Virus record (IMG/VR): IMGVR_UViG_3300028920_000022
Span: 186,001 to 250,000 of that record
Direction: 5' to 3' (one strand)
DNA: 64,000 nucleotides
Below, one piece after another: positions 1 through 64,000 of this stretch. Both the position numbers and the translations under genes were made by a program. How positions within the stretch are numbered: the first letter of the stretch is position 1; every line of letters begins with the position of its first letter. The notes beneath the pieces were generated by a model. It was not told where the DNA came from. It was given only the letters and a program-made list of their open reading frames with translations, and did no database searches.

Positions 1-665
1 GATTTCGCCAAGCGCTCGTGATCTTGTGTGGTGAACCCATGCTGGTACATTTCATTACCTTTAATAAAATAAGGAGGATCTAAATACATAAAAGCTTGAC
101 AATCATTATTTTTAATTAGCTCTTCAAAGTCCAAACTCCAACACTTGTACCCACGCACGTGTGTGTTTGATAATAGTGGGTAAATGTTATCTATATTTTT
201 AAACAGCGTTTTAGGGGACCAGCGACAATCTATTTTGTATTGTGACTTTTGGTTTACACCACCTAAGGGTCCACCAGATTTCGTGCCCAAACCAGAATAA
301 GATATTTGATGTATGGCGAGTTTTTTGAATCCTACATCGGTAATATCGAAAATATTAGGAATAGACGTTAATTCCTTTTTAAATTCCCAAAAATGAGATG
401 TGTTGGGAACAAATGAACTGATTTTTTCTTTTAAACCTTCTGAGTCTATTAGGATAGCCGTCCAGAGGGCAGCCATTCCCTTATCGATATCATTTATCCA
501 CAGTTTTTTGATGTTAATATTTGATAATAGTTTAAAACCAATCGAGCCCCCTCCAAAGAAAGGTTCTCTATATTCTGCGTTGGTATTTTTTTCAAATATA
601 GAGGTGAGTGCTGCGAGTATTGGTTTACTAATTTTGGCTTTTCCGCCTGGATATCGCAATAACAT
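1..665 (-). CDS. dam: DNA adenine methyltransferase (Dam/D12-class), partial; runs off the window start
   Basis: Manual minus-strand translation from ATG at 665: MLLRYPGGKAKISKP...EYREPFFGGGSIG (motif X/I)...FMYLDPPYFIKG (motif IV, DPPY at about 80-69). No stop before position 1, which is why the ORF track lacks it. Confidence 0.9.
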   Translation of the reverse strand, partial: MLLRYPGGKAKISKPILAALTSIFEKNTNAEYREPFFGGGSIGFKLLSNINIKKLWINDIDKGMAALWTAILIDSEGLKEKISSFVPNTSHFWEFKKELTSIPNIFDITDVGFKKLAIHQISYSGLGTKSGGPLGGVNQKSQYKIDCRWSPKTLFKNIDNIYPLLSNTHVRGYKCWSLDFEELIKNNDCQAFMYLDPPYFIKGNEMYQHGFTTQDHERLAK

Positions 666-734
666 CATCGGGATGTATGGGAAAAACCAGCAGTCTCGAC
701 GCTATTCAGGCTGGTAATAGAGAAACATAAGAGT

Positions 735-1319
735 ATGGTCAAGTTTAAAGTATCCGAATCGGCAAATTGTCAGGTGTGTAGCGAGGAATTCCATGATTTC
801 CAGCTAAAAACCACCAAAGTAGGTTCTAAAGTACTGGACATTTGTCCAGGATGTCTTGAATCCTTTTCTAATTATGTAGATGCGGCTAAAATTTTAAACA
901 AGATTGCTCAACCAGCAGATGTTCAACTGGAGTCTCCTAATGTGGTTGTAGAGCCTATGCAACCGGTCATTCAGCGTGCTACAGAAGTTTTGAAGAGAAT
1001 GGATCCTAATTATTTTATTGGTGTTAGGAAAATCAAGGCGGGCGTTTCTCCTTATTTTGGGCATGTAGAATCTGGTCCAGACAAAGACCCAGCTGTTATT
1101 AATATTAATCTAGGTATGGTTTCCCAGAAGGCACGAGAATATAATGCTAATCCCGTTATAGCTTCTGCTATTGTTATTGCTCACGAAAAGGGACATGTGG
1201 GTAGTTATGAACAGCAACAGGGGTTTGTAGGTGGAGAATCTCCTGCCGAACAAGAAGAGCAAAGAGTGGCTGCTTGGATTGAAAAGAACAAAGATCGTTT
1301 GCAAGATTTGATGCAATAA
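735..1319 (+). CDS. Zn-finger plus HExxH putative metallopeptidase
   Basis: N-terminal CQVC...CPGC; IAHEKGH zincin motif followed by downstream glutamates (GGESPAEQEE). Confidence 0.5.
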   Translation: MVKFKVSESANCQVCSEEFHDFQLKTTKVGSKVLDICPGCLESFSNYVDAAKILNKIAQPADVQLESPNVVVEPMQPVIQRATEVLKRMDPNYFIGVRKIKAGVSPYFGHVESGPDKDPAVININLGMVSQKAREYNANPVIASAIVIAHEKGHVGSYEQQQGFVGGESPAEQEEQRVAAWIEKNKDRLQDLMQ

Positions 1320-1333
1320 TCGATAGGTAATTT

Positions 1334-1663
1334 ATGGATATTATAAAACTAGCAAAACATTTTGAAAATAAAATTTCTAAAACATCTGGAGCTTTCGGTT
1401 CCGGAATAGACCGCTCCGATATTGAAAATATTCAAAATTCTCTTAATCAAGCAATAGATTCTATAGACCAAGGCGAGAGAGTTGCTAAACATCTTCAACA
1501 AAACGCAAAAGAGCCTATGAGAAGATTATTATCCAAAATTGAAGCTCGTTTTAGAGCCGCTAAAAAGGATTTATCTGAAAGCCAGTGGAGTACGTATAAT
1601 GAAAGTTATGATTCTGTTGGTGTTATGATAAAACAATTGATGAAGTCTATGGGAAATTGGTAA
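1334..1663 (+). CDS. hypothetical helical protein
   Basis: ATG ORF packed in the + strand gene array; no recognised motif. Confidence 0.6.
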   Translation: MDIIKLAKHFENKISKTSGAFGSGIDRSDIENIQNSLNQAIDSIDQGERVAKHLQQNAKEPMRRLLSKIEARFRAAKKDLSESQWSTYNESYDSVGVMIKQLMKSMGNW

Positions 1664-1672
1664 GTGTGAGTT

Positions 1673-2014
1673 GTGGTCTATGACGATGATGATCGTACCG
1701 ATGATCCAATGTTTAAACGTTGGGCAAAGGCAGTTAAAGTAAGAGACAATTTTACTTGCCAGGTTTGTGGGAAGCGTGGTGTTTATTTGGAAAGTCATCA
1801 TTTGAATGCTTGGCAATCTTTTCCTGACGAAAGGTTTGACCTATCAAACGGTGTGACTTGTTGTGTGTCCTGCCACAAACATTTTCACGAGAGTTTTTCG
1901 TATGGTGATGCTACCAAGTGGCAATTCGAACAATTTAAAAAGATAGCGAATAAATTTCGTTGGATGTTGTCGAGGGAAGAAGGTGTGGACGACAACCATT
2001 TCGATGATGATTGA
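1673..2014 (+). CDS. HNH endonuclease
   Basis: VKVRDNFTCQVCG...ESHHLNAW...SNGVTCCVSCHKHFH is a typical small phage HNH with CxxC pairs. Confidence 0.85.
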   Translation: MVYDDDDRTDDPMFKRWAKAVKVRDNFTCQVCGKRGVYLESHHLNAWQSFPDERFDLSNGVTCCVSCHKHFHESFSYGDATKWQFEQFKKIANKFRWMLSREEGVDDNHFDDD

Positions 2015-2626
2015 GATTCCAGAGTTTAAATTCGCTCTTAGAGAAGATTTAAAAGATAAACCCGAATTCCTTCCAGCAAGAGCAGAAGAGTTGGCAACTG
2101 GTTGGGACGTTCGTTGCGCCGAGCCTGATGGTGTAAAGTTTTTTCCATTTACCCATGTTAAAATGCGACTTGGGTTTCGTATGTTTGCTCCACCAGGCTG
2201 GTGGTTGGAACTTCGTCCTCGCTCTTCAACTCATGCTAAGAAGAATCTTCATGCTCTTTATGGCGTTATAGACAACACTTTCGAAAATGAGTTACTTTTC
2301 TCATCGCAATATATTCCCCCTACTATTTGGAAACCTGTTTATAATTTTAATTATTTTCCGAAACCGCCAGAGGATGCCGTTCCGGATTATTGGTGTTTGG
2401 GCAATGATGGGTTTTTCGTGGATGATCATCATGGTTAGCTAATTTTAAAGCACATCACGAAGATCCATTACTTGAGGTCAAATTTGGAGAGCGTATTGGT
2501 CAGGTGCGACCTGTTCGTTTAGAAAGCATGAATGTAGTTTCTGTTTCCAACGAAGAATACGACAGATTGTGTAAAGAAAGAAATGCTTCCAGAGGAACTG
2601 GCGGGTTTGGATCTACAGGAGAATAA
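2004..2626 (+). pseudogene. dut: trimeric dUTPase split over two frames (frameshift at about 2426-2438, or an assembly indel)
   Basis: Motifs 1-3 (TGWDV, RPRSS, GVIDNTF) lie in the 1983-frame ORF ending TAG 2436-2438. Motifs 4-5 (KFGERIGQ, RGTGGFGSTG) lie in the -1 frame, open from 2426 to TAA 2624-2626. Confidence 0.8.
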
Positions 2627-2629
2627 GAC

Positions 2630-2938
2630 ATGAGTGCTGTTTTTGATTTAGACCAGTTAATAAAAAGTTTGAACGAATTTGTGGCAACAGACCAGGAAGC
2701 TATCAAGTTGTTGATAGAAAATCGTGTTCCATGCAATGAAGAAATGAAAAACCATCCCACAATACAAGTTCAGTGTGATAAAGAAGGAAATAATCCGGAA
2801 GTTGGTTTGTTGGGTATATTAAATGGATTAATCGGAATTCATCATAGTGGTTGGGGATATTTGTCTGCCGAGATGGAGGAAGGTGGTAGGTTAATTGAGT
2901 TCAAACGCTCACCTGGCACGGAAGAAGATGATGGTTGA
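2630..2938 (+). CDS. hypothetical protein
   Basis: ATG ORF abutting its neighbours. Confidence 0.6.
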   Translation: MSAVFDLDQLIKSLNEFVATDQEAIKLLIENRVPCNEEMKNHPTIQVQCDKEGNNPEVGLLGILNGLIGIHHSGWGYLSAEMEEGGRLIEFKRSPGTEEDDG

Positions 2939-3530
2939 TTTGTTTCCTAAGGACCGTTTATTAAAACTTGTTGCTGATCAAATAAATAATTGCACAGAAT
3001 GTGAGCTGTGTAAAGATTCTGGTAAAAAGGTTCCGGGGGAAGGTAATAGGAACGCTGAGATTGTTTTGTGTGGAGAAGCTCCTGGCGCCAAAGAATCAGA
3101 ACTAGGTATTCCCTTTGTGGGTAGGGCTGGTAAGCTTCTCGATAATATGATTAAAGCTATGGGGTATAAGCGGGAAGATTTGTATATTCTTAATACTGTA
3201 AAATGTCGCCCACCCAATAACCGAAATCCTGAACCGGCGGAAATAGAGTCATGTGCTAAATATTTGGACATGCAGCTACAGATTATTGATCCCTTTCTTA
3301 TTATTGCTTTAGGCGCGGTAGCATCAGATCGTCTATTATCCGAAACAGTTGGACAAAGTCTTTCCAGCCGGCGTGGAAAGATACATTCTTTATGTATAGA
3401 TAAATCACGATATAATGTTATCTGCACATATCATCCGGCGTATTTGTTAAGAAATCCGGCAGCTAAAGCCGAAGCTCATAAAGATTTGACTTTGGTAAAA
3501 AACACTATTGATGAATGGCATGCGCTGTGA
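2928..3530 (+). CDS. udg: uracil-DNA glycosylase, family 4 (4Fe-4S)
   Basis: CTECELC, GEAPG, PFVGRAG, NTVKCRPPNNRNP, ESC, TYHPAYLLRNP. Start placed at the ATGATG at 2928/2931. Confidence 0.93.
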   Translation: MMVDLFPKDRLLKLVADQINNCTECELCKDSGKKVPGEGNRNAEIVLCGEAPGAKESELGIPFVGRAGKLLDNMIKAMGYKREDLYILNTVKCRPPNNRNPEPAEIESCAKYLDMQLQIIDPFLIIALGAVASDRLLSETVGQSLSSRRGKIHSLCIDKSRYNVICTYHPAYLLRNPAAKAEAHKDLTLVKNTIDEWHAL

Positions 3531-3574
3531 AAAGAAGGCATACTGCACGAACTTTGGAGAGGCTTGTTAAAAAC

Positions 3575-4528
3575 ATGAACAAATTTGGTTTGGCATCCCC
3601 TACGCCCGATTATCCTGCTGAAACGCCCATTACTGATATGGAACCAAAAGAATCAATTAAAGAAACCAATGTACAACTTTGGTCTTCTTCAGACAACAAT
3701 ACTTATTATGCCGTTGCTAGAACTGAAAGCTTATTGCCGCCGGATGTGTATGACATAGGTTATAATAATGGTACTATATTATTTAATAGGGTAAATTATT
3801 CTATAGAATCTTTAATTCGGTTTGAAGATTCTGCAATAGATAAGGTTGTGGGAGACATACAAACCTTTTGGAACAGAGAAGATTTATTTAAAGAATATGA
3901 TTTATTGTTTAGGCGCGGAATGTTATTATATGGACCTCCGGGTGGAGGCAAAAGTTGTACCGTTAAACTGATTGTACATGATGTTATTGAAAAGGGCGGA
4001 GTAGCGATAAACTTTACCGATCCACATTTGTTTATTCAAGGAATGCGTGTTTTTAGAACAATTCAACCAGAGACCCCTGTGGTTGTGATAATGGAAGATA
4101 TTGAGGCGCTATTGCGAAATTCGGATTCCTCCTCTATTTTGAATCTTTTGGATGGAATTAATGGGTTCGAGCGTATTGTATATTTAGCCACAACCAATTA
4201 CCCAGAAAAGCTGGAGCCACGTATAAAAAATCGTCCATCCAGGTTTGATCGGCGGTACAAGATAGACAACCCAGGACAAGAAACCAGGAAAACGTATCTT
4301 GATTTTCTCTTATCCAAATCGGATAAGATAAAAGGTTTGGATATAGAGAAGTGGGTTAAGGACACCAATGGAATGAGCTTTTCTCATATTAAGGAATTGT
4401 TTATTTCTGTGAATGTGTTTGGGTATTCTTATGATGAGGCGTTGGAAGATTTGAGAGAAATGTCTAAGAATATTACCTCAGAAGATGGAAAGAAACCTGC
4501 TGGGTTTTATAAGGATGAGGCGTGGTGA
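3575..4528 (+). CDS. AAA+ ATPase
   Basis: Walker A GPPGGGKS, Walker B VIMEDIE, second region of homology ATTNYPEKLEPRIKNRPSRFDR. Start chosen at ATG 3575. Confidence 0.9.
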   Translation: MNKFGLASPTPDYPAETPITDMEPKESIKETNVQLWSSSDNNTYYAVARTESLLPPDVYDIGYNNGTILFNRVNYSIESLIRFEDSAIDKVVGDIQTFWNREDLFKEYDLLFRRGMLLYGPPGGGKSCTVKLIVHDVIEKGGVAINFTDPHLFIQGMRVFRTIQPETPVVVIMEDIEALLRNSDSSSILNLLDGINGFERIVYLATTNYPEKLEPRIKNRPSRFDRRYKIDNPGQETRKTYLDFLLSKSDKIKGLDIEKWVKDTNGMSFSHIKELFISVNVFGYSYDEALEDLREMSKNITSEDGKKPAGFYKDEAW

Positions 4529-4770
4529 GCATGACCCAAGAAAACATGGATTTACGCGCTGATTTACGGACTGCTAGCGGAAATTTCAACAAAAACTCTG
4601 CGCTAGTTAGTTTTTTGTATGAGTTGATGAGGGATCACGTTACTCCTGGTGTGGTACAAAAGCTTATGGCTGAAGCTGTAGAAAATACAGACTGCCAGTA
4701 TTCTAATGGTTTTTTGGCACAGTATGCGGATTATTTAGCTAAAAAGTTAACGCAAGAGCAAGGTAGTTAA
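4522..4770 (+). CDS. hypothetical protein
   Basis: ORF coupled to its neighbours. Confidence 0.55.
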   Translation: MVSMTQENMDLRADLRTASGNFNKNSALVSFLYELMRDHVTPGVVQKLMAEAVENTDCQYSNGFLAQYADYLAKKLTQEQGS

Positions 4771-5070
4771 ATGGACGTCTGTAATGATTGTGGTTCGGAA
4801 TTCGCTGAATATTTTGTTACTGATGAGGTTTGGTTATCTATTGTTGGTTCTGCTGCCGGGTGTATTTGTTTAAATTGCTTGCACAAACGAGCCCTTAAAA
4901 AACAATTAGCCCCAAGTGCGTGGGCTGTGAATCCGTTGGAGTGGCGCGGGAATCTTAGCACTGAACAGGAGGCGTTCAATCAACGTGCGGATATAGAATC
5001 CGATAGAGATCGTTTAGTGGCAAACATAAAACAAATAATGCGAGAATTAGAAAATATTATAAAAACATGA
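4771..5070 (+). CDS. hypothetical Zn-finger protein
   Basis: CNDC...CLNC; starts immediately after the upstream stop. Confidence 0.55.
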   Translation: MDVCNDCGSEFAEYFVTDEVWLSIVGSAAGCICLNCLHKRALKKQLAPSAWAVNPLEWRGNLSTEQEAFNQRADIESDRDRLVANIKQIMRELENIIKT

Positions 5071-5420
5071 TGCTGTATAATTTTAAAAAAATATTTGATG
5101 CCCGTCACGACTTTAATGATTCGGATATAGAAGTATTAAAAGGACGTTATCCACAAATACGTTTTATTAATATTCCTACAGCTTGGATAGTTGTTATTGA
5201 CGAAATGTTATGTTCGATGCGTTATCATAATCCCATTGTGGCTGTAAAACAAGAATTTGGGCAATTGATAATAGATTTTTCTAATGATCCAGAATACCAA
5301 AAATATATTGATCAGTATCAAAAACACATCACCATAGCGGAAAATAAGGTTTTTAATATCGACAAAGATCTGTATGTACTTTTTGGTATAGATTTAGATG
5401 ACAAAATAAGGACCATATGA
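5067..5420 (+). CDS. hypothetical protein
   Basis: ATGA overlaps with both neighbours. Confidence 0.6.
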   Translation: MMLYNFKKIFDARHDFNDSDIEVLKGRYPQIRFINIPTAWIVVIDEMLCSMRYHNPIVAVKQEFGQLIIDFSNDPEYQKYIDQYQKHITIAENKVFNIDKDLYVLFGIDLDDKIRTI

Positions 5421-6397
5421 ACTGGAAATGGAAAGTGGGGATAGTTGCTGGCGTGCTGGCATTAATATCTGCTTTATTGCTGATTATTAAATATCAACAC
5501 GATACAATTAAGAAGCAGGAAGCAATTGCAAGCTCTTTGGTTGAACAAAAACAACTTGCTGACCAGATTATTAGGGCTCAGAATAAGTACGTAACCAGCG
5601 AAGACCTCGAAAAATATGCGAAAAACCTGGACACCAAATTAGAGCCAATCAAAAAGGATTTGGAAAAGTTCGATGCTGAAGTGAAAGGGGTGGGAGAGGT
5701 TAGAGTTGTGACTGTAGGATATAAAGGTACAGATATGTCTTCGGATGAGTCTGTTCCTCGTCCCTCAGAAGAGCAACCCAAAGAAGGAGACAACTTAGAT
5801 CCGTGGAATTATCAGCGAGCTGAACAAAGACTAAAGTTAAATGAACCGTTTTCTGATAATAAGAAAGTGCCCTGGGGAGAGGTTGGCTTTAAGGCTTGGA
5901 AACAACAGCCGTGGGATCTTTCTGTATACCCTAGAGATTATCAAGTAGTTAATGTGCTGGGGCAGGACGAAGAGGGGCGCCATTATGTTTATAGCAAGTT
6001 TAGCGTTAAAGTAAATGGCGAAAAACATGATATTAAAGTGGACAACTCTGAATTTTTGGAAGAGTACCCACAGTCTAAATTCAGGTTTTCTCCATCGTTA
6101 TACATGGGTGTAGGTGCTGGTGGGTATTTAACAGTTCCTAATTTCGCTGTCACACCAAATTTGCAAGCGTTTCTATTTTCTTATGGCAGAACCAAGTTAG
6201 TTCCTGAATGGGTTTTCCTGGGGTTAGGAATGGGTTATGAAACCATGGAACACCGGGTAGATTTTCTATTATCTCCGGTGGGTTATAATATTGGTACACA
6301 CATTCCACTTATTAAGAATTTGTATGTGGTACCAAGTGTGGGTGTAGATTTGCGTCAAGATTTCACTTTATTACTTGGAGTTAGTGTAGGTATTTAG
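5417..6397 (+). CDS. membrane-anchored protein: N-terminal TM helix, coiled coil, C-terminal amphipathic beta strands
   Basis: VGIVAGVLALISALLLII TM segment; heptad region; alternating Gly/hydrophobic strands ending FTLLLGVSVGI. Confidence 0.65.
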   Translation: MNWKWKVGIVAGVLALISALLLIIKYQHDTIKKQEAIASSLVEQKQLADQIIRAQNKYVTSEDLEKYAKNLDTKLEPIKKDLEKFDAEVKGVGEVRVVTVGYKGTDMSSDESVPRPSEEQPKEGDNLDPWNYQRAEQRLKLNEPFSDNKKVPWGEVGFKAWKQQPWDLSVYPRDYQVVNVLGQDEEGRHYVYSKFSVKVNGEKHDIKVDNSEFLEEYPQSKFRFSPSLYMGVGAGGYLTVPNFAVTPNLQAFLFSYGRTKLVPEWVFLGLGMGYETMEHRVDFLLSPVGYNIGTHIPLIKNLYVVPSVGVDLRQDFTLLLGVSVGI

Positions 6398-6428
6398 GCA
6401 TATTTCGGGATATTTTTAGGAGACAAAT

Positions 6429-6584
6429 ATGCTACCATTTCTCTACGAAAAGAAAGAAAAAGAGAATAAGGATTATCTAGAACGTTTATATATTGAGGAC
6501 TATGTCCCGGAACAGATCACCAAAAAAGACGATAAAGACTCCAATAAAAAAGATAAACGCGGAGTAGTAATTATTCAGATGTAG
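6429..6584 (+). CDS. small hypothetical protein (51 aa, below the ORF-track cutoff)
   Basis: AGGAG SD upstream; MLPFLYEKKEKENKDYLERLYIEDYVPE...GVVIIQM*. Confidence 0.5.
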   Translation: MLPFLYEKKEKENKDYLERLYIEDYVPEQITKKDDKDSNKKDKRGVVIIQM

Positions 6585-6708
6585 TTTTTATGGTCATAAA
6601 GGTAGCAGTAAAAATGAAAGACGATAAAACGGTTGCTTGTGTTGTATATTACAACTCAGAAACCAAAGGTAACAATGTATGTGAGGTTTGTAATAAGGAG
6701 AACAGATT

Positions 6709-7260
6709 TTGAAGGGAAAACAGAATAAGAATTTTATACCTGTAGGTTACAAGATTAGAGCAAGAGAAGTTCGTTGTATAGATAATAATAACAATAATTT
6801 AGGTGTTATTCCTATACAGGAAGCTGTGGAAATTGCGTCAAAAGCTGGGTTAGATTTAGTGCAAATATCTCCAGCTAAAAACAATGATGCTCCAGTATGT
6901 AAGATTATCGATTATGGAAAATATAAATATGACTTGTCAAAACGGCAAAAGGAAAATGCCAAGAAACAAAGAGAAACGTCGGTTAAAACTAAGGAAATTA
7001 AATTCCGCCCGACTACTGGAATTAATGATTTAAGAGTAAAGGCGTCACATGCGGAGAAATTTATTAATGATGGTTTTAAGGTGAAAGTAACTATTACCTT
7101 CAAGGGTCGTGAAATGGCTCATAAGGAAGTGGGTTATGAGACTTTGCAACGCTTTGTCGAGCTTGTGTCTAACATGGAGTTAATTAGCCAACCAAGTTTG
7201 CAGGGTAGAATGTTATCTGTAATGGGCTCAAAAAAGACCGACGAAGCTAAAGCATCATGA
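6709..7260 (+). CDS. infC: translation initiation factor IF-3 (non-AUG start)
   Basis: KIRAREVRCID, GLDLVQIS, PVCKIIDYGKYKY, KEIKFRPTTGINDL, KVKVTITFKGREMAH; both IF3 domains present. TTG start (or ATT at 6706) after AAGGAG. Confidence 0.95.
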   Translation: MKGKQNKNFIPVGYKIRAREVRCIDNNNNNLGVIPIQEAVEIASKAGLDLVQISPAKNNDAPVCKIIDYGKYKYDLSKRQKENAKKQRETSVKTKEIKFRPTTGINDLRVKASHAEKFINDGFKVKVTITFKGREMAHKEVGYETLQRFVELVSNMELISQPSLQGRMLSVMGSKKTDEAKAS

Positions 7261-7423
7261 TCAAAAAGAAAAGGCTCCCATGGGGCAGTAAGCCATGTTG
7301 TAGTCAGCCTACTCCGGAGTATCATTATTCTTGGAAGGACGAAACTGGGTTATGTGCCAAATGTGGCAAAAGACTTAGGTTTGGTAGCCGGTTATATTGG
7401 GAACGTATTCGAAAGCATAAAAC

Positions 7424-7939
7424 ATGATTTTAACTGATGAAGTTGCTCTACGGATAAAATGTGAAGACGTATTACCGGATGAGATTGGTTCTATACGTGA
7501 AGCCTTAGAGTCCGAATTACAACATTCTGCAGAGCTTGGCAGTCCGGGCGTGGGTTTAGCGGCACCACAGATCGGAATTGCTAAAAAGATGGCGATTGTA
7601 CGTCATGGAGATTTTAATATAGATCTAGTTAACTGTAAGGTGTTGAAAGGATTTGATAAAACAATTTTTGATGGCGAAGGGTGTTTATCTTTTCCTGGCA
7701 AATTTGTTAAAACTAATAGATATCAAGAGCTGCATGTTGTTGAAAACCTTATAGAACCTTATAATTTTATTGCGAGAGGTTTTTTAGCAGTAGTAACTGC
7801 TCATGAAATTGATCATTTATTTGGGGTTCTACTTCCAGATGTAGAAATAAAAGAAAAGATTAATAAAAAACGCAAGTTAAGACCTAATGATTTGTGTTTT
7901 TGTGGTTCCGGTAAAAAATATAAAAAATGTTGTATGTAG
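7424..7939 (+). CDS. def: peptide deformylase with C-terminal SEC-C motif
   Basis: GVGLAAPQIG, EGCLS, HEIDH motifs; tail RPNDLCFCGSGKKYKKCC. Confidence 0.93.
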   Translation: MILTDEVALRIKCEDVLPDEIGSIREALESELQHSAELGSPGVGLAAPQIGIAKKMAIVRHGDFNIDLVNCKVLKGFDKTIFDGEGCLSFPGKFVKTNRYQELHVVENLIEPYNFIARGFLAVVTAHEIDHLFGVLLPDVEIKEKINKKRKLRPNDLCFCGSGKKYKKCCM

Positions 7940-7964
7940 GCGTAGTAGGCATACTTACGCCTAT
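7936..7964 (+). other. intergenic stem-loop
   Basis: gtaggcgtag (7936-7945) pairs with ttacgcctat (7955-7964), including G-U pairs; no U-tract follows. Confidence 0.35.
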
Positions 7965-7978
7965 ACGTAGGTGTAACC

Positions 7979-8230
7979 ATGGAAGACAAAAAAGTACAGC
8001 AAAAAAGCGAAGAAATAAACCAAAATTATGACCAAGCACTGACTGAATTATTGTTTAGGGTGTCAGCGTTAGAACAGGTTCTTATTGAGCGCGGAATAGT
8101 TAGCCGTGAAGAGTTAGTCTTGGTAGTTAAAGAATCATTAAAGAAGATGGTTTCTCATCTAGCTTCTGATGGTAAGATTAGAAATGCTGATGTTATTTTA
8201 GAAAAAATTGACAAAAAGGTTTCTAACTAA
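7979..8230 (+). CDS. hypothetical protein
   Basis: ATG ORF, helical. Confidence 0.6.
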   Translation: MEDKKVQQKSEEINQNYDQALTELLFRVSALEQVLIERGIVSREELVLVVKESLKKMVSHLASDGKIRNADVILEKIDKKVSN

Positions 8231-8278
8231 AACTGTACTAATAAACCAATTTTAAATTAGACAGTATGGGTGTTAATT

Positions 8279-8593
8279 ATGCAGGCAATTACGAATGAAT
8301 CTGATTTTAATATTGACTCTGGTTTAGTAGCAGTAAAGTTTTGGGCGGCGTGGTGTGCCCCATGTAAAAGGATGGAGCCAGTTATTAGAAAAATGGAATC
8401 AGAATTCGAGAAAGTTAAGTTTATATCTATAGATATAGATCAGGTGCCAGTAATTGCGCAAAAATACCGAATAAGAGGGCTTCCTTCCTTATTATTATTC
8501 AAAAATGGGCATGAAGTTAACAGAATTAATGGATTAGTTTTGACGAGTCCGCTACGAAAGGCATTTAAAGATTTAGCAAAAGAAGAAGACTAG
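8279..8593 (+). CDS. trxA: thioredoxin
   Basis: VKFWAAWCAPCKRM active site; IRGLPSLLLFKNG cis-Pro loop. Confidence 0.93.
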   Translation: MQAITNESDFNIDSGLVAVKFWAAWCAPCKRMEPVIRKMESEFEKVKFISIDIDQVPVIAQKYRIRGLPSLLLFKNGHEVNRINGLVLTSPLRKAFKDLAKEED

Positions 8594-8622
8594 TGTTATA
8601 TAGCAAGACTAGGAGCTAAAAT

Positions 8623-8919
8623 ATGCCAAAACAACAGACAGAAGCAGACAAAATCTGGGATGAAATAAAGGATTTACCTATTTCTATGTTCACTTTACCT
8701 GGACAAAAGGTCAGTGATCATTTGGAAAAGCTTGAGGTTCCGGGAAATGAGCTGTATGTGCGACTTGTCTCTAGCGCTGTAATGGGTTCATTAGAGGAAG
8801 CTATTGGAGATAAATACGCAGTAGAACAGGCAGAGAAGTATACTATCATCAAGCGAGCCAATAAGGTAGTTATAGATGAGCCGGGTCCTCAACAGTATGT
8901 GCGACGGCGTGCACGCTAA
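8623..8919 (+). CDS. hypothetical protein
   Basis: AGGAG SD plus ATG ORF. Confidence 0.65.
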   Translation: MPKQQTEADKIWDEIKDLPISMFTLPGQKVSDHLEKLEVPGNELYVRLVSSAVMGSLEEAIGDKYAVEQAEKYTIIKRANKVVIDEPGPQQYVRRRAR

Positions 8920-8934
8920 TCGTATTTCTACACT

Positions 8935-9393
8935 GTGTCGAATGATAATAACGAAGATCTGTACGTTATTTTAGGATGCTTTGGAAGAGTAGACGATGGT
9001 TTTGTAAGTTGTCCAGGGATTGAAAATAAGATATTAAAGGTTGGTGATCATATAGAGAATCATAATGAAATGATGGATTATTTCGATAGTTGTCGCCTGT
9101 TTGATAGGGCAATGTTCGAATATTCTGCAATCCGGCATTTCATTCATAATTTACAAGATAGATTCGATCAAATAGCTGCCGGAAAACGGCTTTGGTCAGA
9201 AAAGCAATATACGCTCTATCAAAAATTTATTATAGATCATAGACTTTGTGGTCTATATTTAAGATTAGATTTAGATATACCAGTCAGTGAACCAGTTGTT
9301 GAAGAAAAGGCGGTAAGGATTAAGGCACAAAGCAAGTGTTTGATTAGTCCTCCGCAGATTAATCTTCGGTTAATACGGGGTCACAAAAGGTAG
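8935..9393 (+). CDS. hypothetical protein
   Basis: GTG ORF filling the gene array. Confidence 0.55.
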   Translation: MSNDNNEDLYVILGCFGRVDDGFVSCPGIENKILKVGDHIENHNEMMDYFDSCRLFDRAMFEYSAIRHFIHNLQDRFDQIAAGKRLWSEKQYTLYQKFIIDHRLCGLYLRLDLDIPVSEPVVEEKAVRIKAQSKCLISPPQINLRLIRGHKR

Positions 9394-9401
9394 AGCGCAT
9401 A

Positions 9402-9641
9402 ATGTCTGATCATCCGTACATAACAGAAGAAGAAGAATATTTGATTCAAGCAACTTTACAGTTACTTGAGTCTAGACGGCGTGTCTATTCTTCCTGTTTA
9501 TCTTGTGGATCGCCCATGCGATGCGGTCCTGTTTTGGTTTGTGCGGAATGCCTTGGACATCAATGCGAAGTTTATGAACAAGTAGCTGAACTTCCTGAGG
9601 CGGAAGATAAAAACAAGGAGAATGATGAGCCCCGAGAATAA
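9402..9641 (+). CDS. small Zn-finger protein
   Basis: CLSC...CAEC. Confidence 0.55.
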   Translation: MSDHPYITEEEEYLIQATLQLLESRRRVYSSCLSCGSPMRCGPVLVCAECLGHQCEVYEQVAELPEAEDKNKENDEPRE

Positions 9642-9855
9642 AAATATTATGTATCATGCAGTGTTAGATATTTTGAAAATTAAGTACCCCGAAGACGAAC
9701 CTCAAACGAATAATAAAGAAGCGGCTAAATCTATTATTTTAGCGTTCGAGGCTTTGGAAGACATAGAGAGTCAGCAAAAAGTTATAGATGATGGCAATTC
9801 TGCAGGAGAAACTACAGAAACTATCTTGAGTTCTGTGTTCAAACGAGTCAACTAG
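9622..9855 (+). CDS. hypothetical protein
   Basis: AAGGAG SD plus ATG. Confidence 0.55.
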   Translation: MMSPENKNIMYHAVLDILKIKYPEDEPQTNNKEAAKSIILAFEALEDIESQQKVIDDGNSAGETTETILSSVFKRVN

Positions 9856-9875
9856 GGATAAAATCCCATTCTTGT

Positions 9876-10109
9876 GTGCAAAAGGGTGAAAAACATAGGC
9901 GTCGTCAAAGAAGGAAGCGTTTACTTTTGAGACTACTTAAGGACATTTTAAAGGGAGATTTCGATAATACACCGGAGTTATTGGATAAATTATATAATAA
10001 TAACCCACCTAGACGGCAATATATGAGTCCCAGGGAACGAGATTCTTATAATTATGGATATAAAGAGATAGATGAAATGGGCGCCAGCACACCCAACGTA
10101 TGGAGATAA
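9876..10109 (+). CDS. small basic hypothetical protein
   Basis: GTG ORF with an Arg-rich N-terminus. Confidence 0.4.
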   Translation: MQKGEKHRRRQRRKRLLLRLLKDILKGDFDNTPELLDKLYNNNPPRRQYMSPRERDSYNYGYKEIDEMGASTPNVWR

Positions 10110-10110
10110 T

Positions 10111-10506
10111 ATGCGAACGATTACTGAAAACCTTAGAAATAGAATGGTAGCAGAAGCTGAAGAAGCTGAAACTCAAGGCTTGGTTAAAATTGCTGAAAAC
10201 CTTACGCAGCAAATTGAACGCAATGATGTGCGCCCTACCGATTCACATTATATTTATTCCAGCGAAGACTTTATGAGCGATGTGGAAACAAAATTATGGG
10301 ATGTAATCGTAAGAACTGCAGATTTTCATGGAAAACATATTGATGCAGCTCAGGCTCAAGCAATTGTGGAAAGCGTGGCTACAGAAATGGTACACGAAAT
10401 TCGCAACGCTATTGGCGTTGAGCATGGCGTAGGTGCTTTTGAACCGCCTGTGCCAGGTGAAAATAAGAAAGAAGTTCTGGTAAGTGTGGATGATGATGAT
10501 GAATAA
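10111..10506 (+). CDS. hypothetical protein
   Basis: GGAG SD, ATG at 10111 (MRTITENL...). Confidence 0.65.
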   Translation: MRTITENLRNRMVAEAEEAETQGLVKIAENLTQQIERNDVRPTDSHYIYSSEDFMSDVETKLWDVIVRTADFHGKHIDAAQAQAIVESVATEMVHEIRNAIGVEHGVGAFEPPVPGENKKEVLVSVDDDDE

Positions 10507-10951
10507 TGGTGTTAAGTTAGATCCAAACAAATCACGTTTCAAGCCCAAAGAAAAGAAAAAGACTCAGGAAGATTTCGAAAAAGAAATTGCTGATGTTCAA
10601 CAGAAAGATGAGTATCTGAAAAATAAAGCTATACAGCTTTCTAATAGATACCATGACGCTGTAGATGACAAGACTTTACCCGAAAACAGGGGTGTTTTAG
10701 GTAAGGATGTAGAAAATGAAATGATCAACGATCTTAGCCAACTAGCTTTGCATTTGAATAATGACGAACATCAGCCTGAAGGAATAGGATCTGTTGGTGT
10801 ATTAACTGTGCTTTTACACGCCGTTTTGAGTTTAAGGGATCGTGTAAATCTTGTTGCCTATAATACGGAACAGCATTTTAAGAAGTTAGCAGAGAGAGTG
10901 GATACGTTAGAAAAGAAGCTTGAGAAAGAAACGTCGAGCGAGGACAAGTAA
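10499..10951 (+). CDS. hypothetical coiled-coil protein
   Basis: ORF overlapping the upstream stop; exact start within the ATG run is uncertain. Confidence 0.6.
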   Translation: MNNGVKLDPNKSRFKPKEKKKTQEDFEKEIADVQQKDEYLKNKAIQLSNRYHDAVDDKTLPENRGVLGKDVENEMINDLSQLALHLNNDEHQPEGIGSVGVLTVLLHAVLSLRDRVNLVAYNTEQHFKKLAERVDTLEKKLEKETSSEDK

Positions 10952-11161
10952 TTGTCAAAAGAGTTATATTCCTCTGAAGATATCTTGGAGCTTCTTTCTG
11001 AAGAGAAAGAATCGTATGGGGAGTATGTACGTTTATGCGAGAGATACCGGATACAACCGAACCCGATAGCGACGGCAGTCTCTCTGGCGAAGGTGGAGAT
11101 GTTGAAGAAGATTCTGGCTGGGAAACCGATGTATCGTCGAATTTTAGGAAACCAAAAGTAA
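10952..11161 (+). CDS. hypothetical protein (overlaps the next gene by 127 nt)
   Basis: TTG directly after the upstream TAA; plausible protein-like composition. Confidence 0.4.
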   Translation: MSKELYSSEDILELLSEEKESYGEYVRLCERYRIQPNPIATAVSLAKVEMLKKILAGKPMYRRILGNQK

Positions 11162-11709
11162 AACAACTCATAGACCTCGCAAATGAAAAACAGCCACTTA
11201 TAGACTTGCTTAATCTTTATCGTATTCATTTTCCAATTATAACATATAGCCCTAGCGGCTGGACACATAAAACGCAATGTCCGTTTCCTGACCACCGTGA
11301 TAGTAACCCATCGTTTAATTACAACTCAATAGAAGATAGGTTTAATTGTTTTGGGTGTGGTAGATCTGGTAGAGCAGTTCAGTTTAAAGCGGCAATGCAT
11401 AATCTTTCCGTGATGCAGGTTGCCGAAGATATAATTGAAAAGTTTGGATCGCTAGAAGATGCGTATTTAGAGATTAAAGAGCGAAAAGAAGACCTGTCAG
11501 ATGAGCTTTTGTTAGATTTTTCTTTGTACTTTAAAGCGTTTGTGGACAAATTTTATGGCAATGATAAAGCTTTATCGTTTGCCGAGTCCCTAGCTTGGAG
11601 TTTGGATTTGTATCTTCTGCAACACGCTTCCGATCCGTTTTTTAATTATACTAACTTGGAAGCTAGAGTGTCTCTTTTAAAAGAAAAACTGGACGAATAT
11701 TGTGAATAG
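11035..11709 (+). CDS. CHC2 zinc-finger protein (stand-alone DnaG-type zinc-binding domain)
   Basis: CPFPDHRDSNPSFNYNSIEDRFNCFGCGRSG...AMHNLSVMQVAE; no Toprim domain. Confidence 0.85.
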   Translation: MREIPDTTEPDSDGSLSGEGGDVEEDSGWETDVSSNFRKPKVKQLIDLANEKQPLIDLLNLYRIHFPIITYSPSGWTHKTQCPFPDHRDSNPSFNYNSIEDRFNCFGCGRSGRAVQFKAAMHNLSVMQVAEDIIEKFGSLEDAYLEIKERKEDLSDELLLDFSLYFKAFVDKFYGNDKALSFAESLAWSLDLYLLQHASDPFFNYTNLEARVSLLKEKLDEYCE

Positions 11710-12883
11710 AACGATAATTGTAGGAGACATTCACTTAGGTAAGGGTGTTTCTGTTGGTAAGCCAGGTATTGGTAACGCCATTAATAGTCGTGTTGCTGAT
11801 CAGTTGCGTTTGTTGAATTGGATATTTGATCAAGGGGTAGAGTATCAGATTGATAGGTTCATTATTACCGGAGATATATTTGAAGATGTAAAACCGGACC
11901 CACAACTTATTGTAATATTTGTAGATTGGTTGAAACGATGTGAGGACAGCGGAATAGAGTGCCACATTATTGCGGGAAATCATGATATTCGTCGTACTGG
12001 CGATATCTATATTTCAGTTTTGGATGTGGTTACTGCTGCTGGTTTAAGTAATACCACTATTTATAAAAACATTCACACTATTCACACAGATGGGGTATCG
12101 TTTACGTTATTACCTTTTAGGGATCGTTTATCGTTAGGGTGTGAAACAGTAAATGATGCCTTACAAAAGATTGGGGAAAAGTTGCCGTATGAATTGTTGG
12201 ACATTCCGTACAACAATATTCCTGTGTTAGTGGGGCATTTGGCGTTGGTAGATTCGTTTTATACTACCGAGTTGGGTGATGCCGCAAATGAGTTGATGTG
12301 TCCGTATAGTATGTTCGAAGGTTATGAATATGTGTGGATGGGACACGTACATAGTCCACAGATTATGCAGAAAAAACCTCATGTTGCGCATATTGGTAGT
12401 ATGGATTTATCAGATTTTGGTGAATGTAAACAAACCAAAATCCTTATTTTATTCGATCCTACACAGCCGCATAAGGAAATACCTGTTCCTAGCCGACCTT
12501 TGGTGAGAATAAAGAAGGATATTGGTTCTGGAACAGATCCTACACAGTTTTTATTGGATCTAATCAATAAATTAGATGTTAAAGATGCAATTATTAGTTT
12601 GGAGGTTAAACATTTAGACCCAGAAGGGGCAGAGATAGACCGAGATAAAGTGTTATCTGCTTTATTTGATGGTGGGGCTTATCATGTTTCTAGGTTTTCT
12701 GAGTCTAGAAATGTGGCGGTAGTTCCGGAAGACAAAAAAGAATTGCTTGAATACACCGTAGATCCAAAATCTGCCATCAAATTGTATGCTGACATGCTCG
12801 AATATGAAGACGAGCAGGAGAGATTATCATTTTTACAGTTTTGTGAAGAGTGTGTAGAGGAATACTACGCCAAGGAAAAGTAA
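11702..12883 (+). CDS. sbcD: SbcD/Mre11-like metallophosphoesterase nuclease
   Basis: GDIH, TGDIF, AGNHD, GHLA, MGHVH motifs; directly upstream of an SbcC-like ATPase. Confidence 0.9.
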   Translation: MNRTIIVGDIHLGKGVSVGKPGIGNAINSRVADQLRLLNWIFDQGVEYQIDRFIITGDIFEDVKPDPQLIVIFVDWLKRCEDSGIECHIIAGNHDIRRTGDIYISVLDVVTAAGLSNTTIYKNIHTIHTDGVSFTLLPFRDRLSLGCETVNDALQKIGEKLPYELLDIPYNNIPVLVGHLALVDSFYTTELGDAANELMCPYSMFEGYEYVWMGHVHSPQIMQKKPHVAHIGSMDLSDFGECKQTKILILFDPTQPHKEIPVPSRPLVRIKKDIGSGTDPTQFLLDLINKLDVKDAIISLEVKHLDPEGAEIDRDKVLSALFDGGAYHVSRFSESRNVAVVPEDKKELLEYTVDPKSAIKLYADMLEYEDEQERLSFLQFCEECVEEYYAKEK

Positions 12884-15027
12884 TGCAGCCCCTTAGATTA
12901 TATATAGAAAACTTTATGGGCAATAAAAAGAGTGATTTGGATTTCACTTCTTTTAAATCTTGCCTTGTTGTGGGGAAAAATAAACACGATCCTCGTGAAT
13001 CTAATGGCGTTGGTAAAAGTACCATCTTTAAAGCAATAGATTTTGTGCTCTTTGGTAAATATCCCTCTGACCATATTGAGGAAATTATATTTGAGGGAGC
13101 GGAGAAGTGTACAGTCTCATTGGAATTTGAAGCTGGTGGCAGTATTTATCGGGCAATTCGCATTCGTCATAGCAGAAGCGAACTAAAACTGGAGGAAAAG
13201 GCTGGGGACAAATGGATACCTAAGGGTCAGAGAACCAGTAAGCAAGCTACCATTGAGTTAAAAAAGCTCGTTCCTATTAGTTATGGGGCTTTTAATAGCT
13301 CTGTTTTATTTGCCCAGGGTGATTTGAGTGGTTTAGCAGAAGCCACGCCAGATAAAAGGAAGGCAATGTTAAAAGAGCCTCTCCAACTGGCTGTGTATAG
13401 TAAGTTCGAGGAGATTGCTAAAAAGAAAACCAAGAAGGTTGATGAGGAATTGCTCCTGGTAGAGAATCAGATCAAAGCCCTTGGTAATCCCCAAGAAACT
13501 ATTGACGAATATTCTAAACGAATAGAAAAAATAGTTCAAGAAGTTAAACAATGTAAAAATATTGTAGACATTATTCGTGAGAAAAACAATAAATATATTA
13601 AAGAACGTGATAAAATAAGTAAAAAACTTGAATCTGCTTCGGGCAGTTTGGGCAAATTAGAGGTTTTAAATACTAAAATCGCTAATCAACAAGCTCAAAT
13701 AAATAAATTAAACAGTAAAATAGAGAAAATAAACAGAGATATTGTAGAAAAGAAAGCAGATTTGAGGGGTTTGGAGTTATCAATTAAGTTATTGAATGAC
13801 GATTTGGAGAAAATCAACGTACCTTTGAAACCTGAAGAGGAAATAGAGCAGAATATAAAAGAGCTGAGGGAATCTGAAGAAAAAGGAATTGCATATCTAG
13901 CACAGACACAGGCACAAATAGACGCATGTGCACATACGTTGCCGGGCGAAGAGGTTTGTCCTCAGTGTCAACAGGGGATCACAGACGATTATCGCGAGAC
14001 TTTTATTAAAGAAAATAGCTCTAAAAAAGATGATTTAACCGCTTCTTATAAAAAATATTACCAAAAACTTACCAAAATACAAACGGATATATCTAATTTA
14101 AAAATAGAACTCAAAAATATTACCAAAACAAAAGCTAAAATAACTTCTTTGAAATCCGAAATACAATTAAAAGAATCTAAAATAGAAAATGTTAAAGAAA
14201 TAATTGAACAGTTTAATGCTTCTATAAAAGACGGCACGGAAGCTCTTGAATTAAGCATGAAGGAGTTGGCAGAAATACAAGAAGAACACAAATTATTATC
14301 TAAGGAACTAGAAAAAACTAACGTTACCCAGCTACAAAACAAAGAAAACGAATTAAATTCTACTATTTCTGAAACAGAAAAGGAATTAAATGAAGCATTA
14401 AACAATTCTTCTATGAAAAATAGGGAACTTGGTAATGCAGAGTCAACCATTGATAGGGCTAGAGAAGATTTACGTAAAATTGAAAATTATAGTAAACAAA
14501 AAATACAACTTGCTAAACAAATAAAAACACAGAAACGTGGAATATTTGCTTTTAGTCCCAAAGGAATTCCAACTTTAATTATAAATACTATACTTGACGA
14601 TTTACAATTTGAGGTGAATTCTTTATTGCAAGAGCTAAGACCAGAATTGGGAATGAAATTTATTATCTCTAAAGACGAAAAAGATACATTAGATATTATA
14701 TTTACTGTTGATGGAAAAAAACGAAGCTATAGTTTATTATCTGGTGGGCAAAAAATGTACATTGCTCTCAGTTTAAAAATGGGACTGTCACTTTTAATTC
14801 AAAAGAAACTAAATGTTAACATCAATTTCTTGGAATTAGACGAAGTAGATCAGTCTTTGGATAAAGCGGGAGTAGAAGCATTTGCGGACGTAATACGTAA
14901 ATGGCAGGACAAATTCAAGATTTTTGTTGTTACTCACAATGATAGTTTGAAAAATAAGTTTTCGCATGCCATTCTTGTCGAGAAGGGCAAGGATGGAGCC
15001 CATGCTAAAGTGGTTACTCAATGGTAA
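12883..15027 (+). CDS. sbcC: SbcC/Rad50-like SMC ATPase
   Basis: Walker A SNGVGKST, long coiled coils, central CPQC zinc hook, LSGGQ signature, LELDEVDQSLD Walker B/D-loop, VVTH. Confidence 0.93.
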   Translation: MQPLRLYIENFMGNKKSDLDFTSFKSCLVVGKNKHDPRESNGVGKSTIFKAIDFVLFGKYPSDHIEEIIFEGAEKCTVSLEFEAGGSIYRAIRIRHSRSELKLEEKAGDKWIPKGQRTSKQATIELKKLVPISYGAFNSSVLFAQGDLSGLAEATPDKRKAMLKEPLQLAVYSKFEEIAKKKTKKVDEELLLVENQIKALGNPQETIDEYSKRIEKIVQEVKQCKNIVDIIREKNNKYIKERDKISKKLESASGSLGKLEVLNTKIANQQAQINKLNSKIEKINRDIVEKKADLRGLELSIKLLNDDLEKINVPLKPEEEIEQNIKELRESEEKGIAYLAQTQAQIDACAHTLPGEEVCPQCQQGITDDYRETFIKENSSKKDDLTASYKKYYQKLTKIQTDISNLKIELKNITKTKAKITSLKSEIQLKESKIENVKEIIEQFNASIKDGTEALELSMKELAEIQEEHKLLSKELEKTNVTQLQNKENELNSTISETEKELNEALNNSSMKNRELGNAESTIDRAREDLRKIENYSKQKIQLAKQIKTQKRGIFAFSPKGIPTLIINTILDDLQFEVNSLLQELRPELGMKFIISKDEKDTLDIIFTVDGKKRSYSLLSGGQKMYIALSLKMGLSLLIQKKLNVNINFLELDEVDQSLDKAGVEAFADVIRKWQDKFKIFVVTHNDSLKNKFSHAILVEKGKDGAHAKVVTQW

Positions 15028-15218
15028 ACGCTAAACTAACTACCGCCTTTTGTGTTCGAAGTATGGTCTTCGATTCTAAAAATGGTGCAGACTTAGCCAA
15101 TGATTTGTTTTACAAGGGCACAGAAACAATTAGAAAAATAATTGCTGTAGAATATAACAATAGAATCTTTTGTACAAATCCCTTGATTTTAGTGGGAGAC
15201 GAAGATGGAACGCAGTAA
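15021..15218 (+). CDS. small hypothetical protein
   Basis: Fills the gap, overlapping both neighbours. Confidence 0.4.
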   Translation: MVNAKLTTAFCVRSMVFDSKNGADLANDLFYKGTETIRKIIAVEYNNRIFCTNPLILVGDEDGTQ

Positions 15219-15567
15219 AGTAGTAGAATATTTGAGCAATCTAACTGTTACCGAGATTTTGTCTCTAACCAAAGAGTTAGAAGAAAAATGGCAAGTTTCT
15301 AGCGCTCCTGTTTTTGATACTGGACCCAAAATAACTGAAGAAGTTGTAGAAGAGAAAACTGAGTTTGATGTTGTTCTTACCAGCTTCAATGATAAGAAAA
15401 TAACTGTGGTAAAAGAAGTACGTGCCATTACTGGTTTAGGGTTAAAAGAAGCCAAGGAACTAACCGAAAGTGCTCCTTGTAATATTCGTGAAGCCGTCAG
15501 TAAAGAAGACGCGGATGAGTTGGTGAAACGATTGGTTGATGCAGGTGCATCGATGGAGTTGAAATGA
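15205..15567 (+). CDS. rplL: ribosomal protein bL12 (L7/L12), full length
   Basis: LSNLTVTEILSLTKELEEKW N-terminal domain; EEKTEFDVVL, KITVVKEVRAITGLGLKEAKELTESAP, AGASMELK C-terminal domain. Confidence 0.95.
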   Translation: MERSKVVEYLSNLTVTEILSLTKELEEKWQVSSAPVFDTGPKITEEVVEEKTEFDVVLTSFNDKKITVVKEVRAITGLGLKEAKELTESAPCNIREAVSKEDADELVKRLVDAGASMELK

Positions 15568-15785
15568 TTCGTAATATCCAATTATGTATTTTTCTGGGCT
15601 GTCTTTTTGTTATTTTGGATTGTGTTTGGGCAATAGGCGCCATCCAAAACAATGATTTGGTATTAGCGGCTTGGTACATAGTTCTAGAAACTGTTGTTGC
15701 TATTGTGTGGATGTTAAGCGTTTATTTCCATTTTAAAGAAAAAGAAGAGCTAGAATATTCGAAATCTGAAGAGGAAGAAGAATGA
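15564..15785 (+). CDS. small two-TM membrane protein with acidic tail
   Basis: Two hydrophobic segments, C-terminal EEEEE. Confidence 0.5.
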   Translation: MIRNIQLCIFLGCLFVILDCVWAIGAIQNNDLVLAAWYIVLETVVAIVWMLSVYFHFKEKEELEYSKSEEEEE

Positions 15786-16402
15786 TTATTGGTATTTCGG
15801 GACAAGCTTGTAGCGGGAAAGATACTGCTGCAGATATTCTAGTAAAACAATATGGTTTTGTTAAAATTTCTTTAGCAGATTTAATGAAGCGTATTTGTAA
15901 AGAAGTGTTCGATTTTAGTGAAGAACAGTTGTGGGGACCCAGCGAGAAAAGAAATGAACCTGATAAGCGTTATTTAAGCCCAGATGGTGAATATCTTTCC
16001 GCGCGAAAAAGTCTTCAGCTGATTGGAACCGAGTGGGGGCGCAAGTGTTATGAAGATGTGTGGGTTGATTATACAATGCGCATATCTAAACAACTTTTAT
16101 CTAATTACTATTTAAGATATACATCTGTAGATGGAGTAGTTCCAACTAGACACGCTATTGCCCCTTATAAGGGGGTGGTAATTGCTGATTGTAGATTTTC
16201 CAACGAAATTTCTGCAATTAAAAAAGCTGGCGGCAAAGTATTAAGAATAAAACGACCAGGATCTGGGTTAGTCGGAGAAGCTGCAGCTCACGCCAGCGAG
16301 ATGGAACAAAAATCCATTCCAGATAGCGTTTTTGATTATGTTATTGATAATGATGGCACTATTGAGGACTTAGCTGTTAAGTTGGCTGAAATTATGCATT
16401 AA
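15782..16402 (+). CDS. deoxynucleoside monophosphate kinase
   Basis: IIGISGQACSGKDTAA P-loop, RKSLQLIGTEWGR, VIADCRFSNE, HASE, IDNDGTIEDL. Confidence 0.85.
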   Translation: MIIGISGQACSGKDTAADILVKQYGFVKISLADLMKRICKEVFDFSEEQLWGPSEKRNEPDKRYLSPDGEYLSARKSLQLIGTEWGRKCYEDVWVDYTMRISKQLLSNYYLRYTSVDGVVPTRHAIAPYKGVVIADCRFSNEISAIKKAGGKVLRIKRPGSGLVGEAAAHASEMEQKSIPDSVFDYVIDNDGTIEDLAVKLAEIMH

Positions 16403-16417
16403 TTAGCATATTGGCGT

Positions 16418-16726
16418 ATGCTGATTAAGAAAATTGTTGCAGATAAATATTTGAAACTTCTTCGCTCAAAAGGGGAAGAAGGGCTGTATAAGTCTGCTGT
16501 AGGCAATGGTATTATTCTTTCGGTTAGACTGAAGAATCCCGATGTAGAACTGCTTAATATGGCAGATGGTTTCTTTGCCCTGTATAGAAGGGGAGGAAAA
16601 AACTCCGAGGATTATTTTCTTATTGGTAAAGCCTTGCGTCGTGCTGCTCACGCATTATATAGGCAATTTCTACGCATGGACAAGAATAAGGCGGTAAATA
16701 GACGTTTCCTCAATATGGTGCAATAA
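16418..16726 (+). CDS. hypothetical protein
   Basis: ATG ORF. Confidence 0.6.
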   Translation: MLIKKIVADKYLKLLRSKGEEGLYKSAVGNGIILSVRLKNPDVELLNMADGFFALYRRGGKNSEDYFLIGKALRRAAHALYRQFLRMDKNKAVNRRFLNMVQ

Positions 16727-17710
16727 ATGGCGGTTATAAGTATAACAGTTACCGAATCCCCAATTCAAAAAGTGGAAGGCATACCCGCTACTATTGAATT
16801 ATCTACCAACATACCCGCTACCATATTTTACACTTTGGATGGAACAGATCCCACCACATCTTCAGATATCTACGTTTCTGCTATAACAATGCCCGCTTGG
16901 GGAGCTGTTACGTTGAAAGTGTTTGCTACAGACGGTGTAAGTAGTTCATCTATTCTAACAGAAGAATATGGGGCAAACATGACCACTAACCGGGTACCCC
17001 ATGCTAAGGTTACTTTAACAAATACAGGATATGCTGGAGAAGATTTGTTTCCGTTTGGAGATGTTGCTCCCACGCAGCCGGTGCAATATGGCGCTTTGGG
17101 TGGGGTAGACGTTGATGATCCTAATACTACAGGATATTCAGCGGGATATGATGGAACTGCTACGGGAACATCTGCAGCAGAAACGGATGAAGAATATAAT
17201 CTCACTAATTATGAAATTAAATATTCTGATAGAGATCGGCTAGGACAATACGAAGCTATTGGTACGTTGCCGGCTACCGTTTCTATTGTGGTACCCCCAG
17301 CACCACCAGAGCAAAGTGATGCTAACAGCAAAATGTTTGACCCTAGGGCATTGGTTATTGTTCAAGATGGCAGAGAACCACCAGAAGATCCAAACATTTC
17401 CCATATAAATAAACAATTTTTTTCGCTAACCAACAATGAAAGATCAAAAGATGGAGCTTATTATAGAACTACAGCTTTTGAAGGAGCTGTTCCTACCGGT
17501 TCTCTTGTAAAGTATTATTATAATCCAAGAGAAGATATTTATACATTTTATTATCGCGATGCCGATTCTAATAGATGGATTATTTCTAAGGAACCAAGAA
17601 CTGCATCTACAAGTCGTTCCATATCACAAATTGCTTTTCCATCGTCGAGTGGCAGAGCGGGTCCTAAAGTATTTCAGTGGATACCATTTAAACGGTCCAG
17701 ACTGATTTAA
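16727..17710 (+). CDS. protein with N-terminal Ig-like (CHB_HEX_C/Fn3-associated) domain, possibly structural
   Basis: PATIFYTLDGTDPTTSS...TLKVFATD signature. Confidence 0.6.
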   Translation: MAVISITVTESPIQKVEGIPATIELSTNIPATIFYTLDGTDPTTSSDIYVSAITMPAWGAVTLKVFATDGVSSSSILTEEYGANMTTNRVPHAKVTLTNTGYAGEDLFPFGDVAPTQPVQYGALGGVDVDDPNTTGYSAGYDGTATGTSAAETDEEYNLTNYEIKYSDRDRLGQYEAIGTLPATVSIVVPPAPPEQSDANSKMFDPRALVIVQDGREPPEDPNISHINKQFFSLTNNERSKDGAYYRTTAFEGAVPTGSLVKYYYNPREDIYTFYYRDADSNRWIISKEPRTASTSRSISQIAFPSSSGRAGPKVFQWIPFKRSRLI

Positions 17711-17712
17711 AC

Positions 17713-18513
17713 ATGCCCCATAAAAAAGAATCTGACTTATTTCATTTATCGGTCAGCAAAGTTAAGACGTTTTTAACGTGTAAAGCTAAGTATCGATACC
17801 AATACATCGAACATTTGCCAAAGATAGAACGAGATTTCCAGGTTTTTGGCAGTTTTTTACATGAAGCACTTGAAGAATTTCAATCTTCTATTATAGGTGG
17901 GGTCGAAGCACCAGACCATATAAGAATGAAACTTGCTTTTTCCAAAGCTATGAAAGGTGATTGGGGACCAAAACTTACTCCAGAACAAAAACAAGAATGT
18001 ATCGATGTATTAAAAGAATATTTGGTTTTTAGATATAATAATCGAAATGCTCCTTCAGAAGTTTTGGAAGTAGAAAAACCGTTTTCTTTTGATTTAGACG
18101 GTAAGGTTCTTTTAAATGGGTTTATAGATGTAGTACAAAGAGATGCTGACGGAATAATACATGTTGCTGATTATAAGAGTAGTAAAGAAAAGAAGTACTT
18201 GAAAAAGGACTTATTACAATTAAAAACCTATGCCTTGGCGTTGATGTATAATGATTCTGATATAGATAAGATTCGTTGTTCTTATGTGATGTTGCGTCAT
18301 AAGTTTGATCCTATTCAAAAAGAGTTTGAGCGTTCTGAAATAATGCCGGTAGCTGATGAGTTTCTTGAATATGCTGAAAATATAAACGCCGAGAAGCTTT
18401 ATCGACCATCTACAGGACCTTTGTGTAAGTTTTGTGACTATTTGGGTAAATGTTCCGAGGGCAAAAAATATATCCTCAAAGGTGATGATTCGTTTGGAAT
18501 AACAGATTGGTAA
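17713..18513 (+). CDS. PD-(D/E)XK RecB/AddB/Cas4-like nuclease
   Basis: LSVSKVKTFLTC, VEKPF, GFIDVV, ADYKS, QLKTYA, CKFCDYLGKC (1+3 Cys arrangement). Confidence 0.85.
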   Translation: MPHKKESDLFHLSVSKVKTFLTCKAKYRYQYIEHLPKIERDFQVFGSFLHEALEEFQSSIIGGVEAPDHIRMKLAFSKAMKGDWGPKLTPEQKQECIDVLKEYLVFRYNNRNAPSEVLEVEKPFSFDLDGKVLLNGFIDVVQRDADGIIHVADYKSSKEKKYLKKDLLQLKTYALALMYNDSDIDKIRCSYVMLRHKFDPIQKEFERSEIMPVADEFLEYAENINAEKLYRPSTGPLCKFCDYLGKCSEGKKYILKGDDSFGITDW

Positions 18514-18519
18514 GAAAAA

Positions 18520-19746
18520 ATGTCTGAAATGCAAATTGAAACTGAAGAACTTGAGTTTTGTAAAATTAAAGTTAACTATACCGCAGACACGGATGTGGTT
18601 ATTGGTAAACAGCAGGAGGCAGTAAAGCAGCTGCGAAAATTGCCGGTTCCTGGTTTTAGACCGGGAAAGGCTACCGATACTGCGATTAAAATTCGTTATA
18701 AGGATAAGATTAAGGACTGGGTTTCTAAGGAAATGTTGCAGCAGGCAAATGATGATATCTTATTCGAAACTAAAATGCGCCCAATAGGCGATCATCAAGT
18801 TCAAGATCTAAAATTGAAAGATAATGAGTTTAGTTGTGAGCTGGTTTATTTAAAGAAACCTGATTTTGAACTAGGTAAATATCAAGAGCTTGAGATTCCT
18901 GAGCCGCATTTAGAAACCACCGTTGACGATTTACGCGAACAAATGTTGCAAAAACTTCGTGAACAACACGGTTCGTTGCGCCCGTATGAGGAAAATGATT
19001 TTGTTCAGGCGGGAGATGCTATAACTTTAGATTATGCAATATATGAAAATGATGCGAGCGGTAAAGTTTTGAAAGAAGAAACTGGGGCTGTGTATAATGT
19101 TGGCAGCAATGCTTTGCCAGGTGGTTTCGATGATAATCTCGTAGGAATGACCGCAGGTGAGAAAAGGGAATTTCCGTTGATGGGAAATGCGTTTGCTGTA
19201 GTAACCATGCATGCCGGATCTAAAAAGGAACCGTGCCCGCTAGATGATGAATTAGCTAAGAAACTTGGGGTGGAAAGTTTTGAAAAGGTTCGTTCAGAGG
19301 TTAATGCATCTGCCGAAAGACAGTTAAAAGGTCAGCGAGACCAGATGATTAGTGTGCAAATAAAGAATCAGCTAGTTAACAGTCATGATTTTGAAGTCCC
19401 ACCATGGTTATTAAGCATGGAAGCCCAGCAAATAGCTATGCAGGAAGGTGTAAAGTGGGAAGGTTTGGAAGAAGAAGCAAAAGAAAAGTTTCTTAAAAGG
19501 GCAAAAGATCAGATTAAATTTACACTAATAATGGATTCTATTACGTTGGCAGAACCTGAAATTCAGTTATCCGATGAGGAAGCTATACAATTGGTAGATA
19601 AGCGGCTTCAGATGATGGGCGTTCCTAATACACGCCAATTCATTGTCGAGTCGTCTCAGAATGGACGACTAGCTTCTTTAGTGGCTAATTTACGTAATGA
19701 TTATGCTATGCAGTGGCTAGTAGATCATGCAAAAATTGTGGAATAA
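18520..19746 (+). CDS. tig: trigger factor (three-domain, diverged FKBP domain)
   Basis: VPGFRPGKA ribosome-binding loop, YLKKPDFELGKYQELEI, AGDAITLDY, GFDDNLVGMTAGEKREF, LDDELAK, FEVPPWLL, C-terminal helical domain. Confidence 0.88.
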   Translation: MSEMQIETEELEFCKIKVNYTADTDVVIGKQQEAVKQLRKLPVPGFRPGKATDTAIKIRYKDKIKDWVSKEMLQQANDDILFETKMRPIGDHQVQDLKLKDNEFSCELVYLKKPDFELGKYQELEIPEPHLETTVDDLREQMLQKLREQHGSLRPYEENDFVQAGDAITLDYAIYENDASGKVLKEETGAVYNVGSNALPGGFDDNLVGMTAGEKREFPLMGNAFAVVTMHAGSKKEPCPLDDELAKKLGVESFEKVRSEVNASAERQLKGQRDQMISVQIKNQLVNSHDFEVPPWLLSMEAQQIAMQEGVKWEGLEEEAKEKFLKRAKDQIKFTLIMDSITLAEPEIQLSDEEAIQLVDKRLQMMGVPNTRQFIVESSQNGRLASLVANLRNDYAMQWLVDHAKIVE

Positions 19747-19749
19747 GAT

Positions 19750-20250
19750 ATGAAAAGAGTTTATCTTTCAGGTCCGATAACAGGGTGCAGCTATAACGGC
19801 TGTACCGACTGGAGAAAACGGTTTGCTCAATTGATAGAAAAAGATATAGTGCCGCTTTCTCCTATGCGTGGAAAAGAGTATTTGGTTACTGAAAACAACA
19901 TTAAAGATGCGTATAAATCTGAGCAATGTGTAACCAATTCTCCTACCGCCTTGGCTCTATCTTGTCCAGCAGGAATTACCGCCAAAGATCGTAATGACGT
20001 ATTCACTTGCGATGCGATGGTGGTGTATCTACTGGGAGCGCCAAAAGTTTCTATTGGTACAGTGGTGGAGTTTGGCTGGGCGGATGCCTACAGGAAGCCT
20101 ATCATTTCCATTATTGAGTCGGACGGCTCCAATGTACATGAACATTCTATAGTGAATACTGTGACAGGATTTCGTGTGCCTACGCTAGAGGACGCCGCTC
20201 ATATTGTTAATGTATTGCTGTCTAACCAATACGCATTAAAACAACAATGA
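19750..20250 (+). CDS. nucleoside 2-deoxyribosyltransferase / NMP-hydrolase-like protein
   Basis: VYLSGPI, KDRNDVFTCDAMVV, SIGTVVEFGWA, KPII. Confidence 0.75.
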   Translation: MKRVYLSGPITGCSYNGCTDWRKRFAQLIEKDIVPLSPMRGKEYLVTENNIKDAYKSEQCVTNSPTALALSCPAGITAKDRNDVFTCDAMVVYLLGAPKVSIGTVVEFGWADAYRKPIISIIESDGSNVHEHSIVNTVTGFRVPTLEDAAHIVNVLLSNQYALKQQ

Positions 20251-20393
20251 TTGTATATGATAGCTTCGATAATCAATGGTTTTGGTGGTCGTGGCGTTTG
20301 GGATTTTTTGGACCATACGAAACTAAAAACCAGGCTTCTACAAGTGGTTTTACTTTTTGGTTTCCAAAAAAGAGTGTAATAATTTGTGCCTAA
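20247..20393 (+). CDS. small Trp-rich protein (48 aa), paralog 1
   Basis: Manual translation: MIVYDSFDNQWFWWSWRLGFFGPYETKNQA...VIICA*; ATGA overlap with the upstream stop. Confidence 0.5.
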   Translation: MIVYDSFDNQWFWWSWRLGFFGPYETKNQASTSGFTFWFPKKSVIICA

Positions 20394-20394
20394 A

Positions 20395-20526
20395 ATGAAT
20401 GTAGTACATTTGCATGACGGTTGGTATTGGTGTGATCCGTATTGGGGCACATTTGGACCGTTTCAAACTAGGAGAGTTGCTGAGTCATTGCCTGTTATTT
20501 TGAATAGAGTTTTGATTTGTGCCTAA
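20395..20526 (+). CDS. small Trp-rich protein (43 aa), paralog 2
   Basis: Manual translation: MNVVHLHDGWYWCDPYWGTFGPFQTRRVA...VLICA*. Confidence 0.5.
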   Translation: MNVVHLHDGWYWCDPYWGTFGPFQTRRVAESLPVILNRVLICA

Positions 20527-20541
20527 AAAGGAAGTAAGAAA

Positions 20542-20862
20542 ATGTCAGATTACGGAAATTTCCCAAAGAAGTGGGTTAAAATATTAGAAACATATGTTGA
20601 TGATTCTTTCAAATCTCAAGCAGAGTCCTCTTCTACAGAGGAGTTGAGCAAGATTATTGTGGATTGTGCGAAAACAATCACCAACACAGAAAAAGATATG
20701 GCAGCAGATGAGCACCTTAAGAATCTTAAAGAAGAACTTAAAGATGCCTCCTCTGTATATACAGGTATTATAAAAGGAAACGAAGCAAAGAAACGTTATT
20801 GCGTATATTTGTTAGAAAGTCACGGCTCTGAGGTGAGTGACGACGACGAAGAAGGAGAATAA
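20542..20862 (+). CDS. hypothetical coiled-coil protein
   Basis: AAGGA SD plus ATG. Confidence 0.65.
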   Translation: MSDYGNFPKKWVKILETYVDDSFKSQAESSSTEELSKIIVDCAKTITNTEKDMAADEHLKNLKEELKDASSVYTGIIKGNEAKKRYCVYLLESHGSEVSDDDEEGE

Positions 20863-21144
20863 TTGCCAGAATTTCGTGTAGTAAAGTCGTGTTGTAATTC
20901 AACTTCTTGGCTTTTTATTATTGATAAACCGATTAGCCGCTCTCATATTTCTATATTTGAGAAGTCTGGCTATACTTTTCCAGCCCAGTTTATCAAATCT
21001 GGGCTTTTTTATGCCAAAAAGGATTCGTTTATTGCCACAACTTCCTTCGGTTTGGCTAAAATTAATGCTAGATGTGGTGGAGCCAATTGTGAACAAATTC
21101 GAGATGAGTTTATGCAGCTGTTAACTGCTGTCGAGGCTCAGTAA
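20863..21144 (+). CDS. hypothetical protein
   Basis: TTG after GGAG, abutting the upstream stop. Confidence 0.5.
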   Translation: MPEFRVVKSCCNSTSWLFIIDKPISRSHISIFEKSGYTFPAQFIKSGLFYAKKDSFIATTSFGLAKINARCGGANCEQIRDEFMQLLTAVEAQ

Positions 21145-21163
21145 TTTTAGCAATTAATCACAC

Positions 21164-23830
21164 ATGGACTATGTAAGCCTTCATAATCATACCACATTTT
21201 CGATTATGGATAGCTTGATTAAGCCTTCAGAGCTTTTCAAGCGTGCGAAAGAGTTAGGACAACCCGCAATTGCCGTAACCGATCATGGTACGTGTGCAGG
21301 TTTGTGGGATTGTCTAAAGCTATCTCGCAGTACCGGTGTAAAACTGATCGCCGGGTGTGAGATGTATTTTGTAGATGATGTAAAAGATACTGATGCCAGA
21401 TTACGACATATTGTACTTTTAGCCAAGAACGCAGAGGGTTATAAGAATTTATTAACCTTGGTTAAAGCAGGTTTCGATAATAACATCATAGCAATGCAAA
21501 AAGTTTTTCCCCGCGTTGATTGGGAAATATTGGAAAAATATAGCTCAGGTTTAATTTGTACTACTGCGTGTGGAAATGGGATTATTTCACAGCTTTTAAA
21601 TGACAAAAAGTTTGATGAAGCCAAGGCACAAGCCAAACGATTGGTAGATATTTTTGGAGACGATTTAGCTATTGAGCTTCAGCCACACGCAATGCGTCGC
21701 AAGGCTAACTTATATGGCAACGAAATAGATCAGACATTTACAAATCGTCAATTAAAGAAATTAGCAGACGAGTTAGGGATCAAATGTATTGTTGCCACAG
21801 ATGCGCATTATGTCAGACCAGAGCAACACAAGGCTCACGATGTAATGTTGGCGATTGGGTCTAGGCAGCCTATTTCTTCTGGTGCCAGGCTTAAGTATAA
21901 CGTTCCAGATTTCTATATAAAGTCTGACGAAGAGATTCTGAGTAAGCTAAAGCGAGCTTTTGGTGAGGAGTTTGCCAAGGAGTGTATAGAAAATACCATT
22001 TATTTTTCTGATAAGTGTGAGTTTCCTGATTGGATTGATCCAAAATATTCCAACCCCAGCGGTAAGGAGTTGCCCGAATTCCCTGTAAAGGATCAAAAAG
22101 ATTATGGCGAATTTAAAGAGTGGTTGGAAAAGAATCCATTGGACGGTTTGGAAGAAGATAAGGCGTATTTGCGTTATAGGTGTGACAAAGCTGTAAATGA
22201 AAGGGTGCCTGCAGAGAAACAAGCGATTTATCGTGAAAGGTTAGAAACAGAATTTGAAGTAATAGAGTACCAGGGCTTTTCTTCATACATGCTCATTGTT
22301 TCTGATTATTTAGAGTTTTGTAGAAATAATAATATTAGGCTCGGTCCCGGTCGCGGTTCTTGTGGTGGCTGCATGATTGCGTATTTAATAGATATACACG
22401 TAGCTGATCCTTTAAAATATGGACTTATTTTTGAGAGGTTTCATAATAAAGAGAAGTCGGCGCCTGATATAGACTCAGACGTATGTCCGTCACAAAGACC
22501 AATGTTGCATGAGTACATTCGTAATAAATACGGAGAGGATCATGTAGCGCACGTCTCTAATGTAAACACATTAACGCCTAAACCGTATGTTAAAGCTATA
22601 GCGCGCACTTTTGAATATGGCGGAGATCGCAAAACAGCTGTTGCTATTGGTGCCGCCATAGCTGACGCTATACCTGCCGATATAAAAACTATAAAGTCTG
22701 CTTTGGAAAAAGCCCCATTGTTTGCCGAATATGCGAAACGATATCCTGAATTGGTAGAATTTGGTGATGATATTTGTGGCAAAGCTGTAGCTTGGTCTAC
22801 CCACGCTGGTGGTTTAGTTATTTGTGCCCGATCTTTGGTGGGACTTATTCCACTACGACGAGACAAGGAAGGGTCTGTTTCTATTGAGTATGAAAAAGAG
22901 CGTGCTGAGGAAAATGGTTTGTTAAAGATGGACACTTTGGCAATTGAAACATTGCACGATATTGATAACACATATGCTCTAATTAAAAAGGCGGGCAAAG
23001 AGTTGCCACCAGATCCACCAAATTATGATGAATGTGATGTTGCCACATATGATATGATTAGTAATGGTGACACTTTTGGTGTATTTCAGCTAGGAACCAG
23101 TGGTGGTACTATAGATTTGTGTAGAAAAGTTAAGCCTAAGAATCTTGATGATCTGGCGGTAATTAATAGTTTAGCTAGACCTTCCGCTAGGGACATTCGA
23201 AAAGATTATATACAAACCAAGAATGGCGATAAGCCGGTCGAAATAATCCACCCATCTTTGGAGCGCGCATTTAGACCAACATTGGGTTTTGGTTTATATG
23301 AGGAATGTTTAATGTTCTTGGCTCAAGACGTTGCCGGTTGGTCAATGTTGGAAGCGGATCGTTTGCGTAAGTTAACCAAAGCTAAAGGTAAATATCCAGA
23401 GAAGGTAAAGAAGTGGGAAGAAGATTTTATTCAGGGATCTATAGATAGCGGAGTTGGTAAAAAATTTGGCAAAAAGATTTGGAGTGAGGTGATAGAAAAG
23501 TTCGGTGGCTATGGGTTCAATCGGAGTTTGTACTTTTTGGAAACTGTTGATATATTCTCTAGTGCTGGGAAGTATCTTTATAAAAAACCAATACAGGATA
23601 TTCAACCTGGAGAATTCGTCCGATCAAGGGATGAAGAAACTGGTGAGGACATTTACATCGAAGTAATTGGAAATTATGATCACGGTAAATTAGAAGTTGT
23701 AGAAGTAGAATTAAACACCGGAGAAAAGGTTAAATGTACGCTGGATCATAAGTTTAGGGTACAGGAAACTGGCGAGATGCTTCCATTATGGAAAATTTTA
23801 GAAGATGGATTATCAATAGTGGTAGGATAA
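21164..23830 (+). CDS. dnaE: DNA polymerase III alpha (DnaE), N-terminal fragment fused to the N-intein
   Basis: PHP motifs HNH/TDH/GCE/DAH; GPGRGSCGG, PDIDSD, STHAGG, KMDTL, EKFGGYGFNR; then intein sequence to the stop. Confidence 0.95.
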   Translation: MDYVSLHNHTTFSIMDSLIKPSELFKRAKELGQPAIAVTDHGTCAGLWDCLKLSRSTGVKLIAGCEMYFVDDVKDTDARLRHIVLLAKNAEGYKNLLTLVKAGFDNNIIAMQKVFPRVDWEILEKYSSGLICTTACGNGIISQLLNDKKFDEAKAQAKRLVDIFGDDLAIELQPHAMRRKANLYGNEIDQTFTNRQLKKLADELGIKCIVATDAHYVRPEQHKAHDVMLAIGSRQPISSGARLKYNVPDFYIKSDEEILSKLKRAFGEEFAKECIENTIYFSDKCEFPDWIDPKYSNPSGKELPEFPVKDQKDYGEFKEWLEKNPLDGLEEDKAYLRYRCDKAVNERVPAEKQAIYRERLETEFEVIEYQGFSSYMLIVSDYLEFCRNNNIRLGPGRGSCGGCMIAYLIDIHVADPLKYGLIFERFHNKEKSAPDIDSDVCPSQRPMLHEYIRNKYGEDHVAHVSNVNTLTPKPYVKAIARTFEYGGDRKTAVAIGAAIADAIPADIKTIKSALEKAPLFAEYAKRYPELVEFGDDICGKAVAWSTHAGGLVICARSLVGLIPLRRDKEGSVSIEYEKERAEENGLLKMDTLAIETLHDIDNTYALIKKAGKELPPDPPNYDECDVATYDMISNGDTFGVFQLGTSGGTIDLCRKVKPKNLDDLAVINSLARPSARDIRKDYIQTKNGDKPVEIIHPSLERAFRPTLGFGLYEECLMFLAQDVAGWSMLEADRLRKLTKAKGKYPEKVKKWEEDFIQGSIDSGVGKKFGKKIWSEVIEKFGGYGFNRSLYFLETVDIFSSAGKYLYKKPIQDIQPGEFVRSRDEETGEDIYIEVIGNYDHGKLEVVEVELNTGEKVKCTLDHKFRVQETGEMLPLWKILEDGLSIVVG
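23525..23830 (+). mobile_element. split intein N-half (101 aa, Ser1)
   Basis: Starts SLYFLETVDI (block A-like) directly after GYGFNR; KPIQDIQPGEFV; block B VKCTLDHKF (TxxH); acidic. Confidence 0.88.
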
Positions 23831-23831
23831 T

Positions 23832-25031
23832 ATGGCAGGATATACTCTAGAACAATATTTAGAAAGAATACCTGAAAAATACAGGAACAAAGTTAAATTA
23901 ATAAATAAATTTCAAGGTAAGAGAACAAAAGTATTATTTACAAATGAAGTATGTGGGTGTGAAAGAGAGTATTTTTTGGGCGTGTTGGTGTTGCGTAAGA
24001 CGTTTGATGTATGTAAACATTGCAGATCACAATATGTAAGTAAAAAATATTTTTGTAAAAGGTGTGGCAAAGGGTTTATTACTGAGGAGTGGTTTCTACA
24101 ACATGATAAGAAATGTCTTGCTAAATTTAAAAATTTAATTGAGGGCGAAGATTATGTTACCTGTTACATTTGTGGTTTTCAGGCTTTAAGTCTAGGTTTG
24201 CATCTTCGTGTAAAACATGGGATTGATCCCGAGGAATATAAAAAAGATCATCAGATAATTTGTAGGAAATCTTCCGATATCTATGCTAAACAGAACTTAG
24301 AGAACTCAGAAGTTTTTCGTAGTTGGATAAAAGAAAGAGGACCTGAAGCCCAAGAATATTTAAATAAAAGGGGAAAAGAACTTAGTAAATCGATCATGTC
24401 TAACCCCGAGGAGCGAAAACGTCGTTCCAAAGCCATGGCTATACTGGATCGAACTGAGTATATGAGAAAAAAGGCATCAGAAACTGCTATTAAAACTTCG
24501 GCACGTAAGGACATACAGGAGAAGCGGGCTGCACAATTGAAACGATGGAGAGATAATAATCCTGAGATTTTTTATGAAAAATGTGTTAGTAAAATGCTAA
24601 ATACTTGGCATAGTAAGCCTGAAACTATACTATTTGAAGCGGTTTTAAATTACAATGATTATGTATTTAAGCGTAATCAAATAGTTAAATCTGAAATATT
24701 TCCAACTAAATCTAAACGAAAACAAATAGACATTGGAGACAAATCAAAAAGAGTATATATTGAATTTGATGGACAATTACATTTTAAAGAAACACAATTA
24801 AAACAGCTTGAACGTGTTCAATTAAAAGATGGCTTACTGGATAAACATATTATTAAACATGGTTGGACATTAATACGTGTTTCTTATGATCAATTTTCGT
24901 ATCGTAAACGAGATTTTGGGTTTAAAAAAGAATGTTTGGAAAAAGTATTCGAGATTTTAGATAATCCAACCCCGGGAGTACACACTATCGGGGAGGCGTA
25001 TGACGCTAAAAAAGAGACAAACAATGACTAA
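23832..25031 (+). mobile_element. free-standing Vsr/DUF559-like homing endonuclease with several Zn fingers, inserted between the dnaE halves
   Basis: CKHC, CKRC...HDKKC and CYIC...HLRVKH fingers, basic helical repeats, C-terminal SKPE...QIDI...IEFDGQLH...KD...GWTLIRV. Confidence 0.75.
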
Positions 25032-25134
25032 CATTAAATCTGTTCGTTCCATTGGTAAGGTTCAAACATATGATTTGGAGGTTGATCATCCGGATCATCA
25101 ATACTATTTGTCTAGTGGCATGCTCACCAGCAAC
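25024..25134 (+). mobile_element. split intein C-half (37 aa, ends Ser-Asn; +1 residue is Ser)
   Basis: MTNIKSVRSIGKVQTYDLEVDHPDHQYYLSSGMLTSN|S: block F TYDLEV and block G terminal Asn. Confidence 0.9.
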
Positions 25135-26322
25135 AGTCACGCCACTTTCTACTCTATGGTTGGATATCATACCGCTTATCTCAAAGCCCATTATCCGTTG
25201 GAATTTTTGGTTGCTATTTTAATGAATAAAGTCAATTCTAACTCACCATCCGCAAAAGATAGCATAGCCAAAATTAAAGAAGAAATAAGAGCACTAAATG
25301 TTAATATTCTACCGCCAAACATAAACACATCAGAATTAACCTATTCAATTATTGATGATAAAACTTTGCTTACAGGCTTTGATGCTCTTAAAGATATGGG
25401 TAAGAACGCTATCCCCGAGATCTTAGCTAAACGTCCGTTTGATAGCTTTGAAGATTTCTTGCTCAAAACTGATGGTCAGAAAGTTACCGCCCCTGCCATC
25501 AAAGCCCTCGCCGCTAGTGGTAGCCTGGATTCATTCGGTTTAACTAGAAAACAAATGTATTTGTATGCTTCTGATATAAAAAAGAAAATACAAGTTCATT
25601 TAAAGAATAAAAGAGAAGGTGAGTTTAAATATCCTTGGCCGGCAGATATAGAGGAATGGACAATTCCTGAATTATACGCCATGGAACGTGAATATTTGGG
25701 AGAAGGTATCAGCGGAGATAGATTCCAAGTATATGGCGGATTTTTTACCAAGAAAGCTCCCAGTTTCAAAAAACTTCCTAAACTGCACCCTCCTCCACCA
25801 GATGATATGACGGAAAAAGAACAACGTAAATATACCAAACATATTACAATGTTGCAGGCGGAAGTAAAGAGTTTCTTTGAATTTAAGGTAAAAAAAGAAG
25901 ATAGTAAGATATTTGGCGAAGTAATGGCTAAAGTTGCCCTTTGTGATCCTTGGGGCAACCAAATGACTATGACTTGTTTCCCCGAGGGTTGGTTACATTT
26001 ACAAAACCGTGTTTCGGAACTATTGAATAATAAACACAAATTCGATACAGGGCTTGGTTTGTATATAAATGGCGAACTAAATTGGTACGATGGTGATATA
26101 TCATTAATATTTGGGGACGTAGCTCGTTGTTGTCCTGCTCCTCAGATGCCATCCGATAGAGATAATAAGAAGGTTACTATTCGTAGGTCCAAGAAGAAAA
26201 ACCCCAAACAAGAAGAGCCAGAGAGAGACATTCTATTGGAAGAAATAGAAGATGATTTGGTAGATCGTGGTTATTCCGATTTGGATGATGAAGATGACGA
26301 TGTACAGGACGGTTTTGTTTAA
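25024..26322 (+). CDS. dnaE: DnaE C-terminal fragment preceded by the C-intein (alternative start 25000)
   Basis: After the intein: SHATFYSMVGYHTAYLKAHYPLEF, ILPPNINTS, HhH GFDALKDMG, EREYLGEGISG, OB-fold region. Confidence 0.92.
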   Translation: MTNIKSVRSIGKVQTYDLEVDHPDHQYYLSSGMLTSNSHATFYSMVGYHTAYLKAHYPLEFLVAILMNKVNSNSPSAKDSIAKIKEEIRALNVNILPPNINTSELTYSIIDDKTLLTGFDALKDMGKNAIPEILAKRPFDSFEDFLLKTDGQKVTAPAIKALAASGSLDSFGLTRKQMYLYASDIKKKIQVHLKNKREGEFKYPWPADIEEWTIPELYAMEREYLGEGISGDRFQVYGGFFTKKAPSFKKLPKLHPPPPDDMTEKEQRKYTKHITMLQAEVKSFFEFKVKKEDSKIFGEVMAKVALCDPWGNQMTMTCFPEGWLHLQNRVSELLNNKHKFDTGLGLYINGELNWYDGDISLIFGDVARCCPAPQMPSDRDNKKVTIRRSKKKNPKQEEPERDILLEEIEDDLVDRGYSDLDDEDDDVQDGFV

Positions 26323-26334
26323 AAAGGTTTTATA

Positions 26335-26991
26335 ATGCGATGTGTTAAATGTCAAACAGAAATACCTCCCGAATGGAAAGCGGCAATTAAAAGCAATATT
26401 TGCCCGGCTTGCGGTGGGGAATTAATGAACGATTCCATGCAGGAACTTTTGCGGGAATTAAGTAAAGCACTTGAAGCTATGCCAAACGATCCCGAAGGAA
26501 TTGCCGGATGGTTATTATCTAATTATGAGCTTAGAAAAATAGGTACCGGAGAACCAGTTAATGAGTTTTATGGATCTCAGCGAAAAGTACCACAAGGTAA
26601 AGATTTAGTAGTTAATGAGAATAGAATTCAGCAGTTTCTTAAACAAGCAGGAGTAAAACCCAAGAAAACGCAGGCAGATTATGCAAGTTTAGCTCAACAA
26701 ATTCGAGACGGTGGCACTGATTATGGTGAGGCTTTTTCAGATCCGTCGCCTGAACAGCCAGAAGAGTTTGTAGAGGAAGCTCGCGATCCCGAATATACAC
26801 AACAAGTATTGTCTGCTATGACCACAGGCGCGCCCACAAAAACCAGCATGGGAGCAGCACAGCCATCTTCTGATTTAGATAATGATATGTCAGGTTTGCA
26901 TCCTGCTTTGCGACAAGACCGTATACACCGTCTTCGCCAACAATTAGAAGTCGGTTCCGGCGGCAAAGCGGGTGTTATTCGTAGAAAGTAA
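26335..26991 (+). CDS. Zn-ribbon hypothetical protein
   Basis: MRCVKC...CPACG at the N-terminus. Confidence 0.65.
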   Translation: MRCVKCQTEIPPEWKAAIKSNICPACGGELMNDSMQELLRELSKALEAMPNDPEGIAGWLLSNYELRKIGTGEPVNEFYGSQRKVPQGKDLVVNENRIQQFLKQAGVKPKKTQADYASLAQQIRDGGTDYGEAFSDPSPEQPEEFVEEARDPEYTQQVLSAMTTGAPTKTSMGAAQPSSDLDNDMSGLHPALRQDRIHRLRQQLEVGSGGKAGVIRRK

Positions 26992-26995
26992 GAAT

Positions 26996-27331
26996 ATGGC
27001 ATTGCGTATTATTGCCAACCGGCGAATAGAATTAACCGACGATGAGTGGAAATATTATCAGGAAATTTGTAAGCATTATACTGGAGGAAAAGAATTATTT
27101 AATGATTTATTTGAAAGCGACGAAAGTGGTTTAATAAGATTTTTGCGACCTCCTGTGGGTAAATTTACCTGGGAGATAGTTTTATTTCTACAGAATATTA
27201 TGGTGCACCAATATGTTAGGAAGATGTATCGTGAGCACCAAGAGGTATTAAAAGAGCTTAAGGAAGAATTAGATAAAATTCGTTCTAAGGTCGAGCCTAA
27301 GCAGAAAAAGCAGTCAAAAAAGAATGACTGA
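26996..27331 (+). CDS. hypothetical protein
   Basis: ATG at 26996 (MALRII). Confidence 0.6.
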   Translation: MALRIIANRRIELTDDEWKYYQEICKHYTGGKELFNDLFESDESGLIRFLRPPVGKFTWEIVLFLQNIMVHQYVRKMYREHQEVLKELKEELDKIRSKVEPKQKKQSKKND

Positions 27332-27782
27332 AGTAGAGTGGACTGAAGAGGCAGCTCCTGAAGAAACCCGTGAGGAACGGGTGGTTATTCTTATTTCTTC
27401 TATTGCTGAGGAAATTACCATTGCTCACAAAAAGAAGTATGATCAGGAAACTGCAGAACAAACCGCAGCGTTATGTTTGGATGCCCAACGTGAGTTGGCT
27501 GAATTTTTATCAGAAGCTGAGTTTTTATCAAAAGAAAGCAAAGCTGACGTCGAGAGATTAGAATCTGAGCAATACTTTTATTACAAAGGAAAAGCTGTAG
27601 GAAAGACTTCTGATGCAGCGTTAAAACAGGAAGTAGCCCGAGATAAAGAAGTTGTAAAGGCGAAGAAGAAACAGTTCCGGGCGGAAGCCGATTATAATAA
27701 ATGGCGAAATTTGTTCGGATTTTTGAAAGATGCCCATTATTACTTCAGAGGTGTGGCTAAAGGTAAAGATGAATGGAGCTGA
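27324..27782 (+). CDS. helical protein, possibly a UvsY-like recombination mediator
   Basis: All-helical composition and position directly upstream of the RecA-like gene; the assignment is inference. Confidence 0.35.
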   Translation: MTEVEWTEEAAPEETREERVVILISSIAEEITIAHKKKYDQETAEQTAALCLDAQRELAEFLSEAEFLSKESKADVERLESEQYFYYKGKAVGKTSDAALKQEVARDKEVVKAKKKQFRAEADYNKWRNLFGFLKDAHYYFRGVAKGKDEWS

Positions 27783-28822
27783 TTATGGGAAGACCTCCTA
27801 AACCAAAAAATAAAATAGATATAAATGCGTTATTAGAAAAAGTACAAGCATCATACGGAAAAGATAAAGGTAGAGCAGCCGAGGTTTCCACCGGTAGCTC
27901 GCTGGTTAGACCAAACAGAGACGACCAGTTTGTATGTTGGAAAGATTCTCCGTGGGAATCACTTACTCAAATTAGAGGATTGCCGTTTGGTCGTATCTGC
28001 CAAATCGCAGGCAGACCAGATAGCGGTAAAAGCACCCACGCTATGCAGTTTATGAAGAATGCCCAGGATCAGGGCTGCGTAGTGATATTGTGGGATGCCG
28101 AAAACAAATTTAGCGCCACCAGATTTGATAAGTATTTTGGTGGACGCTCTGATGATCTCCTTTTAGTGAGATCAAAATTAATATTGGAAGGTGGTGATAG
28201 AGTAGAACGTTTCATACATGAAATAAAAAATATGGATCCTGACGCCAAGATTTTGGTTGTTTGGGATTCAGTTGGCGGCACACTTGCGAAAAATGAAGCG
28301 GTGGATGTTTCAGAAGATAAAAAAGGTAAAAAGAACAAGTATGAAGGCAGCATGGCTGATAATAAGCAGCTAGCTGCCGCCGCCAAAGAAAATGGTACGG
28401 TGATGCGTGGATTGATTCGTTTAATGGAGAAATATAAAGATCAGGATAATGAATCAATTTCAGTATTACTAATTAACCAAACATATTCCAACATTGGTTC
28501 GCATGGTCAAAAAGAATCCGGCGGACAAAAGGTGGAATTCTTTTCTTCCATAATAGTTCAATTAACTCGCAAGGGTGATTTGAACTTTACTCGTGATGGT
28601 GTAAAACGAAGAAAAGGCATTGTGACAAGGGCAAAAGTTTCTAAGAATCATTTATTTGATGGCGAAGATACGATTGCGGAACTGGAATTGGCTATCACGG
28701 CTGGCGGAATCAATCTTCTTAGCGATTATAAAGTTTTGGAAAAGAAAACCAAGACTGGTTGGGAAGATAATGATGAGGCTGATGTAGAAGTCGAGGAGCC
28801 CATTTCGGATGAGGTTAATTAG
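27773..28822 (+). CDS. RecA/UvsX-like recombinase
   Basis: GLPFGRICQIAGRPDSGKST Walker A, WDAE, VWDSVG Walker B, LINQ, SGGQKVEFFSS. Confidence 0.9.
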   Translation: MELIMGRPPKPKNKIDINALLEKVQASYGKDKGRAAEVSTGSSLVRPNRDDQFVCWKDSPWESLTQIRGLPFGRICQIAGRPDSGKSTHAMQFMKNAQDQGCVVILWDAENKFSATRFDKYFGGRSDDLLLVRSKLILEGGDRVERFIHEIKNMDPDAKILVVWDSVGGTLAKNEAVDVSEDKKGKKNKYEGSMADNKQLAAAAKENGTVMRGLIRLMEKYKDQDNESISVLLINQTYSNIGSHGQKESGGQKVEFFSSIIVQLTRKGDLNFTRDGVKRRKGIVTRAKVSKNHLFDGEDTIAELELAITAGGINLLSDYKVLEKKTKTGWEDNDEADVEVEEPISDEVN

Positions 28823-28824
28823 TC

Positions 28825-29172
28825 ATGTCAGGAACACATAAAGTAGGTGAGGTTGCTATACAAAAAGCTAACGCTTCTGCTTTAGCGGAAAATAGGCTAG
28901 CAAATAAATCTACTAATAAATTCCTATATATAGCGAGGATCAAACACCTCTCAGATGAGTCCAAAATACAAATATATGTGCTGCTAAAACAGACAGAATG
29001 GGTATATGGACTTGATTTTGTGGGGTATGAGATCACAGTACAGAAGCTAACAAAGTTAACGAGTTATTTAGAAGCTTTAGAATATGCCAAGAATAGTACA
29101 GTTAAAGTAGTTAACAAGCGAATACCTTGGGCACGAATTCTCGAAGTAGAAAATATGTCGTATAACAAATAA
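28825..29172 (+). CDS. hypothetical protein
   Basis: ATG ORF. Confidence 0.6.
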   Translation: MSGTHKVGEVAIQKANASALAENRLANKSTNKFLYIARIKHLSDESKIQIYVLLKQTEWVYGLDFVGYEITVQKLTKLTSYLEALEYAKNSTVKVVNKRIPWARILEVENMSYNK

Positions 29173-29188
29173 GCAATGAGGTAACACA

Positions 29189-29866
29189 ATGAGTAATAAT
29201 AAATATGGAATGGTAAGTTGGGACGAGGTTGAAACACAGACAACTTCTCCAAATGCATCACGTAGGGATCTGTTCCTGCGTTTGTCTGATGGCTCTAATA
29301 TTGTTAGAGTTCTCACGAAACCACATGAGTATCTCATGTATCGCTATAAGTCCGATCCTAGCGATCCGGGTTATGGAGAGAGGGTTTTGTCCAGTATCTA
29401 TCACGGGTCTGATCCTTTGATGGAAAAGGGGCTAAAGCCGAAGAAGCGTTGGCTCGTTGGAGTTATTGATCGATCAACCCAGAGTTATAAAATCCTAGAT
29501 ATAGGTCCTGCTATCTTTAAAGGGATTCAGACTTTGGTCCGGGATGAGGATTGGGGAGATCCAACTCAATTCGATATTAACATCAAGGTTGATAAGAATG
29601 GTGGACCAACCGGGTATTACACTGTAACCCCCAAGAAACAGAAGCCATTGACGCCAGAGGATCTTGAGATTAAACAAATGGTAGATCTCGAAGAGCTGAA
29701 GCGTAAGTGTACTCCTCCTACTCCCGAACAGGTTGCTGAACGTGTGGCTGCTATCGATGCTAAGAGCAAAGCTCGTAAAAACGGCGGCTCCAATCCAGTA
29801 ACGGTAGAGGATGAGGATGACGATGACGATACTGATTTTCCGGCAGTGGAAGGGTCGGAATCTTAA
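29189..29866 (+). CDS. single-stranded DNA-binding protein (gp32-like)
   Basis: FLRLSDGSNIVRVL, YKILDIGPAIFKGI, FDINIKV...YTVTP, acidic DEDDDDDTDF tail; next to the recombinase. Confidence 0.7.
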   Translation: MSNNKYGMVSWDEVETQTTSPNASRRDLFLRLSDGSNIVRVLTKPHEYLMYRYKSDPSDPGYGERVLSSIYHGSDPLMEKGLKPKKRWLVGVIDRSTQSYKILDIGPAIFKGIQTLVRDEDWGDPTQFDINIKVDKNGGPTGYYTVTPKKQKPLTPEDLEIKQMVDLEELKRKCTPPTPEQVAERVAAIDAKSKARKNGGSNPVTVEDEDDDDDTDFPAVEGSES

Positions 29867-29891
29867 ACAATAATCGCTAATACAATTAATT

Positions 29892-29930
29892 GAAAGGGTG
29901 GCTCTGTAAAGAGTCACCCTTTCTTTTTTT
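29892..29930 (+). terminator. rho-independent terminator
   Basis: 14-bp stem gaaagggtggctct / agagtcaccctttc (one G-U pair), GTAA loop, then 7 T. Confidence 0.85.
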
Positions 29931-29949
29931 GTTCGTTATATCTTATGGT

Positions 29950-30471
29950 ATGAGTTTAATTATGGGTCTGGACGTTAGTTCCACTACTGTTGGTCTTTCT
30001 ATCATCAAAGATGAGCCTCTCACTTTAGTTCATACAGAATTCTTTAAACCACCAAAAAAGGTTCATATATTTAAGCAATTGGAACAAACTAAATTATATG
30101 TTCTCAAAAAACTAAAACAATATAAACCAGACCAAATTGTTATTGAAGATATTATTGAATATATACAAGGTGGAAGCGGATCTAAAACTACTATTAAGTT
30201 GGCGATATTTAATAGAACAATTGGTTTGGCAATTTTTGAGGAGTTGGGAGAGCCACCAATTTTATTAAATGTAAATACTGCCAGGAAGCTAATAAAACCT
30301 GAAGGATATTCTGGTCGATTGACCAAGGAAGATGTGCCTCAAGCCTTAGAGGTTTTGTTTGATCAGCCTTTCCCTTTCTTATACAATAAAAAGGGGAACA
30401 TTAAAAAAGAATCTTACGATATGGCTGATTCTGTCGCTATTGCCGTTGCCCACGTGTTAAATCATGAATAG
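29950..30471 (+). CDS. RuvC-like Holliday junction resolvase
   Basis: IMGLDVSSTTVG, IVIED, DMADSVAIA acidic catalytic motifs. Confidence 0.8.
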   Translation: MSLIMGLDVSSTTVGLSIIKDEPLTLVHTEFFKPPKKVHIFKQLEQTKLYVLKKLKQYKPDQIVIEDIIEYIQGGSGSKTTIKLAIFNRTIGLAIFEELGEPPILLNVNTARKLIKPEGYSGRLTKEDVPQALEVLFDQPFPFLYNKKGNIKKESYDMADSVAIAVAHVLNHE

Positions 30472-31408
30472 AAATGAAGCTTACAATATTTTGGGTCTGG
30501 ATTCGTCTGCTACCGAAGAGGATGTTAATAAAGCCTTTCGGAAGTTAGCTGCACAATATCATCCCGACCGTAACAAAGATGAAAATGCCGAGGCGGAATT
30601 TAAGAAAATAAATGAAGCCGCTCAAATATTAAAAAAACCAGAGGAAGAATTTAATCCGTTTTTTAATGTACCCAGCTGGGCAAATTCAGTTAATTTTCAT
30701 GTTAATAGAAGACGGAGAAACTCTCCCCCACCAACCGTGTATGTGAACTTCTCTTTTGAGGAATCAGTGCTGGGATGTAAAAAGGAAATTGAATTTACTC
30801 GCGATGCCAGATGTAATGCTTGCCAAGGAAGAGGAGATATTCTAACCAATGATAAATGTCCAGCTTGTAATGGTAAAGGCAATACTTCCCAACACCAAAA
30901 TACCAATTCGGGACATTTTAAGTTCATTATGACCTGCCCACAATGCTCTGGCTCTGGTAAAAAAGCTGATCCCTGTTCCACCTGTTCAGGTACCGGTGCT
31001 ACACCAGAAACCGTTAAACATAAAATTAATATCCCAGGTGGTATACATAATCAGGAAACTATTCGTTTGCCACAAGCTGGTCATTATAATTCTGGATTTG
31101 TTTCTGATGCTTTTATTATCGCTAACGTGGAACCAGATAAAGATATGTCGCTTTCTCCCAATGGTAGAGATGTCTTATCTAATATTGAACTTTCCCTCTT
31201 GGAAGCCCTCAAAGGTACTAAGAAAAAAGTGCGTACCGTTAAAGGCGAATTAACCCTTAATATTCGTCCGGGCACCAAAAATGAAAACATCATCAAAGCT
31301 TCAGGCTATGGCTCTAGAGGTCTTGGTGATCATCTATTTACTATTAAAGTAAATTATCCAGAAGATATAGATAAACTTGTAGACTTTTTAGAAAATGAGG
31401 AAAAATAA
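30464..31408 (+). CDS. dnaJ: DnaJ (type I) co-chaperone
   Basis: J domain with YHPD, four CxxCxGxG repeats, C-terminal substrate-binding domain. Confidence 0.93.
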   Translation: MNRNEAYNILGLDSSATEEDVNKAFRKLAAQYHPDRNKDENAEAEFKKINEAAQILKKPEEEFNPFFNVPSWANSVNFHVNRRRRNSPPPTVYVNFSFEESVLGCKKEIEFTRDARCNACQGRGDILTNDKCPACNGKGNTSQHQNTNSGHFKFIMTCPQCSGSGKKADPCSTCSGTGATPETVKHKINIPGGIHNQETIRLPQAGHYNSGFVSDAFIIANVEPDKDMSLSPNGRDVLSNIELSLLEALKGTKKKVRTVKGELTLNIRPGTKNENIIKASGYGSRGLGDHLFTIKVNYPEDIDKLVDFLENEEK

Positions 31409-31729
31409 ATGGGATTTGTTATTTGTTGTGATAATAAAGGCTGTTACCAAAGTATGGAACCATTATTGGATACTAATACAAATGAGGTTATTTGTACTGA
31501 ATGTGGTCAGCCTATTAAAAGCGTAACTCAGTTTACTAGAATTCAAATGAAAAGTTTGGGTCAAATCAAAAAATCAGCACCTGCCTCAAAAGCTTTTTCA
31601 GTAGAATGTCGATTCTGTGGTTCAGTCTCCCCTCCAACTAAAAAGGACAAAAAACTGTATTGCTCCTCTTGTAATCGCCACCTCGATTACTTGACCCCAG
31701 CCTTTGTGCAAAGCTTTCTTGTGAAATGA
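31409..31729 (+). CDS. double Zn-ribbon protein
   Basis: CDNKGC...CTEC and CRFC...CSSC. Confidence 0.6.
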   Translation: MGFVICCDNKGCYQSMEPLLDTNTNEVICTECGQPIKSVTQFTRIQMKSLGQIKKSAPASKAFSVECRFCGSVSPPTKKDKKLYCSSCNRHLDYLTPAFVQSFLVK

Positions 31730-32532
31730 ATATTCATACCCTCTCTAAACGTATTCTTCATAAATCTGAAGCGTTTGCAGAGGTTATGTCCTCTTGTACC
31801 ACCTTATTAAAACATAATCCAAATGCTGAGTTTGTTAAAAATTATCTTTACCAAAGAGTTCCGTCTTATAATTGTGGCGGTACCACTTTTGGTTTCTTCC
31901 CATCAAATTCTCAAATTCATTTATTAACCGAATACGTTGGCGAAGACATTCTCTGTGATCTGGGTCTTCTCTATAAACGATTTGTAAATGATGGCGGAGT
32001 TCCCCAGATCACTACCTTTGGTGTGCTTAATGATCACAATTTGGTTATGCCTTATAGGAATTTGAACGGCGACATTATAGCTCTTGTAGGCAGATCCCTT
32101 CTCCCAGAACAAAAACGCGAACAGGAAAATATATCAAAATATAAAAATACCAAATTTCATAAGTCTATGAACCTGTTTGGTCTCTATAAAGCTAAACAAG
32201 CTATTATAGAAAAAGGCTTCGCTATCGTTACTGAAGGTCAGTTCGATTGTATTAATTGCCACCATTTTGGTTTTAATAATGTTGTTGCTTTGGGCGGCAT
32301 TTCATTAACTAAATTTCAATTTTACTTACTAATGCGATATACTGATACTATTTATTTGTTGCTGGACAATGATGTTCCCGGAATAAAAGCTACAGATACT
32401 ATTATTAATAGATATAAGAAAATAGCAAACATAAAAAGATTTGATTGGAAAAATAGAACGGAAAAAGATCCGGATGAGTTGGTTAAAAATGGATATGATT
32501 TAAACCATATAGAGCGTGATATATTAGATTAA
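31726..32532 (+). CDS. DnaG-type primase catalytic core (Toprim), no zinc-binding domain
   Basis: LVMPYRNLNGDIIALVGR, SKYKN, LFGL, VTEGQFD, VVALGG, LLDND, KDPDE. Confidence 0.9.
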   Translation: MNIHTLSKRILHKSEAFAEVMSSCTTLLKHNPNAEFVKNYLYQRVPSYNCGGTTFGFFPSNSQIHLLTEYVGEDILCDLGLLYKRFVNDGGVPQITTFGVLNDHNLVMPYRNLNGDIIALVGRSLLPEQKREQENISKYKNTKFHKSMNLFGLYKAKQAIIEKGFAIVTEGQFDCINCHHFGFNNVVALGGISLTKFQFYLLMRYTDTIYLLLDNDVPGIKATDTIINRYKKIANIKRFDWKNRTEKDPDELVKNGYDLNHIERDILD

Positions 32533-32538
32533 TAGCTT

Positions 32539-32721
32539 ATGACAGATCAACCCAAAAATGCCGAATTGTTGATTCTTAAAGATCAGCTTGTAGATCGTCT
32601 TAAACATATTATCGATACCCAGCTAACTCCTAGACAGAAGGAGGCGCTAAAGTTGTATGTTCAAGGATTAACTACAGAAGAAATAGTAGAAAAATTGGTT
32701 AAACCCCCAGGAGAGGAATGA
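32539..32721 (+). CDS. truncated HTH paralog of the next gene
   Basis: LKDQL...TQLTPRQKEALKLYVQGLTTEEI aligns with 32718..33164. Confidence 0.5.
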   Translation: MTDQPKNAELLILKDQLVDRLKHIIDTQLTPRQKEALKLYVQGLTTEEIVEKLVKPPGEE

Positions 32722-33164
32722 CAGATCGATCAAAAAATCGTAGTGATAAATATCAGTGGGTGCTGGTTGAATCCCCTTGTTCCCCGGAAATGTTGACTGA
32801 AGTGGCTGATTCTGAAGGTATCTCAGCTCAACTTAATCCCTGGGGCTATAATGAAGAATTACTGAACCTTAAAGATCAGCTGAAAGCTGCCTTCTGGAGA
32901 ATCGTTAATACCCAATTAACCCCCAGACAAAGAGATGTTTTGCAGCTGTATTCTAAGGGTAGAACTCAAACCGAAATTGCTAAGAAATTGGGCGTCAATC
33001 AGAGTAGTATCACTAAGAGTATTAACGGAAATTGCGATTATAGAAATGGTAAGAAGATTTATGGCGGCTCTAAGAAGAGAATACAGCGGCTAGCTGAACA
33101 AGATCCAGAAATACAAGCTATCTTTCGTAGGATCCAAGAAATACAAAATGACGACGATTTATGA
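32718..33164 (+). CDS. LuxR / sigma-70 region-4-like HTH protein
   Basis: LTPRQRDVLQLYSKGRTQTEIAKKLGVNQSSIT. Confidence 0.8.
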   Translation: MTDRSKNRSDKYQWVLVESPCSPEMLTEVADSEGISAQLNPWGYNEELLNLKDQLKAAFWRIVNTQLTPRQRDVLQLYSKGRTQTEIAKKLGVNQSSITKSINGNCDYRNGKKIYGGSKKRIQRLAEQDPEIQAIFRRIQEIQNDDDL

Positions 33165-34156
33165 AATTATGTACTAAATGTAAGCAAGAAAAACCAGAAT
33201 CCGCTTTTTCAAAAAACAAAAATAAACCAGACGGCTTGCAAGGTATTTGTAAAGGTTGTTGTATGGCAATTCTTGCTTCTGGAAAGCAGCATTGTCCTAT
33301 ATGTGATCAAGACAAAGATTTATCTTGTTTTAATAAGGCATCTAAAAGCCCGAGTGGGTATTTTTACTATTGTCGCGAGTGTGTTAATATCGTATACAGG
33401 CAGAGACGCGAGGAATTCAAAGCAAAACATGGGATTAGCGTTTACACCCAAAGGAATCGTGAGCGAGTAGCTTGGATTCGCTCAATAAAAGCCAACCAGC
33501 CCTGTGCTGATTGTGGCAAAATATACGATCCTAAATGTATGGATTATGACCATTTATATGGCAAAGTTAAATCTATATCTAGAATGGTATTAGCGAATTG
33601 TCCAAAAGAAACCATATTAAAAGAAATAGAGAAATGCGATTTAGTTTGTATTCTTTGTCACAATCGTAGGACCTGGAATCGTCAAAAACACCCTGACCCA
33701 TCCAAGTTTTATGCTACCAAACGAAGAAATATAGAGATTATTAAAGAAGCCAAGAAAGCTCCTTGTGTATATTGTGGAAAGATTCGTGAAGAATACAATA
33801 TGCAATTTGATCATATTGATCCCAAAGATAAGATTAAACAAATATCCGGATTGAAAAATTATAAAACCCAAACGCTGCTTGACGAATTAAAGAAGTGTCA
33901 AGTAGTATGTGCATTATGTCACAGGATAAAGTCTTTAGATGAGCAGTTGGAAGGCAAGTATGATTTTGAGAGGGAGGAAGGCACAAAGAAGAAATATGTA
34001 GGGGATGGGGAACAAGAGTGTGTAAGGTGCCATCAAATAAAGGAGTTTAAAGAATTCCATAAGCATATGAAAACGGCAAGCGGGTATAATTCCTGGTGCC
34101 GGGACTGTGTAAATGAGTACAGGAGGGAGGCTCGGAGGGCAAGTTTTGTTGTATAA
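33161..34156 (+). mobile_element. HNH endonuclease with two HNH units and flanking Zn ribbons
   Basis: CADC...DYDH...CILCHNRRT and CVYC...QFDHIDP...CALCHRIKS; CTKC and CVRC ribbons at the ends. Confidence 0.8.
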
Positions 34157-34222
34157 TTACTGAATAGATCTACTATTTTTTTCATATCCAAAGTGAGCTT
34201 TCGTGTATTTTTGGAGACAGGC

Positions 34223-34690
34223 ATGGACAAATATTCACTCGATTATACGACACTGGACAGTACATTATCGCGCCCGAAGTATTATCGATACGAGGAAGTA
34301 AAGGACAAATTAGTCAAGGTAGCGTTTGATGTTGTACGATTCATGGACAGTGATGAGATAGATGGATTATGGCAAGTACAGAAGACCGATGATGGCGATG
34401 TAATCGTAGCGATGTACGAGCAGACGCCACAGAAGGAATCGAAAGCTAACTGGTCAGCGCACACTGACAAGACTGGTTCTTATGTAAACATATTTTACAA
34501 AGGGGCGGCGGTAACAGCGATTGATTTAGAGGCGATTGGTGTACCGAGAGAAGATTCTTATATAATTTGCGAGAATTTACCGCGCAAGTTAGCGTCGGAT
34601 TCTAATTTTCGCAATAGCATGTTAGATGAATTAGCGGAGCAAGATAGGTCTGAATTGTTACGGGAATATCCCGAGCTGAGAGAGAAATAA
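34223..34690 (+). CDS. hypothetical protein (start of the morphogenesis block)
   Basis: GGAG SD, ATG at 34223. Confidence 0.65.
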   Translation: MDKYSLDYTTLDSTLSRPKYYRYEEVKDKLVKVAFDVVRFMDSDEIDGLWQVQKTDDGDVIVAMYEQTPQKESKANWSAHTDKTGSYVNIFYKGAAVTAIDLEAIGVPREDSYIICENLPRKLASDSNFRNSMLDELAEQDRSELLREYPELREK

Positions 34691-36261
34691 TGACGCACAA
34701 CGTTACTAATTTAAAAAACTTGGTATCAGATTTACGAACCAAACTGGCGGAAGGTGATAAATTTTTCACAGCTCAATTAGCTACACGGTTAAGGAAAGCG
34801 GCGGAAGAGCACCCGAACGATCCTACGGTAACTGGGATGGCGAATTTTCTTCGTGGTCGAGAGCAAAAGGGCGGGTTATTCATAACCCGAGCTGAGTTGC
34901 GAGATATTTATAATCGATTATACACCACCAACACAGCGTGTGGATCATATCTTGAGTCTGAATTGGGGAAAAAGGCGGAGGTTTCTGAGCGAAAGCCCTT
35001 AAATCCTGAGCCCAAGGAAGATTTATATCAGGGAGCCGATAAAACGTTAGTTAGTGCCTTGGCGAGTGTATTTGATAAGGAAACGAAGTATAGTCCTTAT
35101 TCTCCAGAGATTGCGAAGATAGCCGAATCCAATTGCAAGCGAGTATTACCTGGGAATCCGAAGGTGTCTACGGTAGCCGGCAATGAGGATGCAATTATTT
35201 GTGAGGCGGTATATGAGACACCCAAGGGGCGTAGCCATGTACTTATACCGGTAGAGGTTCAAGCAAGCAAGGCTCTTTTACCTAATTCGTTTGTTACCAG
35301 TGCTGGTTTTACGAAATTAAACGAAAAAACTTTAGCTGATTATGTTGTTAGTACTGCTGGTCAGAAGTTGCGGGCAGACGTCAAGCAGATTATGGAAGTA
35401 ATTCGTACCGCAAAACATGACATACCGGAGCCAATTTCTGAGGTAGAAAAGATTGTATTAATGGCTAATTTGCGTTCTGGTACGCCAGCATCACATGATC
35501 CTAATGCAATTTTGCAACAGGTTGACGAAGCGTCGCCAGGAGTTCAAATCAACGAGAGCCCAGAAGCCAAATCATTTTCCCAATATTTAAATACTCCCAC
35601 CGGAACGGCTGAATTTGTATTTGGTGAAAAAGCAGCTAATAATGGGCGTAGGATGATCAGCCAGGCATTGAACAAGTTTGGATATTCTGATTTTCAGATT
35701 CGGGTTGCTGATGTCTCTGATGAGCACATAGTTTATGCTGTAGCTCTGAAGAATACTGGGTTTAAGGTTCCAATTAAAATTGAGAAGTCTTTACCTACAT
35801 ATCCTACACTGATTATAGCTGGTGGAAAACCGGTTGAGTTTAGCAAAGAGGGTATTGATAATTTAAGTTCCATTGATCATGGGGCACGAGCAGCAGGATT
35901 GGGGCTTGATTTGAATCGTCCTGGGTTATTGATAGCCAATGTTAAGGAAGCATGTGCACGGGGAGATTTTGATCGTGCTGATGATTTATTGGGAGCAATA
36001 GAAGAAACTGGTGACAAGACAGCATATCACCACGCATTTTCGATATATCATGAGGCATTAGCTGGAAAGAAAGCCGAAAGTCGGGAAGTAAAGACAATCA
36101 AGTTGGCTGATGGAAACGAAGTTTGCGAACAGACTTTCTTACCTCCTGATAAGGTTTACATAGATGAGCACGGGGTAGCTCGTGCCAAGTATCGTCAAAA
36201 CGAAGAAAAAACTGAGCCCGCGGGTGGCTTTATGAACGCTAAAATTCTATTAGGACTGTAA
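34690..36261 (+). CDS. hypothetical virion-region protein
   Basis: 523-aa ORF coupled to the upstream stop. Confidence 0.7.
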   Translation: MTHNVTNLKNLVSDLRTKLAEGDKFFTAQLATRLRKAAEEHPNDPTVTGMANFLRGREQKGGLFITRAELRDIYNRLYTTNTACGSYLESELGKKAEVSERKPLNPEPKEDLYQGADKTLVSALASVFDKETKYSPYSPEIAKIAESNCKRVLPGNPKVSTVAGNEDAIICEAVYETPKGRSHVLIPVEVQASKALLPNSFVTSAGFTKLNEKTLADYVVSTAGQKLRADVKQIMEVIRTAKHDIPEPISEVEKIVLMANLRSGTPASHDPNAILQQVDEASPGVQINESPEAKSFSQYLNTPTGTAEFVFGEKAANNGRRMISQALNKFGYSDFQIRVADVSDEHIVYAVALKNTGFKVPIKIEKSLPTYPTLIIAGGKPVEFSKEGIDNLSSIDHGARAAGLGLDLNRPGLLIANVKEACARGDFDRADDLLGAIEETGDKTAYHHAFSIYHEALAGKKAESREVKTIKLADGNEVCEQTFLPPDKVYIDEHGVARAKYRQNEEKTEPAGGFMNAKILLGL

Positions 36262-36269
36262 CGGGTGAA

Positions 36270-37004
36270 TTGATGAGAGTTACTACATTACTTACGGAAT
36301 TATCAAAAGAACTTACCAATCCAGAGAGTGAGTTAATGGTTGCAGCGGAGCAAGGTGGTGAGGAAGTATTGTCCCGGGTAGCTGACGCGCTGGCAAGCTG
36401 TGCAGTTATTTTGAAGATGGCAGCGGATGATACCGACGGCATAGAGCCAGATTTTACTCCAGAGCAATTGATGGAAATGGCGGAAGTAGCCACAGCATTT
36501 GATGCTAGCGGGGATGAATTATTGCGGAAGCAGGCGAGTGTTATTGACGAGATTCTGCTCACTATTGGATCAAAAAAAAACTCAATAGCGAAATTTAAGG
36601 CGGCACAGGACGCAGAGATTGAGCGGTTACGGCAGCAATATCGCGATCAAGCTTTAGAAGATTCTTATACTAAAGCCAAGGAACAGCAAGACAAGGACAA
36701 TGGCGCTGAGGAAGCTGTGAAGGCTATAGACAAGAAGGTTAAGCAATATAGACCTCTAGAGACTTCATTAAGTACTCGTTATTCTCCGGATATGCCAGGG
36801 GTACAGTTGATGCGCATTGGAGACAATATATACCAATGTCCTATTTCCAAGAAGATATTTAATTATAATGCTGGATTTACTACAGCAAATGGTAACAAAG
36901 TACCTGGCAGTTCGGTAGAAAACCAGACACAGCAGTTAGGTTTTCGCACTCCAGAGCACATGAATTTCAGCACTAGGGAAGAGGTCTTGAATGGCAGGAG
37001 TTAA
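36270..37004 (+). CDS. hypothetical virion-region protein
   Basis: 244-aa ORF. Confidence 0.65.
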   Translation: MMRVTTLLTELSKELTNPESELMVAAEQGGEEVLSRVADALASCAVILKMAADDTDGIEPDFTPEQLMEMAEVATAFDASGDELLRKQASVIDEILLTIGSKKNSIAKFKAAQDAEIERLRQQYRDQALEDSYTKAKEQQDKDNGAEEAVKAIDKKVKQYRPLETSLSTRYSPDMPGVQLMRIGDNIYQCPISKKIFNYNAGFTTANGNKVPGSSVENQTQQLGFRTPEHMNFSTREEVLNGRS

Positions 37005-37009
37005 TCCAT

Positions 37010-37771
37010 ATGACTGCCGATTTTTCCAAGATTCTAGAACACCCAGATTGCGATGAAATTATCAGCAAGCTTACTCATGGAGTACAGCCAAAAGATATAG
37101 GTGATTGGTTAAAAATAAAATATTCTGAAAAGAATCAAAATCATCTTCGATTATCAGTTAAATTATTAAAAGATTTTTTAGAAAGCAATCTTGATTTGTA
37201 TAAGGATATCAAGCAGGATATTCTTGCGGCAAAACACGGGCAAAAAATTCAAACGAAAGTAGCTGCTTCATTAAAGAACAATAAAACTTATCAAGAGCGG
37301 GTACAAGAGGTTGCGGAAGAAATCAATAACAAAGAGCTAGATATCTATAAGTTCCTAGGGGAAATGGTAGTTATTGGGAAGGCGCGTATTGAGCAGTACT
37401 TCGACAAGATGCAGAGTAACCCAGAGAACACCAAACCGGATTATGGGCTAATTAAATGGATTGAGGCATTTGGTGGTTTATGTGAACGTTATGATAAGAT
37501 TGTAAATGAGCGCCCGGATCAGATTATCCAACACAATGTAACGATTCAAGTAATGGATCAATATGTGGCATTGTTGCAAGATGCCGTTAGAGAAACGTTG
37601 GCAGAGATTGATCCAGATTCTGCGTTTAAATTCATGGAAAGATTTGGCAAGAAGATGGAGAATATTGAACTTCCCGAAGAATTGAAACCAATTTCTCAGG
37701 AAAAAAGATTGGCAGAGGCTAAGATTATAAAAACTAAAGTAGAGAAATTAAGCATTACTGAGGAAGACTGA
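37010..37771 (+). CDS. helical hypothetical protein (terminase small subunit candidate)
   Basis: N-terminal HTH-like segment plus long helices, in the packaging block; inference only. Confidence 0.35.
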   Translation: MTADFSKILEHPDCDEIISKLTHGVQPKDIGDWLKIKYSEKNQNHLRLSVKLLKDFLESNLDLYKDIKQDILAAKHGQKIQTKVAASLKNNKTYQERVQEVAEEINNKELDIYKFLGEMVVIGKARIEQYFDKMQSNPENTKPDYGLIKWIEAFGGLCERYDKIVNERPDQIIQHNVTIQVMDQYVALLQDAVRETLAEIDPDSAFKFMERFGKKMENIELPEELKPISQEKRLAEAKIIKTKVEKLSITEED

Positions 37772-39525
37772 TGTCTCAATATTTAAAAAACAAAATAGAT
37801 GAGCATAAAGATTTGCCAGAAGAGATGTTGCAATTATTGCACAATGATGCCTCATTAATGGCGGCGCTGGGTGTAGGTAACGATAGAGATTTTAATGATT
37901 TTTTTATTATTTCTGCGCACATATTGCCTATATCTAAAGAGCTAGCGGACAAACCTATAGATGAGAAGGAATTAGCCCAACTTTCCCACATTGTATATAC
38001 TAATCGGAACGAGAAGCCGATTAATAATATATTTAGATTTTATGAGGCTGTAGCGGAAGCGATGCGGCAGGCAAACATACCTATTAAGAAAACCGCATAT
38101 CCTCAAGGGTATGGAAATATTTATATCCAAGCCCCGCATAATATGACGCAATGGCTTCAAACCATGCGCGAAATATATGCTTTAGCTAATCGCGAACATA
38201 TGGATTTAGGCAAGGCTTTTAATAAAATAACAAAAAACTGGAAAACAATGGATAGACTTGATTTTGAACATTGGTTATCTTTTTATCAAGGTAATAATCA
38301 TCTTAAATATAAAATAGCTCAATATCATGAGGTTGGTGATGGGGCGGTTTTGCCCACAAGTAATTGGCGGGCACGTTTGCCCGGGGTTCCCCCTCGTATA
38401 CCGGAAACTATTGATGAAAAAACCTTGGAAGAAAAGAAAAACGTTGAAAAAACCCAAGAAGAACAACGCAAACATGATTTTCGGGCAGCCCAAGATGAAG
38501 TAAAGAAAAAGTTAATTGCTCGTTTAACTGCTGCGGAGAAGATTTTTACCAACAATATTGAGGCTTTTAAACGCATGTTGGGTCCGGAGTATTCTAGGTG
38601 GTTATCGGTATTACATGAGATAAAAGGTAGGGTTCAGGTAGCAACACCGGTAAATGCCAAATCTAAACTATTAGAGGATATTTTATATAAGGAGGCGAAC
38701 AAGCTGGAGGCAAATGGGTTGGTAAAGTCAGCAGAAATGGTTAGGAAAATTGCTCAGCAAACTCCACCACCCCCTGTGGGAGCCGATCCGATGGCTACTC
38801 CGGGAGCCGATCCAATGGGAGCCGATCCAATGGGAGATTTAGGACTGGGAGATGCACAACCTGGGGAACAGCCCGGGGCAGCACAAGAGCCAGCCCAACC
38901 AGGAGACGAGCACAAAGCAATGGAAGAGTTTGTTCGCAATATGAATGGAGAACCCGATCCTGATCAGGAAAAACCATTGAAAACTTCTAGTTTAAAGGCT
39001 GAAGCTCAGTTTGCTCCCGAAACGGTTCCCGAAACGGCTCCAGAAACAAAATCTGAGAAAACTCCGGCACAAAAAGCAATGAAAGCTGATGTAGCTGAGA
39101 AAGACATAGAAAACGCATTAAAAAATGTTACTATAACAGATCTTATTGAGAAATTGGATGGGTTAGCTCAGGCATATAGAATTAGGGAAAAGACCCGACA
39201 ATTGACAGTGGTGGATTTAATGATGCAACAGTTGGGTATTTCCTCTTATTTCCCCAATTTATCTGAAGCAATTAATAAAGCCTTTGATTCTAATCAGTAT
39301 ATTTTAACTAGGGTTGAGGACATTTTAGCACGATTGCGAGGAGCTGCTACTAACGAAGGCGGATTGCAAGCCAAATTGCAGGAACAGCAAAACCGAGAAG
39401 CCGAAAGAGCAGCCCGTAAGGCTGGACCATTACCTGAGGAAGAAAAACCCGTAGAGGGACCTGGAAATGAAATGGCAGCGCCTGCAACAGTAGAACCGCC
39501 AGCAACCCCGCCCGGAATAAGATAA
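37771..39525 (+). CDS. putative head-associated protein with Pro/Gly linkers
   Basis: 584-aa ORF; GADPM repeated three times (about 38779-38833); several KxAQ/KxAY motifs. Confidence 0.6.
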   Translation: MSQYLKNKIDEHKDLPEEMLQLLHNDASLMAALGVGNDRDFNDFFIISAHILPISKELADKPIDEKELAQLSHIVYTNRNEKPINNIFRFYEAVAEAMRQANIPIKKTAYPQGYGNIYIQAPHNMTQWLQTMREIYALANREHMDLGKAFNKITKNWKTMDRLDFEHWLSFYQGNNHLKYKIAQYHEVGDGAVLPTSNWRARLPGVPPRIPETIDEKTLEEKKNVEKTQEEQRKHDFRAAQDEVKKKLIARLTAAEKIFTNNIEAFKRMLGPEYSRWLSVLHEIKGRVQVATPVNAKSKLLEDILYKEANKLEANGLVKSAEMVRKIAQQTPPPPVGADPMATPGADPMGADPMGDLGLGDAQPGEQPGAAQEPAQPGDEHKAMEEFVRNMNGEPDPDQEKPLKTSSLKAEAQFAPETVPETAPETKSEKTPAQKAMKADVAEKDIENALKNVTITDLIEKLDGLAQAYRIREKTRQLTVVDLMMQQLGISSYFPNLSEAINKAFDSNQYILTRVEDILARLRGAATNEGGLQAKLQEQQNREAERAARKAGPLPEEEKPVEGPGNEMAAPATVEPPATPPGIR

Positions 39526-40277
39526 TGAAGGTTAGCGATCTATTATCTTTAGTTGATCATACCGCAAAAAGTGCCAAAATTTCACAGCCTTTTATTGTGG
39601 GTGGCGCAGTACGTGATAAGGTAATGGGTCGTTTAGAAAACGTTTCAGATTTAGACATAACTACTGGCGATGAATCTATCCACAAATTAGCTCGGGCAGT
39701 TAAGGAACGTTTGGGAACCATGGGTAATTTTATGGTTTTTCCTGACGGGCACGCCTCTATTGTGATTGATGGTATAAAGCTGGATTTTTCTTCGAATTTT
39801 CATTCTATTGATATAGATAAGAGATTAAAACGTGCAGGGTTAGATAATCCATCGCAAATGTTGCAGGAGTTGTATAGCAGGGATTTTACCGTAAATGCAT
39901 TATTGATGACATTGGATTTGAAGCATATCAAAGATCCTACCGGAATGGGTTTACGAGATATAAGGCGTAAATTGGTACGTACATGTTTACCTGCTTCCAT
40001 TACCTTGCGTGATGATCCCAAACGTATTATTCGTTCAATCTATATGGCAGCTAAACTTGGTTTTAATGTAGATGATGAAATTGTACGATTTGTTATAAAG
40101 CATCCCGACAATATAAATAAAGCAAAAGAAAAATATGTTACAAAAACTTTAATTGAAGCTTATAAACATAATAAACAAATTACGGTTTCTTTATTGGATA
40201 AAATGAAATTATGGAGAAAGATTCATATTAGTCAAAAGATGATGGGTGAGATTCGTGGCAATTTGGGGAGGATATAA
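39525..40277 (+). CDS. class II nucleotidyltransferase (CCA-adding / poly(A) polymerase family), no HD domain
   Basis: FIVGGAVRD...DLDIT (motif A), SRDFTVNAL (B), DPTG (C), RDDPKRIIR (D). Confidence 0.9.
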   Translation: MKVSDLLSLVDHTAKSAKISQPFIVGGAVRDKVMGRLENVSDLDITTGDESIHKLARAVKERLGTMGNFMVFPDGHASIVIDGIKLDFSSNFHSIDIDKRLKRAGLDNPSQMLQELYSRDFTVNALLMTLDLKHIKDPTGMGLRDIRRKLVRTCLPASITLRDDPKRIIRSIYMAAKLGFNVDDEIVRFVIKHPDNINKAKEKYVTKTLIEAYKHNKQITVSLLDKMKLWRKIHISQKMMGEIRGNLGRI

Positions 40278-40876
40278 TGGCAAAAAAGCGTAAAAAGATT
40301 CGTAAAAAGCCATCAGACCCCACCAAACTGATGCCCAGGCAACCTCCGGAGTTAGCTCCTTTGGGAGTATTTAGGAAGAATTTAGATTACACCAGCGAGT
40401 CTCCTTATCATGGTGAGCCAAAGAGTGTATCGGAGTATCGCAAACGACGGGAGCGTAGGCTAAGAAGAAGAAAAATGGCTATGACCATATTGGCAGATGC
40501 TCGTTCCAATGTGTTGGTCATCGACGATGATCAGGAAAGACATAATGGTTTTAACCGCATATTACGCGGCGCAAATGTAAAACATGTATACAATTACGAT
40601 CAGGCAATTGATGCATTAAATAAACAAACGTTTGAGGTAATATATTTTGATCATGATTTAGCGGATTATGGGGATAGCCCTACCGGTTATGGGGAACGAG
40701 AAAGAACTGGAGCTGATATTGCTTTATATTTGGTTAGGATGTTACCAAGAGACAGATATCCTAAACTAGCAGTAATACATTCTTTGAACCCTGTAGGGGC
40801 GCAGAACATAGAGTCAGCATTAAAACCTGCAGGAATTCGTTGTATTCGTCAACCTTATGGTGAACCAAGTGACTAA
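40277..40876 (+). CDS. cyclic-phosphate-processing receiver-like domain protein with basic N-terminus
   Basis: VLVIDDDQER, IYFDHDL, TGADIA, IHSLNPVGAQNI. Confidence 0.75.
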   Translation: MAKKRKKIRKKPSDPTKLMPRQPPELAPLGVFRKNLDYTSESPYHGEPKSVSEYRKRRERRLRRRKMAMTILADARSNVLVIDDDQERHNGFNRILRGANVKHVYNYDQAIDALNKQTFEVIYFDHDLADYGDSPTGYGERERTGADIALYLVRMLPRDRYPKLAVIHSLNPVGAQNIESALKPAGIRCIRQPYGEPSD

Positions 40877-41534
40877 AAAGAAAGTAGTAAAACTGGCAGT
40901 ATTGCGAGACAATAAACAGGACAAATGTCCCTTTGGGCTAAAAATTCCCTGGAGTTGTAGTAATGCCGGGACTGTGATTACAAAGATGGCTCCGTTAAAA
41001 GTGTTGGATGATGAGGCTACTGAGAAAGAGAGATACAGTATAGCTTTGGCGAACGCTCGTTTATTGGCATGGAGTAACCCTGGAGTTCGTTGTGCATATG
41101 CAGGAAAGATATTCAAGGATAAGAATATGGTAGAGTGTAACTGGGGCAGCAATGCTCCGGGAGTTTCTCAAGATCATGCATTACAGAGCAGTCCATATTA
41201 TTCCAGAGTTTATAACACAACCACAATAGATGGATTATATTCTTATCCTCTGGGCTGGTATGGAGATAACAACATTAGTCGCAATCTTTATTATGGAATT
41301 TATTCATTACAAGGGGGATCTAAACCTAGGGATCTGGAAAAGTTTGCCAAATATTTGGGAGATTTAGATAAGGAATTTGAATCTCTGCCGGAGGAAGTAC
41401 AGGTTTTGTTGGTAGATTTTGCTTCGACTTATGCTAATAATGCATCATTAATAAAGAAAGCCACTAGTTTACCATTGGTGAATGATATTTCATTAATTTT
41501 GGAGCGCTGGAAGGAAAAAAATGACTTTAGATAA
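40857..41534 (+). CDS. Cys-containing hypothetical protein
   Basis: CPFGL...CSNAG...CAY...C. Confidence 0.6.
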   Translation: MVNQVTKKKVVKLAVLRDNKQDKCPFGLKIPWSCSNAGTVITKMAPLKVLDDEATEKERYSIALANARLLAWSNPGVRCAYAGKIFKDKNMVECNWGSNAPGVSQDHALQSSPYYSRVYNTTTIDGLYSYPLGWYGDNNISRNLYYGIYSLQGGSKPRDLEKFAKYLGDLDKEFESLPEEVQVLLVDFASTYANNASLIKKATSLPLVNDISLILERWKEKNDFR

Positions 41535-42495
41535 AGCAGCTCAATTAGATATGTCCCAGCCCTGGGAAGGTTTCAGCGTTGATGAGGATGAAGAAATTCA
41601 GGACGTTCTTTTTTCTGATGAATTGTTGGTTGAGGAAGATGGAGAGGGCGATGAGTTTCCTGAGGAAGACGAAGAAACTGAAGAGGATGAAGAGGAAACC
41701 GAGGAAGAAGATGAGGACGAATCCGCCGACAGTTTAACCGGAAAGGTTTTAATACAGGTGGACGACGAAGAGCCAAAAGAACTGGTATTTTCGTTACCTC
41801 AAGTTCCCGGATCAGATAATGATGCTGAAATCGAAGATGTTACGGTAGATGACGAAGAAGAGGTAGAGGTTCCTGCCGAGAGAGATATGTGGGACTGGGG
41901 CGGAGTTGGCAATTTCATGCCTTGGCTCGCGAAGATGTTTCAATCTATTCCTCGTCATAATGGGGTAGAAACTTCTGGATTAGAAAGAGCAATTTCCTTT
42001 TTACAGGCGTTAGATAAATCAATCTCTCGTGCGGTTCGTTCTGATCTTAAAGATGAATTAGATATTGCTCAGATTGAGAAGGCTCGGGATGAGATTCAGA
42101 ACGGAATTGATCGTTTGGAGGAACGATTAGAGCGCATTCATATGAACAAGCGTCCCAAGAGAAAGAAGAAGGCGGAAGTAGACGAAGAGGGATTTGTAAA
42201 AGAGGCTCAGAAGATTACGGGTGTGCGCGGTATTGTGATAACTGTACCTATTTTTATTTCTCGCATTGCTCGCACTTGTATTAATGGTATGGTTTCTGGT
42301 GGACATGATATTGAGGATATGTTTGCTCGCCAAGTAAAGGCTTGGAATCTCACAACTCGTGAACAAGCAGAAACATTGCAGTTATTGGAAGATTCGGGTT
42401 ATCCCATAAGGCGGGATCGTGGTTTCTTGCCCGATGAAGAAATTGACACTACTAAATCGGATAATTTTGATTGGGCAGCGAATTACCCAGCATAA
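41521..42495 (+). CDS. acidic putative head/core protein
   Basis: D/E-rich N-terminal half and an ordered helical C-terminal half. Confidence 0.6.
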   Translation: MTLDKAAQLDMSQPWEGFSVDEDEEIQDVLFSDELLVEEDGEGDEFPEEDEETEEDEEETEEEDEDESADSLTGKVLIQVDDEEPKELVFSLPQVPGSDNDAEIEDVTVDDEEEVEVPAERDMWDWGGVGNFMPWLAKMFQSIPRHNGVETSGLERAISFLQALDKSISRAVRSDLKDELDIAQIEKARDEIQNGIDRLEERLERIHMNKRPKRKKKAEVDEEGFVKEAQKITGVRGIVITVPIFISRIARTCINGMVSGGHDIEDMFARQVKAWNLTTREQAETLQLLEDSGYPIRRDRGFLPDEEIDTTKSDNFDWAANYPA

Positions 42496-42531
42496 TTTGT
42501 TATAAAACATAGGACTAATTACGGAGAAACA

Positions 42532-43110
42532 ATGTCAAAGAAATTCACAATGGAACAATTATCACAGTTTACGGGACTGGAAGAAGCTAAACTGGCAAAA
42601 CTTTTGCTTAAGCTTCACAAGAATGCGGTTGCTAATGGTAAGGTTTTAACCAAGAAGGCTCAGGGAATAGGTGCTTTGGATAACGATCCTCGTAATTTAG
42701 GCATGCTTCCTATAGATGTTCGTACTAAGGCACGAAACCGTAGACCACCGGAGCTTTTTAGTGAGCGTGGTCCCCGTGATAAACCGCGTCCCGAAGCAGC
42801 TCGTATGTTTGCTTTTACTTCACGCGGTATTCCACCCATTATTAATAAAATTAAATCATCTTCAATAACACCACCTAACGCAAAGGATGTAATTGGTCTT
42901 TTGACTCGCGCAATGAGTCCAGACGTACAACAGACACCCGGAATGGCAGGTACATATATATCTCAGGCGTTGTATTTTATGTTTCAGAATGAAAAAGTTT
43001 GGAGAACTGTTATGGATGCCCCAAATAGTGCCGAATGGACGCGCATTATGTGGTTGGCTAAACACCTTCCTGGTGTTGCAGAGAACATTCCTGGCGTTAA
43101 GGGGATGTAA
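42532..43110 (+). CDS. hypothetical protein
   Basis: GGAG SD plus ATG. Confidence 0.6.
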   Translation: MSKKFTMEQLSQFTGLEEAKLAKLLLKLHKNAVANGKVLTKKAQGIGALDNDPRNLGMLPIDVRTKARNRRPPELFSERGPRDKPRPEAARMFAFTSRGIPPIINKIKSSSITPPNAKDVIGLLTRAMSPDVQQTPGMAGTYISQALYFMFQNEKVWRTVMDAPNSAEWTRIMWLAKHLPGVAENIPGVKGM

Positions 43111-43823
43111 TGCGAGGATTAAAGATTACTCCCGTCAGTAGTGAAACCGGGGGTTACGAAGCAGAACAAGAAGGAACCGTAGCCCCCTGGCTGAAGCAGT
43201 TTGCCAAAGCACAAAATGATACCATTGTGCAGCAGGCTCGCCGAAGAAATCAAGCTGCTGGGTATCTAGATCATGTAAAAAACATTCTAGTTAATCGACC
43301 TCGTTATGCAACTGTTGAAGATGCAGTAAATGACTTTCGTAAGCGTACTGGTTTGGATTCTTATTTGGAAGAAATAAAACAATCAGAAGCTAAAAGTAAA
43401 CCAATACAAAAGAAATCTGTTGCATCTAGAATGAATACCCTCGCCAAGATGGGATTAAAAAAAAAAGTAAAGCAAGCCGCTGAACCTTCCGCTTTACCAA
43501 AATCTTTAGCCAAATATACAGAGGCAGCTCCAGATATTGAGAGATTTGTTCGTAATAGGGTTGATACTCTGCATGGTTTAGGTTTATCTGTGCCTCAGTT
43601 ACAGCAAGGCATTTTGGACATGTTTGGTATACGCAATGGGGTTCAGGATGGTGATGTATACAATGATGAAGTTGGAAAGTGGTTAAGCGATCAAATTGAG
43701 GGAGCACAAAATTTGGCTAACAAACCTACCACATCTCCCGAATTAGGATCTGCCACAAACAAGGAGGATTTCCAAGAAGACAGCGATGCATTCGCTGGAT
43801 TGATGCCAGCAAGTCAGTATTAA
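43110..43823 (+). CDS. hypothetical protein
   Basis: Coupled ORF upstream of the terminase. Confidence 0.6.
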   Translation: MRGLKITPVSSETGGYEAEQEGTVAPWLKQFAKAQNDTIVQQARRRNQAAGYLDHVKNILVNRPRYATVEDAVNDFRKRTGLDSYLEEIKQSEAKSKPIQKKSVASRMNTLAKMGLKKKVKQAAEPSALPKSLAKYTEAAPDIERFVRNRVDTLHGLGLSVPQLQQGILDMFGIRNGVQDGDVYNDEVGKWLSDQIEGAQNLANKPTTSPELGSATNKEDFQEDSDAFAGLMPASQY

Positions 43824-43838
43824 TTGCTTGGATAGGTT

Positions 43839-45656
43839 ATGACACAACAAATTTTTGAGAAGTTTAAACTGGGTCTAAAGAATTTGGATCCAGTTTATTT
43901 TTGTGAGTCTAATCTTATTTTAGACGGAAAGCCCTTTCGAATAAATGGAAACGGGTATAAGCCTTATGCGGATATTTATCGTTATATAGGAATTAAAGCG
44001 TTAGAAGAAGATTCTAAACCCGTGGTTTTGGTGAAGGGACGTCAGGTAGGAGCCACTACCATGGCAGCCAACCTGGAGATGTATTTTATGACGTCCGGGT
44101 TGTTTGGCAATAATGGGCGCCCACCAATACGTGTATTGCATTGTTTTCCCACTTTAGTACACGTATATGAATATGCAAAAACTAAATTAAGAGCCACCAT
44201 TTCACAATCTAAACTAATAGACGATCCTAAAAAGCCGAACAAGAAAATACCTTTTGTTGAGTCATGCATAGATAAATCTTCAGATGCCAGCAACTCTTTG
44301 CAGTTTAAACAATTTATTGATGGTAATTTTTTAAGAGTAGAATCAACCGGTTTGGATGCTGACCGTTTGCGCGGTGGTACGGCTGATGTAATTTTATACG
44401 ATGAGGTTCAGGATATTTTCAAAGAAGCTATTTCAAACGCCAACAAACTGTTATCTCAGGCAAAATATGGAAATGGCGGAGTAAAAGTTTATTTTGGAAC
44501 TCCTAAACAAAGGGGAGGACATTACTGGGACATGTGGCAGATGTCCAACCAACAGTATTATCATCTGGGTTGTGAAGAATGTAAGAAACTATTTCCTCTT
44601 TATACTCCAGGCAGTGATGAGTGGAAAAAGATTTGGTTATACGGTTTTACAGTGAAATGTCCACATTGTGGGTGTGAACAAGACAAACGCGATGCCGCAG
44701 AACGCGGCATGTGGGTTCCAATGCGCCCAGAGAACGATAAGTATGTTGGGTACCATATTAATCAAATGTACATGCCTAACTACACCAAAGAGAAAATTCT
44801 CGATGAGCGTCCAGAAGTCAACCCATCGATGACGGAAAGAGGTTATCAGAATGAAGTTTTGGGGGAGTTTTTTCGTGGTGAAGCGTCACCAATCACACCC
44901 GAGGAAATCAAGGAAAAGTGTGCCGATCCGGACAGGGGCATGTCTGAGGGAATTTCTATTAACGAAAATAAAAAAGTATATGTTGGCTTTGACTGGGGCG
45001 GTAAAGATTTTGTGGATGGCGAAAGAAAGACTCAGGGACAATCATACAGTTCTGCGGTGGTTTTAACTGAAGAAGGACCAAACCGGTTGTCTATAAAGTT
45101 TGCCAACCTTTTGAAACGCAACGATATAGAGACGAAAAAAGATATTGTTAATGAGATTTATAGGCGTTATAGTGTCACTTTAGGAATTGGCGATATTGGT
45201 TTTGCTAATGATTTGTCCGAGATACTATATCGGGAACATGGTCATCGATTTTTAGCTAGCAGATCGTCTCCAAACGTTTCTGGTAGAATAAAATTTGATG
45301 AATCTTATATGCCGCCCACTATTGTGTTTGAAAAAGATTATTATATTGGTGAGCTATTTAATATGATGAAGCGAGGAATGATCAGGTTTCCATTTAAAAG
45401 TTATGAAAAAATAATTTGGTTAGTTAATCATTGTTCTAGCATGGAAATTAAAACAACTTCCAATGTTTATGGTGAAGCGATATATAGATTTGTTAAGGGA
45501 ACTACACCTAACGATGGACTGATGGCATTATTAAACGCATATTTAGCTTATAAATTTGATGTTAGCGGTGGTTTTAGTAATAAAATGGCAGGTCTTATGG
45601 ATAAACCTGGACCTAAGAAAATTTCTGCGGTCCTTGGTTATATTCCTAGAATGTAG
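43839..45656 (+). CDS. terL: terminase large subunit
   Basis: VLVKGRQVGAT ATPase motif, ILYDEVQD Walker B, FGTPK coupling motif, CEEC/CPHC Zn ribbon, VGFDWGG and NDGLMA RNase-H-like nuclease residues. Confidence 0.88.
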   Translation: MTQQIFEKFKLGLKNLDPVYFCESNLILDGKPFRINGNGYKPYADIYRYIGIKALEEDSKPVVLVKGRQVGATTMAANLEMYFMTSGLFGNNGRPPIRVLHCFPTLVHVYEYAKTKLRATISQSKLIDDPKKPNKKIPFVESCIDKSSDASNSLQFKQFIDGNFLRVESTGLDADRLRGGTADVILYDEVQDIFKEAISNANKLLSQAKYGNGGVKVYFGTPKQRGGHYWDMWQMSNQQYYHLGCEECKKLFPLYTPGSDEWKKIWLYGFTVKCPHCGCEQDKRDAAERGMWVPMRPENDKYVGYHINQMYMPNYTKEKILDERPEVNPSMTERGYQNEVLGEFFRGEASPITPEEIKEKCADPDRGMSEGISINENKKVYVGFDWGGKDFVDGERKTQGQSYSSAVVLTEEGPNRLSIKFANLLKRNDIETKKDIVNEIYRRYSVTLGIGDIGFANDLSEILYREHGHRFLASRSSPNVSGRIKFDESYMPPTIVFEKDYYIGELFNMMKRGMIRFPFKSYEKIIWLVNHCSSMEIKTTSNVYGEAIYRFVKGTTPNDGLMALLNAYLAYKFDVSGGFSNKMAGLMDKPGPKKISAVLGYIPRM

Positions 45657-45671
45657 CCCAAAAGGAAATGA

Positions 45672-47522
45672 ATGAACGTTCAGCAGCCACAATTCCAGGA
45701 AACTGCCCCTCCAGTTATTACCAATTATATGATAAAATCTGTGTCTCAGCATAGACGTTCTGAGCTAGAAGAAGAGACATATGCTGGAAAATATAGGCAA
45801 CCTGGCGGCGCGCATTTTGCTGTTAACACTACTCATTTGGGTAACGTTACTTTCACTTCTGCTAATAAAATGCGCAAATACGGAGCTACTGCTTTTAGCA
45901 CCGGTACTAGTTCTGGCTCATCTGTTGGTTCTGGTTGGCGTGGCGGTGGTGGAACGGTTCGACAAGTTCCTGAGGTTTATTCTCCTTTATGGTTAAACTC
46001 TAACCTTAATCTTCCGCGAGATCGAGCTACCATCAACGCTTGGTGTCGCTCATTTTATGCTCTTAATCCAATTGTTCAAAATGCTATTTTCTTACATTCT
46101 ACGTATCCTATTTCTAAATTAAACATTAAATGTAAGAACCCAGAAGTTCATCAGTTCTTCCAGAACATGATTGAAGAAATTAGTCTTACAGATGTTTGTG
46201 TCCAAATAGCTCAAGAATATTGGACACTTGGAGAAGCATTTGTATATGCTGAGTTAGATGAAAGCACAGCTAAGTGGAGTCGGATACAGATACAGAATCC
46301 CGACTATATTTCTGTGAAGCGTTCGGTAATTGCTGGAGAGCCAATAATCAGTTTGCGACCTGATGAAAACCTTAGGCGCATTTGTACATCTAATCTTCGT
46401 TCCGATATAGAGCAAAGACAACAAATAGATCCTAGTATTATTGAATATGTGCGCCGAGGCGAAAACATACCAATGGATAATTTTTATGTTTCTCATATTG
46501 CGCGTAAGATTAGTCCTTATGAGATTCGTGGAACCGGGCTTCCAGTTAGTTGTTTTCGCCAGCTGATGTTATTTGACAAGTTACGTGAAAGCAAGTTTGC
46601 CCAAGCGGATAATATGATTAATCCGTTAGCTCTTATTACCATTGGTGGTGGCGGAGACAACTATAAGCCTACTCCTGAAGATTTGAATCAGTGGCGCGAA
46701 CTATTTGAAGAAGCCCAATATGATAAAGATTTCAAGGTTTTTGCGCATGACGGCGTTAAGATTGAATATATTAGTAAGGGCGGTGGCATTTATGATATTT
46801 CCGGAGATATTACACAATTACTGAAGGAAATTTATATTGGATTATTGGTACCACAGGTAATCATGGATGGTGGTGCGGATGTGACTTATGCCAATGGTGG
46901 GGTGGCGTTGGATGTATTGCGTCAGCGTTACATGCAGTTTAGGAATATGTTAACCCAGTGGTTGCGTCGAAAGATTTTTGCTCCTATTTCTCGTTTGAAT
47001 GGGTTTTATGAATATGAGAACAATAAAAAAGTTCTTATAGTTCCAGACGTGGAATGGAATCACATGTCGTTGTTTGACATGGGAGATTATATTGCCAATT
47101 TAACACAACTGTTGTCATCGCAACCAAAGAATGTTTCGTTACAAACTGTATATCGATCATTAGGTCTGGAATTTGAAGAGGAAATGCGTCAGATTCGTCG
47201 TGAAAACGTTGAGCAGATTATTCAAATGAAGGAAATGGAAGCATTACAGCGCATGTCTTTGAATGATTTGCGTTCTATTGGCGATGATGATGAGATTCAA
47301 GAAGTTCAAGAAAGTCCATTACCAGGAGAAAGTGCTTATGATGCAGCCCAGCAGAATATGGCTCCTGGCGGTTTAGGCGGTATGGAAATGGGAATGGGCG
47401 GCGGACTTGGCGGAATGGGAGGCGGTTTAGGCGGAATGGGTATGCCTCCGATGGGCGGAGCCCCTCAGATGGGCGGAGCCCCCGCAGGTGGTCCTCCGAT
47501 GGGCGGAGCACCTCCGATCTAA
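45672..47522 (+). CDS. portal protein
   Basis: Directly after terL; helical wing/stem pattern (NPIVQNAI, EYWTLGEAFVY, IQIQNPDYI, YEIRGTG, EIYIGLLVP); Gly/Met/Pro-rich tail. Confidence 0.75.
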   Translation: MNVQQPQFQETAPPVITNYMIKSVSQHRRSELEEETYAGKYRQPGGAHFAVNTTHLGNVTFTSANKMRKYGATAFSTGTSSGSSVGSGWRGGGGTVRQVPEVYSPLWLNSNLNLPRDRATINAWCRSFYALNPIVQNAIFLHSTYPISKLNIKCKNPEVHQFFQNMIEEISLTDVCVQIAQEYWTLGEAFVYAELDESTAKWSRIQIQNPDYISVKRSVIAGEPIISLRPDENLRRICTSNLRSDIEQRQQIDPSIIEYVRRGENIPMDNFYVSHIARKISPYEIRGTGLPVSCFRQLMLFDKLRESKFAQADNMINPLALITIGGGGDNYKPTPEDLNQWRELFEEAQYDKDFKVFAHDGVKIEYISKGGGIYDISGDITQLLKEIYIGLLVPQVIMDGGADVTYANGGVALDVLRQRYMQFRNMLTQWLRRKIFAPISRLNGFYEYENNKKVLIVPDVEWNHMSLFDMGDYIANLTQLLSSQPKNVSLQTVYRSLGLEFEEEMRQIRRENVEQIIQMKEMEALQRMSLNDLRSIGDDDEIQEVQESPLPGESAYDAAQQNMAPGGLGGMEMGMGGGLGGMGGGLGGMGMPPMGGAPQMGGAPAGGPPMGGAPPI

Positions 47523-47564
47523 AAAACTATTATTATTTCTGCCTTTTAGGTAGGAGGCAGTTTT

Positions 47565-50062
<2,498 letters not shown>

Positions 50063-50063
<1 letters not shown>

Positions 50064-50920
50064 TGCAATCCCTGATTGTTTCCGCTATCGAACTAAATAG
50101 AACCAATAACCAACAGGTTGTTAAGGTTGCAGGAATTGTGCGCCGTCTAAACAATTGGTATAAAAAACTCACCGATCCTGAATATAGAAACAAAGTAATT
50201 CAATTACAACTAGATTCCGTTGGTATTAAAAATGATATTGATGAGCTAGAAAAACATATTTCTAATGTTAATAAATCTATAAAAGATTCTGATGTGGAGT
50301 CATATAATTTTTCTGTAGATAGGGTTAGGGAAATATCCGGTCGTTTGGTTAAAGAGCTAGATAGATACGAACAATCTGCTAGTGCCGCAGATCCCGACGT
50401 AAAGAACCAGTTTGTTGACAAAACACCCAAAGCAATACCTGTTAGTTTAGATAGAGTTAAAAATGTTCATATTTCTAATGCTGTCAGGGAGGCGGTTTGG
50501 AATTTGAAGACGATAAAGGAAACTTTATTGCGCCACAACATGCCTCCGGCAGAAGTTGAAGAGTTGGTTAATGATACTTCTAAAATCAATGAATTTTATA
50601 ACGCCTTAGCACAAGCAGTAAAAGAGGGAGAAATAGTTAAATCTTGGGAGTCTCCAAAATCTAAACTGGACATTAACCGAAATGGAGAGATGCAATATCG
50701 CATCATTACTAAACCCTTTTCTATTCCAGGTACATCGTTTATAGCACAGGTTACTGTAGAAGGTACGGATTTATCTGCCCGAACCGTATCTCCACGACCG
50801 GTATTTTCAGTACATCGTTTTAATTTCTTTGATGCGCGTCAAAAGGCAGCATCCCACTTAGAAACCGCAATAAACCAATCCATGGCAAAACTATTGCATA
50901 AAATTGAGATAGGTGACTAA
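50063..50920 (+). CDS. hypothetical protein
   Basis: Coupled ORF. Confidence 0.6.
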
Positions 50921-51213
50921 TGGGATATACTGACGGATTAAAACCTTTATTGGGGAAAAAGGTGGAGATATACCAGGGGGATAGTCATGAAACCTTGTTG
51001 AAAGCAGATAAGGATATAGCACGCAAGAGTGTTATTCGTGGTACTTTAGCAGAGATTAATGGTGATTGTGTAGTGGTAGAGTGTCCGGTGGGAAACCAAA
51101 CAACAAGGGTGTATATAAACGGATGGTCCATTTCTACTGTGGTAGAACCATCTCCGGGAATTGGAATTTTTACTTTGTATCAAGAAGCAGAGTTTAGGAA
51201 ATCTAAAAAATGA
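50920..51213 (+). CDS. small beta-rich protein (possibly Sm-like fold)
   Basis: LLGKKVEI...IRGTLAEINGDCVVV...VYINGWSISTV pattern; fold is inference. Confidence 0.4.
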   Translation: MGYTDGLKPLLGKKVEIYQGDSHETLLKADKDIARKSVIRGTLAEINGDCVVVECPVGNQTTRVYINGWSISTVVEPSPGIGIFTLYQEAEFRKSKK

Positions 51214-51503
51214 AAGCAGGATTTTTGCGTAGATTGGCTAAAGATTGTCGACTAGAGGGAAATGATCGTTTAGCAACCCGTGCCCTAATAGCACTAGCTA
51301 AGGAAACCGGATCTCCAACCCCACGTTCAGATTTGAGTTATTCTTATATTATGCGCGAATTGAGAAAGGAAGATCCAGACAAACTGCATAAGTTCATGGT
51401 AGTGTTTAAGAAAGCGTTTGATAAAGCATATGTAGAAGAGCTTGAAGATCCTGATAATATAGCCTTAATGGAGGCGCTCCAGGCGGTTGATTATGAAGAT
51501 TAA
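51210..51503 (+). CDS. hypothetical protein
   Basis: ATGA overlap. Confidence 0.55.
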   Translation: MKAGFLRRLAKDCRLEGNDRLATRALIALAKETGSPTPRSDLSYSYIMRELRKEDPDKLHKFMVVFKKAFDKAYVEELEDPDNIALMEALQAVDYED

Positions 51504-51816
51504 TAGCACTCCACAGGAACGTATGTTCAAGGTTGCAGAATCTATAGCAACCGCAGATGATCCAGTCCTGGCAGCGCGTGGAATTGCGGCTATTATTCAC
51601 TTTCTTACCCGCCGTATAGAACCAAACAAAAGACTTTATTCCCTGTTGGGTTTAAAAAGAAAAATTTATGAGTTGGATGAGTACCAGATTGCTTCCAAGA
51701 AAACTCCTACCACAGCTTCATTGGGACAATCTATTTCTTTCCTTAAAACTATGTTAAACGGAAGACCTCCGTATTATGTGCGACGAGTAATTAATGAGGT
51801 GGTAAAGCAAATATGA
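51493..51816 (+). CDS. hypothetical protein
   Basis: Overlapping ORF in the array. Confidence 0.55.
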   Translation: MKINSTPQERMFKVAESIATADDPVLAARGIAAIIHFLTRRIEPNKRLYSLLGLKRKIYELDEYQIASKKTPTTASLGQSISFLKTMLNGRPPYYVRRVINEVVKQI

Positions 51817-53036
51817 TGCCTCCGAATTTTCGCCAAGTAACTCCTAAACTATATAGGAGTGGAGCACCGAGATTACAAACTCAGGTGGACTGGCTCGTTA
51901 ACAACTATCCCCAAATAAGAAAAATAATTTCTTTGGATCAAGAAGCAGGAATGACTTTGGGGCGGTTGTTGCCTAATAATGTAGAACATGTTATGTTGCC
52001 TATAAACCCCGAGGATCCTTCTAGTATACAGGTAGCTGGCGCTAAATTAAAGGAAATGGGCGGAAAGATTTTTGAAAGCCCTAATGGTTCTGTTTTGGTG
52101 CATTGTCGGTTAGGACAGGACAGAACCGGTTTTGCCATTGCAATTTATGATGTAATTAAGCGTGGGATGAGTCCACAGGTAGCTATACGCAATGCAGAAT
52201 CGTTGGGATATGGGAAGGGAATTTCTGCTGCTGCAAAGAAAGTCATGGACAAGGTTATTGGAGCCCAAGAGGAAGAGGTGGCGGAAGCTGATGATATTGT
52301 TTCCAAGGTAAGAGAAGAAGGTCATACTCAAGGACCATCTACGTTAGTGGCTGATACTTCAAATCCAGTTATGGATCAAACTAAAGTATGGTATTCGGCG
52401 TTAAGGGCGCCGGAAGGAGATTCATATCCTCCGGCTAATATTCGTTCTAGGATTAATTTTCTGCATAAAGTAATCAAACAGTCTAATATTCATTCTCGCA
52501 TGCAGATATTGAAAGCCATTGCGAAAAATGATGCGGATAAAAGTGCCGTTATCATACGCGATGTTGCTCAACCCGGGGATGACAAGTTTTACGCACAGTT
52601 TCAGAAGTTTTTGAAGTCATTAGGGTACTCAGTAGATATTACCGGGTATGGTGAGCTACCGCCTGTAGCTGATTTATGGATAGGTTATGGTAAAGGATCA
52701 GAAGCTTTGAAAGCTGCACCTTCCACCGTTAAACAGTTGGCTTTGAAGCCTACTTTTGTATTAACTTCAGATGTAGTGAATGTTATTAAAACGTTAGATC
52801 GTAGTGATGTTAATGATGCGTTTTTAGGTGGTGGACCAGTTGGTTCTCCTACCGCTGAAGATTTGGGTGCGGGGCAAGGTGTACCCTCTGCTCCTCATAT
52901 TCCAGATTCTGGGATGAGGAGTAATTATCAAGGGTCTATTCCTGGCACAAATTTCGGAGCTTCCGGTGGAACTCCGGGGACTGGAGGACCAGGAGGGTTA
53001 GTTGATATAGATCCATATGGGTTAGTACAACTCTGA
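51813..53036 (+). CDS. Cx5R dual-specificity/tyrosine phosphatase domain protein
   Basis: NFRQVTPKLYRSGAP, IISLD, VLVHCRLGQDRTG P-loop; unrelated C-terminal half. Confidence 0.88.
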   Translation: MMPPNFRQVTPKLYRSGAPRLQTQVDWLVNNYPQIRKIISLDQEAGMTLGRLLPNNVEHVMLPINPEDPSSIQVAGAKLKEMGGKIFESPNGSVLVHCRLGQDRTGFAIAIYDVIKRGMSPQVAIRNAESLGYGKGISAAAKKVMDKVIGAQEEEVAEADDIVSKVREEGHTQGPSTLVADTSNPVMDQTKVWYSALRAPEGDSYPPANIRSRINFLHKVIKQSNIHSRMQILKAIAKNDADKSAVIIRDVAQPGDDKFYAQFQKFLKSLGYSVDITGYGELPPVADLWIGYGKGSEALKAAPSTVKQLALKPTFVLTSDVVNVIKTLDRSDVNDAFLGGGPVGSPTAEDLGAGQGVPSAPHIPDSGMRSNYQGSIPGTNFGASGGTPGTGGPGGLVDIDPYGLVQL

Positions 53037-53061
53037 TATAGCATTTTTCTAGTATTTCAAT

Positions 53062-53739
53062 ATGTTTAAGTCTTCCGATACCGTAGAATTGTCTTTGGAC
53101 ATAACTGATGCAGAGAAGAAAACTGCCAATGAACTGGTGGGATTACTAAAACTGCTCATGGATAAGTTATTAAAATTCAATAATTACTTAAATATTTTAT
53201 ATAATCCATTTAAAGAATACCAAACTGTATCTCAAGAATCTGCTTATAAGTATCGTGCATCATTATGGAGATTTACTGAAGAGGTAGAAAAATTATATTT
53301 TGGAGAAAAAGAATCTAAAGAATCTAAAGAATCCAATCAACCCAAAGATTGGCCAATAAAAAAGATTGCTTTTGTTGCGGCAGCAAAGCTCAAGGAATTT
53401 TCTACAGACACACACATTGCAAAGTTATTGGAATCGTTTTCTGATGATGCTACTGACGTAGAAGATAATGTCACCAGTTTAATTGCTATAATTCGCAATT
53501 ATGAGAGTTCTACATTCCGGAATAACGTTGTTTCTTCGATGGAAAATGTTAAAAAAGAAATATCAGAACTTAAAAAAATAATAGAAGATCGAATAATTGA
53601 TCATGTAAATACCAATATTCTGGCAAAGAATTGGATAGAAGATTCCAGCCAAGAGCTTAATATTCCTGTACAAGAGCGCGAACCTTATGTGGTGAGGTTG
53701 TATAAGGAAAGAGAGCAACGAAGACAGCAGAAAGGTTAA
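53062..53739 (+). CDS. helical hypothetical protein
   Basis: ATG ORF. Confidence 0.6.
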   Translation: MFKSSDTVELSLDITDAEKKTANELVGLLKLLMDKLLKFNNYLNILYNPFKEYQTVSQESAYKYRASLWRFTEEVEKLYFGEKESKESKESNQPKDWPIKKIAFVAAAKLKEFSTDTHIAKLLESFSDDATDVEDNVTSLIAIIRNYESSTFRNNVVSSMENVKKEISELKKIIEDRIIDHVNTNILAKNWIEDSSQELNIPVQEREPYVVRLYKEREQRRQQKG

Positions 53740-53740
53740 T

Positions 53741-53872
53741 ATGTTTATTAAACAAGGCGATCCTGAAAAGATTTTAAAGATTTATAAAGAAGGTGAACTG
53801 AAACAGGACGAAGAGGAATCTCGCAAGCAACAAGAACTAAAGGCGTCTTCAAACTCTAATTTGGAGAAATAA
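53741..53872 (+). CDS. small ORF (43 aa)
   Basis: MFIKQGDPEKILK...; its TAA abuts the next ATG; the start resembles MLIKLGE of the next gene. Confidence 0.4.
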   Translation: MFIKQGDPEKILKIYKEGELKQDEEESRKQQELKASSNSNLEK

Positions 53873-56800
53873 ATGCTTATTAAATTAGGAGAAGCACGAT
53901 CTGTTACTAGACAGGACATAAAGTCTAATATTCTTGATATTGATGATCCTGAAATGAATGAAATGTTTCAGGAAACTGTTAGTGAGTTAAAAGCTCGTGC
54001 TGCCGCAGAGGCTAAAGAACAATCTATTAAAACCGGAAAAGCTATTGCCCCTAGAGCTAAAGACTTTTTATATTTTACAGCGGTGATGATGCACGCAGCC
54101 GAAGCCGCTCTTTTGGATGAAGATGGGAACATTAAAAAGTCGGCAGATGGTTCTGAGATAACTGCTGAATGGGAAAAACGTGATGACACTTGGATTTGGA
54201 AATGTTCCGATCCTACTGTTATGCCTTATAAGAATAGTAATAATGATATATTCCCATCAGAAGAGCTTAAAAAAGCTTATAAAAAATGGGTAGCTAAACC
54301 ATTATGTTTGGACCATCAATCTCAGTCTGTGGACATGATGCGCGGTATTGTGGTTGACACTTATTGGGATGATAAAAAACAAAGGGTGGTTGCCCTGTGT
54401 GCTTTGGATAAGGTTAATTATCCAGAACTAGCTCATAAAGTTGCTTCCGGCGTAGCTGCCTGTGTTTCCATGGGTACAGCAGTGGGTCGCGCTATTTGTA
54501 CTGAAAAGGGATGTCACCGGGTTGCTAAGACAGAAGCAGATTTCTGTGAGCACATGAAAGCAAAAACTTGTTATGGCGAAATCAATGTGGATTTGTCACC
54601 AATTGAATTATCTATTGTGGTTAATGGTGCAGACCCGAAAGCAAAGATTCGTCGTGTAATTGCTGCCGCGGATAGTATTGCCAAATATGTTGAAATGAAA
54701 GAAAAGATGGTCAAAAGCAAAGAGGCAATGAGTCTTGAAGAGGTTAAGCAGCTTAAAGAAGATTTAAAGAATATTGAAGGAAAGATTGCGTCATTGGGAG
54801 AAGAAGAGGAAATAATGCCCCCATATGGGCAAGAAGGTCGCGGTTCTCCAGAAATGACCGAAACTGAGGTCGATAATGTGGCAGGTAATACCCCTCAAGG
54901 GTTTCCTGATCGTTATGCTTCCGAACTACTTTTAGACTTAACTAGGGTATTAAGTGAAAAAGTGGAACAATTAGATAAATTTATCAATAAAATGGCTTCT
55001 GTAAAAGAGGGTCATTTAATTAATACAGAGGATACAACAATGACTAAAGAGAAAACAGCTTACTTCCAGGGTGGCGGAGGAGTTAATGAGCCCGCCCCTA
55101 AGCAGGTTAAGTACCCCAAAGAAGATTCAGATTCTATTAGAGATAATGAAGATAAGCAGATGGTAGGACAACCACCGTTCCCCGATGTGGGTCCAGTGGA
55201 TGGAATGCACCCAAGTCCAGCGTCTGTTTCCGAGACCGAAGAGGCTCGTAAAAAGAGACTGCAGCGGCTAGCTGCGGAGAATGAGCAGCGTAAGCTGCGT
55301 CGAGAGGCTGCTCTTGAGCAGGCTAAGAACGCCATTGATACTAAGGCTTATTTTAATGGCGGTGGTGGAGTAAATGAACCAACTCCAGGCAAGCCAAAGT
55401 ATGAGAAGGAAGATTCCGATGGTATTCGGGATAAAGAAGACAAGCAAATGGTTGGCGCACCTCCGTTCCCCAATGTTGGGAAACCAGATGGTCTGTATGG
55501 TAACGATTTGGCAGAAAAGAAAAAGCTGCTTCGTGCCAAGCTGAATGCTCATTTCGTCAAGGGCGCCAATAAGGGCGACGATCGTTGGGAGGTTTATCAT
55601 GGTGACAACCTGATTCTTACTGCGACCGTTAATGACCTAGTTGGACCAGATAAGGTTGCGGCATTTTATGATAGTATTGCCACTAAGGTTTATGGTAAGA
55701 AGATTATCGATACCATTCGTTCTCAGGGTTTTGAGACCGCTATGTCAATCTTTAAGGGCGCTCAGGCAGTGGCTGGTCCAGGTTCTGAGCCAGCAGCCCC
55801 TCCTGATGCCGGCGGAGCCGGTCCTGCCCCTGCAATAGAAGCTCCTCCAGAGATGCCAGCTGAAGCCCCAGTAGATGAGGGCGGCGGCGGTTCTCCTGTT
55901 GAGCAGTTGCAGTCCAGCCTGGACGAGGTTGATGGGCTTATTGCTGACATGAAGAGCCAGATTCAGGCTTTGCAGGAAGAAAACGTTGAGCCAATGGCTG
56001 CTCCGGAAGGCGCACCCGTGACCGCTTCGGTTTCTCTACCAGCCATGCGTCAGACTCTAAACAAAGCACTTATTAAGGGTGCTCAGCAGGCACTTAGTGA
56101 CCTAAGTGATCATAAAGAAGAGTTGCAGTTACTGCAGCATGTATACAACACCGATGGTGCTGTTCATGCCGAAAATCAGGAAGTAGTCAGCGATCTGGCT
56201 ACTGATGCACTGAAAGATGTTCAGAGCACTGTTGCGGATGTACACATGCTTATGTCTGCGTTTGTAAAGTATGCCAAAGGCACCGAGGCTCTTGTCAAGA
56301 GAGCAGAAGAGGAGATTGGGATGACTACTGAAATCGATGCCAATGAGGCAGTTGATATAGGGTTCGAAGATGATGGTTTGCCAGATGATCCTGACGCATT
56401 AGAGAGTTATCTTGCTGAACTCTCGGAAGAAACCCCCGAGGGTGAGGAAGAGATTTCTGTGGAAGAGGACATTGATGAACTTAAAGCCATGCAGGGACCA
56501 GAAGGAACCGAACTTGATGGGACCCCAGAAGAGATCGGTAAGGCTTTGAGCGAGGCTGCTTCCGAGGATTTGGCTACTCTTCGTACCAAGATTGCACAGA
56601 AGGGTGTTGCATTTAGTGACATGCTTCAGAAGGCTCATCCAGGTGGCGGAACCACTACGGCACTGGATGTTAAGCCTACTGGTGATTTGGGCAAGGTTGA
56701 GGATCTTCCTGAAGCACACGCTAAGTTTATGGATGTTGCCAATGCTCCTCCTAAGGTTCGTCAGGCAGCTGAGGATATTCAGCGCTTAGTAGTAGCCGGC

Positions 56801-57280
56801 AAAATCGATCCAAATAGCGATTTCCCAGCACTAATTGCTCAGGGTATTGATCCAGCGGCTGTGGCTTATTGGAAGAAAATGTGGGGCGAGGCTGGAGACA
56901 GCGAATCGTCTCAGTATGTCAATGAGCTGGTAAAAGAATACAATACCAAGAAGGCTGAGGAAGAGATGGGCAAGTATCGTGTTAAGGTAGCCCGCGCATA
57001 CGAGCTAGCTCACGAGATGGCACGTCGTGGTTACATTGGCAGCAATCGTGAAGCGATTTCTGAGCAGGTTGATGAACTGATGGATTTCTCGGACAAGAAC
57101 TTTGATCATCTCAAAGCAACTGTTACGCGGAAGCCAATCAAGAAGAGCGCATCTATTCCTGATGTTGGACATCCAGAATCTGTTATGAATCTTGTTGATT
57201 CAGCAGTACCTGCTGTAGAAACTTCGGTAGGATCGTTACAGAACGATTTGGATGCAGCTTTCCGTAACCGCAAATACTAA
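53873..57280 (+). CDS. prohead protease-scaffold fusion (putative)
   Basis: N-terminal LCLDHQ...GIVVD...VSMG...IELSIVVNGADPKA resembles phage prohead Ser proteases; long acidic and coiled-coil C-terminal region; position downstream of the portal. Confidence 0.65.
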   Translation: MLIKLGEARSVTRQDIKSNILDIDDPEMNEMFQETVSELKARAAAEAKEQSIKTGKAIAPRAKDFLYFTAVMMHAAEAALLDEDGNIKKSADGSEITAEWEKRDDTWIWKCSDPTVMPYKNSNNDIFPSEELKKAYKKWVAKPLCLDHQSQSVDMMRGIVVDTYWDDKKQRVVALCALDKVNYPELAHKVASGVAACVSMGTAVGRAICTEKGCHRVAKTEADFCEHMKAKTCYGEINVDLSPIELSIVVNGADPKAKIRRVIAAADSIAKYVEMKEKMVKSKEAMSLEEVKQLKEDLKNIEGKIASLGEEEEIMPPYGQEGRGSPEMTETEVDNVAGNTPQGFPDRYASELLLDLTRVLSEKVEQLDKFINKMASVKEGHLINTEDTTMTKEKTAYFQGGGGVNEPAPKQVKYPKEDSDSIRDNEDKQMVGQPPFPDVGPVDGMHPSPASVSETEEARKKRLQRLAAENEQRKLRREAALEQAKNAIDTKAYFNGGGGVNEPTPGKPKYEKEDSDGIRDKEDKQMVGAPPFPNVGKPDGLYGNDLAEKKKLLRAKLNAHFVKGANKGDDRWEVYHGDNLILTATVNDLVGPDKVAAFYDSIATKVYGKKIIDTIRSQGFETAMSIFKGAQAVAGPGSEPAAPPDAGGAGPAPAIEAPPEMPAEAPVDEGGGGSPVEQLQSSLDEVDGLIADMKSQIQALQEENVEPMAAPEGAPVTASVSLPAMRQTLNKALIKGAQQALSDLSDHKEELQLLQHVYNTDGAVHAENQEVVSDLATDALKDVQSTVADVHMLMSAFVKYAKGTEALVKRAEEEIGMTTEIDANEAVDIGFEDDGLPDDPDALESYLAELSEETPEGEEEISVEEDIDELKAMQGPEGTELDGTPEEIGKALSEAASEDLATLRTKIAQKGVAFSDMLQKAHPGGGTTTALDVKPTGDLGKVEDLPEAHAKFMDVANAPPKVRQAAEDIQRLVVAGKIDPNSDFPALIAQGIDPAAVAYWKKMWGEAGDSESSQYVNELVKEYNTKKAEEEMGKYRVKVARAYELAHEMARRGYIGSNREAISEQVDELMDFSDKNFDHLKATVTRKPIKKSASIPDVGHPESVMNLVDSAVPAVETSVGSLQNDLDAAFRNRKY
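55061..55498 (+). repeat. two 50-aa internal repeats (55061-55210 and 55349-55498)
   Basis: YFQGGGGVNEPAPKQVKYPKEDSDSIRDNEDKQMVGQPPFPDVGPVDGMH versus YFNGGGGVNEPTPGKPKYEKEDSDGIRDKEDKQMVGAPPFPNVGKPDGLY. Confidence 0.95.
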
Positions 57281-57287
57281 TTAGACT

Positions 57288-57325
57288 GAGGGTGGGGCGA
57301 ATAGCCCCGCCCTTCTATCTATTTT
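57288..57325 (+). terminator. putative terminator/stem-loop after the protease-scaffold gene
   Basis: gagggtggggc-gaata-gccccgcccttc stem followed by an imperfect T-rich tract. Confidence 0.55.
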
Positions 57326-57342
57326 TGTTAGGAATTGAAAAA

Positions 57343-58263
57343 ATGATAAAAAACTCAAATATTGGTGATATAGTTGCGGCTGAAATGGATAAAACTCTCG
57401 AAACTGATGAGTTTAAAAAGATTTTTGCCAGCCCGGTGGTGGAAACTGCTAAACCTGATTATTCTGAAGCTTTGAGTGAAGATTCAAACTATCGTGCATT
57501 TGTTCGTTTTGCCTCCAAGAAAGAAAATGAAGATGAAGAGGACGAAGACAAGAAAGATGAAAAAGATGACGATGAAAAAGAGGATAAGAAACCAAAGAAG
57601 GGCAAGCAACCTCCGTGGTTAAAAGGTAAGGGTAAAGGTAAAGATGATGACGAAGATGAATGTGGTGCTTTTGCTGGTGCCATGAATCATCTCGTTGAAA
57701 CTTTTGTACGTACTTCTGAAGCTCTTGAAGGAATGGGTCTTAAGGCAAGCGCTCGTAAATCCATTATGTTATTGGATGATATAATCAAGGAAGCTGCGGC
57801 TATTAAAAAAGCCCAGTTTGCGGAAGAGTTTGGGACCGAAGAGCCCGAAGATGTCGAAGAAGAGTCTTTGGAAGAAGAAATTGGTGAGCCTCCACCGGTT
57901 GGAGAAGAAGATGAGGAACTGTCTTCTCGTTTGGATGAATTGACCGAACCCGAAGAGACCTTAGAAGTATCAGATGCTGATGATTTTGTGATGGATGACC
58001 CAGAAGTAATAGCGGCATTTAAAGAACTGAATGAGTGGGTTAAGACGGCTGAGTCGGATGATGATGAGGAAAAAGACGAGGACAAAGAAAAAGACGAGAA
58101 GGATGAGGACGAAAAGGACGAAGAGGAAGAGGACGAAAACGACGCCAAAGATAAAAAAGAAGATAAAGAAGAGGATAAGAAAGAGAAGGACGAAGACGAG
58201 GAAAAAGAGGACAAATCAGACGAAGAGGAAGATGAGAACGATCTTTCCTGGCTAATGGAATAA
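57343..58263 (+). CDS. highly acidic low-complexity putative head core protein
   Basis: ATG at 57343; long D/E/K tracts separated by short helices. Confidence 0.65.
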   Translation: MIKNSNIGDIVAAEMDKTLETDEFKKIFASPVVETAKPDYSEALSEDSNYRAFVRFASKKENEDEEDEDKKDEKDDDEKEDKKPKKGKQPPWLKGKGKGKDDDEDECGAFAGAMNHLVETFVRTSEALEGMGLKASARKSIMLLDDIIKEAAAIKKAQFAEEFGTEEPEDVEEESLEEEIGEPPPVGEEDEELSSRLDELTEPEETLEVSDADDFVMDDPEVIAAFKELNEWVKTAESDDDEEKDEDKEKDEKDEDEKDEEEEDENDAKDKKEDKEEDKKEKDEDEEKEDKSDEEEDENDLSWLME

Positions 58264-58276
58264 TTTGGTGATTTAA

Positions 58277-58705
58277 ATGCTTAAAAGTCGACTGTTTAAA
58301 AATGAGCGCATAGATGAAACTATTTTGGAGGATATGGAAAAGAACTTTTATCGTAATGCCTCCGAAAAAGCAAAAACAAATCAAGACCATATTAAAATAA
58401 TGGAACATTTGAATTGTGCCGCGGAATTATTGGAAAACAAAGAATTATATAAAGAAGCTGAAGAAGTTACCAAATTAATTGAAGTCGTTGCGAAGAAAAA
58501 GAAGGAAAAGGACAAGGAAGATAAGAAAAAAGGGAAAAAAAAGAAGGAAGGCGAAAACCCGAAATCTAGCGAAGAAGCGGTAGAAAATTTGAAAACTAAA
58601 GGTTGGATGTTTAGCGCAAATGATGGGAAAAATGCTAGTCTTACCGTCACTGAAGCGGGCGATAGTGATGGTGATTATGACGAATTAAAGAAATTGTGGG
58701 ATTAG
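58277..58705 (+). CDS. hypothetical protein
   Basis: ATG ORF. Confidence 0.6.
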   Translation: MLKSRLFKNERIDETILEDMEKNFYRNASEKAKTNQDHIKIMEHLNCAAELLENKELYKEAEEVTKLIEVVAKKKKEKDKEDKKKGKKKKEGENPKSSEEAVENLKTKGWMFSANDGKNASLTVTEAGDSDGDYDELKKLWD

Positions 58706-58732
58706 TTCTTAACTTATTTGTTTAATTTCCTT

Positions 58733-58770
58733 ATGCCCCCTGCCTTAATTGGCAGGGGGCATTCCTTTTT
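58733..58770 (+). terminator. rho-independent terminator
   Basis: Perfect 12-bp stem atgccccctgcc / ggcagggggcat, 6-nt loop, then tccttttt. Confidence 0.8.
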
Positions 58771-58785
58771 GTTATAGGTTTATGT

Positions 58786-59547
58786 ATGCGCGGTATGAAG
58801 GAAATATGGGCTCTACGTACCACAATAGCTAAAAGCTATATGCAAGGCGATTCTTCTTATGTTTTAGCTAATAAATATAATACACACAGAATTAATATAA
58901 CCCGCCTTTTGAAGAAAATGGATATTAATATTCGCTCCAATAAAAGAAATATTAATATTCCCACAAAGTTAATACAAAAATTAAATGGATGGATGTTGGG
59001 AGACGGTGGTTTGTTTAGTACCGGAATTCAAGGAAATTTTGTGTTCTCGTCTAAACATAAAGAATATATAGATTATGTTTCAAGTTGTTTTGAAGAATCG
59101 GGAATGACATCTAAACAATATCAAAACGAACAGTTCGGTAAAACTTATTATCGCTTGAGAACTGTTAGCACTGTTGAATTAGGTAAGTTGTATAATGATT
59201 GGTATAAAAACAGAGTCAAAATAGTGCCAGAAGATCTGGAGCTATCTGATTCTTGCATTAGACATTGGATTATGGACGATGGAACTTTGAGCAAACAATA
59301 TGGGCATTTAAGATTGTGTACAAATAGTTTTACCGAAAATGAATGTGAAATTTTGGCTGAAAAAATGAATAGATTCGTGGGATCCACAGAAATTCAACTG
59401 TGTGACCGCGGAAAAAATACTACTAGGATATATATACCTAAGAAAGATGTGTTAAAATTGTATAATAAAATAGGAACTTGTGATGTGGCATGCTTCAAAT
59501 ATAAATGGGAAGTTGCGTCGTCAAATATCTCAGTTAAAGGTGATTAA
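58786..59547 (+). mobile_element. free-standing LAGLIDADG homing endonuclease
   Basis: GWMLGDGGL and HWIMDDG motifs, LRLCTNSFT, N-terminal HTH. Confidence 0.85.
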
Positions 59548-60239
59548 TGTTACGTATTGTACAGACAGGTAATAGTCTTCCGTTTAGTTTTCCAGTAGAT
59601 CCTAGTGCTGAATTCCAGCCCGGTCAGATCGCTCAATTATCAGTTTTTGGTAACAATATGGTTTGCGGCGTTTCTGATGGTATTTGTCCTATTGGTATTA
59701 TCGACGATGTAAAAACGAACGCTTTTACCACCAACGCCGTAGATGAGGTCATTATTGCCGGACCTATTGCTGGAGTTCAATCTGGAGGATCAATCGTTAC
59801 CCCAAATGATGTCAAAGCAGAATTGGTAAATCCGAACGTGGTAATGAGTAGTTTTATATCTGATCCGGTTGATGTAGAGTTGATTCCTAGAAATGGTGTG
59901 GTAGTGTTTCTAGCCGGTACCGAACTTAATTATGACGCAGATGGTGATGGAGTACCAGATTCTATTTACACAGTGGTTAATTATACTTATCAGGTACCGA
60001 ATGTGCCGGGTGATGATTCTACCTATGCTAGCGGCAGGGTTACGGTATGGTTCCAAAGAATGATTGCACAGACTGATCAGTACGAAACTTCCCAGCGTTA
60101 TCCCATTAATGCCAACTTATTTGTCAATGATGAAGGCAAGCTTACCAGCCGTAAACCATCCGATGATCACCCAGGAGTAGCGATTGTTTCGGGACCTCCT
60201 ACCAGTGCCCAGAAGCTTTTAGAGTTTATTTGGCTATAG
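59547..60239 (+). CDS. putative capsid-associated (decoration/cement-like) protein
   Basis: Beta-rich, Gly/Pro/Asp composition in the head module; function is inference. Confidence 0.4.
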   Translation: MLRIVQTGNSLPFSFPVDPSAEFQPGQIAQLSVFGNNMVCGVSDGICPIGIIDDVKTNAFTTNAVDEVIIAGPIAGVQSGGSIVTPNDVKAELVNPNVVMSSFISDPVDVELIPRNGVVVFLAGTELNYDADGDGVPDSIYTVVNYTYQVPNVPGDDSTYASGRVTVWFQRMIAQTDQYETSQRYPINANLFVNDEGKLTSRKPSDDHPGVAIVSGPPTSAQKLLEFIWL

Positions 60240-60297
60240 AAACCGCCTTCAATGCATAACCGCGTATAAATAGTAGGTTAATAATATAGGTGCATTC

Positions 60298-60582
60298 ATG
60301 GCAGATAAAATGGACTGGGCGGCAGCAATGTCTTCCGAGATTTTTAGGAATTATGCCCAAAATGAATTATTAAAAGAAACTCGAATAATCAAGGAAGCCG
60401 TTTCTGAGAATGACGTTTTGGACAACTTTGAAGGTTTACAGAAGCGAGTCAATGCATCTCCTAAACTTCGGGGTGCATTTAAACAGCTCCAGCAATTATT
60501 CACCAGCAACCCTGATTATACCGCAAAGGTTGATCCTAACTTTGTGGAAGGTGTTCTGTTGCTGAATGTAGAGGACGAATAA
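60298..60582 (+). CDS. hypothetical protein
   Basis: ATG ORF. Confidence 0.6.
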   Translation: MADKMDWAAAMSSEIFRNYAQNELLKETRIIKEAVSENDVLDNFEGLQKRVNASPKLRGAFKQLQQLFTSNPDYTAKVDPNFVEGVLLLNVEDE

Positions 60583-63500
60583 TGATTTCTAAGCACATTG
60601 GTTTTAGAGATAGCGAAGTAATGCGTGAGCTTGAAAGACAAGAGCTTAAAAAAGCCGCAATGCCCGAGAAGGGTGAGAAAATCGCATTTTTAGGTTTTAA
60701 ACAAATCCCTTCAAACCTGCGTTCTATTTTGGAAACCTTCGAAAGAATGTTGGGAATTAAAGCCGTTCCAATTTCTTTAGGACCAGAAGGTAAGGAAAAG
60801 GTAGAGCAGTATGTCCAAGAAGGATATAACATCGACAAGCAACACAGCAAGGTTTATGATGATGTTGAGGAACTGCTGCAGGAATATCCTTTATTGGCGT
60901 TCGGTCTTCCTGATGAAGAAGATGAGGAAGAAGATGATTATGGACCTACCGAAAACGTTGCTGATGATGTTATGACTTTAGCCAGGGGGTTGAGAAACAA
61001 GGGGTTTACCAAAGAAGCTACGGATTTGGAAGATAAATTCCTTCTTTATAAGACTGCGGAAACTCATCTTTATAGAGTATTTGATGAGGACGGGGAAGAC
61101 TTAATTGATTTTTCTCATCAGGATGGTGATATAGAGGTGGCTCCTGCCAAGGAAGGGTATGGTAAGGTAGAGACGATTGTTAGTCAGCACAAGAAGATCG
61201 AAGATGTTGTTAACAAGAAGCCAACCGGCAAATTAGGAGGACACCCAGCCGGGGCTAAGAAAAGTGGCGAAGTAAAAAAAACTGCTAGAGAGTATACAGG
61301 TCCTCAACCTGATGTTCCTAAACCTACGGTTAAGTTACCATCTTCTTCTGAAATTAATTCTCAAGAACAATTAAAACAGGAATGGAACTTTTTATATAAT
61401 ACTCAAAAACGTCTGTTAAATCTTATTATTGGTGACGAGGATGCGGGTGGTCGTGGGGATTGGGGTATAAAATTTGGGTCTGGTAAGCGCACCCGGGCGC
61501 GAGGATCTGTTAATGAATTTTGGGTTGAAGCTGAGGCTCCAGGTCTTTTTACTCCAAATAATGTTGTTACTTTATTTACAGAAACTTATGATCGCGCGTA
61601 TATTCCCGAAAGAATAAAAAACACCCCATATGAAGGTTTGTTAAAATTTTATTTGAAAAAATCTGGACAAGAAGTTTCATTTAATAAATTGTACGATGGA
61701 GTTTTTGAGAAATTGCAAGTTAAAGCGTCTCCTGGCAGTTTTTATGTAATATTTAATGAATCGCAAATAGCTGCTATTAATAAAGGACTTATAACGCATG
61801 TTAACAATGTAGTTAAAGATATCAAATCTATAGATTATGGTTCTGTTCCGAATTTGGGGAACCGAGAAGAAATGCAGGCATCTGTGTCTACATTAGAAAC
61901 AGCACTTGCTACATTACAGAATATTATGCAATCTGGAATGGATCGACAAGTACAAACTCTTATTTTATCTAAATTAGATGATAATACAGGGAACCGTATT
62001 GATCAATACAAATATGAACAAGATAATCCTAATACGGCCAACCGTATTGTTCATGCATATAATGATTTACAAACAAATGTTCGTAGATTGTCTGATCATA
62101 TTGAGAACTTGTTGAAAAAACCAACGGTGCAAGTAGCAGTAGGACCAGCTGAAGTTGACATGCCAATGGCTAAAACTGTTGGTAATGTCTGGACTACACC
62201 ATCCACCAAATTAGCGTTGGTTGGTAGCTCTATGCCGAACAATCGTGGTCAGTGGTTGGCAAAACAGTTTGAACAATTGGCGGTTTTAGCCAGCAATAGT
62301 AAGAAATGGAAACAAGGGGCTCCTATATTCAAACAAGCTGCAGTTTTTTGTCGCCAGTATGTTAATCAAAACCCAAAACATACATTATGGAACTTGTTAG
62401 TTAATTTATCGAAAAACCCAAGTTTTAAATCATATTTTAGTGGTTGGGAAGTAAAAATTAAAAACCTTGAACAGTTGCGTAATATATTCACCAATGTTTT
62501 GCCAGCTAAAATTAAATCAGCTAGCGTCAAATCAGTAGTAAAAACAGCCGGAATAGAAGATCCTGACTTCGTTCCCCCAGGAGCTACTCCAACTCCTAAA
62601 AAACCAACAGCAAAACCAGGAAACCGACTGGTTCCCAAGAATAGACAAAAAGCTCAGTATGCTCGATATCAGGCGGCTATTGATAAATATCACGATGCAC
62701 ACCCTGAGGCAGCTGATGCTGTTATTATAATGCAAAACCAATTGAATATGATTGCTAGTAAGCTTGGTGAAATCGCTAAGCAAACTAACAAGATTACGCA
62801 AGAGGAGGTGGCATCGGCGGTAATTAAGTTATTAAGTACAGGTTTGAAGGGCGGAAGATCTGCTCAAGATTCGCTCGATGGATTATGGGCTACTTCTACT
62901 AACACAGCTTTAGAAGCTTTACAAAACATAATTGATAAACTTTATCCAGACGATAATATTAAATTAAATAATAATATTAACTATAAATCTGCTAAGGATG
63001 CTGATATTGTGCAGGCAGCTCAGTCCAACAGTAGTATCATTGAAGACATTATTAAGAAAAAGTTTAAAGAAGATTTTGATGTAACGGTTCCAAATACACC
63101 CGACGAGCTAAAAGAAGAATCAACAACCAACCAACCAACCAACCAAATAAGACAAGGCGTTTGGGATCAATTAAACTATGCACGTATGCGTGCTGGCGGA
63201 GCTTGGACTGATATCTCAGAAAACCCTGATGTTTTTGTTCGTGATGATACATTTAATACATTAGATAAATTTGCAAACTTCTTAGAAAGCTATAGGTTGG
63301 CTTCTAGAAAAATGACCGGAGAACTTTGGGATAAATGGTTGGGCTGGTTTGCTATGCGAGCAAATTGGCTTAGAGATCATAACCAAGACACATCCAAAGG
63401 AAAGTACTTAACAGCGGTGCAGACTTTAAGATCTAAATTGCGTAAAGCTATTAGTAAATTAGGTGATAAAGCTGCTAATAATGCATTTTCTCCAGAAGAT

Positions 63501-63974
63501 TTAAAACACGCACTAGAAGCTGCAACTAAACCTCCAGGAATTACCCCACCAGCCCAGAGAAGCGACATGGCTTTACCTCTACAGGAAGGTACCGAGTTTG
63601 TTAATAATGTGCCAGATTTTCCTATCAGTAGCGGATCTATATCTTTGCGTAGACCATTTAACTTTCCAAGAACAAATGGAACCCAGTTGGGACGACAACT
63701 GTTGCAATATAACGGAGTTAACAAAAGCACTCTATACTTGAATGATGTGAATGAGTTTGTGATAAGTCAATTGGGTGGTCATAACACAAACCAACCACAT
63801 TTAGTTATTCAGGTTCTGCAGAATTTGAAACAGGACATTAATAACATTAAAAACAATTGGTCTGATCTGGCAGAACAACAAATGACTAGACCCCAAAGGG
63901 AAGCTAGAGTTGCTCCAGCTAGTACTTGGATTTATAATCTTAACGCTTTGATTCAAACAATAACCCATATGTAA
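60582..63974 (+). CDS. large virion-region protein (1130 aa)
   Basis: Long ORF; shares an 82-aa module with 47565..50063; carries KxA motifs. Confidence 0.65.
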   Translation: MISKHIGFRDSEVMRELERQELKKAAMPEKGEKIAFLGFKQIPSNLRSILETFERMLGIKAVPISLGPEGKEKVEQYVQEGYNIDKQHSKVYDDVEELLQEYPLLAFGLPDEEDEEEDDYGPTENVADDVMTLARGLRNKGFTKEATDLEDKFLLYKTAETHLYRVFDEDGEDLIDFSHQDGDIEVAPAKEGYGKVETIVSQHKKIEDVVNKKPTGKLGGHPAGAKKSGEVKKTAREYTGPQPDVPKPTVKLPSSSEINSQEQLKQEWNFLYNTQKRLLNLIIGDEDAGGRGDWGIKFGSGKRTRARGSVNEFWVEAEAPGLFTPNNVVTLFTETYDRAYIPERIKNTPYEGLLKFYLKKSGQEVSFNKLYDGVFEKLQVKASPGSFYVIFNESQIAAINKGLITHVNNVVKDIKSIDYGSVPNLGNREEMQASVSTLETALATLQNIMQSGMDRQVQTLILSKLDDNTGNRIDQYKYEQDNPNTANRIVHAYNDLQTNVRRLSDHIENLLKKPTVQVAVGPAEVDMPMAKTVGNVWTTPSTKLALVGSSMPNNRGQWLAKQFEQLAVLASNSKKWKQGAPIFKQAAVFCRQYVNQNPKHTLWNLLVNLSKNPSFKSYFSGWEVKIKNLEQLRNIFTNVLPAKIKSASVKSVVKTAGIEDPDFVPPGATPTPKKPTAKPGNRLVPKNRQKAQYARYQAAIDKYHDAHPEAADAVIIMQNQLNMIASKLGEIAKQTNKITQEEVASAVIKLLSTGLKGGRSAQDSLDGLWATSTNTALEALQNIIDKLYPDDNIKLNNNINYKSAKDADIVQAAQSNSSIIEDIIKKKFKEDFDVTVPNTPDELKEESTTNQPTNQIRQGVWDQLNYARMRAGGAWTDISENPDVFVRDDTFNTLDKFANFLESYRLASRKMTGELWDKWLGWFAMRANWLRDHNQDTSKGKYLTAVQTLRSKLRKAISKLGDKAANNAFSPEDLKHALEAATKPPGITPPAQRSDMALPLQEGTEFVNNVPDFPISSGSISLRRPFNFPRTNGTQLGRQLLQYNGVNKSTLYLNDVNEFVISQLGGHNTNQPHLVIQVLQNLKQDINNIKNNWSDLAEQQMTRPQREARVAPASTWIYNLNALIQTITHM

Positions 63975-64000
63975 TGACTAAAACTATCTATAACGATGAT

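What the first reader, a model, noticed from the sequence alone, without database searches (positions are those of the whole stretch)
6709..31408. Phage-encoded toolkit for the ribosome and nascent chains: IF-3, PDF, bL12, trigger factor, DnaJ, thioredoxin
Seen: full-length infC (6709), def (7424), trxA (8279), rplL (15205), tig (18520) and dnaJ (30464), each isolated among phage genes and without its usual bacterial neighbours (rpmI-rplT, rplJ-rpoB, clpP). Known: PDF and trigger factor both act at the exit tunnel, bL12 recruits translational GTPases, and IF-3 controls start selection; individual phage copies of IF-3, PDF and bL12 have been reported. Inference: together they cover initiation, elongation-factor recruitment, N-terminal processing and co-translational folding, a coordinated remodelling of host ribosomes.
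Basis: partly seen in the sequence, partly recalled or inferred. Interest (0 to 1): 0.7.

Follow-up and report, generated by a model that had tools for sequence, protein, structure and literature searches.

The report
Huge-phage toolkit for nascent proteins
A 459-kb marine-sediment phage and its clade of roughly 340-480-kb relatives carry their own ribosome exit-tunnel factors (a deformylase with a SecA-like zinc tail, methionine aminopeptidase, trigger factor) plus DnaJ, bS21 and often IF3; translation genes in huge phages were already known, but I found no report of trigger factor or methionine aminopeptidase as conserved phage genes.

Summary
All six genes are at the stated coordinates, full length, with their catalytic or signature motifs, in a phage genome (terminase and portal in the window, CheckV 100%).

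The interpretation needs re-weighting. In 29 related records that encode trigger factor (10 at least 90% complete), the counts were:
- DnaJ: 29/29
- PDF: 28/29
- bS21: 28/29
- thioredoxin: 26/29
- type I methionine aminopeptidase: 10/10 of the near-complete genomes
- IF3: 19/29, and 5/10 of the near-complete genomes
- full-length bL12: 2/29
- Hsp70: 0/29

The phage trigger factors form one fully supported clade. They are at most 28% identical to any bacterial trigger factor found, which points to one old capture inherited vertically, in fixed synteny inside the replication module.

The deformylase carries a conserved SecA-type zinc motif in place of the usual ribosome-binding helix. A thioredoxin gene follows it in nearly every genome.

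Best reading: the phage supplies its own line for processing and folding nascent chains on host ribosomes, and DnaJ recruits host DnaK. Ribosome binding, timing and benefit are inferred, not shown. It is a new variant of the known theme of huge phages encoding translation genes.

The parts
6709..7260 (+). infC-like translation initiation factor IF3 (183 aa). The start is TTG, 8 nt after AAGGAG.
   Evidence: TIGR00168 172 bits (cut-off 60), with IF3_N + IF3_C. Six relatives keep a TTG start after GGAG. Present in 19 of 29 related records.
7424..7939 (+). Peptide deformylase fused to a C-terminal SecA-type zinc (SEC-C/MBD) motif, aa 155-171, nt 7886-7936.
   Evidence: PF01327 81.6 bits and PF02810 35 bits. 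Motifs GVGLAAPQ, EGCLS, HEIDH and CFCGSGKKYKKCC. The tail is kept in 30 of 33 syntenic loci and 119 of 120 nearest homologues. PDF is in 28 of 29 records.
7979..8230 (+). Small ORF (83 aa) between PDF and thioredoxin; function unknown.
   Evidence: No Pfam match. No tblastn match in related loci at E<=1e-5.
8270..8593 (+). Thioredoxin (active site WCAPC). The likely start is the ATG at 8279.
   Evidence: PF00085 79.8 bits. A thioredoxin lies 0.4-1 kb downstream of PDF in nearly all related genomes; 26 of 29 records and 10 of 10 near-complete ones have one.
15205..15567 (+). Ribosomal protein bL12 (120 aa), with both the N-terminal dimerisation/L10-binding domain and the C-terminal factor-binding domain.
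   Evidence: TIGR00855 132 bits (cut-off 84.4). A full-length copy occurs in only 2 of 29 related records and in the closest relative L002. Nearest homologues are 55-61% identical and from mixed phyla.
18520..19746 (+). Trigger factor (408 aa): N domain with a GFRPGKA loop, an FKBP-like domain and C-terminal arms.
   Evidence: TIGR00115 187.2 bits (cut-off 180.2). AF2 pLDDT 88.8; Foldseek best matches 3gty, 1w26 and 2vrh at E about 1e-21. Monophyletic with 36 other huge-phage TFs. Synteny is kept in 75 of 80 loci.
30464..31408 (+). DnaJ-like co-chaperone (314 aa): J domain with HPD, a short linker without Gly/Phe richness, four CxxCxGxG motifs, a substrate-binding C domain, and almost no dimerisation tail.
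   Evidence: PF00226, PF00684 and PF01556. Motifs. Alignment to 6jzb. In 29 of 29 related records. No Hsp70 in any of them.
11035..32532 (+). Surrounding replication and recombination module in which bL12, TF and DnaJ are embedded. It comprises a DnaG Zn-ribbon, Mre11/Rad50-like proteins, dNMP kinase, a PD-(D/E)XK nuclease, a split PolIII alpha, a RecA-like protein, RuvC and a Toprim primase.
   Evidence: Pfam matches. The order is conserved in related viral contigs.
43839..47522 (+). Large terminase (43839-45656) and portal (45672-47522). These hallmark genes show the contig is a tailed phage.
   Evidence: phrog_675 at 1.7e-61 and phrog_16240 at 1.6e-56.

Best explanation
The phage carries its own set of factors for starting translation and for processing and folding newly made chains on host ribosomes. 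The set is vertically inherited.

The core, kept across the whole clade, has five parts:
- bS21.
- A catalytically intact peptide deformylase. Its usual ribosome-binding helix is replaced by a SecA-type zinc domain.
- A thioredoxin that always follows the deformylase gene.
- A type I methionine aminopeptidase.
- A full three-domain trigger factor, and a DnaJ that must use host DnaK because no phage Hsp70 exists.

IF1 and IF3 (this phage and about half of its relatives) and bL12 (this phage and very few others) are add-ons.

Proposed working:
1. After infection, the phage copies keep up or raise the capacity to deformylate, trim and shield nascent phage proteins.
2. This happens while host gene expression declines and very large amounts of virion and replication proteins are made.
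3. PDF is tethered near the exit tunnel by its zinc domain.
4. TF docks through its conserved GFRxGK loop.
5. DnaJ passes clients to host DnaK.
6. bS21, IF1, IF3 and bL12 exchange into host ribosomes.

Shown: presence of the genes, intact motifs and folds, clade-wide conservation, fixed synteny, a single origin for TF, and absence of phage Hsp70 and of translational GTPases.

Inferred: ribosome binding, expression timing, any preference for phage proteins, and the fitness benefit.
For: - Family and motif matches for all the genes.
- TF model and fold matches to solved trigger factors, including the ribosome-bound 2vrh.
- Conservation in 29 TF-bearing records: DnaJ 29/29, PDF 28/29, bS21 28/29, Trx 26/29. 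MetAP is in 10 of 10 near-complete genomes and Hsp70 in 0 of 29.
- TF is present in 4 of 5 further large records chosen by terminase alone. The exception is incomplete, and its terminase lies 22 kb from the contig end.
- The order nuclease-TF-PolIII alpha is kept in 75 of 80 loci.
- The phage TFs form one clade (SH-aLRT 100, stem length 0.92). They are 23-28% identical to the best bacterial TFs from a scan of 185,579 species genomes.
- GFRxGK is kept in 106 of 118 TF homologues, and G42 and F43 are invariant.
- PDF motifs are kept in 100-120 of its 120 nearest homologues, and the SEC-C tail in 119 of 120.
- The SecA zinc domain alone co-sediments with 70S ribosomes (PMC6620043).
- The C-terminal helix that it replaces is the ribosome anchor of E. 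coli PDF, and other viral PDFs lack it (PMC5591237).
- bS21 and bL12 of other phages enter E. coli ribosomes (PMC6375957).
Against: - No experiment or transcript data are available. No RNA run holds the sequence.
- The genes are scattered over about 36 kb, and MetAP lies about 150 kb away. They are not one operon.
- They sit among replication genes, so the context does not point to translation.
- The TF signature lacks its final proline (GFRPGKAT).
- PDF, Trx and DnaJ score below NCBIfam equivalog cut-offs, so their functions may have shifted.
- The second-residue composition of predicted phage proteins shows no special need for methionine excision: 42% small residues against a 38% background.
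- The record set was first picked by TF presence. The independent terminase-based check covers only five records.
Confidence: 0.55

Rival explanations
1. The chaperones work off the ribosome, for the phage's own replication and virion assembly. In this reading DnaJ, with host DnaK, remodels replisome or initiator complexes, as host DnaJ/DnaK do for phages lambda and P1 (my own knowledge). TF acts as an assembly chaperone for capsid or tail proteins. PDF, MetAP, bS21 and IF3 would then be separate auxiliary genes.
For: - DnaJ lies between RuvC and the Toprim primase.
- TF lies between a PD-(D/E)XK nuclease and PolIII alpha, and this position is kept in 75 of 80 loci.
- The best fold match, 3gty, is a study of trigger factor's folding and assembly activities.
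- Iyer 2021 predicts that jumbo-phage DnaJ proteins recruit host HSP70 for folding and assembly.
Against: - The ribosome-docking loop GFRxGK is under strong conservation in the phage TF clade.
- TF co-occurs with the two other exit-tunnel enzymes in every near-complete genome.
- Early or middle gene blocks of large phages mix functions, so neighbourhood is weak evidence.
Confidence: 0.25
2. The genes are an uncoordinated collection of captured host genes. Each is kept, or drifts, for its own reason, as with many auxiliary genes, and there is no common mechanism.
For: - bL12 is in only 2 of 29 records.
- IF3 is patchy, sits at two different positions, and is reduced to a 92-aa remnant in one genome.
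- The genes are not contiguous.
- Huge phages of other clades hold different mixes of translation genes (PMC7162821).
Against: - TF had a single old origin.
- TF, PDF, DnaJ, bS21, Trx and MetAP are retained almost universally across TF divergence down to about 30% identity, with catalytic motifs intact.
- The PDF-Trx adjacency and the PDF zinc-tail fusion are both conserved.
Confidence: 0.15
3. The contig is not a phage. It would instead be a bacterial chromosome piece, a megaplasmid or a chimeric assembly, and the genes would be ordinary cellular copies.
For: - Seven related records are labelled 'provirus' by IMG/VR.
- IMG/VR lists this record as linear.
Against: - Terminase, portal and a protease-like gene lie in the window.
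- CheckV rates the record 100% complete.
- The ends of the contig share a terminal repeat.
- The genome has no Hsp70, EF-Tu family, S1, Cpn10 or Cpn60.
- No bacterial genome has a TF more than 28% identical.
- The same gene order recurs on 75 viral contigs, many of them 300-480 kb.
Confidence: 0.03

Closest known systems
Translation-gene repertoires of huge phages (Al-Shayeb et al. 2020, PMC7162821)
   Same: Phages over 200 kb that encode IF1, IF3, bS21, L7/L12, PDF and tRNAs. They are interpreted as intercepting and sustaining host translation.
   Different: That paper's text does not mention trigger factor, methionine aminopeptidase, chaperones or thioredoxin. Here the exit-tunnel trio plus DnaJ is the clade-wide conserved part, while IF3 and bL12 are the variable part.
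Viral peptide deformylases (cyanophage S-SSM7, Vibrio phage Vp16; PMC3660681, PMC5591237)
   Same: Phage-borne PDFs with the three catalytic motifs intact and without the type 1B C-terminal ribosome-binding helix.
   Different: Those PDFs simply end after motif III. This clade adds a short linker and a SecA-type CxCx8C(C/H) zinc domain, and always has a thioredoxin gene downstream.
Bacterial trigger factor (E. coli Tig; PDB 1w26, 2vrh)
   Same: The same three-domain fold over the full length, with the GFRxGK ribosome loop, an FKBP domain and C-terminal arms.
   Different: At most 28% identical to any bacterial TF found. It forms a separate long-stemmed clade, lacks the final proline of the signature, and is not next to clpP-clpX.
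DnaJ-domain co-chaperones of jumbo phages (Iyer et al. 2021, PMC7824862)
   Same: Phage DnaJ without a phage Hsp70, predicted to recruit host HSP70. Full-length DnaJ also occurs in GenBank huge phages of 595-642 kb and in Prevotella phages.
   Different: Described there as sporadic. Here it is in 29 of 29 related records at a fixed position, with a shortened linker and tail.
Metal-binding domain of SecA (Jamshad et al. 2019, PMC6620043)
   Same: The same motif and near-identical sequence (xPNDxCxCGSGKKYKKC). The SecA domain binds SecB and, on its own, 70S ribosomes.
   Different: Here it is attached to a deformylase instead of a translocation ATPase. Its partner is unknown.
Virus-encoded ribosomal proteins bS21 and bL12 (Mizuno et al. 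2019, PMC6375957)
   Same: Exchangeable ribosomal proteins carried by phages. In that study they were detected in E. coli ribosome fractions.
   Different: The bL12 domains of cultivated phages in that study were mostly in small genomes, often inside larger proteins. Here it is a free-standing full-length bL12 in a 459-kb phage.
Phage-encoded chaperonin parts (T4 gp31; GroEL-like protein of phage EL). From my own knowledge, not checked here.
   Same: A phage brings its own folding helper for its own proteins.
   Different: Those are chaperonin-type, post-translational helpers. This set acts, by homology, at or near the ribosome exit and through Hsp70. The genome has no Cpn10 or Cpn60.

Membership tests
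Trigger factor (Tig) | Full-length match to the equivalog model above its curated cut-off | tested here: met
   TIGR00115 187.2 bits against 180.2, covering aa 15-401.
Trigger factor (Tig) | Three-domain architecture: N-terminal ribosome-binding domain, FKBP-type PPIase, C-terminal arms | tested here: met
   PF05697, PF00254 (23.4 against 21.1) and PF05698. AF2 pLDDT 88.8. Foldseek finds solved TFs at E 1e-21, the N domain in 1oms (TM 0.83) and FKBP domains.
Trigger factor (Tig) | Signature loop GFRxGxxP that contacts uL23 | tested here: inconclusive
   The sequence is GFRPGKAT. GFRxGK is kept (106 of 118 homologues; G and F invariant), but the final P is T here and P in only 26 of 118.
Trigger factor (Tig) | Binds the ribosome at uL23 | not testable with these tools
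   Needs co-sedimentation or cryo-EM. The single modelling attempt gave no verdict and is listed only under Tried and rejected.
Trigger factor (Tig) | Usual bacterial neighbourhood tig-clpP-clpX | tested here: not met
   The neighbours are a PD-(D/E)XK nuclease and PolIII alpha.
Peptide deformylase | Three catalytic motifs: GxGxAAxQ, EGCxS, HExxH | tested here: met
   GVGLAAPQ, EGCLS and HEIDH. PF01327 81.6 against 22.8.
Peptide deformylase | Equivalog-level score (TIGR00079) | tested here: not met
   76 bits against a cut-off of 103.95. It is a divergent PDF.
Peptide deformylase, type 1B | C-terminal alpha-3 helix that anchors to the ribosome | tested here: not met
   After motif III come a 10-15-residue linker and the SEC-C motif, with no helix-length segment.
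SEC-C / SecA metal-binding domain | CxCx8C(H/C) with flanking basic residues | tested here: met
   CFCGSGKKYKKCC. PF02810 35 bits against 20.4. Motif definition from PMC6620043.
IF3 (infC) | N and C domains with an equivalog score | tested here: met
   TIGR00168 172.2 against 60; PF05198 and PF00707.
IF3 (infC) | Unusual AUU-type start codon and the infC-rpmI-rplT operon. The AUU autoregulation is from my own knowledge. | tested here: not met
   The start is TTG after GGAG, and six relatives share it. The in-frame ATT before it is not conserved. The neighbours are an unknown ORF and PDF.
Ribosomal protein bL12 | N-terminal dimerisation/L10-binding domain plus C-terminal factor-binding domain, with an equivalog score | tested here: met
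   TIGR00855 132.1 against 84.4; PF16320 and PF00542.
Type I DnaJ (Hsp40) | J domain with HPD, four CxxCxGxG motifs and C-terminal substrate domains | tested here: met
   HPD at residue 33. Zinc motifs at 117, 132, 158 and 171. PF00226, PF00684 and PF01556.
Type I DnaJ (Hsp40) | Gly/Phe-rich linker, dimerisation tail, and an equivalog score | tested here: not met
   The linker is about 32 aa and not Gly-rich, against about 63 aa in 6jzb. The tail is nearly absent. TIGR02349 224.8 against 377.2.
Type I DnaJ (Hsp40) | A cognate Hsp70 encoded with it | tested here: not met
   No HSP70 in this genome or in 28 relatives. It must use the host's.
Thioredoxin | Thioredoxin fold with a CxxC active site | tested here: met
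   PF00085 79.8 bits; WCAPC instead of WCGPC. It is below the TIGR01068 cut-off, 86.4 against 96.8.
Type I methionine aminopeptidase (outside the window, G000 356708-357553) | Equivalog score | tested here: met
   TIGR00500 180.8 against 171.35. Present in 10 of 10 near-complete relatives.
Tailed phage (Caudoviricetes) | Large terminase and portal | tested here: met
   phrog_675 at 1.7e-61 and phrog_16240 at 1.6e-56. CheckV 100%.

The most novel reading that the evidence does not exclude
The deformylase with the SecA-type zinc domain, the methionine aminopeptidase and the trigger factor together take over the exit port of host ribosomes as a phage-specific station. The zinc tail would compete with SecA (and SecB) for the same sites, and phage TF would displace host TF, SRP or SecA. 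Host protein export and folding would then be down-ranked while phage chains are processed first. The conserved thioredoxin would keep the deformylase and zinc-motif cysteines reduced. If so, this would be the first viral system that takes over the ribosomal exit site rather than initiation.
Probability: 0.12. Interest if true: 0.85.

Novelty: new variant of a known kind. Interest (0 to 1): 0.62.

Why it matters
Work on how phages take over translation has centred on initiation (bS21, S1, IF) and on tRNAs. This clade shows that the other end of the ribosome is also held under long-term selection in a virus. The genes for removing the formyl group and the first methionine, shielding the nascent chain and handing it to Hsp70 have persisted as the clade's trigger factors diverged to about 30% identity.

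It offers testable material:
- A trigger factor lineage that has evolved apart from cells.
- A natural fusion of deformylase with the SecA zinc domain. This bears on the open question of what that domain binds besides SecB.
- A conserved deformylase-thioredoxin pair.

It also gives a marker set (TF, PDF with zinc tail, DnaJ) for recognising this uncultivated clade in metagenomes.

Tried and rejected
- **AUU start for infC.** I considered that the phage gene keeps the bacterial AUU start, because an in-frame ATT sits at 6706. Rejected: six relatives share a TTG after GGAG, and the preceding codon varies.
- **Modelling TF on uL23.** Complex prediction with TF residues 1-150 and E. coli uL23 gave no verdict (score 0.00). 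It is evidence neither way.
- **Near-identical DNA in GenBank phages.** None found. By protein search, TF and MetAP have only hits of 33% identity or less, in small or probably contaminated records. The terminase is about 25% identical to those of Bacillus siphophages. The clade is therefore not represented among deposited phages. Records very near the window may have been hidden by the tool.
- **Single-protein scan of viral contigs with DnaJ.** It found nothing. The whole-record family search was needed instead.
- **Host or donor from bL12.** The nearest homologues are 55-61% identical and spread over Alphaproteobacteria, Desulfobacterota, Bdellovibrionota and others. No donor can be named.
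- **Host or donor from TF.** The best bacterial hits are 23-28% identical and scattered over at least nine phyla.
- **Promoter and terminator scan of 6000-20500.** Promoter-like sites were fewer than in shuffled sequence, and terminator-like sites were not clearly enriched.
- **Second-residue usage as a sign of special need for methionine excision.** 42% small residues against a 38% background, from crude start calls. Not informative.
- **Small ORFs near the genes.** Ten small ORFs in the block have no Pfam match.
- **Stop-codon recoding, prompted by a tRNA with anticodon UUA.** TAA ends 235 of 613 long ORFs and coding density is 89% under code 11, so no other code is indicated.
- **RNA evidence.** No RNA run holds the sequence.

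Full report
**1. What is there**

The window is bases 186001-250000 of a single 458,729-bp contig. The contig has 39.5% G+C and 16 tRNA genes, and its first 100+ bases recur 136 bases before its end. The tools identify it as an IMG/VR virus record that CheckV rates 100% complete. Almost all genes in the window are on the + strand.

- IF3, 6709-7260
- peptide deformylase, 7424-7939
- thioredoxin, 8270-8593
- bL12, 15205-15567
- trigger factor, 18520-19746
- DnaJ, 30464-31408

IF3, bL12 and TF score above NCBIfam equivalog cut-offs. PDF, Trx and DnaJ pass Pfam cut-offs but stay below the equivalog cut-offs, so they are divergent members.

Key motifs are intact:
- PDF: GVGLAAPQ, EGCLS, HEIDH
- Trx: WCAPC
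- DnaJ: HPD and four CxxCxGxG
- TF: GFRPGKA

The TF model is confident (pLDDT 88.8). Its best structural matches are solved trigger factors over the full length, including the ribosome-bound E. coli protein.

**2. Is it a phage?**

Yes.
- The window holds a large terminase (43839-45656), a portal (45672-47522) and a large ORF with a prohead-protease-like stretch.
- The genes between the six are a phage-style replication and recombination module. It has a DnaG split into two ORFs 20 kb apart, Mre11/Rad50-like proteins, dNMP kinase, a PD-(D/E)XK nuclease, PolIII alpha split in two, a RecA-like protein and RuvC.
- The genome lacks Hsp70, any EF-Tu-family GTPase, S1, Cpn10 and Cpn60.
- No deposited phage is close.
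- The source is a marine sediment metagenome, and partial matches occur in marsh and marine sediment runs.

**3.

Outside the window the same genome encodes three more relevant genes:
- bS21 with extensions (G000 180474-180827; TIGR00030 44 against 29)
- a type I methionine aminopeptidase (G000 356708-357553; TIGR00500 180.8 against 171.35)
- IF1 (G000 408117-408308)

All three enzymes or chaperones that work at the bacterial exit tunnel (PDF, MetAP, TF) are therefore present. A B12-type ribonucleotide reductase lies at about 352-355 kb. It is a possible alternative client for thioredoxin.

**4. Conservation across relatives**

TF has a large family of unnamed metagenomic homologues, many on contigs of 170-500 kb. 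A profile scan of IMG/VR returned 80 loci, many from records of 300-480 kb.

Within 10 kb of TF, the order CHB_HEX-like ORF, PD-(D/E)XK nuclease, TF, two small ORFs, PolIII alpha is kept in 75 of 80 loci.

Whole-record family searches covered 29 TF-bearing records, 10 of them at least 90% complete:

| Gene | All 29 records | 10 near-complete |
|---|---|---|
| DnaJ | 29/29 | 10/10 |
| PDF | 28/29 | 10/10 |
| bS21 | 28/29 | 10/10 |
| Trx | 26/29 | 10/10 |
| MetAP | 16/29 | 10/10 |
| IF3 | 19/29 | 5/10 |
| full-length bL12 | 2/29 | 1/10 |
| Hsp70 | 0/29 | 0/10 |

That set was chosen by TF, so I also built a terminase profile. At least 475 IMG/VR contigs hold a relative. Of five large records that were not in the TF list, four have TF above the equivalog cut-off. 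The fifth is 78% complete, and its terminase lies 22 kb from the contig end, which is about where TF would fall off the contig.

TF therefore behaves as a core gene of this terminase-defined clade.

**5. Origin**

A scan of one genome for each of 185,579 prokaryote species found no bacterial TF more than 28% identical. Phage TFs are 30-75% identical to the window's.

In a maximum-likelihood tree of 45 viral and 40 bacterial TFs, 37 huge-phage TFs form one clade with SH-aLRT 100 on a stem of 0.92 substitutions per site. The clade is separate from bacteria of at least nine phyla. Eight other viral contigs with weak matches fall among the bacteria.

This fits one old capture followed by vertical descent. 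It does not fit repeated capture, and it names no donor. The bacterial rows were found with patterns derived from the phage alignment. That biases them towards the most phage-like bacterial sequences and so makes the separation conservative.

bL12 is different. Its nearest relatives are 55-61% identical ordinary bacterial proteins of mixed phyla, and it is rare in the clade, so it is a later addition.

IF3 sits directly upstream of PDF in one subclade (this phage, G001, G002, G014, G019, G020, G022 and G026, with a 92-aa remnant in G004). In the other subclade it lies about 21 kb away. That means either a move or two captures.

**6. The deformylase is unusual**

After motif III the protein has a short linker and then xRPNDxCxCGSGKKYKKCC, a SEC-C motif (PF02810).
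- The tail is kept in 30 of 33 syntenic loci and in 119 of the 120 nearest homologues.
- None of those 120 carries a bacterial name, and many lie on 200-435-kb contigs.
- In E. coli the C-terminal helix of PDF is the ribosome anchor, and previously studied viral PDFs simply lack it (PMC5591237).
- The same zinc motif at the end of SecA binds SecB and, on its own, co-sediments with 70S ribosomes (PMC6620043).

The most economical inference is that the phage PDF has swapped one ribosome tether for another. Binding to SecB is the alternative.

A thioredoxin gene lies 0.4-1 kb downstream of PDF in nearly every genome. Candidates are the oxidation-sensitive PDF, the zinc-motif cysteines and the reductase.

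**7. Mechanism proposed**

By homology:
- PDF and MetAP process the N-terminus of nascent chains.
- TF docks by its conserved loop and shields the chains.
- DnaJ delivers clients to host DnaK, because there is no phage Hsp70. It has HPD, zinc fingers and a substrate domain, but a shortened linker and almost no dimerisation tail.
- bS21, IF1, IF3 and bL12 can exchange into host ribosomes. bL12 would recruit host GTPases, because the phage has none.

I think the likeliest purpose is to keep maturation and folding capacity high for the phage's own very large protein output while host expression fails. This is inference. There is no binding, expression or phenotype evidence.

**8. Rivals**

- The position of TF and DnaJ inside the replication module, together with the known off-ribosome assembly activity of TF, allows a role in replication or virion assembly (0.25).
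- An uncoordinated collection of captured genes fits bL12 and IF3. It does not fit the conserved core (0.15).
- A non-phage origin is essentially excluded (0.03).

**9. What is known**

Already reported:
- IF1, IF3, S21, L7/L12, PDF, elongation and release factors in huge phages (PMC7162821)
- bS21 and bL12 in viruses (PMC6375957)
- sporadic DnaJ domains, and IF3, in jumbo phages (PMC7824862)
- full-length DnaJ at 28-30% identity in GenBank huge phages of 595-642 kb and in Prevotella phages

I found no paper in the searchable library that links trigger factor with jumbo, huge or mega phages. I found no paper describing a phage methionine aminopeptidase, and none of the papers I read mentions a deformylase with a SEC-C tail. 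That library does not cover all journals, so this is absence of evidence only.

**10. Verdict**

The finding is best described as a new variant of a known kind. It is a clade-wide, vertically inherited set of exit-tunnel and chaperone genes (PDF with a zinc tail, Trx, MetAP, TF, DnaJ) with bS21. IF1/IF3 and bL12 are variable extras. Interest 0.62.

Noticed in passing
G000 451588-451662 (- strand), outside the window: ARAGORN calls a suppressor-type tRNA with anticodon UUA. Yet TAA ends 235 of 613 long ORFs and coding density is 89% under code 11, so recoding is not indicated.
   Followed up: partly
window 21164-26322: PolIII alpha is split. PHP, NTPase and finger domains are in 21164-23830 and the HHH_6 part is in 25000-26322. 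An ORF with a weak ROS/MucR match (23832-25031) lies between them. The two halves are conserved in 74-75 of 80 related loci.
   Followed up: partly
window 11035-11709 and 31726-32532: The DnaG-type primase is split into a zinc-ribbon ORF and a Toprim/catalytic ORF about 20 kb apart.
   Followed up: no
window 58786-59547; proteins P0361, P0363, P0365 and others: There is a LAGLIDADG homing endonuclease gene near the structural genes. Many terminase relatives are about 770-1330 aa and match in two stretches, which suggests intein-sized insertions.
   Followed up: no
window 51813-53036: An ORF with a dual-specificity/tyrosine phosphatase domain (PTP-SAK, 2.5e-08) lies between the portal region and the protease-like ORF.
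   Followed up: no
window 53873-57280: G+C rises to 0.45 over this 1135-aa ORF, against about 0.38 elsewhere. Only residues 87-231 match anything, a prohead-protease-like PHROG.
   Followed up: no
G004:C1:151240-151479: A 92-aa ORF with a sub-threshold IF3_C match sits directly upstream of that phage's PDF, where full IF3 sits in this phage. It is probably a decayed infC.
   Followed up: no
G001:C1:70-111 kb: The 435-kb relative has no full bL12, but it has five weak bL12-C-domain-like matches inside other ORFs in this stretch and a sixth, sub-threshold one near 367.7 kb.
   Followed up: no
L073-L081 (IMG/VR contigs of 12-105 kb): These viral contigs carry trigger factors that fall among bacterial sequences in the tree (Actinomycetota-like, Alphaproteobacteria-like). 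They are separate captures, proviruses or host contamination.
   Followed up: partly
protein P0052 (15.7-kb contig): A TF 43% identical to the window's is named as coming from an Anaerovoracaceae MAG. No bacterial genome representative has a TF above 28% identity, so this contig is probably a phage fragment binned into a MAG.
   Followed up: no
G009, G010, G012, G013, G015, G016, G018, G024 and others: Many relatives have a second, more canonical thioredoxin (E about 1e-27 to 1e-31) some 40-50 kb from the PDF-linked copy. This phage has only the PDF-linked one.
   Followed up: no
G000 ends (1-136 and 458594-458729): The first 100+ bases recur exactly 136 bases from the end, but the last part of the overlap has 10 mismatches. 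IMG/VR lists the record as linear.
   Followed up: partly
L083:1279-1938 (G000 351278-351937): A sigma-70-family (ECF-like) factor gene lies just upstream of the B12-type ribonucleotide reductase, whose C-terminal part appears as a separate ORF.
   Followed up: no

What the first reader, a model, noticed from the sequence alone, without database searches (positions are those of the whole stretch)
23525..25137. Ser1/Ser+1 split intein that is almost cysteine-free
Seen: the N-half starts with Ser (SLYFLETV), the C-extein +1 residue is Ser, and the penultimate residue is Ser rather than His. The only Cys in either half is a non-nucleophile position next to the block-B TxxH (KCTLDH). IntN is acidic and the IntC N-terminus is basic (TNIKSVRSIGK). 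Known: most split inteins use Cys1, charge complementarity drives association of the halves, and Cys-free split inteins are sought for ligation under oxidising conditions. Inference: this is a candidate new orthogonal, thiol-independent ligation tool.
Basis: partly seen in the sequence, partly recalled or inferred. Interest (0 to 1): 0.7.

Follow-up and report, generated by a model that had tools for sequence, protein, structure and literature searches.

The report
Serine-type split intein in phage DnaE
A giant phage from marine sediment carries its only replicative DNA polymerase gene in two pieces, joined after translation by a self-splicing protein element that uses serine instead of cysteine; it is real and looks functional, but it is one member of a large, uncharacterised family, not a one-off.

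Summary
Window 23525-25137 runs from the Ser1 codon of an N-intein half (101 aa) to the Ser+1 codon after a C-intein half (37 aa).

The host gene is the only dnaE (Pol III alpha) of a 458.7-kb phage. Removing the two halves restores the universal GYGFN(K/R)|SHA motif. This is the "fractured gene" layout of Dassa et al. 2009.

The intein is class 1, and its nearest solved relatives are the cyanobacterial DnaE split inteins. Its insertion site lies four residues downstream of theirs. The penultimate Ser is also found in Npu DnaE, so it is not unusual.

It is not unique. An exhaustive search gave 255 cluster representatives, nearly all at this site. Of the 150 best, 53 have Ser1, 47 Cys1 and 16 Thr1.

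Two further results:
- His53 sits at the "motif NX" position reported for Ser1 inteins. It tracks the nucleophile: 68 of 70 Ser/Thr1 members have it, against 5 of 46 Cys1 members.
- The single Cys71 is conserved in 115 of 116 members whatever the nucleophile, at a position that other inteins fill with Ala, Val or Leu.

Verdict: a new member of a known kind. Thiol independence is plausible. Activity, speed and orthogonality are untested.

The parts
21164..23524 (+). dnaE N-extein (787 aa: PHP, Pol III alpha and finger domains), ending ...KFGGYGFNR
   Evidence: Pfam PF02811, PF07733 and PF17657. NCBIfam TIGR00594 at 580 bits, above its 434 cut-off. It is the only PF07733 match in the 458.7-kb genome.
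23525..23827 (+). IntN, 101 aa, from SLYFLETV to SIVVG; the TAA stop is at 23828-23830
   Evidence: Translation. phmmer against PDB: Npu and other cyanobacterial DnaE inteins at E 6e-5 to 1.6e-4. 255 relatives found.
23525..23527 (+). Ser1 codon (AGT), the proposed first nucleophile
   Evidence: The same column holds S in 54, C in 46 and T in 16 of 116 aligned family members.
23681..23683 (+). His53 codon (CAC), at the motif-NX position 22 residues before the block-B His
   Evidence: Aligns with Npu Arg50, the column of PolB16 His68 in Fig. S7 of PMC10189870. It is His in 68 of 70 Ser/Thr1 members and 5 of 46 Cys1 members.
23735..23749 (+). Cys71, then block B Thr72-Leu-Asp-His75 (CTLDH)
   Evidence: Cys71 is conserved in 115 of 116, Thr/Ser72 in 116 of 116 and His75 in 116 of 116.
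23832..25031 (+). Free-standing homing-endonuclease gene (399 aa): N-terminal zinc fingers (C2H2-like and Ros/MucR type), a helical linker, and a C-terminal Vsr-like / EDxHD nuclease domain. It starts 1 nt after the IntN stop, and its own stop overlaps the IntC start (ATGACTAA).
   Evidence: Pfam ROS_MUCR. Profile A1 against PDB 2jsp, E 3.7e-6. AF2 model with pLDDT 93. Foldseek: Vsr 1cw0 prob 0.99, 1vsr prob 0.98, I-Bth0305I 3r3p prob 0.84 with TM 0.64. Family-invariant residues D300, E311, D313, H317, D333. JGI names homologues very-short-patch-repair endonuclease.
25024..25134 (+). IntC, 37 aa, from MTNIKSVRSIGK to MLTSN. Asp17 (block F:4), His25 and Asn37 are present.
   Evidence: Translation. 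End-to-end weak match to Npu DnaE IntC 3-36, E 0.087. The M-[TGS]-NIK start is shared by relatives.
25135..26322 (+). dnaE C-extein (395 aa plus stop), beginning Ser+1-His-Ala (SHATFYS...); carries HHH_6 and the C-terminal domains
   Evidence: Pfam PF14579. NCBIfam PRK05673 positions 752-1062.

Best explanation
This is a functional, naturally split class-1 intein in the only Pol III alpha (dnaE) gene of a 458.7-kb marine-sediment phage.

Three tightly packed, probably co-transcribed ORFs make up the locus:
- DnaE(1-787) fused to IntN.
- A free-standing Vsr-like homing endonuclease.
- IntC fused to DnaE(788-1182).

Proposed mechanism (inferred):
1. The acidic IntN and the basic N-terminal strand of IntC associate and fold into one HINT domain.
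2. Ser1 makes an N-O acyl shift. Block-B Thr72/His75 and the motif-NX His53 help this step.
3. The Ser+1 hydroxyl takes over the N-extein by transesterification.
4. Asn37 cyclises, without a penultimate His, as in Npu DnaE.
5. An O-N shift yields intact DnaE with GYGFNR-SHA restored.

The endonuclease is the mobility engine. It is proposed to cut intein-less dnaE alleles at this motif, after which the whole IntN-endonuclease-IntC cassette is copied in by repair.

Cys71 is most likely a buried packing residue and not a nucleophile.

Shown here: the anatomy, the precise restoration of the host motif, homology, family-wide conservation of catalytic residues, co-variation of His53 with the nucleophile, patchy distribution among close homologues, and a confident model of the two halves together.

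Inferred only: that splicing happens, its rate, its thiol independence, and the endonuclease's target.
For: - Anatomy and exact junctions.
- The exteins meet at one model position. 81 of 119 close homologues have GYGFNKSHA uninterrupted, and 33 are split at the same point.
- IntN resembles solved DnaE split inteins at E 6e-5. IntC matches Npu IntC end to end, including the ...SN terminus.
- Complex model of the halves: score 0.86, best of 3 controls 0.02. That mark was reached by 51 of 78 solved complexes and 2 of 108 mismatched pairs. The runs agree in at least 95% of contacts, and the partner's pLDDT is at least 81.
- Family conservation: His75 116/116, Thr/Ser72 116/116, Lys76 and Phe77 97%.
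- dN/dS is 0.07-0.37 wherever dS could be computed.
- His53 versus nucleophile: 68/70 against 5/46, Fisher p 3e-23. Of 23 independent tree pairs, 19 go the same way and 0 the opposite way, sign test p 4e-6.
- His53 lies in the motif-NX column of PMC10189870.
- Only one dnaE in a genome that CheckV rates complete.
- Endonuclease fold and invariant residues.
- No group I intron or other Rfam family in 23000-25700.
- The arrangement is reproduced by a separate assembler.
Against: - No experiment of any kind; no RNA or protein data (one search found only DNA runs).
- Pfam HINT models score below their gathering cut-offs (E about 1e-3).
- The complex pass may reflect memory of solved DnaE split inteins, so it shows likeness and not binding.
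- In the published NX motif the His is preceded by Arg or Lys. Here it is preceded by Asp52.
- The stricter treekit test, which uses only well-supported branches, had 4 pairs and was not significant.
- The tree rests on about 100 columns.
- Ser1 inteins are often slow or inefficient, and IntN halves can aggregate (PMC11923092, PMC12707363).
Confidence: 0.85

Rival explanations
1. The halves no longer splice. They act only as a non-covalent dimerisation module that holds the two DnaE fragments together, as described for a fragmented phage ribonucleotide reductase (PMC3045599, listed).
For: Association is predicted with confidence. Splicing has not been observed. Non-splicing assembly of fractured phage enzymes has precedent.
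Against: Every catalytic position is kept across 116 diverged members: position 1 S/C/T, Thr/Ser72, His75 and, in this copy, Asp17c, Asn37 and Ser+1. The His53-nucleophile coupling only makes sense if the chemistry at residue 1 is under selection.
Confidence: 0.06
2. Cys71, not Ser1, is the working nucleophile (a class-3-like branched route), so the intein is thiol-dependent after all.
For: Cys71 is conserved in 115 of 116 members, as strongly as the catalytic His75, and lies next to block-B Thr72.
Against: The conservation is the same in Cys1, Ser1 and Thr1 members. The class-3 signature is absent: block F:4 is Asp17, not Cys, and B:12 is Phe77, not Trp (read directly from the sequence). In other inteins this column holds Ala, Val, Leu or Gly, and gp41-1 also has Cys there (alignment), which is typical of a buried strand residue facing away from Thr72. 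Position 1 is always S, C or T, and it co-varies with His53.
Confidence: 0.03
3. A decaying element: the fractured dnaE is non-functional and the phage relies on the host polymerase.
For: Homing-endonuclease cassettes can inactivate genes, and nothing shows expression.
Against: Both exteins are full length and match DnaE models strongly. IntN is under purifying selection. The ORFs are intact and tightly coupled. Many phages keep the same layout.
Confidence: 0.03
4. Assembly or annotation artefact: in reality a contiguous intein with a nested endonuclease, or an intron-interrupted gene.
For: The genome is a metagenome assembly. Contiguous inteins occur at the same site in relatives (L012, L016; a few).
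Against: The three ORFs lie in three different frames with clean stop/start junctions. A separate assembly gives an identical 146-kb contig at depth 24, though probably from the same sample's reads. A salt-marsh run holds near-identical pieces of the endonuclease gene. Relatives L004 and L006 have the same two halves with no endonuclease between them. No Rfam intron hit.
Confidence: 0.02

Closest known systems
Cyanobacterial DnaE split inteins (Npu, Ssp DnaE)
   Same: Same host protein and same conserved motif region. Same canonical split point, about 101 + 37 aa against 102 + 36 aa. These are the best solved matches: IntN E 6e-5 with 21 of 58 aligned residues identical, and IntC aligned end to end. 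No penultimate His; Npu also ends ...ASN. Acidic IntN and basic IntC strand.
   Different: The insertion site is four residues downstream: GYGFNR|SH here, against AEY|C(FNKSH). The cyanobacterial-type junction is visible in P0125...FAEY|CLSYDT. The C-extein CFNK comes from my own knowledge. Ser1/Ser+1 instead of Cys1/Cys+1. His53 where Npu has Arg50. The halves are adjacent with an endonuclease gene between them, not at distant loci. The host is a phage.
Fractured genes of Dassa et al. 2009 (PMC2677866): split intein plus free-standing Vsr-like or GIY-YIG endonuclease, including three DnaE loci from ocean metagenomes
   Same: Identical architecture: N-part with IntN, then a free-standing endonuclease, then IntC with the C-part, on one strand. 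Phage origin. A Vsr-like endonuclease family. DnaE as host, at sites other than the cyanobacterial one.
   Different: The characterised members of that set (gp41-1, gp41-8, NrdJ-1, IMPDH-1) use Cys1. I could not establish whether any of their three DnaE sites is this one, because the supplement is not held. Their DnaE loci were mostly partial.
Cysteine-less split inteins used as tools (Aes123 PolB1/CL/CLm, LCGC14 PolB2, CP21, GOM-OPS-1, PolB16 OarG, Neq Pol)
   Same: Ser1 with Ser/Thr+1 oxyester chemistry. A motif-NX histidine is present. Phage or metagenome origin for most.
   Different: All of those sit in B-family polymerases. Their IntN halves are 115-120 aa and often carry an extra beta-hairpin, whereas this one is 101 aa and DnaE-like. 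Their NX His is preceded by Arg or Lys; here it is preceded by Asp. This intein keeps one Cys.
I-Bth0305I / EDxHD (Vsr-like) homing endonucleases (PMC3239194)
   Same: The nuclease domain of the intervening ORF has the same fold (3r3p TM 0.64; Vsr prob 0.99) and a family-invariant E, D, H, D set.
   Different: This one is free-standing between intein halves, not intron-encoded. It has N-terminal zinc fingers of C2H2 and Ros/MucR type. Its cleavage activity and target are untested.

Membership tests
Class 1 intein (HINT domain) | Nucleophile (Cys/Ser/Thr) as first residue, directly after the N-extein | tested here: met
   Ser1 (AGT 23525-23527) follows GYGFNR. The column holds only S, C or T in the 116 aligned relatives, but that set was selected for S, C or T at residue 1; in the unfiltered tally of the 150 best hits, 116 of the 123 with a recognisable site have S, C or T.
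Class 1 intein (HINT domain) | Block B Thr-x-x-His | tested here: met
   T72-L-D-H75. His is invariant and Thr/Ser is invariant in 116 relatives.
Class 1 intein (HINT domain) | Block F Asp/His, C-terminal Asn, and a +1 nucleophile | tested here: met
   IntC has YD17LEV, DH25QYY and ...TSN37, followed by Ser+1. It aligns with Npu IntC D17, H24 and N36.
Class 1 intein (HINT domain) | Excision restores a conserved host motif | tested here: met
   GYGFNR + SHA equals GYGFNKSHA, which is uninterrupted in 81 of 119 close homologues. Both exteins abut at model position 752.
Class 1 intein (HINT domain) | HINT fold | tested here: inconclusive
   Sequence matches to solved inteins at E 6e-5, and a confident two-chain model. 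But Pfam HINT models are below cut-off, and no coordinates were compared with a solved HINT domain.
Class 1 intein (HINT domain) | Protein splicing activity | not testable with these tools
   Needs expression and product analysis.
Naturally split intein in a fractured gene (Dassa 2009) | IntN at the C-terminus of one ORF, IntC at the N-terminus of the next, same strand, split at the canonical endonuclease-insertion point | tested here: met
   ORFs 21164-23830 and 25024-26322, in different frames. Halves of 101 and 37 aa.
Naturally split intein in a fractured gene (Dassa 2009) | Free-standing homing-endonuclease gene between the halves | tested here: met
   ORF 23832-25031 has a Vsr-like fold. 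Homologous ORFs lie in the same place in L005, L007 and L008. Nuclease activity was not tested.
Cysteine-less split intein (as defined in PMC10189870) | No Cys at positions 1 and +1 | tested here: met
   Ser1 and Ser+1.
Cysteine-less split intein (as defined in PMC10189870) | No Cys anywhere in the intein | tested here: not met
   Cys71 is present and conserved in 115 of 116.
Cysteine-less split intein (as defined in PMC10189870) | Motif NX: a His about 22 residues before the block-B His, preceded by Arg or Lys | tested here: inconclusive
   His53 is in the right column: it aligns with Npu R50, which shares the column of PolB16 H68, and the spacing of 22 matches the 23 between Psp-GBD Pol H73 and H96. 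It tracks Ser/Thr1. The preceding residue, however, is Asp52, not Arg or Lys.
Cyanobacterial DnaE split-intein allele | Insertion between ...AEY and CFNKSH, with Cys1/Cys+1 | tested here: not met
   The site here is four residues downstream and the nucleophiles are Ser/Ser. It is a relative, not the same allele.
Class 3 intein | WCT triplet: Trp B:12, Cys F:4, Thr G:5, with no nucleophile at position 1 | tested here: not met
   B:12 is Phe77, F:4 is Asp17, and residue 1 is Ser.
Vsr-like / EDxHD homing endonuclease | Vsr-type nuclease fold with conserved acidic and His catalytic residues | tested here: met
   Foldseek: 1cw0 prob 0.99, 1vsr prob 0.98, 3r3p prob 0.84. Invariant residues D300, E311, D313, H317, D333. 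Sequence-only searches of PDB and Pfam did not find it.

The most novel reading that the evidence does not exclude
The DnaE GYGFNK|SH intein allele is a natural mutational series. The first nucleophile has switched between Cys, Ser and Thr twenty or more times, and almost every switch came with a matching change at one second-shell residue: His53 with Ser/Thr, Asn with Cys, together with Leu or Lys at position 56. If that coupling is causal, it gives a compact, transferable rule for turning fast Cys1 DnaE-type split inteins into thiol-independent ones. This window's member, or a close Ser1 relative, would then be an efficient mesophilic, DnaE-type, nearly Cys-free split intein orthogonal to the PolB-derived tools.
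Probability: 0.3. Interest if true: 0.65.

Novelty: new member of a known kind. Interest (0 to 1): 0.42.

Why it matters
Split inteins that need no cysteine allow protein ligation under oxidising conditions and alongside thiol chemistry. Papers from 2023-2026 still call them rare. The biochemically characterised ones come from B-family polymerases, and only two efficient, mutually orthogonal ones are reported (PMC10189870, PMC12707363).

This locus, and the 50 or more Ser1 and 16 Thr1 relatives found here, point to an untapped, DnaE-type reservoir of compact 101 + 37 aa candidates related to the fastest known split inteins.

For intein biology, the family offers a within-allele test of why inteins choose Ser or Cys. 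The motif-NX histidine, so far inferred from distantly related inteins, follows the nucleophile here across many apparently independent switches.

For phage biology the finding is ordinary: a selfish endonuclease-intein cassette in an essential replication gene.

Tried and rejected
- blastn of the locus against 50,697 phage records: no match.
- tRNA scan of the window: none.
- Pfam and NCBIfam intein models reach only E about 1e-3 to 4e-3, below their cut-offs.
- Sequence and profile searches of PDB and Pfam did not recognise the nuclease domain of the middle ORF. Only the fold search did. The whole-protein Foldseek E-values are weak (2e-2 to 3e-1) because the query has several domains.
- A locus search with the C-extein returned one uninformative locus. 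Empty-site homologues came from the protein search instead.
- The supplement of Dassa 2009 is not held, so identity with their DnaE-1, -2 or -3 sites could not be checked.
- A paper search for Arg50 in DnaE inteins found nothing. Text searches for the native CFN/AEY flanks found nothing.
- treekit's independent-pairs test on well-supported branches had only 4 pairs and was not significant. My own pairing on the best tree, ignoring branch support, gave 19:0. It should be read with that caveat.
- dS is saturated for most pairs.
- No RNA runs hold the sequence, so expression was not examined.
- Considered and rejected: group I intron; contiguous intein read through frameshifts (three frames); class 3 mechanism through Cys71; IntC start at ATG 25000 (it has a GGAGG three bases upstream, but all relatives start M-[TGS]-NIK).

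Full report
**1. What is at the coordinates**

The window is bases 186001-250000 of a 458,729-bp virus record that CheckV rates complete. The reads that hold it come from a marine-sediment metagenome.

Window 21164-26322 holds three same-strand ORFs in three different frames.

- ORF 1 (21164-23830, 888 aa) has the PHP, Pol III alpha and finger domains of DnaE. It ends ...KFGGYGFNR-SLYFLETV...GLSIVVG-stop.
- ORF 2 (23832-25031, 399 aa) starts one base after that stop.
- ORF 3 starts at ATG 25024, overlapping the ORF 2 stop (ATGACTAA). It reads MTNIKSVRSIGKVQTYDLEVDHPDHQYYLSSGMLTSN-SHATFYSMVGYHTAYLKAHYP... and continues into the HHH and C-terminal part of DnaE.

- IntN is 101 aa with a single Cys at position 71 and His at positions 53 and 75. 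IntC is 37 aa with no Cys.
- IntN is net -9 (pI 4.6). The first 14 residues of IntC are net +3. IntC as a whole is net -1.

One omission: the stated span also contains a whole endonuclease gene.

**2. It is a real intein in a real gene**

- The two exteins abut exactly. The N-part matches NCBIfam Pol III alpha model positions 4-752 and the C-part matches 752-1062.
- Among the 119 closest DnaE homologues (58-76% identical around the junction), 81 carry GYGFNKSHA uninterrupted, 33 are split at this same point, and a few carry a contiguous intein there. This patchy presence among close relatives is what a mobile element looks like.
- IntN matches solved cyanobacterial DnaE split inteins at E 6e-5 to 1.6e-4, with 21 of 58 aligned residues identical. 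IntC aligns end to end with Npu DnaE IntC at E 0.087, including the terminal ...SN.
- The whole N- and C-ORFs also match the two NCBIfam models of 876 and 449 positions. From my own knowledge I take these to be the cyanobacterial split-DnaE halves.
- Pfam HINT models only reach E about 1e-3, below their cut-offs.
- A two-chain model of IntN (+5 extein residues) with IntC (+5) passed the control test. The score was 0.86 and the best of 3 controls was 0.02. That mark was reached by 51 of 78 solved complexes and by 2 of 108 mismatched pairs. The runs agree in at least 95% of contacts, and the partner's pLDDT is at least 81. Similar complexes are solved, so this shows likeness, not binding.
- There is one dnaE in the genome.
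- No Rfam family, and so no group I intron, is detected in 23000-25700.
- No convincing + strand terminator lies between the ORFs.
- A separate assembly of the probable source run gives a 146-kb contig identical over 22500-26500. A salt-marsh run holds near-identical fragments, including pieces of the middle gene.

**3. The middle gene**

- Its N-terminus has C2H2-like and Ros/MucR-type zinc fingers.
- An AlphaFold2 model built on 35 homologues has mean pLDDT 93.
- The C-terminal domain is matched by E. coli Vsr (1cw0 prob 0.99; 1vsr prob 0.98) and by the catalytic domain of homing endonuclease I-Bth0305I (3r3p, prob 0.84, TM 0.64).
- D300, E311, D313, H317 and D333 are invariant in the family.
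- JGI labels several homologues as very-short-patch-repair endonuclease.

This is the Vsr-like family that Dassa et al. 2009 described as free-standing genes between split-intein halves in "fractured genes", including three DnaE loci from ocean metagenomes (PMC2677866).

Homologous genes sit in the same place in L005, L007 and L008. L004 and L006 have the two halves with nothing between them. More distant relatives carry other endonuclease-like genes there (L018, L019). The endonuclease therefore comes and goes while the split intein stays.

**4. The family**

Twenty-one related loci were found in IMG/VR. An exhaustive phmmer search over 1.84 billion cluster representatives gave 255 hits at E <= 1e-3, of which 80 were at E <= 1e-10.

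Of the 150 best, nearly all sit right after a [YW]xFN[KR] motif, and most end within about 20 residues of the IntN end, so they are split. Residue 1 is Ser in 53, Cys in 47 and Thr in 16.

Ser1 is thus the commonest state of this allele, not an oddity. The closest extein relative, P0275, has Cys1. L004 (Cys1), L005 (Ser1) and L006 (Thr1) are 66-73% identical to one another.

IntN evolves under purifying selection. dN/dS is 0.07-0.37 wherever dS is not saturated, and 0.29-0.37 for the three least diverged pairs.

**5. Mechanism**

All class-1 catalytic positions are present: Ser1, Thr72, His75, IntC Asp17 (F:4), His25, Asn37 and Ser+1. In 116 aligned relatives His75 is invariant, position 72 is always Thr or Ser, and position 1 is S, C or T by the selection of that set.

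The class-3 signature is absent, because F:4 is Asp and B:12 is Phe. The missing penultimate His is shared with Npu DnaE, which also has Ser there.

The most informative result concerns His53. Of all columns, it has the highest mutual information with the nucleophile class (0.65 bit).

| Residue 1 | Members with His at position 53 | Other residues there |
|---|---|---|
| Ser | 53 of 54 | |
| Thr | 15 of 16 | |
| Cys | 5 of 46 | mostly Asn |

Fisher's test gives p 3e-23. Position 56 follows the same pattern: Leu or Ile with Ser/Thr1, Lys with Cys1.

On a tree built without these two columns, the nucleophile class changes at least 23 times. Of 23 phylogenetically independent pairs, 19 change His53 in the same direction, none in the opposite direction, and 4 do not differ (sign test p 4e-6). 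Restricted to well-supported branches, only 4 pairs remain (3.3 in the same direction, 0 opposite, on average over random pairings), which is not significant. The result is strong in direction but rests on a short alignment.

His53 aligns with Npu Arg50. In Fig. S7 of Pasch et al. 2023, Npu Arg50 shares the column of PolB16 His68, the "motif NX" histidine. That His is conserved only in Ser1 inteins and is required for splicing in three of them (PMC10189870). The spacing to the block-B His is 22 here and 23 in Psp-GBD Pol (H73/H96).

One difference: the published motif has Arg or Lys before the His, whereas this family has Asp52 (46 of 54 Ser1 members).

In the complex model, His53 touches IntC residues 15-16, next to the F:4 Asp17. 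I infer that it lies near the active site, but I could not measure distances.

These data fit Ser1 as the working nucleophile and oxyester chemistry under selection.

**6. Cys71**

It is conserved in 115 of 116 members, equally in the Cys1, Ser1 and Thr1 classes. It immediately precedes Thr72 on a beta-strand, so its side chain should point away from the active site (inference).

In the published alignment of solved inteins that column holds Ala, Val, Leu or Gly, and gp41-1 also has Cys there. A packing role is the most likely one. The conservation is still a warning that a Cys-free variant may lose stability. Ala or Val are the natural first substitutions to try.

**7. Comparison with what is known**

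It works like Npu DnaE or gp41-1, a canonical naturally split class-1 intein, but with Ser/Ser chemistry like the PolB-borne cysteine-less inteins.

- It is not the cyanobacterial allele. That junction (...FAEY|CLSY..., seen in P0125) lies four residues upstream.
- It fits the 2009 fractured-gene class in every structural feature.
- Papers up to 2026 list only PolB-hosted inteins among characterised cysteine-less split inteins and call them rare.
- I found no paper that characterises a DnaE-hosted Ser1 split intein. My searches cover open-access text only.

**8. Verdict**

The feature is real, and the description is accurate. The element is a new member of a known kind, drawn from a large, uncharacterised family.

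Thiol-independent splicing is plausible and has indirect support. Efficiency, speed, tolerance of Cys71 replacement and orthogonality, especially towards Npu DnaE, are open.

The most interesting by-product is the nucleophile/NX-histidine coupling within one allele, which can be tested directly by reciprocal swaps.

Noticed in passing
G000:C1:352997-353998 (locus L023, ORF 442-3585); outside the window: A second intein in the same phage. It is contiguous, with Cys1/Cys+1 (...TNP|CVTGDT ... VIHN|CSEQ) and an endonuclease-sized insert, and it sits in what reads like a ribonucleotide reductase. One genome therefore carries both thiol-type and serine-type inteins.
   Followed up: partly
window 18520-19746 (+): A 408-aa ORF with the Trigger_N and Trigger_C domains, a phage-encoded trigger-factor-like chaperone.
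   Followed up: no
L002 1837-2619 and L003 4001-4783: In the closest IMG/VR relatives (77% identical over IntN residues 6-101, Ser1), the IntN reading frame does not stop. It runs on for about 165 more residues of unknown nature before the IntC ORF, and there is no endonuclease gene between the halves.
   Followed up: no
L006 4001-4303; L012 (contiguous form); 16 of 116 cluster representatives: Thr1 variants of the same intein allele. They keep His53, as the Ser1 forms do.
   Followed up: partly
window 25000-25023: An in-frame ATG at 25000, with GGAGG three bases upstream, would add MTLKKRQT to IntC. Relatives all begin M-[TGS]-NIK, so 25024 is preferred, but the longer form is not excluded.
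   Followed up: partly
window 23375-23523: A 156-nt contig from a different marine-sediment run matches up to two bases before the intein start (one mismatch) and then diverges. It may be another allele or an empty site in a related phage, but it is too short to tell.
   Followed up: no
L012 (IMGVR_UViG_3300023179_000009, 458,813 bp): A contig of almost the same length as this genome carries a contiguous Thr1 intein at the same DnaE site, with a long Lys/Arg/Ser/Gln-rich insert where an endonuclease domain would be expected.
   Followed up: no
window 12850-15027, 27773-28822, 43839-45656: Neighbouring genes include an SMC/RecN-like ATPase, a RecA-like recombinase and a large terminase subunit of the gpA type. 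The intein sits in a replication and recombination block.
   Followed up: no

Follow-up and report, generated by a model that had tools for sequence, protein, structure and literature searches.

How could a phage obtain an intact replicase from a dnaE gene that is broken in two, with a third gene between the pieces? We analyzed such a locus in a 64-kb window (the whole stretch of DNA studied) of a 459-kb phage contig from a marine sediment metagenome. The window also contains SbcCD, exonuclease, UvsX-like recombinase, terminase, and portal genes, which indicates a phage setting. With a probability of roughly 85%, we interpret the locus as a fractured dnaE of a large phage, in which a homing-endonuclease gene lies between the halves of a split intein.

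Organization of the locus and the extein junction

The locus consists of three ORFs on the plus strand, in three different reading frames. The first ORF (21164..23830, 888 aa) encodes a 787-aa DnaE N-extein (21164..23524) with PHP (Pfam, 6e-42), Pol III alpha NTPase (DNA_pol3_alpha, 2e-61), and finger (3e-32) domains and the C-terminal end GYGFNR. It continues as a 101-aa N-intein beginning with SLYFLE (23525..23830, of which 23525-23827 are coding and the remainder is a TAA stop codon). At the following border (23824..23834), an AGGA (23824-23827) lies within the final intein codons, and the ATG of the middle ORF (23832..25031, 399 aa) is found one base past the stop codon. The third ORF (25000..26322, 440 aa) encodes the C-intein (25000..25134), with its terminal Asn at 25132-25134, and a 395-aa DnaE C-extein (25135..26322, including the stop codon), which begins with Ser+1-His (SHATFY) and carries an HhH domain (Pfam HHH_6, 5e-19). 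Residues 9-45 of this ORF end in TSN and are followed by SHATFYSM. An earlier, sequence-only reading of this DNA had described the same ORF layout, including the 1-nt gap, and its coordinates were reproduced here. The GC content is 0.30 to 0.34 over most of 23600-25000 compared with approximately 0.39 to 0.42 in the dnaE flanks, and this lower value suggests that the insert is of foreign origin.

The NCBIfam model of full-length DnaE, PRK05673, is covered by the first ORF at profile positions 4-752 and by the C-extein at 752-1062, where the match resumes at residue 46 of the third ORF. In 12 dnaE genes that related viral contigs carry without an intein, the two extein matches abut with zero gap, and in all of these empty-site alleles SH or AH comes immediately after GYGFNx. 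Since these relatives are gapless across GYGFNx, the extein junction is exact. The sequence-only reading had claimed a seamless joining of the exteins that restores the FNxSH motif and had proposed an alignment to intein-free relatives; the break and resumption of PRK05673 at position 752 and the gapless alignment to the 12 viral genes both bear out the claim. The cyanobacterial DnaE intein is inserted between Tyr and Cys of ..EYCFNKSH, with Cys1 and Cys+1. By contrast, the intein studied here separates FNR from SH at a site four residues farther downstream, as had been proposed, and has Ser1 and Ser+1.

The start of the C-intein is ambiguous. The first in-frame ATG (25000) is preceded, three bases upstream, by the Shine-Dalgarno-like sequence GGGGAGG (24990..24996), which lies within conserved 'IGEAY' codons at the endonuclease C-terminus and was assigned to the dnaE-C gene by comparing upstream regions across 41 loci; a C-intein starting here has 45 aa. 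The ATG at 25024 lacks a good Shine-Dalgarno sequence in the window and gives the homologous 37-aa core (25024-25134), to which the upstream start adds 8 residues. The previously proposed length of 37 aa agrees with the alignment of the Met at 25024 to a start Met that never varies among 43 relatives. Depending on the start, the middle ORF overlaps the C-intein by 8 nt (25024) or 32 nt (25000), and overlaps of 4, 8, 13-17, and 23 nt recur among relatives. GGGGAGG persists as a remnant in loci that have lost the endonuclease gene. At the other border, a hairpin pairing part of the AGGA region gave a z of -1.95, with 6/200 shuffles folding equally well. No TATAAATA late-promoter box was found just upstream of the endonuclease start, and promoter-like sites showed no excess over the shuffled expectation.

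Identity and conservation of the intein halves

As a single sequence, the N-intein matched the Npu/Ssp DnaE intein structures with an E-value of about 1e-4, and its family profile (67 sequences) matched the solved cyanobacterial DnaE split intein with an E-value of 1.7e-9. The C-intein profile was aligned with the Npu DnaE C-intein from M1 to N36 (1.9e-6). These two profile E-values indicate that the matches to solved structures are not due to chance. A natural contiguous member of the family (L075) matched DnaE intein structures over nearly its full length (1e-11) and also gp41-1 (1e-8), to which the N-half profile showed a significant but weaker match than to DnaE (7e-4). TIGR01445 matched the N-intein at 3e-4, under its cut-off; on single halves the Pfam and NCBIfam intein models missed their curated cut-offs, and contiguous relatives scored 27.9 bits against these models, with a cut-off of 35.8. 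The Hint-model match anticipated by the sequence-only reading was therefore obtained with family profiles against solved DnaE inteins but not with the curated models. Its central claim, a naturally split intein, agrees with the profile matches of both halves to the cyanobacterial DnaE split intein and with the presence of the splicing residues.

The set of splicing residues is complete, consisting of Ser1 (23525-23527), the TLDH of block B (T72-L-D-H75, 23738-23749), the terminal Asn, and Ser+1. TLDH aligns with TKDH of the Npu DnaE intein and is preceded by an invariant Cys71 (23735-23737). Of 70 related protein clusters, 59 have Ser at position 1, 10 have Cys, and one has Thr; the block B His is invariant among the 67 sequences, with Thr in at least 90%. 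In the C-intein alignment (43 sequences), M1, D17, E19, DHQ, and LTSN followed by SH are all invariant, and block G lacks its penultimate His, with Ser at this position here and in 43/43 relatives. This His is common but not obligatory; in cyanobacteria, active DnaE inteins have Ala-Ser-Asn at their C-terminus. Nucleotide identity at codon positions 1/2/3 was 0.65/0.77/0.44 for IntN and 0.73/0.83/0.42 for IntC, the same pattern as for the extein (0.70/0.82/0.41), which suggests purifying selection on both intein halves. Judging from this codon-position pattern and the invariant splicing residues, functional splicing is likely.

Alternatively, the halves may no longer splice and may act as a tight noncovalent clamp on the two DnaE fragments. 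An enzyme that is split by an endonuclease gene and is functional without splicing is documented in the NrdA of phage Aeh1, which has no intein (PMC2677866; PMC3045599). We regard a clamp as improbable at the present locus, however, because residues needed for the chemistry and not for binding have all been kept at saturating synonymous divergence: only Ser, Cys, or Thr occurs at position 1, the His of TxxH never varies, and 43/43 relatives have the terminal Asn and Ser+1.

Zinc modules and predicted nuclease domain of the middle ORF

The sequence-only reading called the middle ORF a Vsr-like endonuclease and gave no basis for calling it an endonuclease. The 399-aa protein comprises three zinc modules (residues ~41-129), a helical region (145-257), and a predicted Vsr-like nuclease domain (258-399). 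The zinc modules are a Cys4 module and two fingers, one a C2H2 finger of the Ros/MucR type (residues 97-141), found in 38/52 homologues, and the other C2H2-like (59-93). When the ORF was searched directly against Pfam and the PDB sequences, the zinc fingers alone were matched (ROS_MUCR, 2e-5; Ros structure 2JSP, 1.8e-6), and the nuclease domain had no sequence-level match to Vsr or I-Bth0305I in PDB, either as a single sequence or with profiles. AlphaFold models of the full-length protein and the nuclease domain had pLDDT values of 93.9 and 94.2, respectively. The top PDB fold match of the nuclease domain was Vsr (1CW0_A; probability 1.00, TM 0.60/0.55, E-value 0.012), with Foldseek E-values for this domain no better than about 0.01; the full-length model also retrieved 1CW0 and 1VSR with a probability of 0.99. 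Of the 131 homologues of the ORF, several are labeled 'very-short-patch-repair endonuclease' by JGI, and weak matches to Pfam RAP, DUF559, and Vsr, under the curated cut-offs, were found among the homologues. D300, E311, D313, H317, D333, and R349 (24729-24878) are invariant in 51-52 homologues. The predicted fold, these invariant acidic and His residues, and the weak matches of relatives support a Vsr-like (EDxHD-type) nuclease, in line with the free-standing endonuclease proposed earlier.

The prototype of EDxHD homing endonucleases, I-Bth0305I, is encoded by a group I intron and binds DNA via NUMOD/HTH (PMC3239194; PDB 3R3P). Both proteins have an N-terminal DNA-binding region and a C-terminal Vsr-like nuclease domain, and both are linked to mobile intervening sequences of phage DNA-metabolism genes. 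The Glu/Asp/His/Asp pattern of I-Bth0305I fits E311, D313, H317, and D333, the catalytic residues being assigned by this pattern and not by active-site superposition. Unlike I-Bth0305I, the present gene is free-standing in a split intein, and three zinc modules take the place of NUMOD/HTH. The structure 3R3P was missing from the top 50 fold matches of the middle protein.

The significant direct matches to zinc fingers only, and the lack of sequence matches to Vsr and I-Bth0305I, would also suit a Ros/MucR-type DNA-binding regulator with a dead nuclease-like domain and no homing activity. We consider this marginally less probable still than the clamp: Vsr is the best fold match of the domain, its presumed catalytic residues are invariant, relatives show the weak nuclease matches described above, and the gene sits exactly at the endonuclease site of the intein. 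Moreover, among relatives the gene has been lost repeatedly, leaving 3' remnants, as is typical of the life cycle of selfish endonucleases.

Recurrence, proposed mechanism, and comparison with known systems

The region 21164-26322 is covered in full by one 146-kb contig from Logan, an independent second assembly of the run that probably represents the source sample; the contig shows 0 differences at a word depth of 24, and the borders of the genes are free of joints and loose ends. The misassembly that the sequence-only reading had named as a possible refutation is thereby contradicted. The same intein occurs at the same site in approximately 60 other viral contigs. In approximately 35, independently assembled from other samples, the order is N half, endonuclease, and C half. 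The variants at this site are a contiguous mini-intein, an endonuclease-split intein, and a split intein with the endonuclease deleted; in some contigs, the halves are 4.7 and 12 kb apart. That the dnaE is decaying while another polymerase replicates the phage, or that the arrangement is an assembly artefact, is very improbable, because, even though the window is 14% of the contig and the best read support comes from the probable source sample itself, the three ORFs are intact with every conserved domain, the architecture recurs in dozens of contigs, the second assembler gave an identical stretch, and the window contains no other DnaE-like or intein-like sequence.

We propose that a fractured dnaE arose here from a mobile mini-intein between GFN(K/R) and SH, which together form a conserved motif in the alpha subunit of Pol III. 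A free-standing homing-endonuclease gene would then have been inserted between intein blocks B and F, the usual endonuclease site, thereby breaking the intein and, with it, the host gene. Most likely, the three ORFs, all on one strand, are cotranscribed, and their translation would yield DnaE(1-787)-IntN(101 aa) and IntC(37 or 45 aa)-DnaE(395 aa) in addition to the middle protein. The N half, which is acidic (net charge -9), would associate with the C half, whose N-terminus is basic (+3), to form a Hint domain; class-1 trans-splicing could then proceed through an N-O acyl shift at Ser1, trans-esterification at Ser+1, and cyclization of the terminal Asn, forming the FNR-SHA peptide bond and releasing a 1182-aa DnaE. 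The zinc modules of the middle protein would read DNA and its Vsr-like (EDxHD-type) nuclease domain would cut, presumably at intein-less dnaE alleles of coinfecting relatives, and repair after cleavage would copy the endonuclease gene along with both intein halves. As suggested earlier, the phage would need trans-splicing for its replicase, and the gene overlaps may couple production of the two halves.

For both halves, the best solved-structure match is the cyanobacterial DnaE split intein (Npu/Ssp; 4KL5, 2KEQ, 4LX3, 1ZD7, and 7QIL). The two share the host protein, the split point (with a C half running from M1 to the terminal Asn), an x-Ser-Asn C-terminus without the penultimate His, and a charge pattern in which the N half is acidic and the C half begins with a basic segment. 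They differ, apart from the insertion site and nucleophiles, in that the halves here are 1.2 kb apart with the endonuclease gene between them in a phage, whereas those of cyanobacteria are at unlinked chromosomal loci of a cellular host. The phage intein family might be the closest living relative, and possibly the source, of the cyanobacterial DnaE split intein, preserving steps toward a permanently split replicase, although we hold this to be doubtful. If it is true, the phage lineage would be set apart from the cellular one by the four-residue shift of the site and the Cys-to-Ser change of the nucleophiles, and a natural Ser1/Ser+1 relative of the Npu intein would be handy where cysteine nucleophiles are unwanted.

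The metagenomic split inteins gp41-1, NrdJ-1, and IMPDH-1 use Cys1. They share a fractured-gene origin and comparable half lengths with the present intein but are found in other host genes and are only distantly similar in sequence (gp41-1 structure, 6QAZ).

Fractured genes with Vsr-like endonucleases had been noted as known by the sequence-only reading, which left out the three dnaE loci (DnaE-1, DnaE-2, and DnaE-3) described from Global Ocean Sampling data by Dassa et al. in 2009 (PMC2677866). The present case is less novel than that reading implied, because the founding paper already lists these loci. In that study, about half of the fractured loci, including DnaE-2, have a Vsr-like endonuclease; the dnaE sites are unlike the cyanobacterial one, and the dnaE loci were assembled incompletely, whereas all five complete loci belong to other genes (PMC2677866). 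In 15 fractured loci, the end of the endonuclease gene and the start of the C-intein share 6-69 bp, and the hairpin that precedes the endonuclease gene often contains a TATAAATA late-promoter box (PMC2677866). NUMOD-3, in two Vsr-like proteins, is the only N-terminal DNA-binding motif reported for the endonucleases, and zinc fingers are not mentioned in the text (PMC2677866). Our locus resembles these in its host gene consisting of two adjacent ORFs with intein halves, its free-standing endonuclease gene between them, its phage-like setting, its 8- or 32-nt overlap, within the 6-69 bp range, and, as in the dnaE loci, an insertion site other than the cyanobacterial one. Unlike those dnaE loci, it is complete and lies within a long phage contig; the upstream hairpin and TATAAATA box are not convincing here, and the N-terminal DNA-binding part of the endonuclease consists of zinc fingers. 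The locus is a clean, complete example of the fractured-gene arrangement and not a new kind of system.

A related arrangement is found in Aeromonas phage Aeh1, in which nrdA is split by the endonuclease gene mobE (PMC2677866). In both phages, a replication-related gene is split, and the 3' end of a free-standing endonuclease gene overlaps the downstream half; however, the Aeh1 halves, which have no intein, assemble noncovalently, whereas an intein is present here.

Gene layout, extein junction and assembly

The dnaE gene is divided between two + strand ORFs that flank a third. The N half (21164-23830, 888 amino acids) contains the PHP, Pol III alpha, and finger domains and reads as polymerase up to GYGFNR, which ends at 23524, before continuing for 101 amino acids to a TAA stop codon. 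The middle ORF (23832-25031, 399 amino acids) begins one nucleotide past this stop, and the C half (25000-26322, 440 amino acids) opens with a short leader whose last residues are TSN; SHATFY and the HhH portion of DnaE come next. The sequence-only reading had described this locus as a dnaE fractured by a naturally split intein, with an endonuclease gene between the halves. All three ORFs were confirmed at its positions, and the observation of a split dnaE with intein halves is confirmed and its interpretation supported. No two of the three ORFs share a reading frame, and a contiguous intein produced via frameshifting is therefore unlikely.

Joining the exteins had been said to restore the conserved FNxSH motif without a gap. 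PRK05673, the NCBIfam model of full-length DnaE, was matched by the first ORF through profile position 752 and by the third ORF, starting at its residue 46, from profile position 752 onward. An IMG/VR scan with the N-extein recovered the window's own contig (458,729 bp; window base 1 is contig base 186,001) and 20 other loci, 12 of which have an intein-free dnaE in which both extein matches abut without a gap and GYGFNx is followed directly by SH (AH in two). The alignment to these 12 genes and to PRK05673 agrees with the gapless restoration and places the predicted extein junction exactly at GYGFNR/SHATFY. Judged by their sequences, the 12 gapless loci are empty-site alleles, as a mobile intein requires. 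A megablast search of 50,697 GenBank phages with the 5.2-kb region gave no match, and tblastn against GenBank phages found DnaE relatives at ≤32.5% identity, so that the gene has no named relative.

Misassembly had been raised as an alternative origin of this arrangement. Logan's independent assembly of a marine sediment run, which is probably the source, reproduced 21164-26322 with no differences in one 146-kb contig at a word depth of 24; the gene borders were free of joints and loose ends. Two more runs, one from a salt marsh and one from sediment, contain fragments at 95 to 100% identity, and these include a portion of the endonuclease gene. The stronger independent support comes from the many other metagenomes in which the architecture recurs. 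A 156-nt contig from another sediment sample (run X3) matched the N-extein at 23375-23523; the match stops a single base short of the extein/intein junction and leaves 7 nt of the contig unmatched. The allele may have an empty site or a different one, but the contig is too short to decide.

Identity, splicing residues and expression of the intein halves

The single sequences of the N-intein (23525-23830, including the stop codon) and the C-intein (ending at 25134) gave weak evidence of identity. Pfam Hint and Intein_splicing matches were about 1e-3, TIGR01445 and TIGR01443 stayed below their cut-offs with the single halves, and searches of PDB found the Npu/Ssp DnaE inteins at about 1e-4 for the N-intein and at 0.15 to 0.5 for the C-intein, whose best match was VidaL (0.0025). 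Family profiles settle the identity at the sequence level. A region-restricted protein search yielded 70 clusters of DnaE N halves with the same N-intein (46-77% identity), nearly all of which terminate 0 to 15 residues past the LSIVV motif. A profile of 67 N-intein sequences matched the solved cyanobacterial DnaE inteins with an E value of 1.7e-9, and a 43-sequence C-half profile matched the Npu C-intein at 1.9e-6 in an alignment spanning Met1 to the terminal Asn, which indicates the same split point. The intein as a whole was tested on natural contiguous relatives rather than on artificially fused halves of the window; one of these (L075) matched DnaE intein structures at 1e-11 over nearly its full length and gp41-1 at 1e-8, and also lies below the Pfam curated intein cut-off.

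The set of splicing residues is complete. Position 1 is Ser in the window, as in 59 of the 70 clusters (Cys in 10, Thr in one); block B reads TLDH with a His that is invariant across the family; and TSN|SH at the C-intein/extein border is likewise invariant. The penultimate His is absent throughout the family. Cys71 (23735-23737), just before the block B Thr, is invariant in 67 of 67 members, in which position 1 is mostly Ser, and the intein is thus not literally cysteine-free. The split intein in the window is a relative of the widely used Npu DnaE intein; Ser stands at each of its two predicted splice junctions, and it keeps an invariant internal Cys. Identities at the three codon positions were 0.65/0.77/0.44 for the N-intein, 0.73/0.83/0.42 for the C-intein, and 0.70/0.82/0.41 for the adjacent extein. 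This pattern is indicative of purifying selection on both intein halves, which are thus under about as much constraint as the polymerase. The N-intein has a net charge of −9, and residues 1 to 15 of the C half have +3, a polarity also known from the cyanobacterial DnaE intein. If splicing works as predicted, the phage would have no full-length replicative polymerase subunit without protein trans-splicing; this would be a vivid case of a selfish element turned into part of essential gene expression, a principle established in 2009.

AGGA inside the last N-intein codons precedes the ATG of the middle ORF; a TATAAATA box before this ATG is absent, and a hairpin near this start is marginal (z = −1.95). 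Promoter and terminator scans did not rise above shuffled expectation. The sole + strand terminator-like site found lies inside the N-extein (22797-22812), with none at either ORF boundary, so that co-transcription of the three ORFs, which we infer, is the simplest reading. In relatives, the C-intein ATG directly follows the conserved 'IGxAY' codons of the endonuclease, which furnish GGAG. In the window, the ATG at this ancestral position behind the Shine-Dalgarno sequence is at 25000, and the ATG aligned with the start in relatives is at 25024, giving a C-intein of 45 or 37 amino acids. The 24-nt stretch that separates them has ATGAC at both ends (25000-25028) and looks like a small duplication or insertion adding a basic leader, MTLKKRQT. 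Both starts are compatible with splicing because the leader leaves with the intein. RNA folding of this region was not significant (z = −0.96).

The middle ORF and its putative Vsr-like nuclease domain

Direct searches with the middle ORF recovered only zinc fingers, namely, a Ros/MucR-type finger at residues 97 to 141 and a C2H2-like one at residues 59 to 93. Pfam, NCBIfam, and PHROGs gave no nuclease family, the sole hint being a weak RAP-domain match (0.043), and PDB sequence searches with the ORF, the family profile, and the nuclease-domain profile returned only zinc fingers or chance matches, T4 gp15 (0.23) among the latter. The nuclease assignment was therefore taken from the predicted fold. 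The AlphaFold model of the whole protein (pLDDT 93.9) had Vsr as its best nuclease match (1CW0, 1VSR; probability 0.99), and a model of residues 258 to 399 alone (pLDDT 94.2) matched Vsr 1CW0 first, with a probability of 1.00 and a TM score of 0.60. Among 131 homologues, some are labelled very-short-patch-repair endonuclease by JGI, and a few match a RAP, DUF559, or restriction-endonuclease model. The invariant columns of the family (D300, E311, D313, G314, H317, F318, D333, and R349) fit the defining Glu/Asp/His/Asp pattern of the EDxHD family (PMC3239194). I-Bth0305I itself was absent from the sequence matches and from the top 50 fold matches.

The modeled fold thus points to a Vsr-like nuclease domain carrying the conserved residues of that family. 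The sequence-only reading had called this ORF an endonuclease and gave no evidence; a Vsr-like fold and invariant residues now stand behind the name, and cleavage by the protein would be expected. The putative endonuclease pairs its nuclease with zinc-finger modules, and its DNA-binding part is made up of these instead of NUMOD/HTH motifs. No further copies of the endonuclease or the intein were found within the 64-kb window. In contig fragments from the salt-marsh run (X2), a different habitat, the endonuclease gene (24322-24603) had 1 difference in 282 nt and the flanking dnaE (22794-22944 and 25246-26089) had 21 in 776 nt, a contrast that, in a small data set, would fit an endonuclease gene that has spread recently.

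Related viral loci and other mobile elements

An IMG/VR scan with the N-intein profile found 60 further loci with the same intein at the same dnaE site. About 35 of them have the same endonuclease family between the intein halves, and in four more the endonuclease is present and the downstream half lies beyond the examined stretch. In nine, the intein is still split and the endonuclease gene is gone, leaving gaps of 47 to 278 nt; five of these keep the last endonuclease codons, 'PGIYxIGxxY', directly upstream of the C-intein ATG (L041, L064, L069, L027/L036, and L034), indicating that those loci arose by deletion. The retained codons also furnish a GGAG ribosome-binding site, which may explain their retention. 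Two loci are contiguous mini-inteins with a 10-residue linker. A 1396-residue DnaE ORF in another contig (L013, IMGVR_UViG_3300036768_001520) has a contiguous 235-residue intein (8503-9207) at the same site, whose 315-nt linker contains an out-of-frame nuclease-domain remnant (8840-9127; E 1e-6 against the window's endonuclease); this locus resembles a fractured gene made contiguous again by a deletion.

Seven loci have other inserts between the halves, among them a more divergent Vsr-like ORF, 661- and 685-residue ORFs without a Pfam match, and a 3.5-kb insert with a TadE-like gene. In L029 (2122-2619), L032, and also protein cluster P0133, the N-intein ORF lacks a stop and reads on for 166 residues without a Pfam match; in L029 and L032 the end of this extension overlaps the C-intein ATG, and a domain of no recognized family, fused to the N-intein, apparently replaces the separate endonuclease gene. 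The dnaE halves are about 4.7 kb apart in two further loci (L050/L123 and L051/L124) and about 12 kb apart in L081/L138, L081 being one of the four endonuclease-bearing loci named above whose downstream half lies beyond the examined stretch. Such spacing may mark steps on the way to the unlinked state of the halves in cyanobacteria. The one remaining locus ends at a contig edge. More distant intein-like matches (L083-L093) were set aside as unrelated alleles; their host genes are different ones, namely, RecA/UvsX-like ATPases (judged by eye from translations), RNA polymerase of a giant virus, and a methyltransferase.

Among 185,579 species' genomes, the N-intein family was confined to three metagenome-assembled contigs, all short or binned, and it is therefore essentially viral; no cellular dnaE in this set has the window's intein, and no host clue was obtained. 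At least 60 viral loci thus show, at one site, several stages of endonuclease gain and loss and of separation of the halves, and this family makes a direct test of the gene-breaking model possible.

The same arrangement was defined in 26 metagenomic loci by Dassa et al. (2009; PMC2677866), who reported a Vsr-like endonuclease in their DnaE-2, endonuclease/C-intein overlaps of 6 to 69 bp, and a mainly phage origin. Their dnaE loci are incomplete, whereas that of the window is complete and well supported: its endonuclease gene and the two halves are all intact. An intein-clustering survey (PMC4760082) says nothing on DnaE. The cyanobacterial DnaE split intein is the closest solved relative, but the site, nucleophiles, and unlinked halves that define that allele differ from those of the window. 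Natural split inteins without cysteine nucleophiles have been called rare (PMC11923092, PMC12707363). The locus is a complete fractured dnaE of a kind already known rather than a new system; worth recording are the Ser/Ser relative of the Npu intein, the zinc-finger Vsr-like endonuclease, and the many-stage family at one site.

In some of the dnaE genes that contain this split intein, another intein lies farther upstream. One ORF (L016, identical to L068:49-1821) opens as a C-intein-like stretch ending in VVHN|S, and N halves of about 1330 to 1365 residues (P0129, P0134, P0142, P0152, P0156, P0162, and P0180) contain an upstream intein with LAGLIDADG (PF14528); a similar extra intein part was described for the DnaE-1 locus of Dassa et al. 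(PMC2677866). Related phage dnaE genes (L015:4683-6001, L018:7071-8120, L019, L020, and L021) have inserts of 1 to 2.6 kb around N-extein residues 332 to 347 and around residue 400, which are presumably further mobile elements in dnaE. In the window itself, a free-standing 331-residue ORF (33161-34156, + strand) matched HNH endonuclease (1.4e-46), endonuclease VII, and Lar-like restriction alleviation protein in PHROGs and is probably a further mobile nuclease gene of this replication module.
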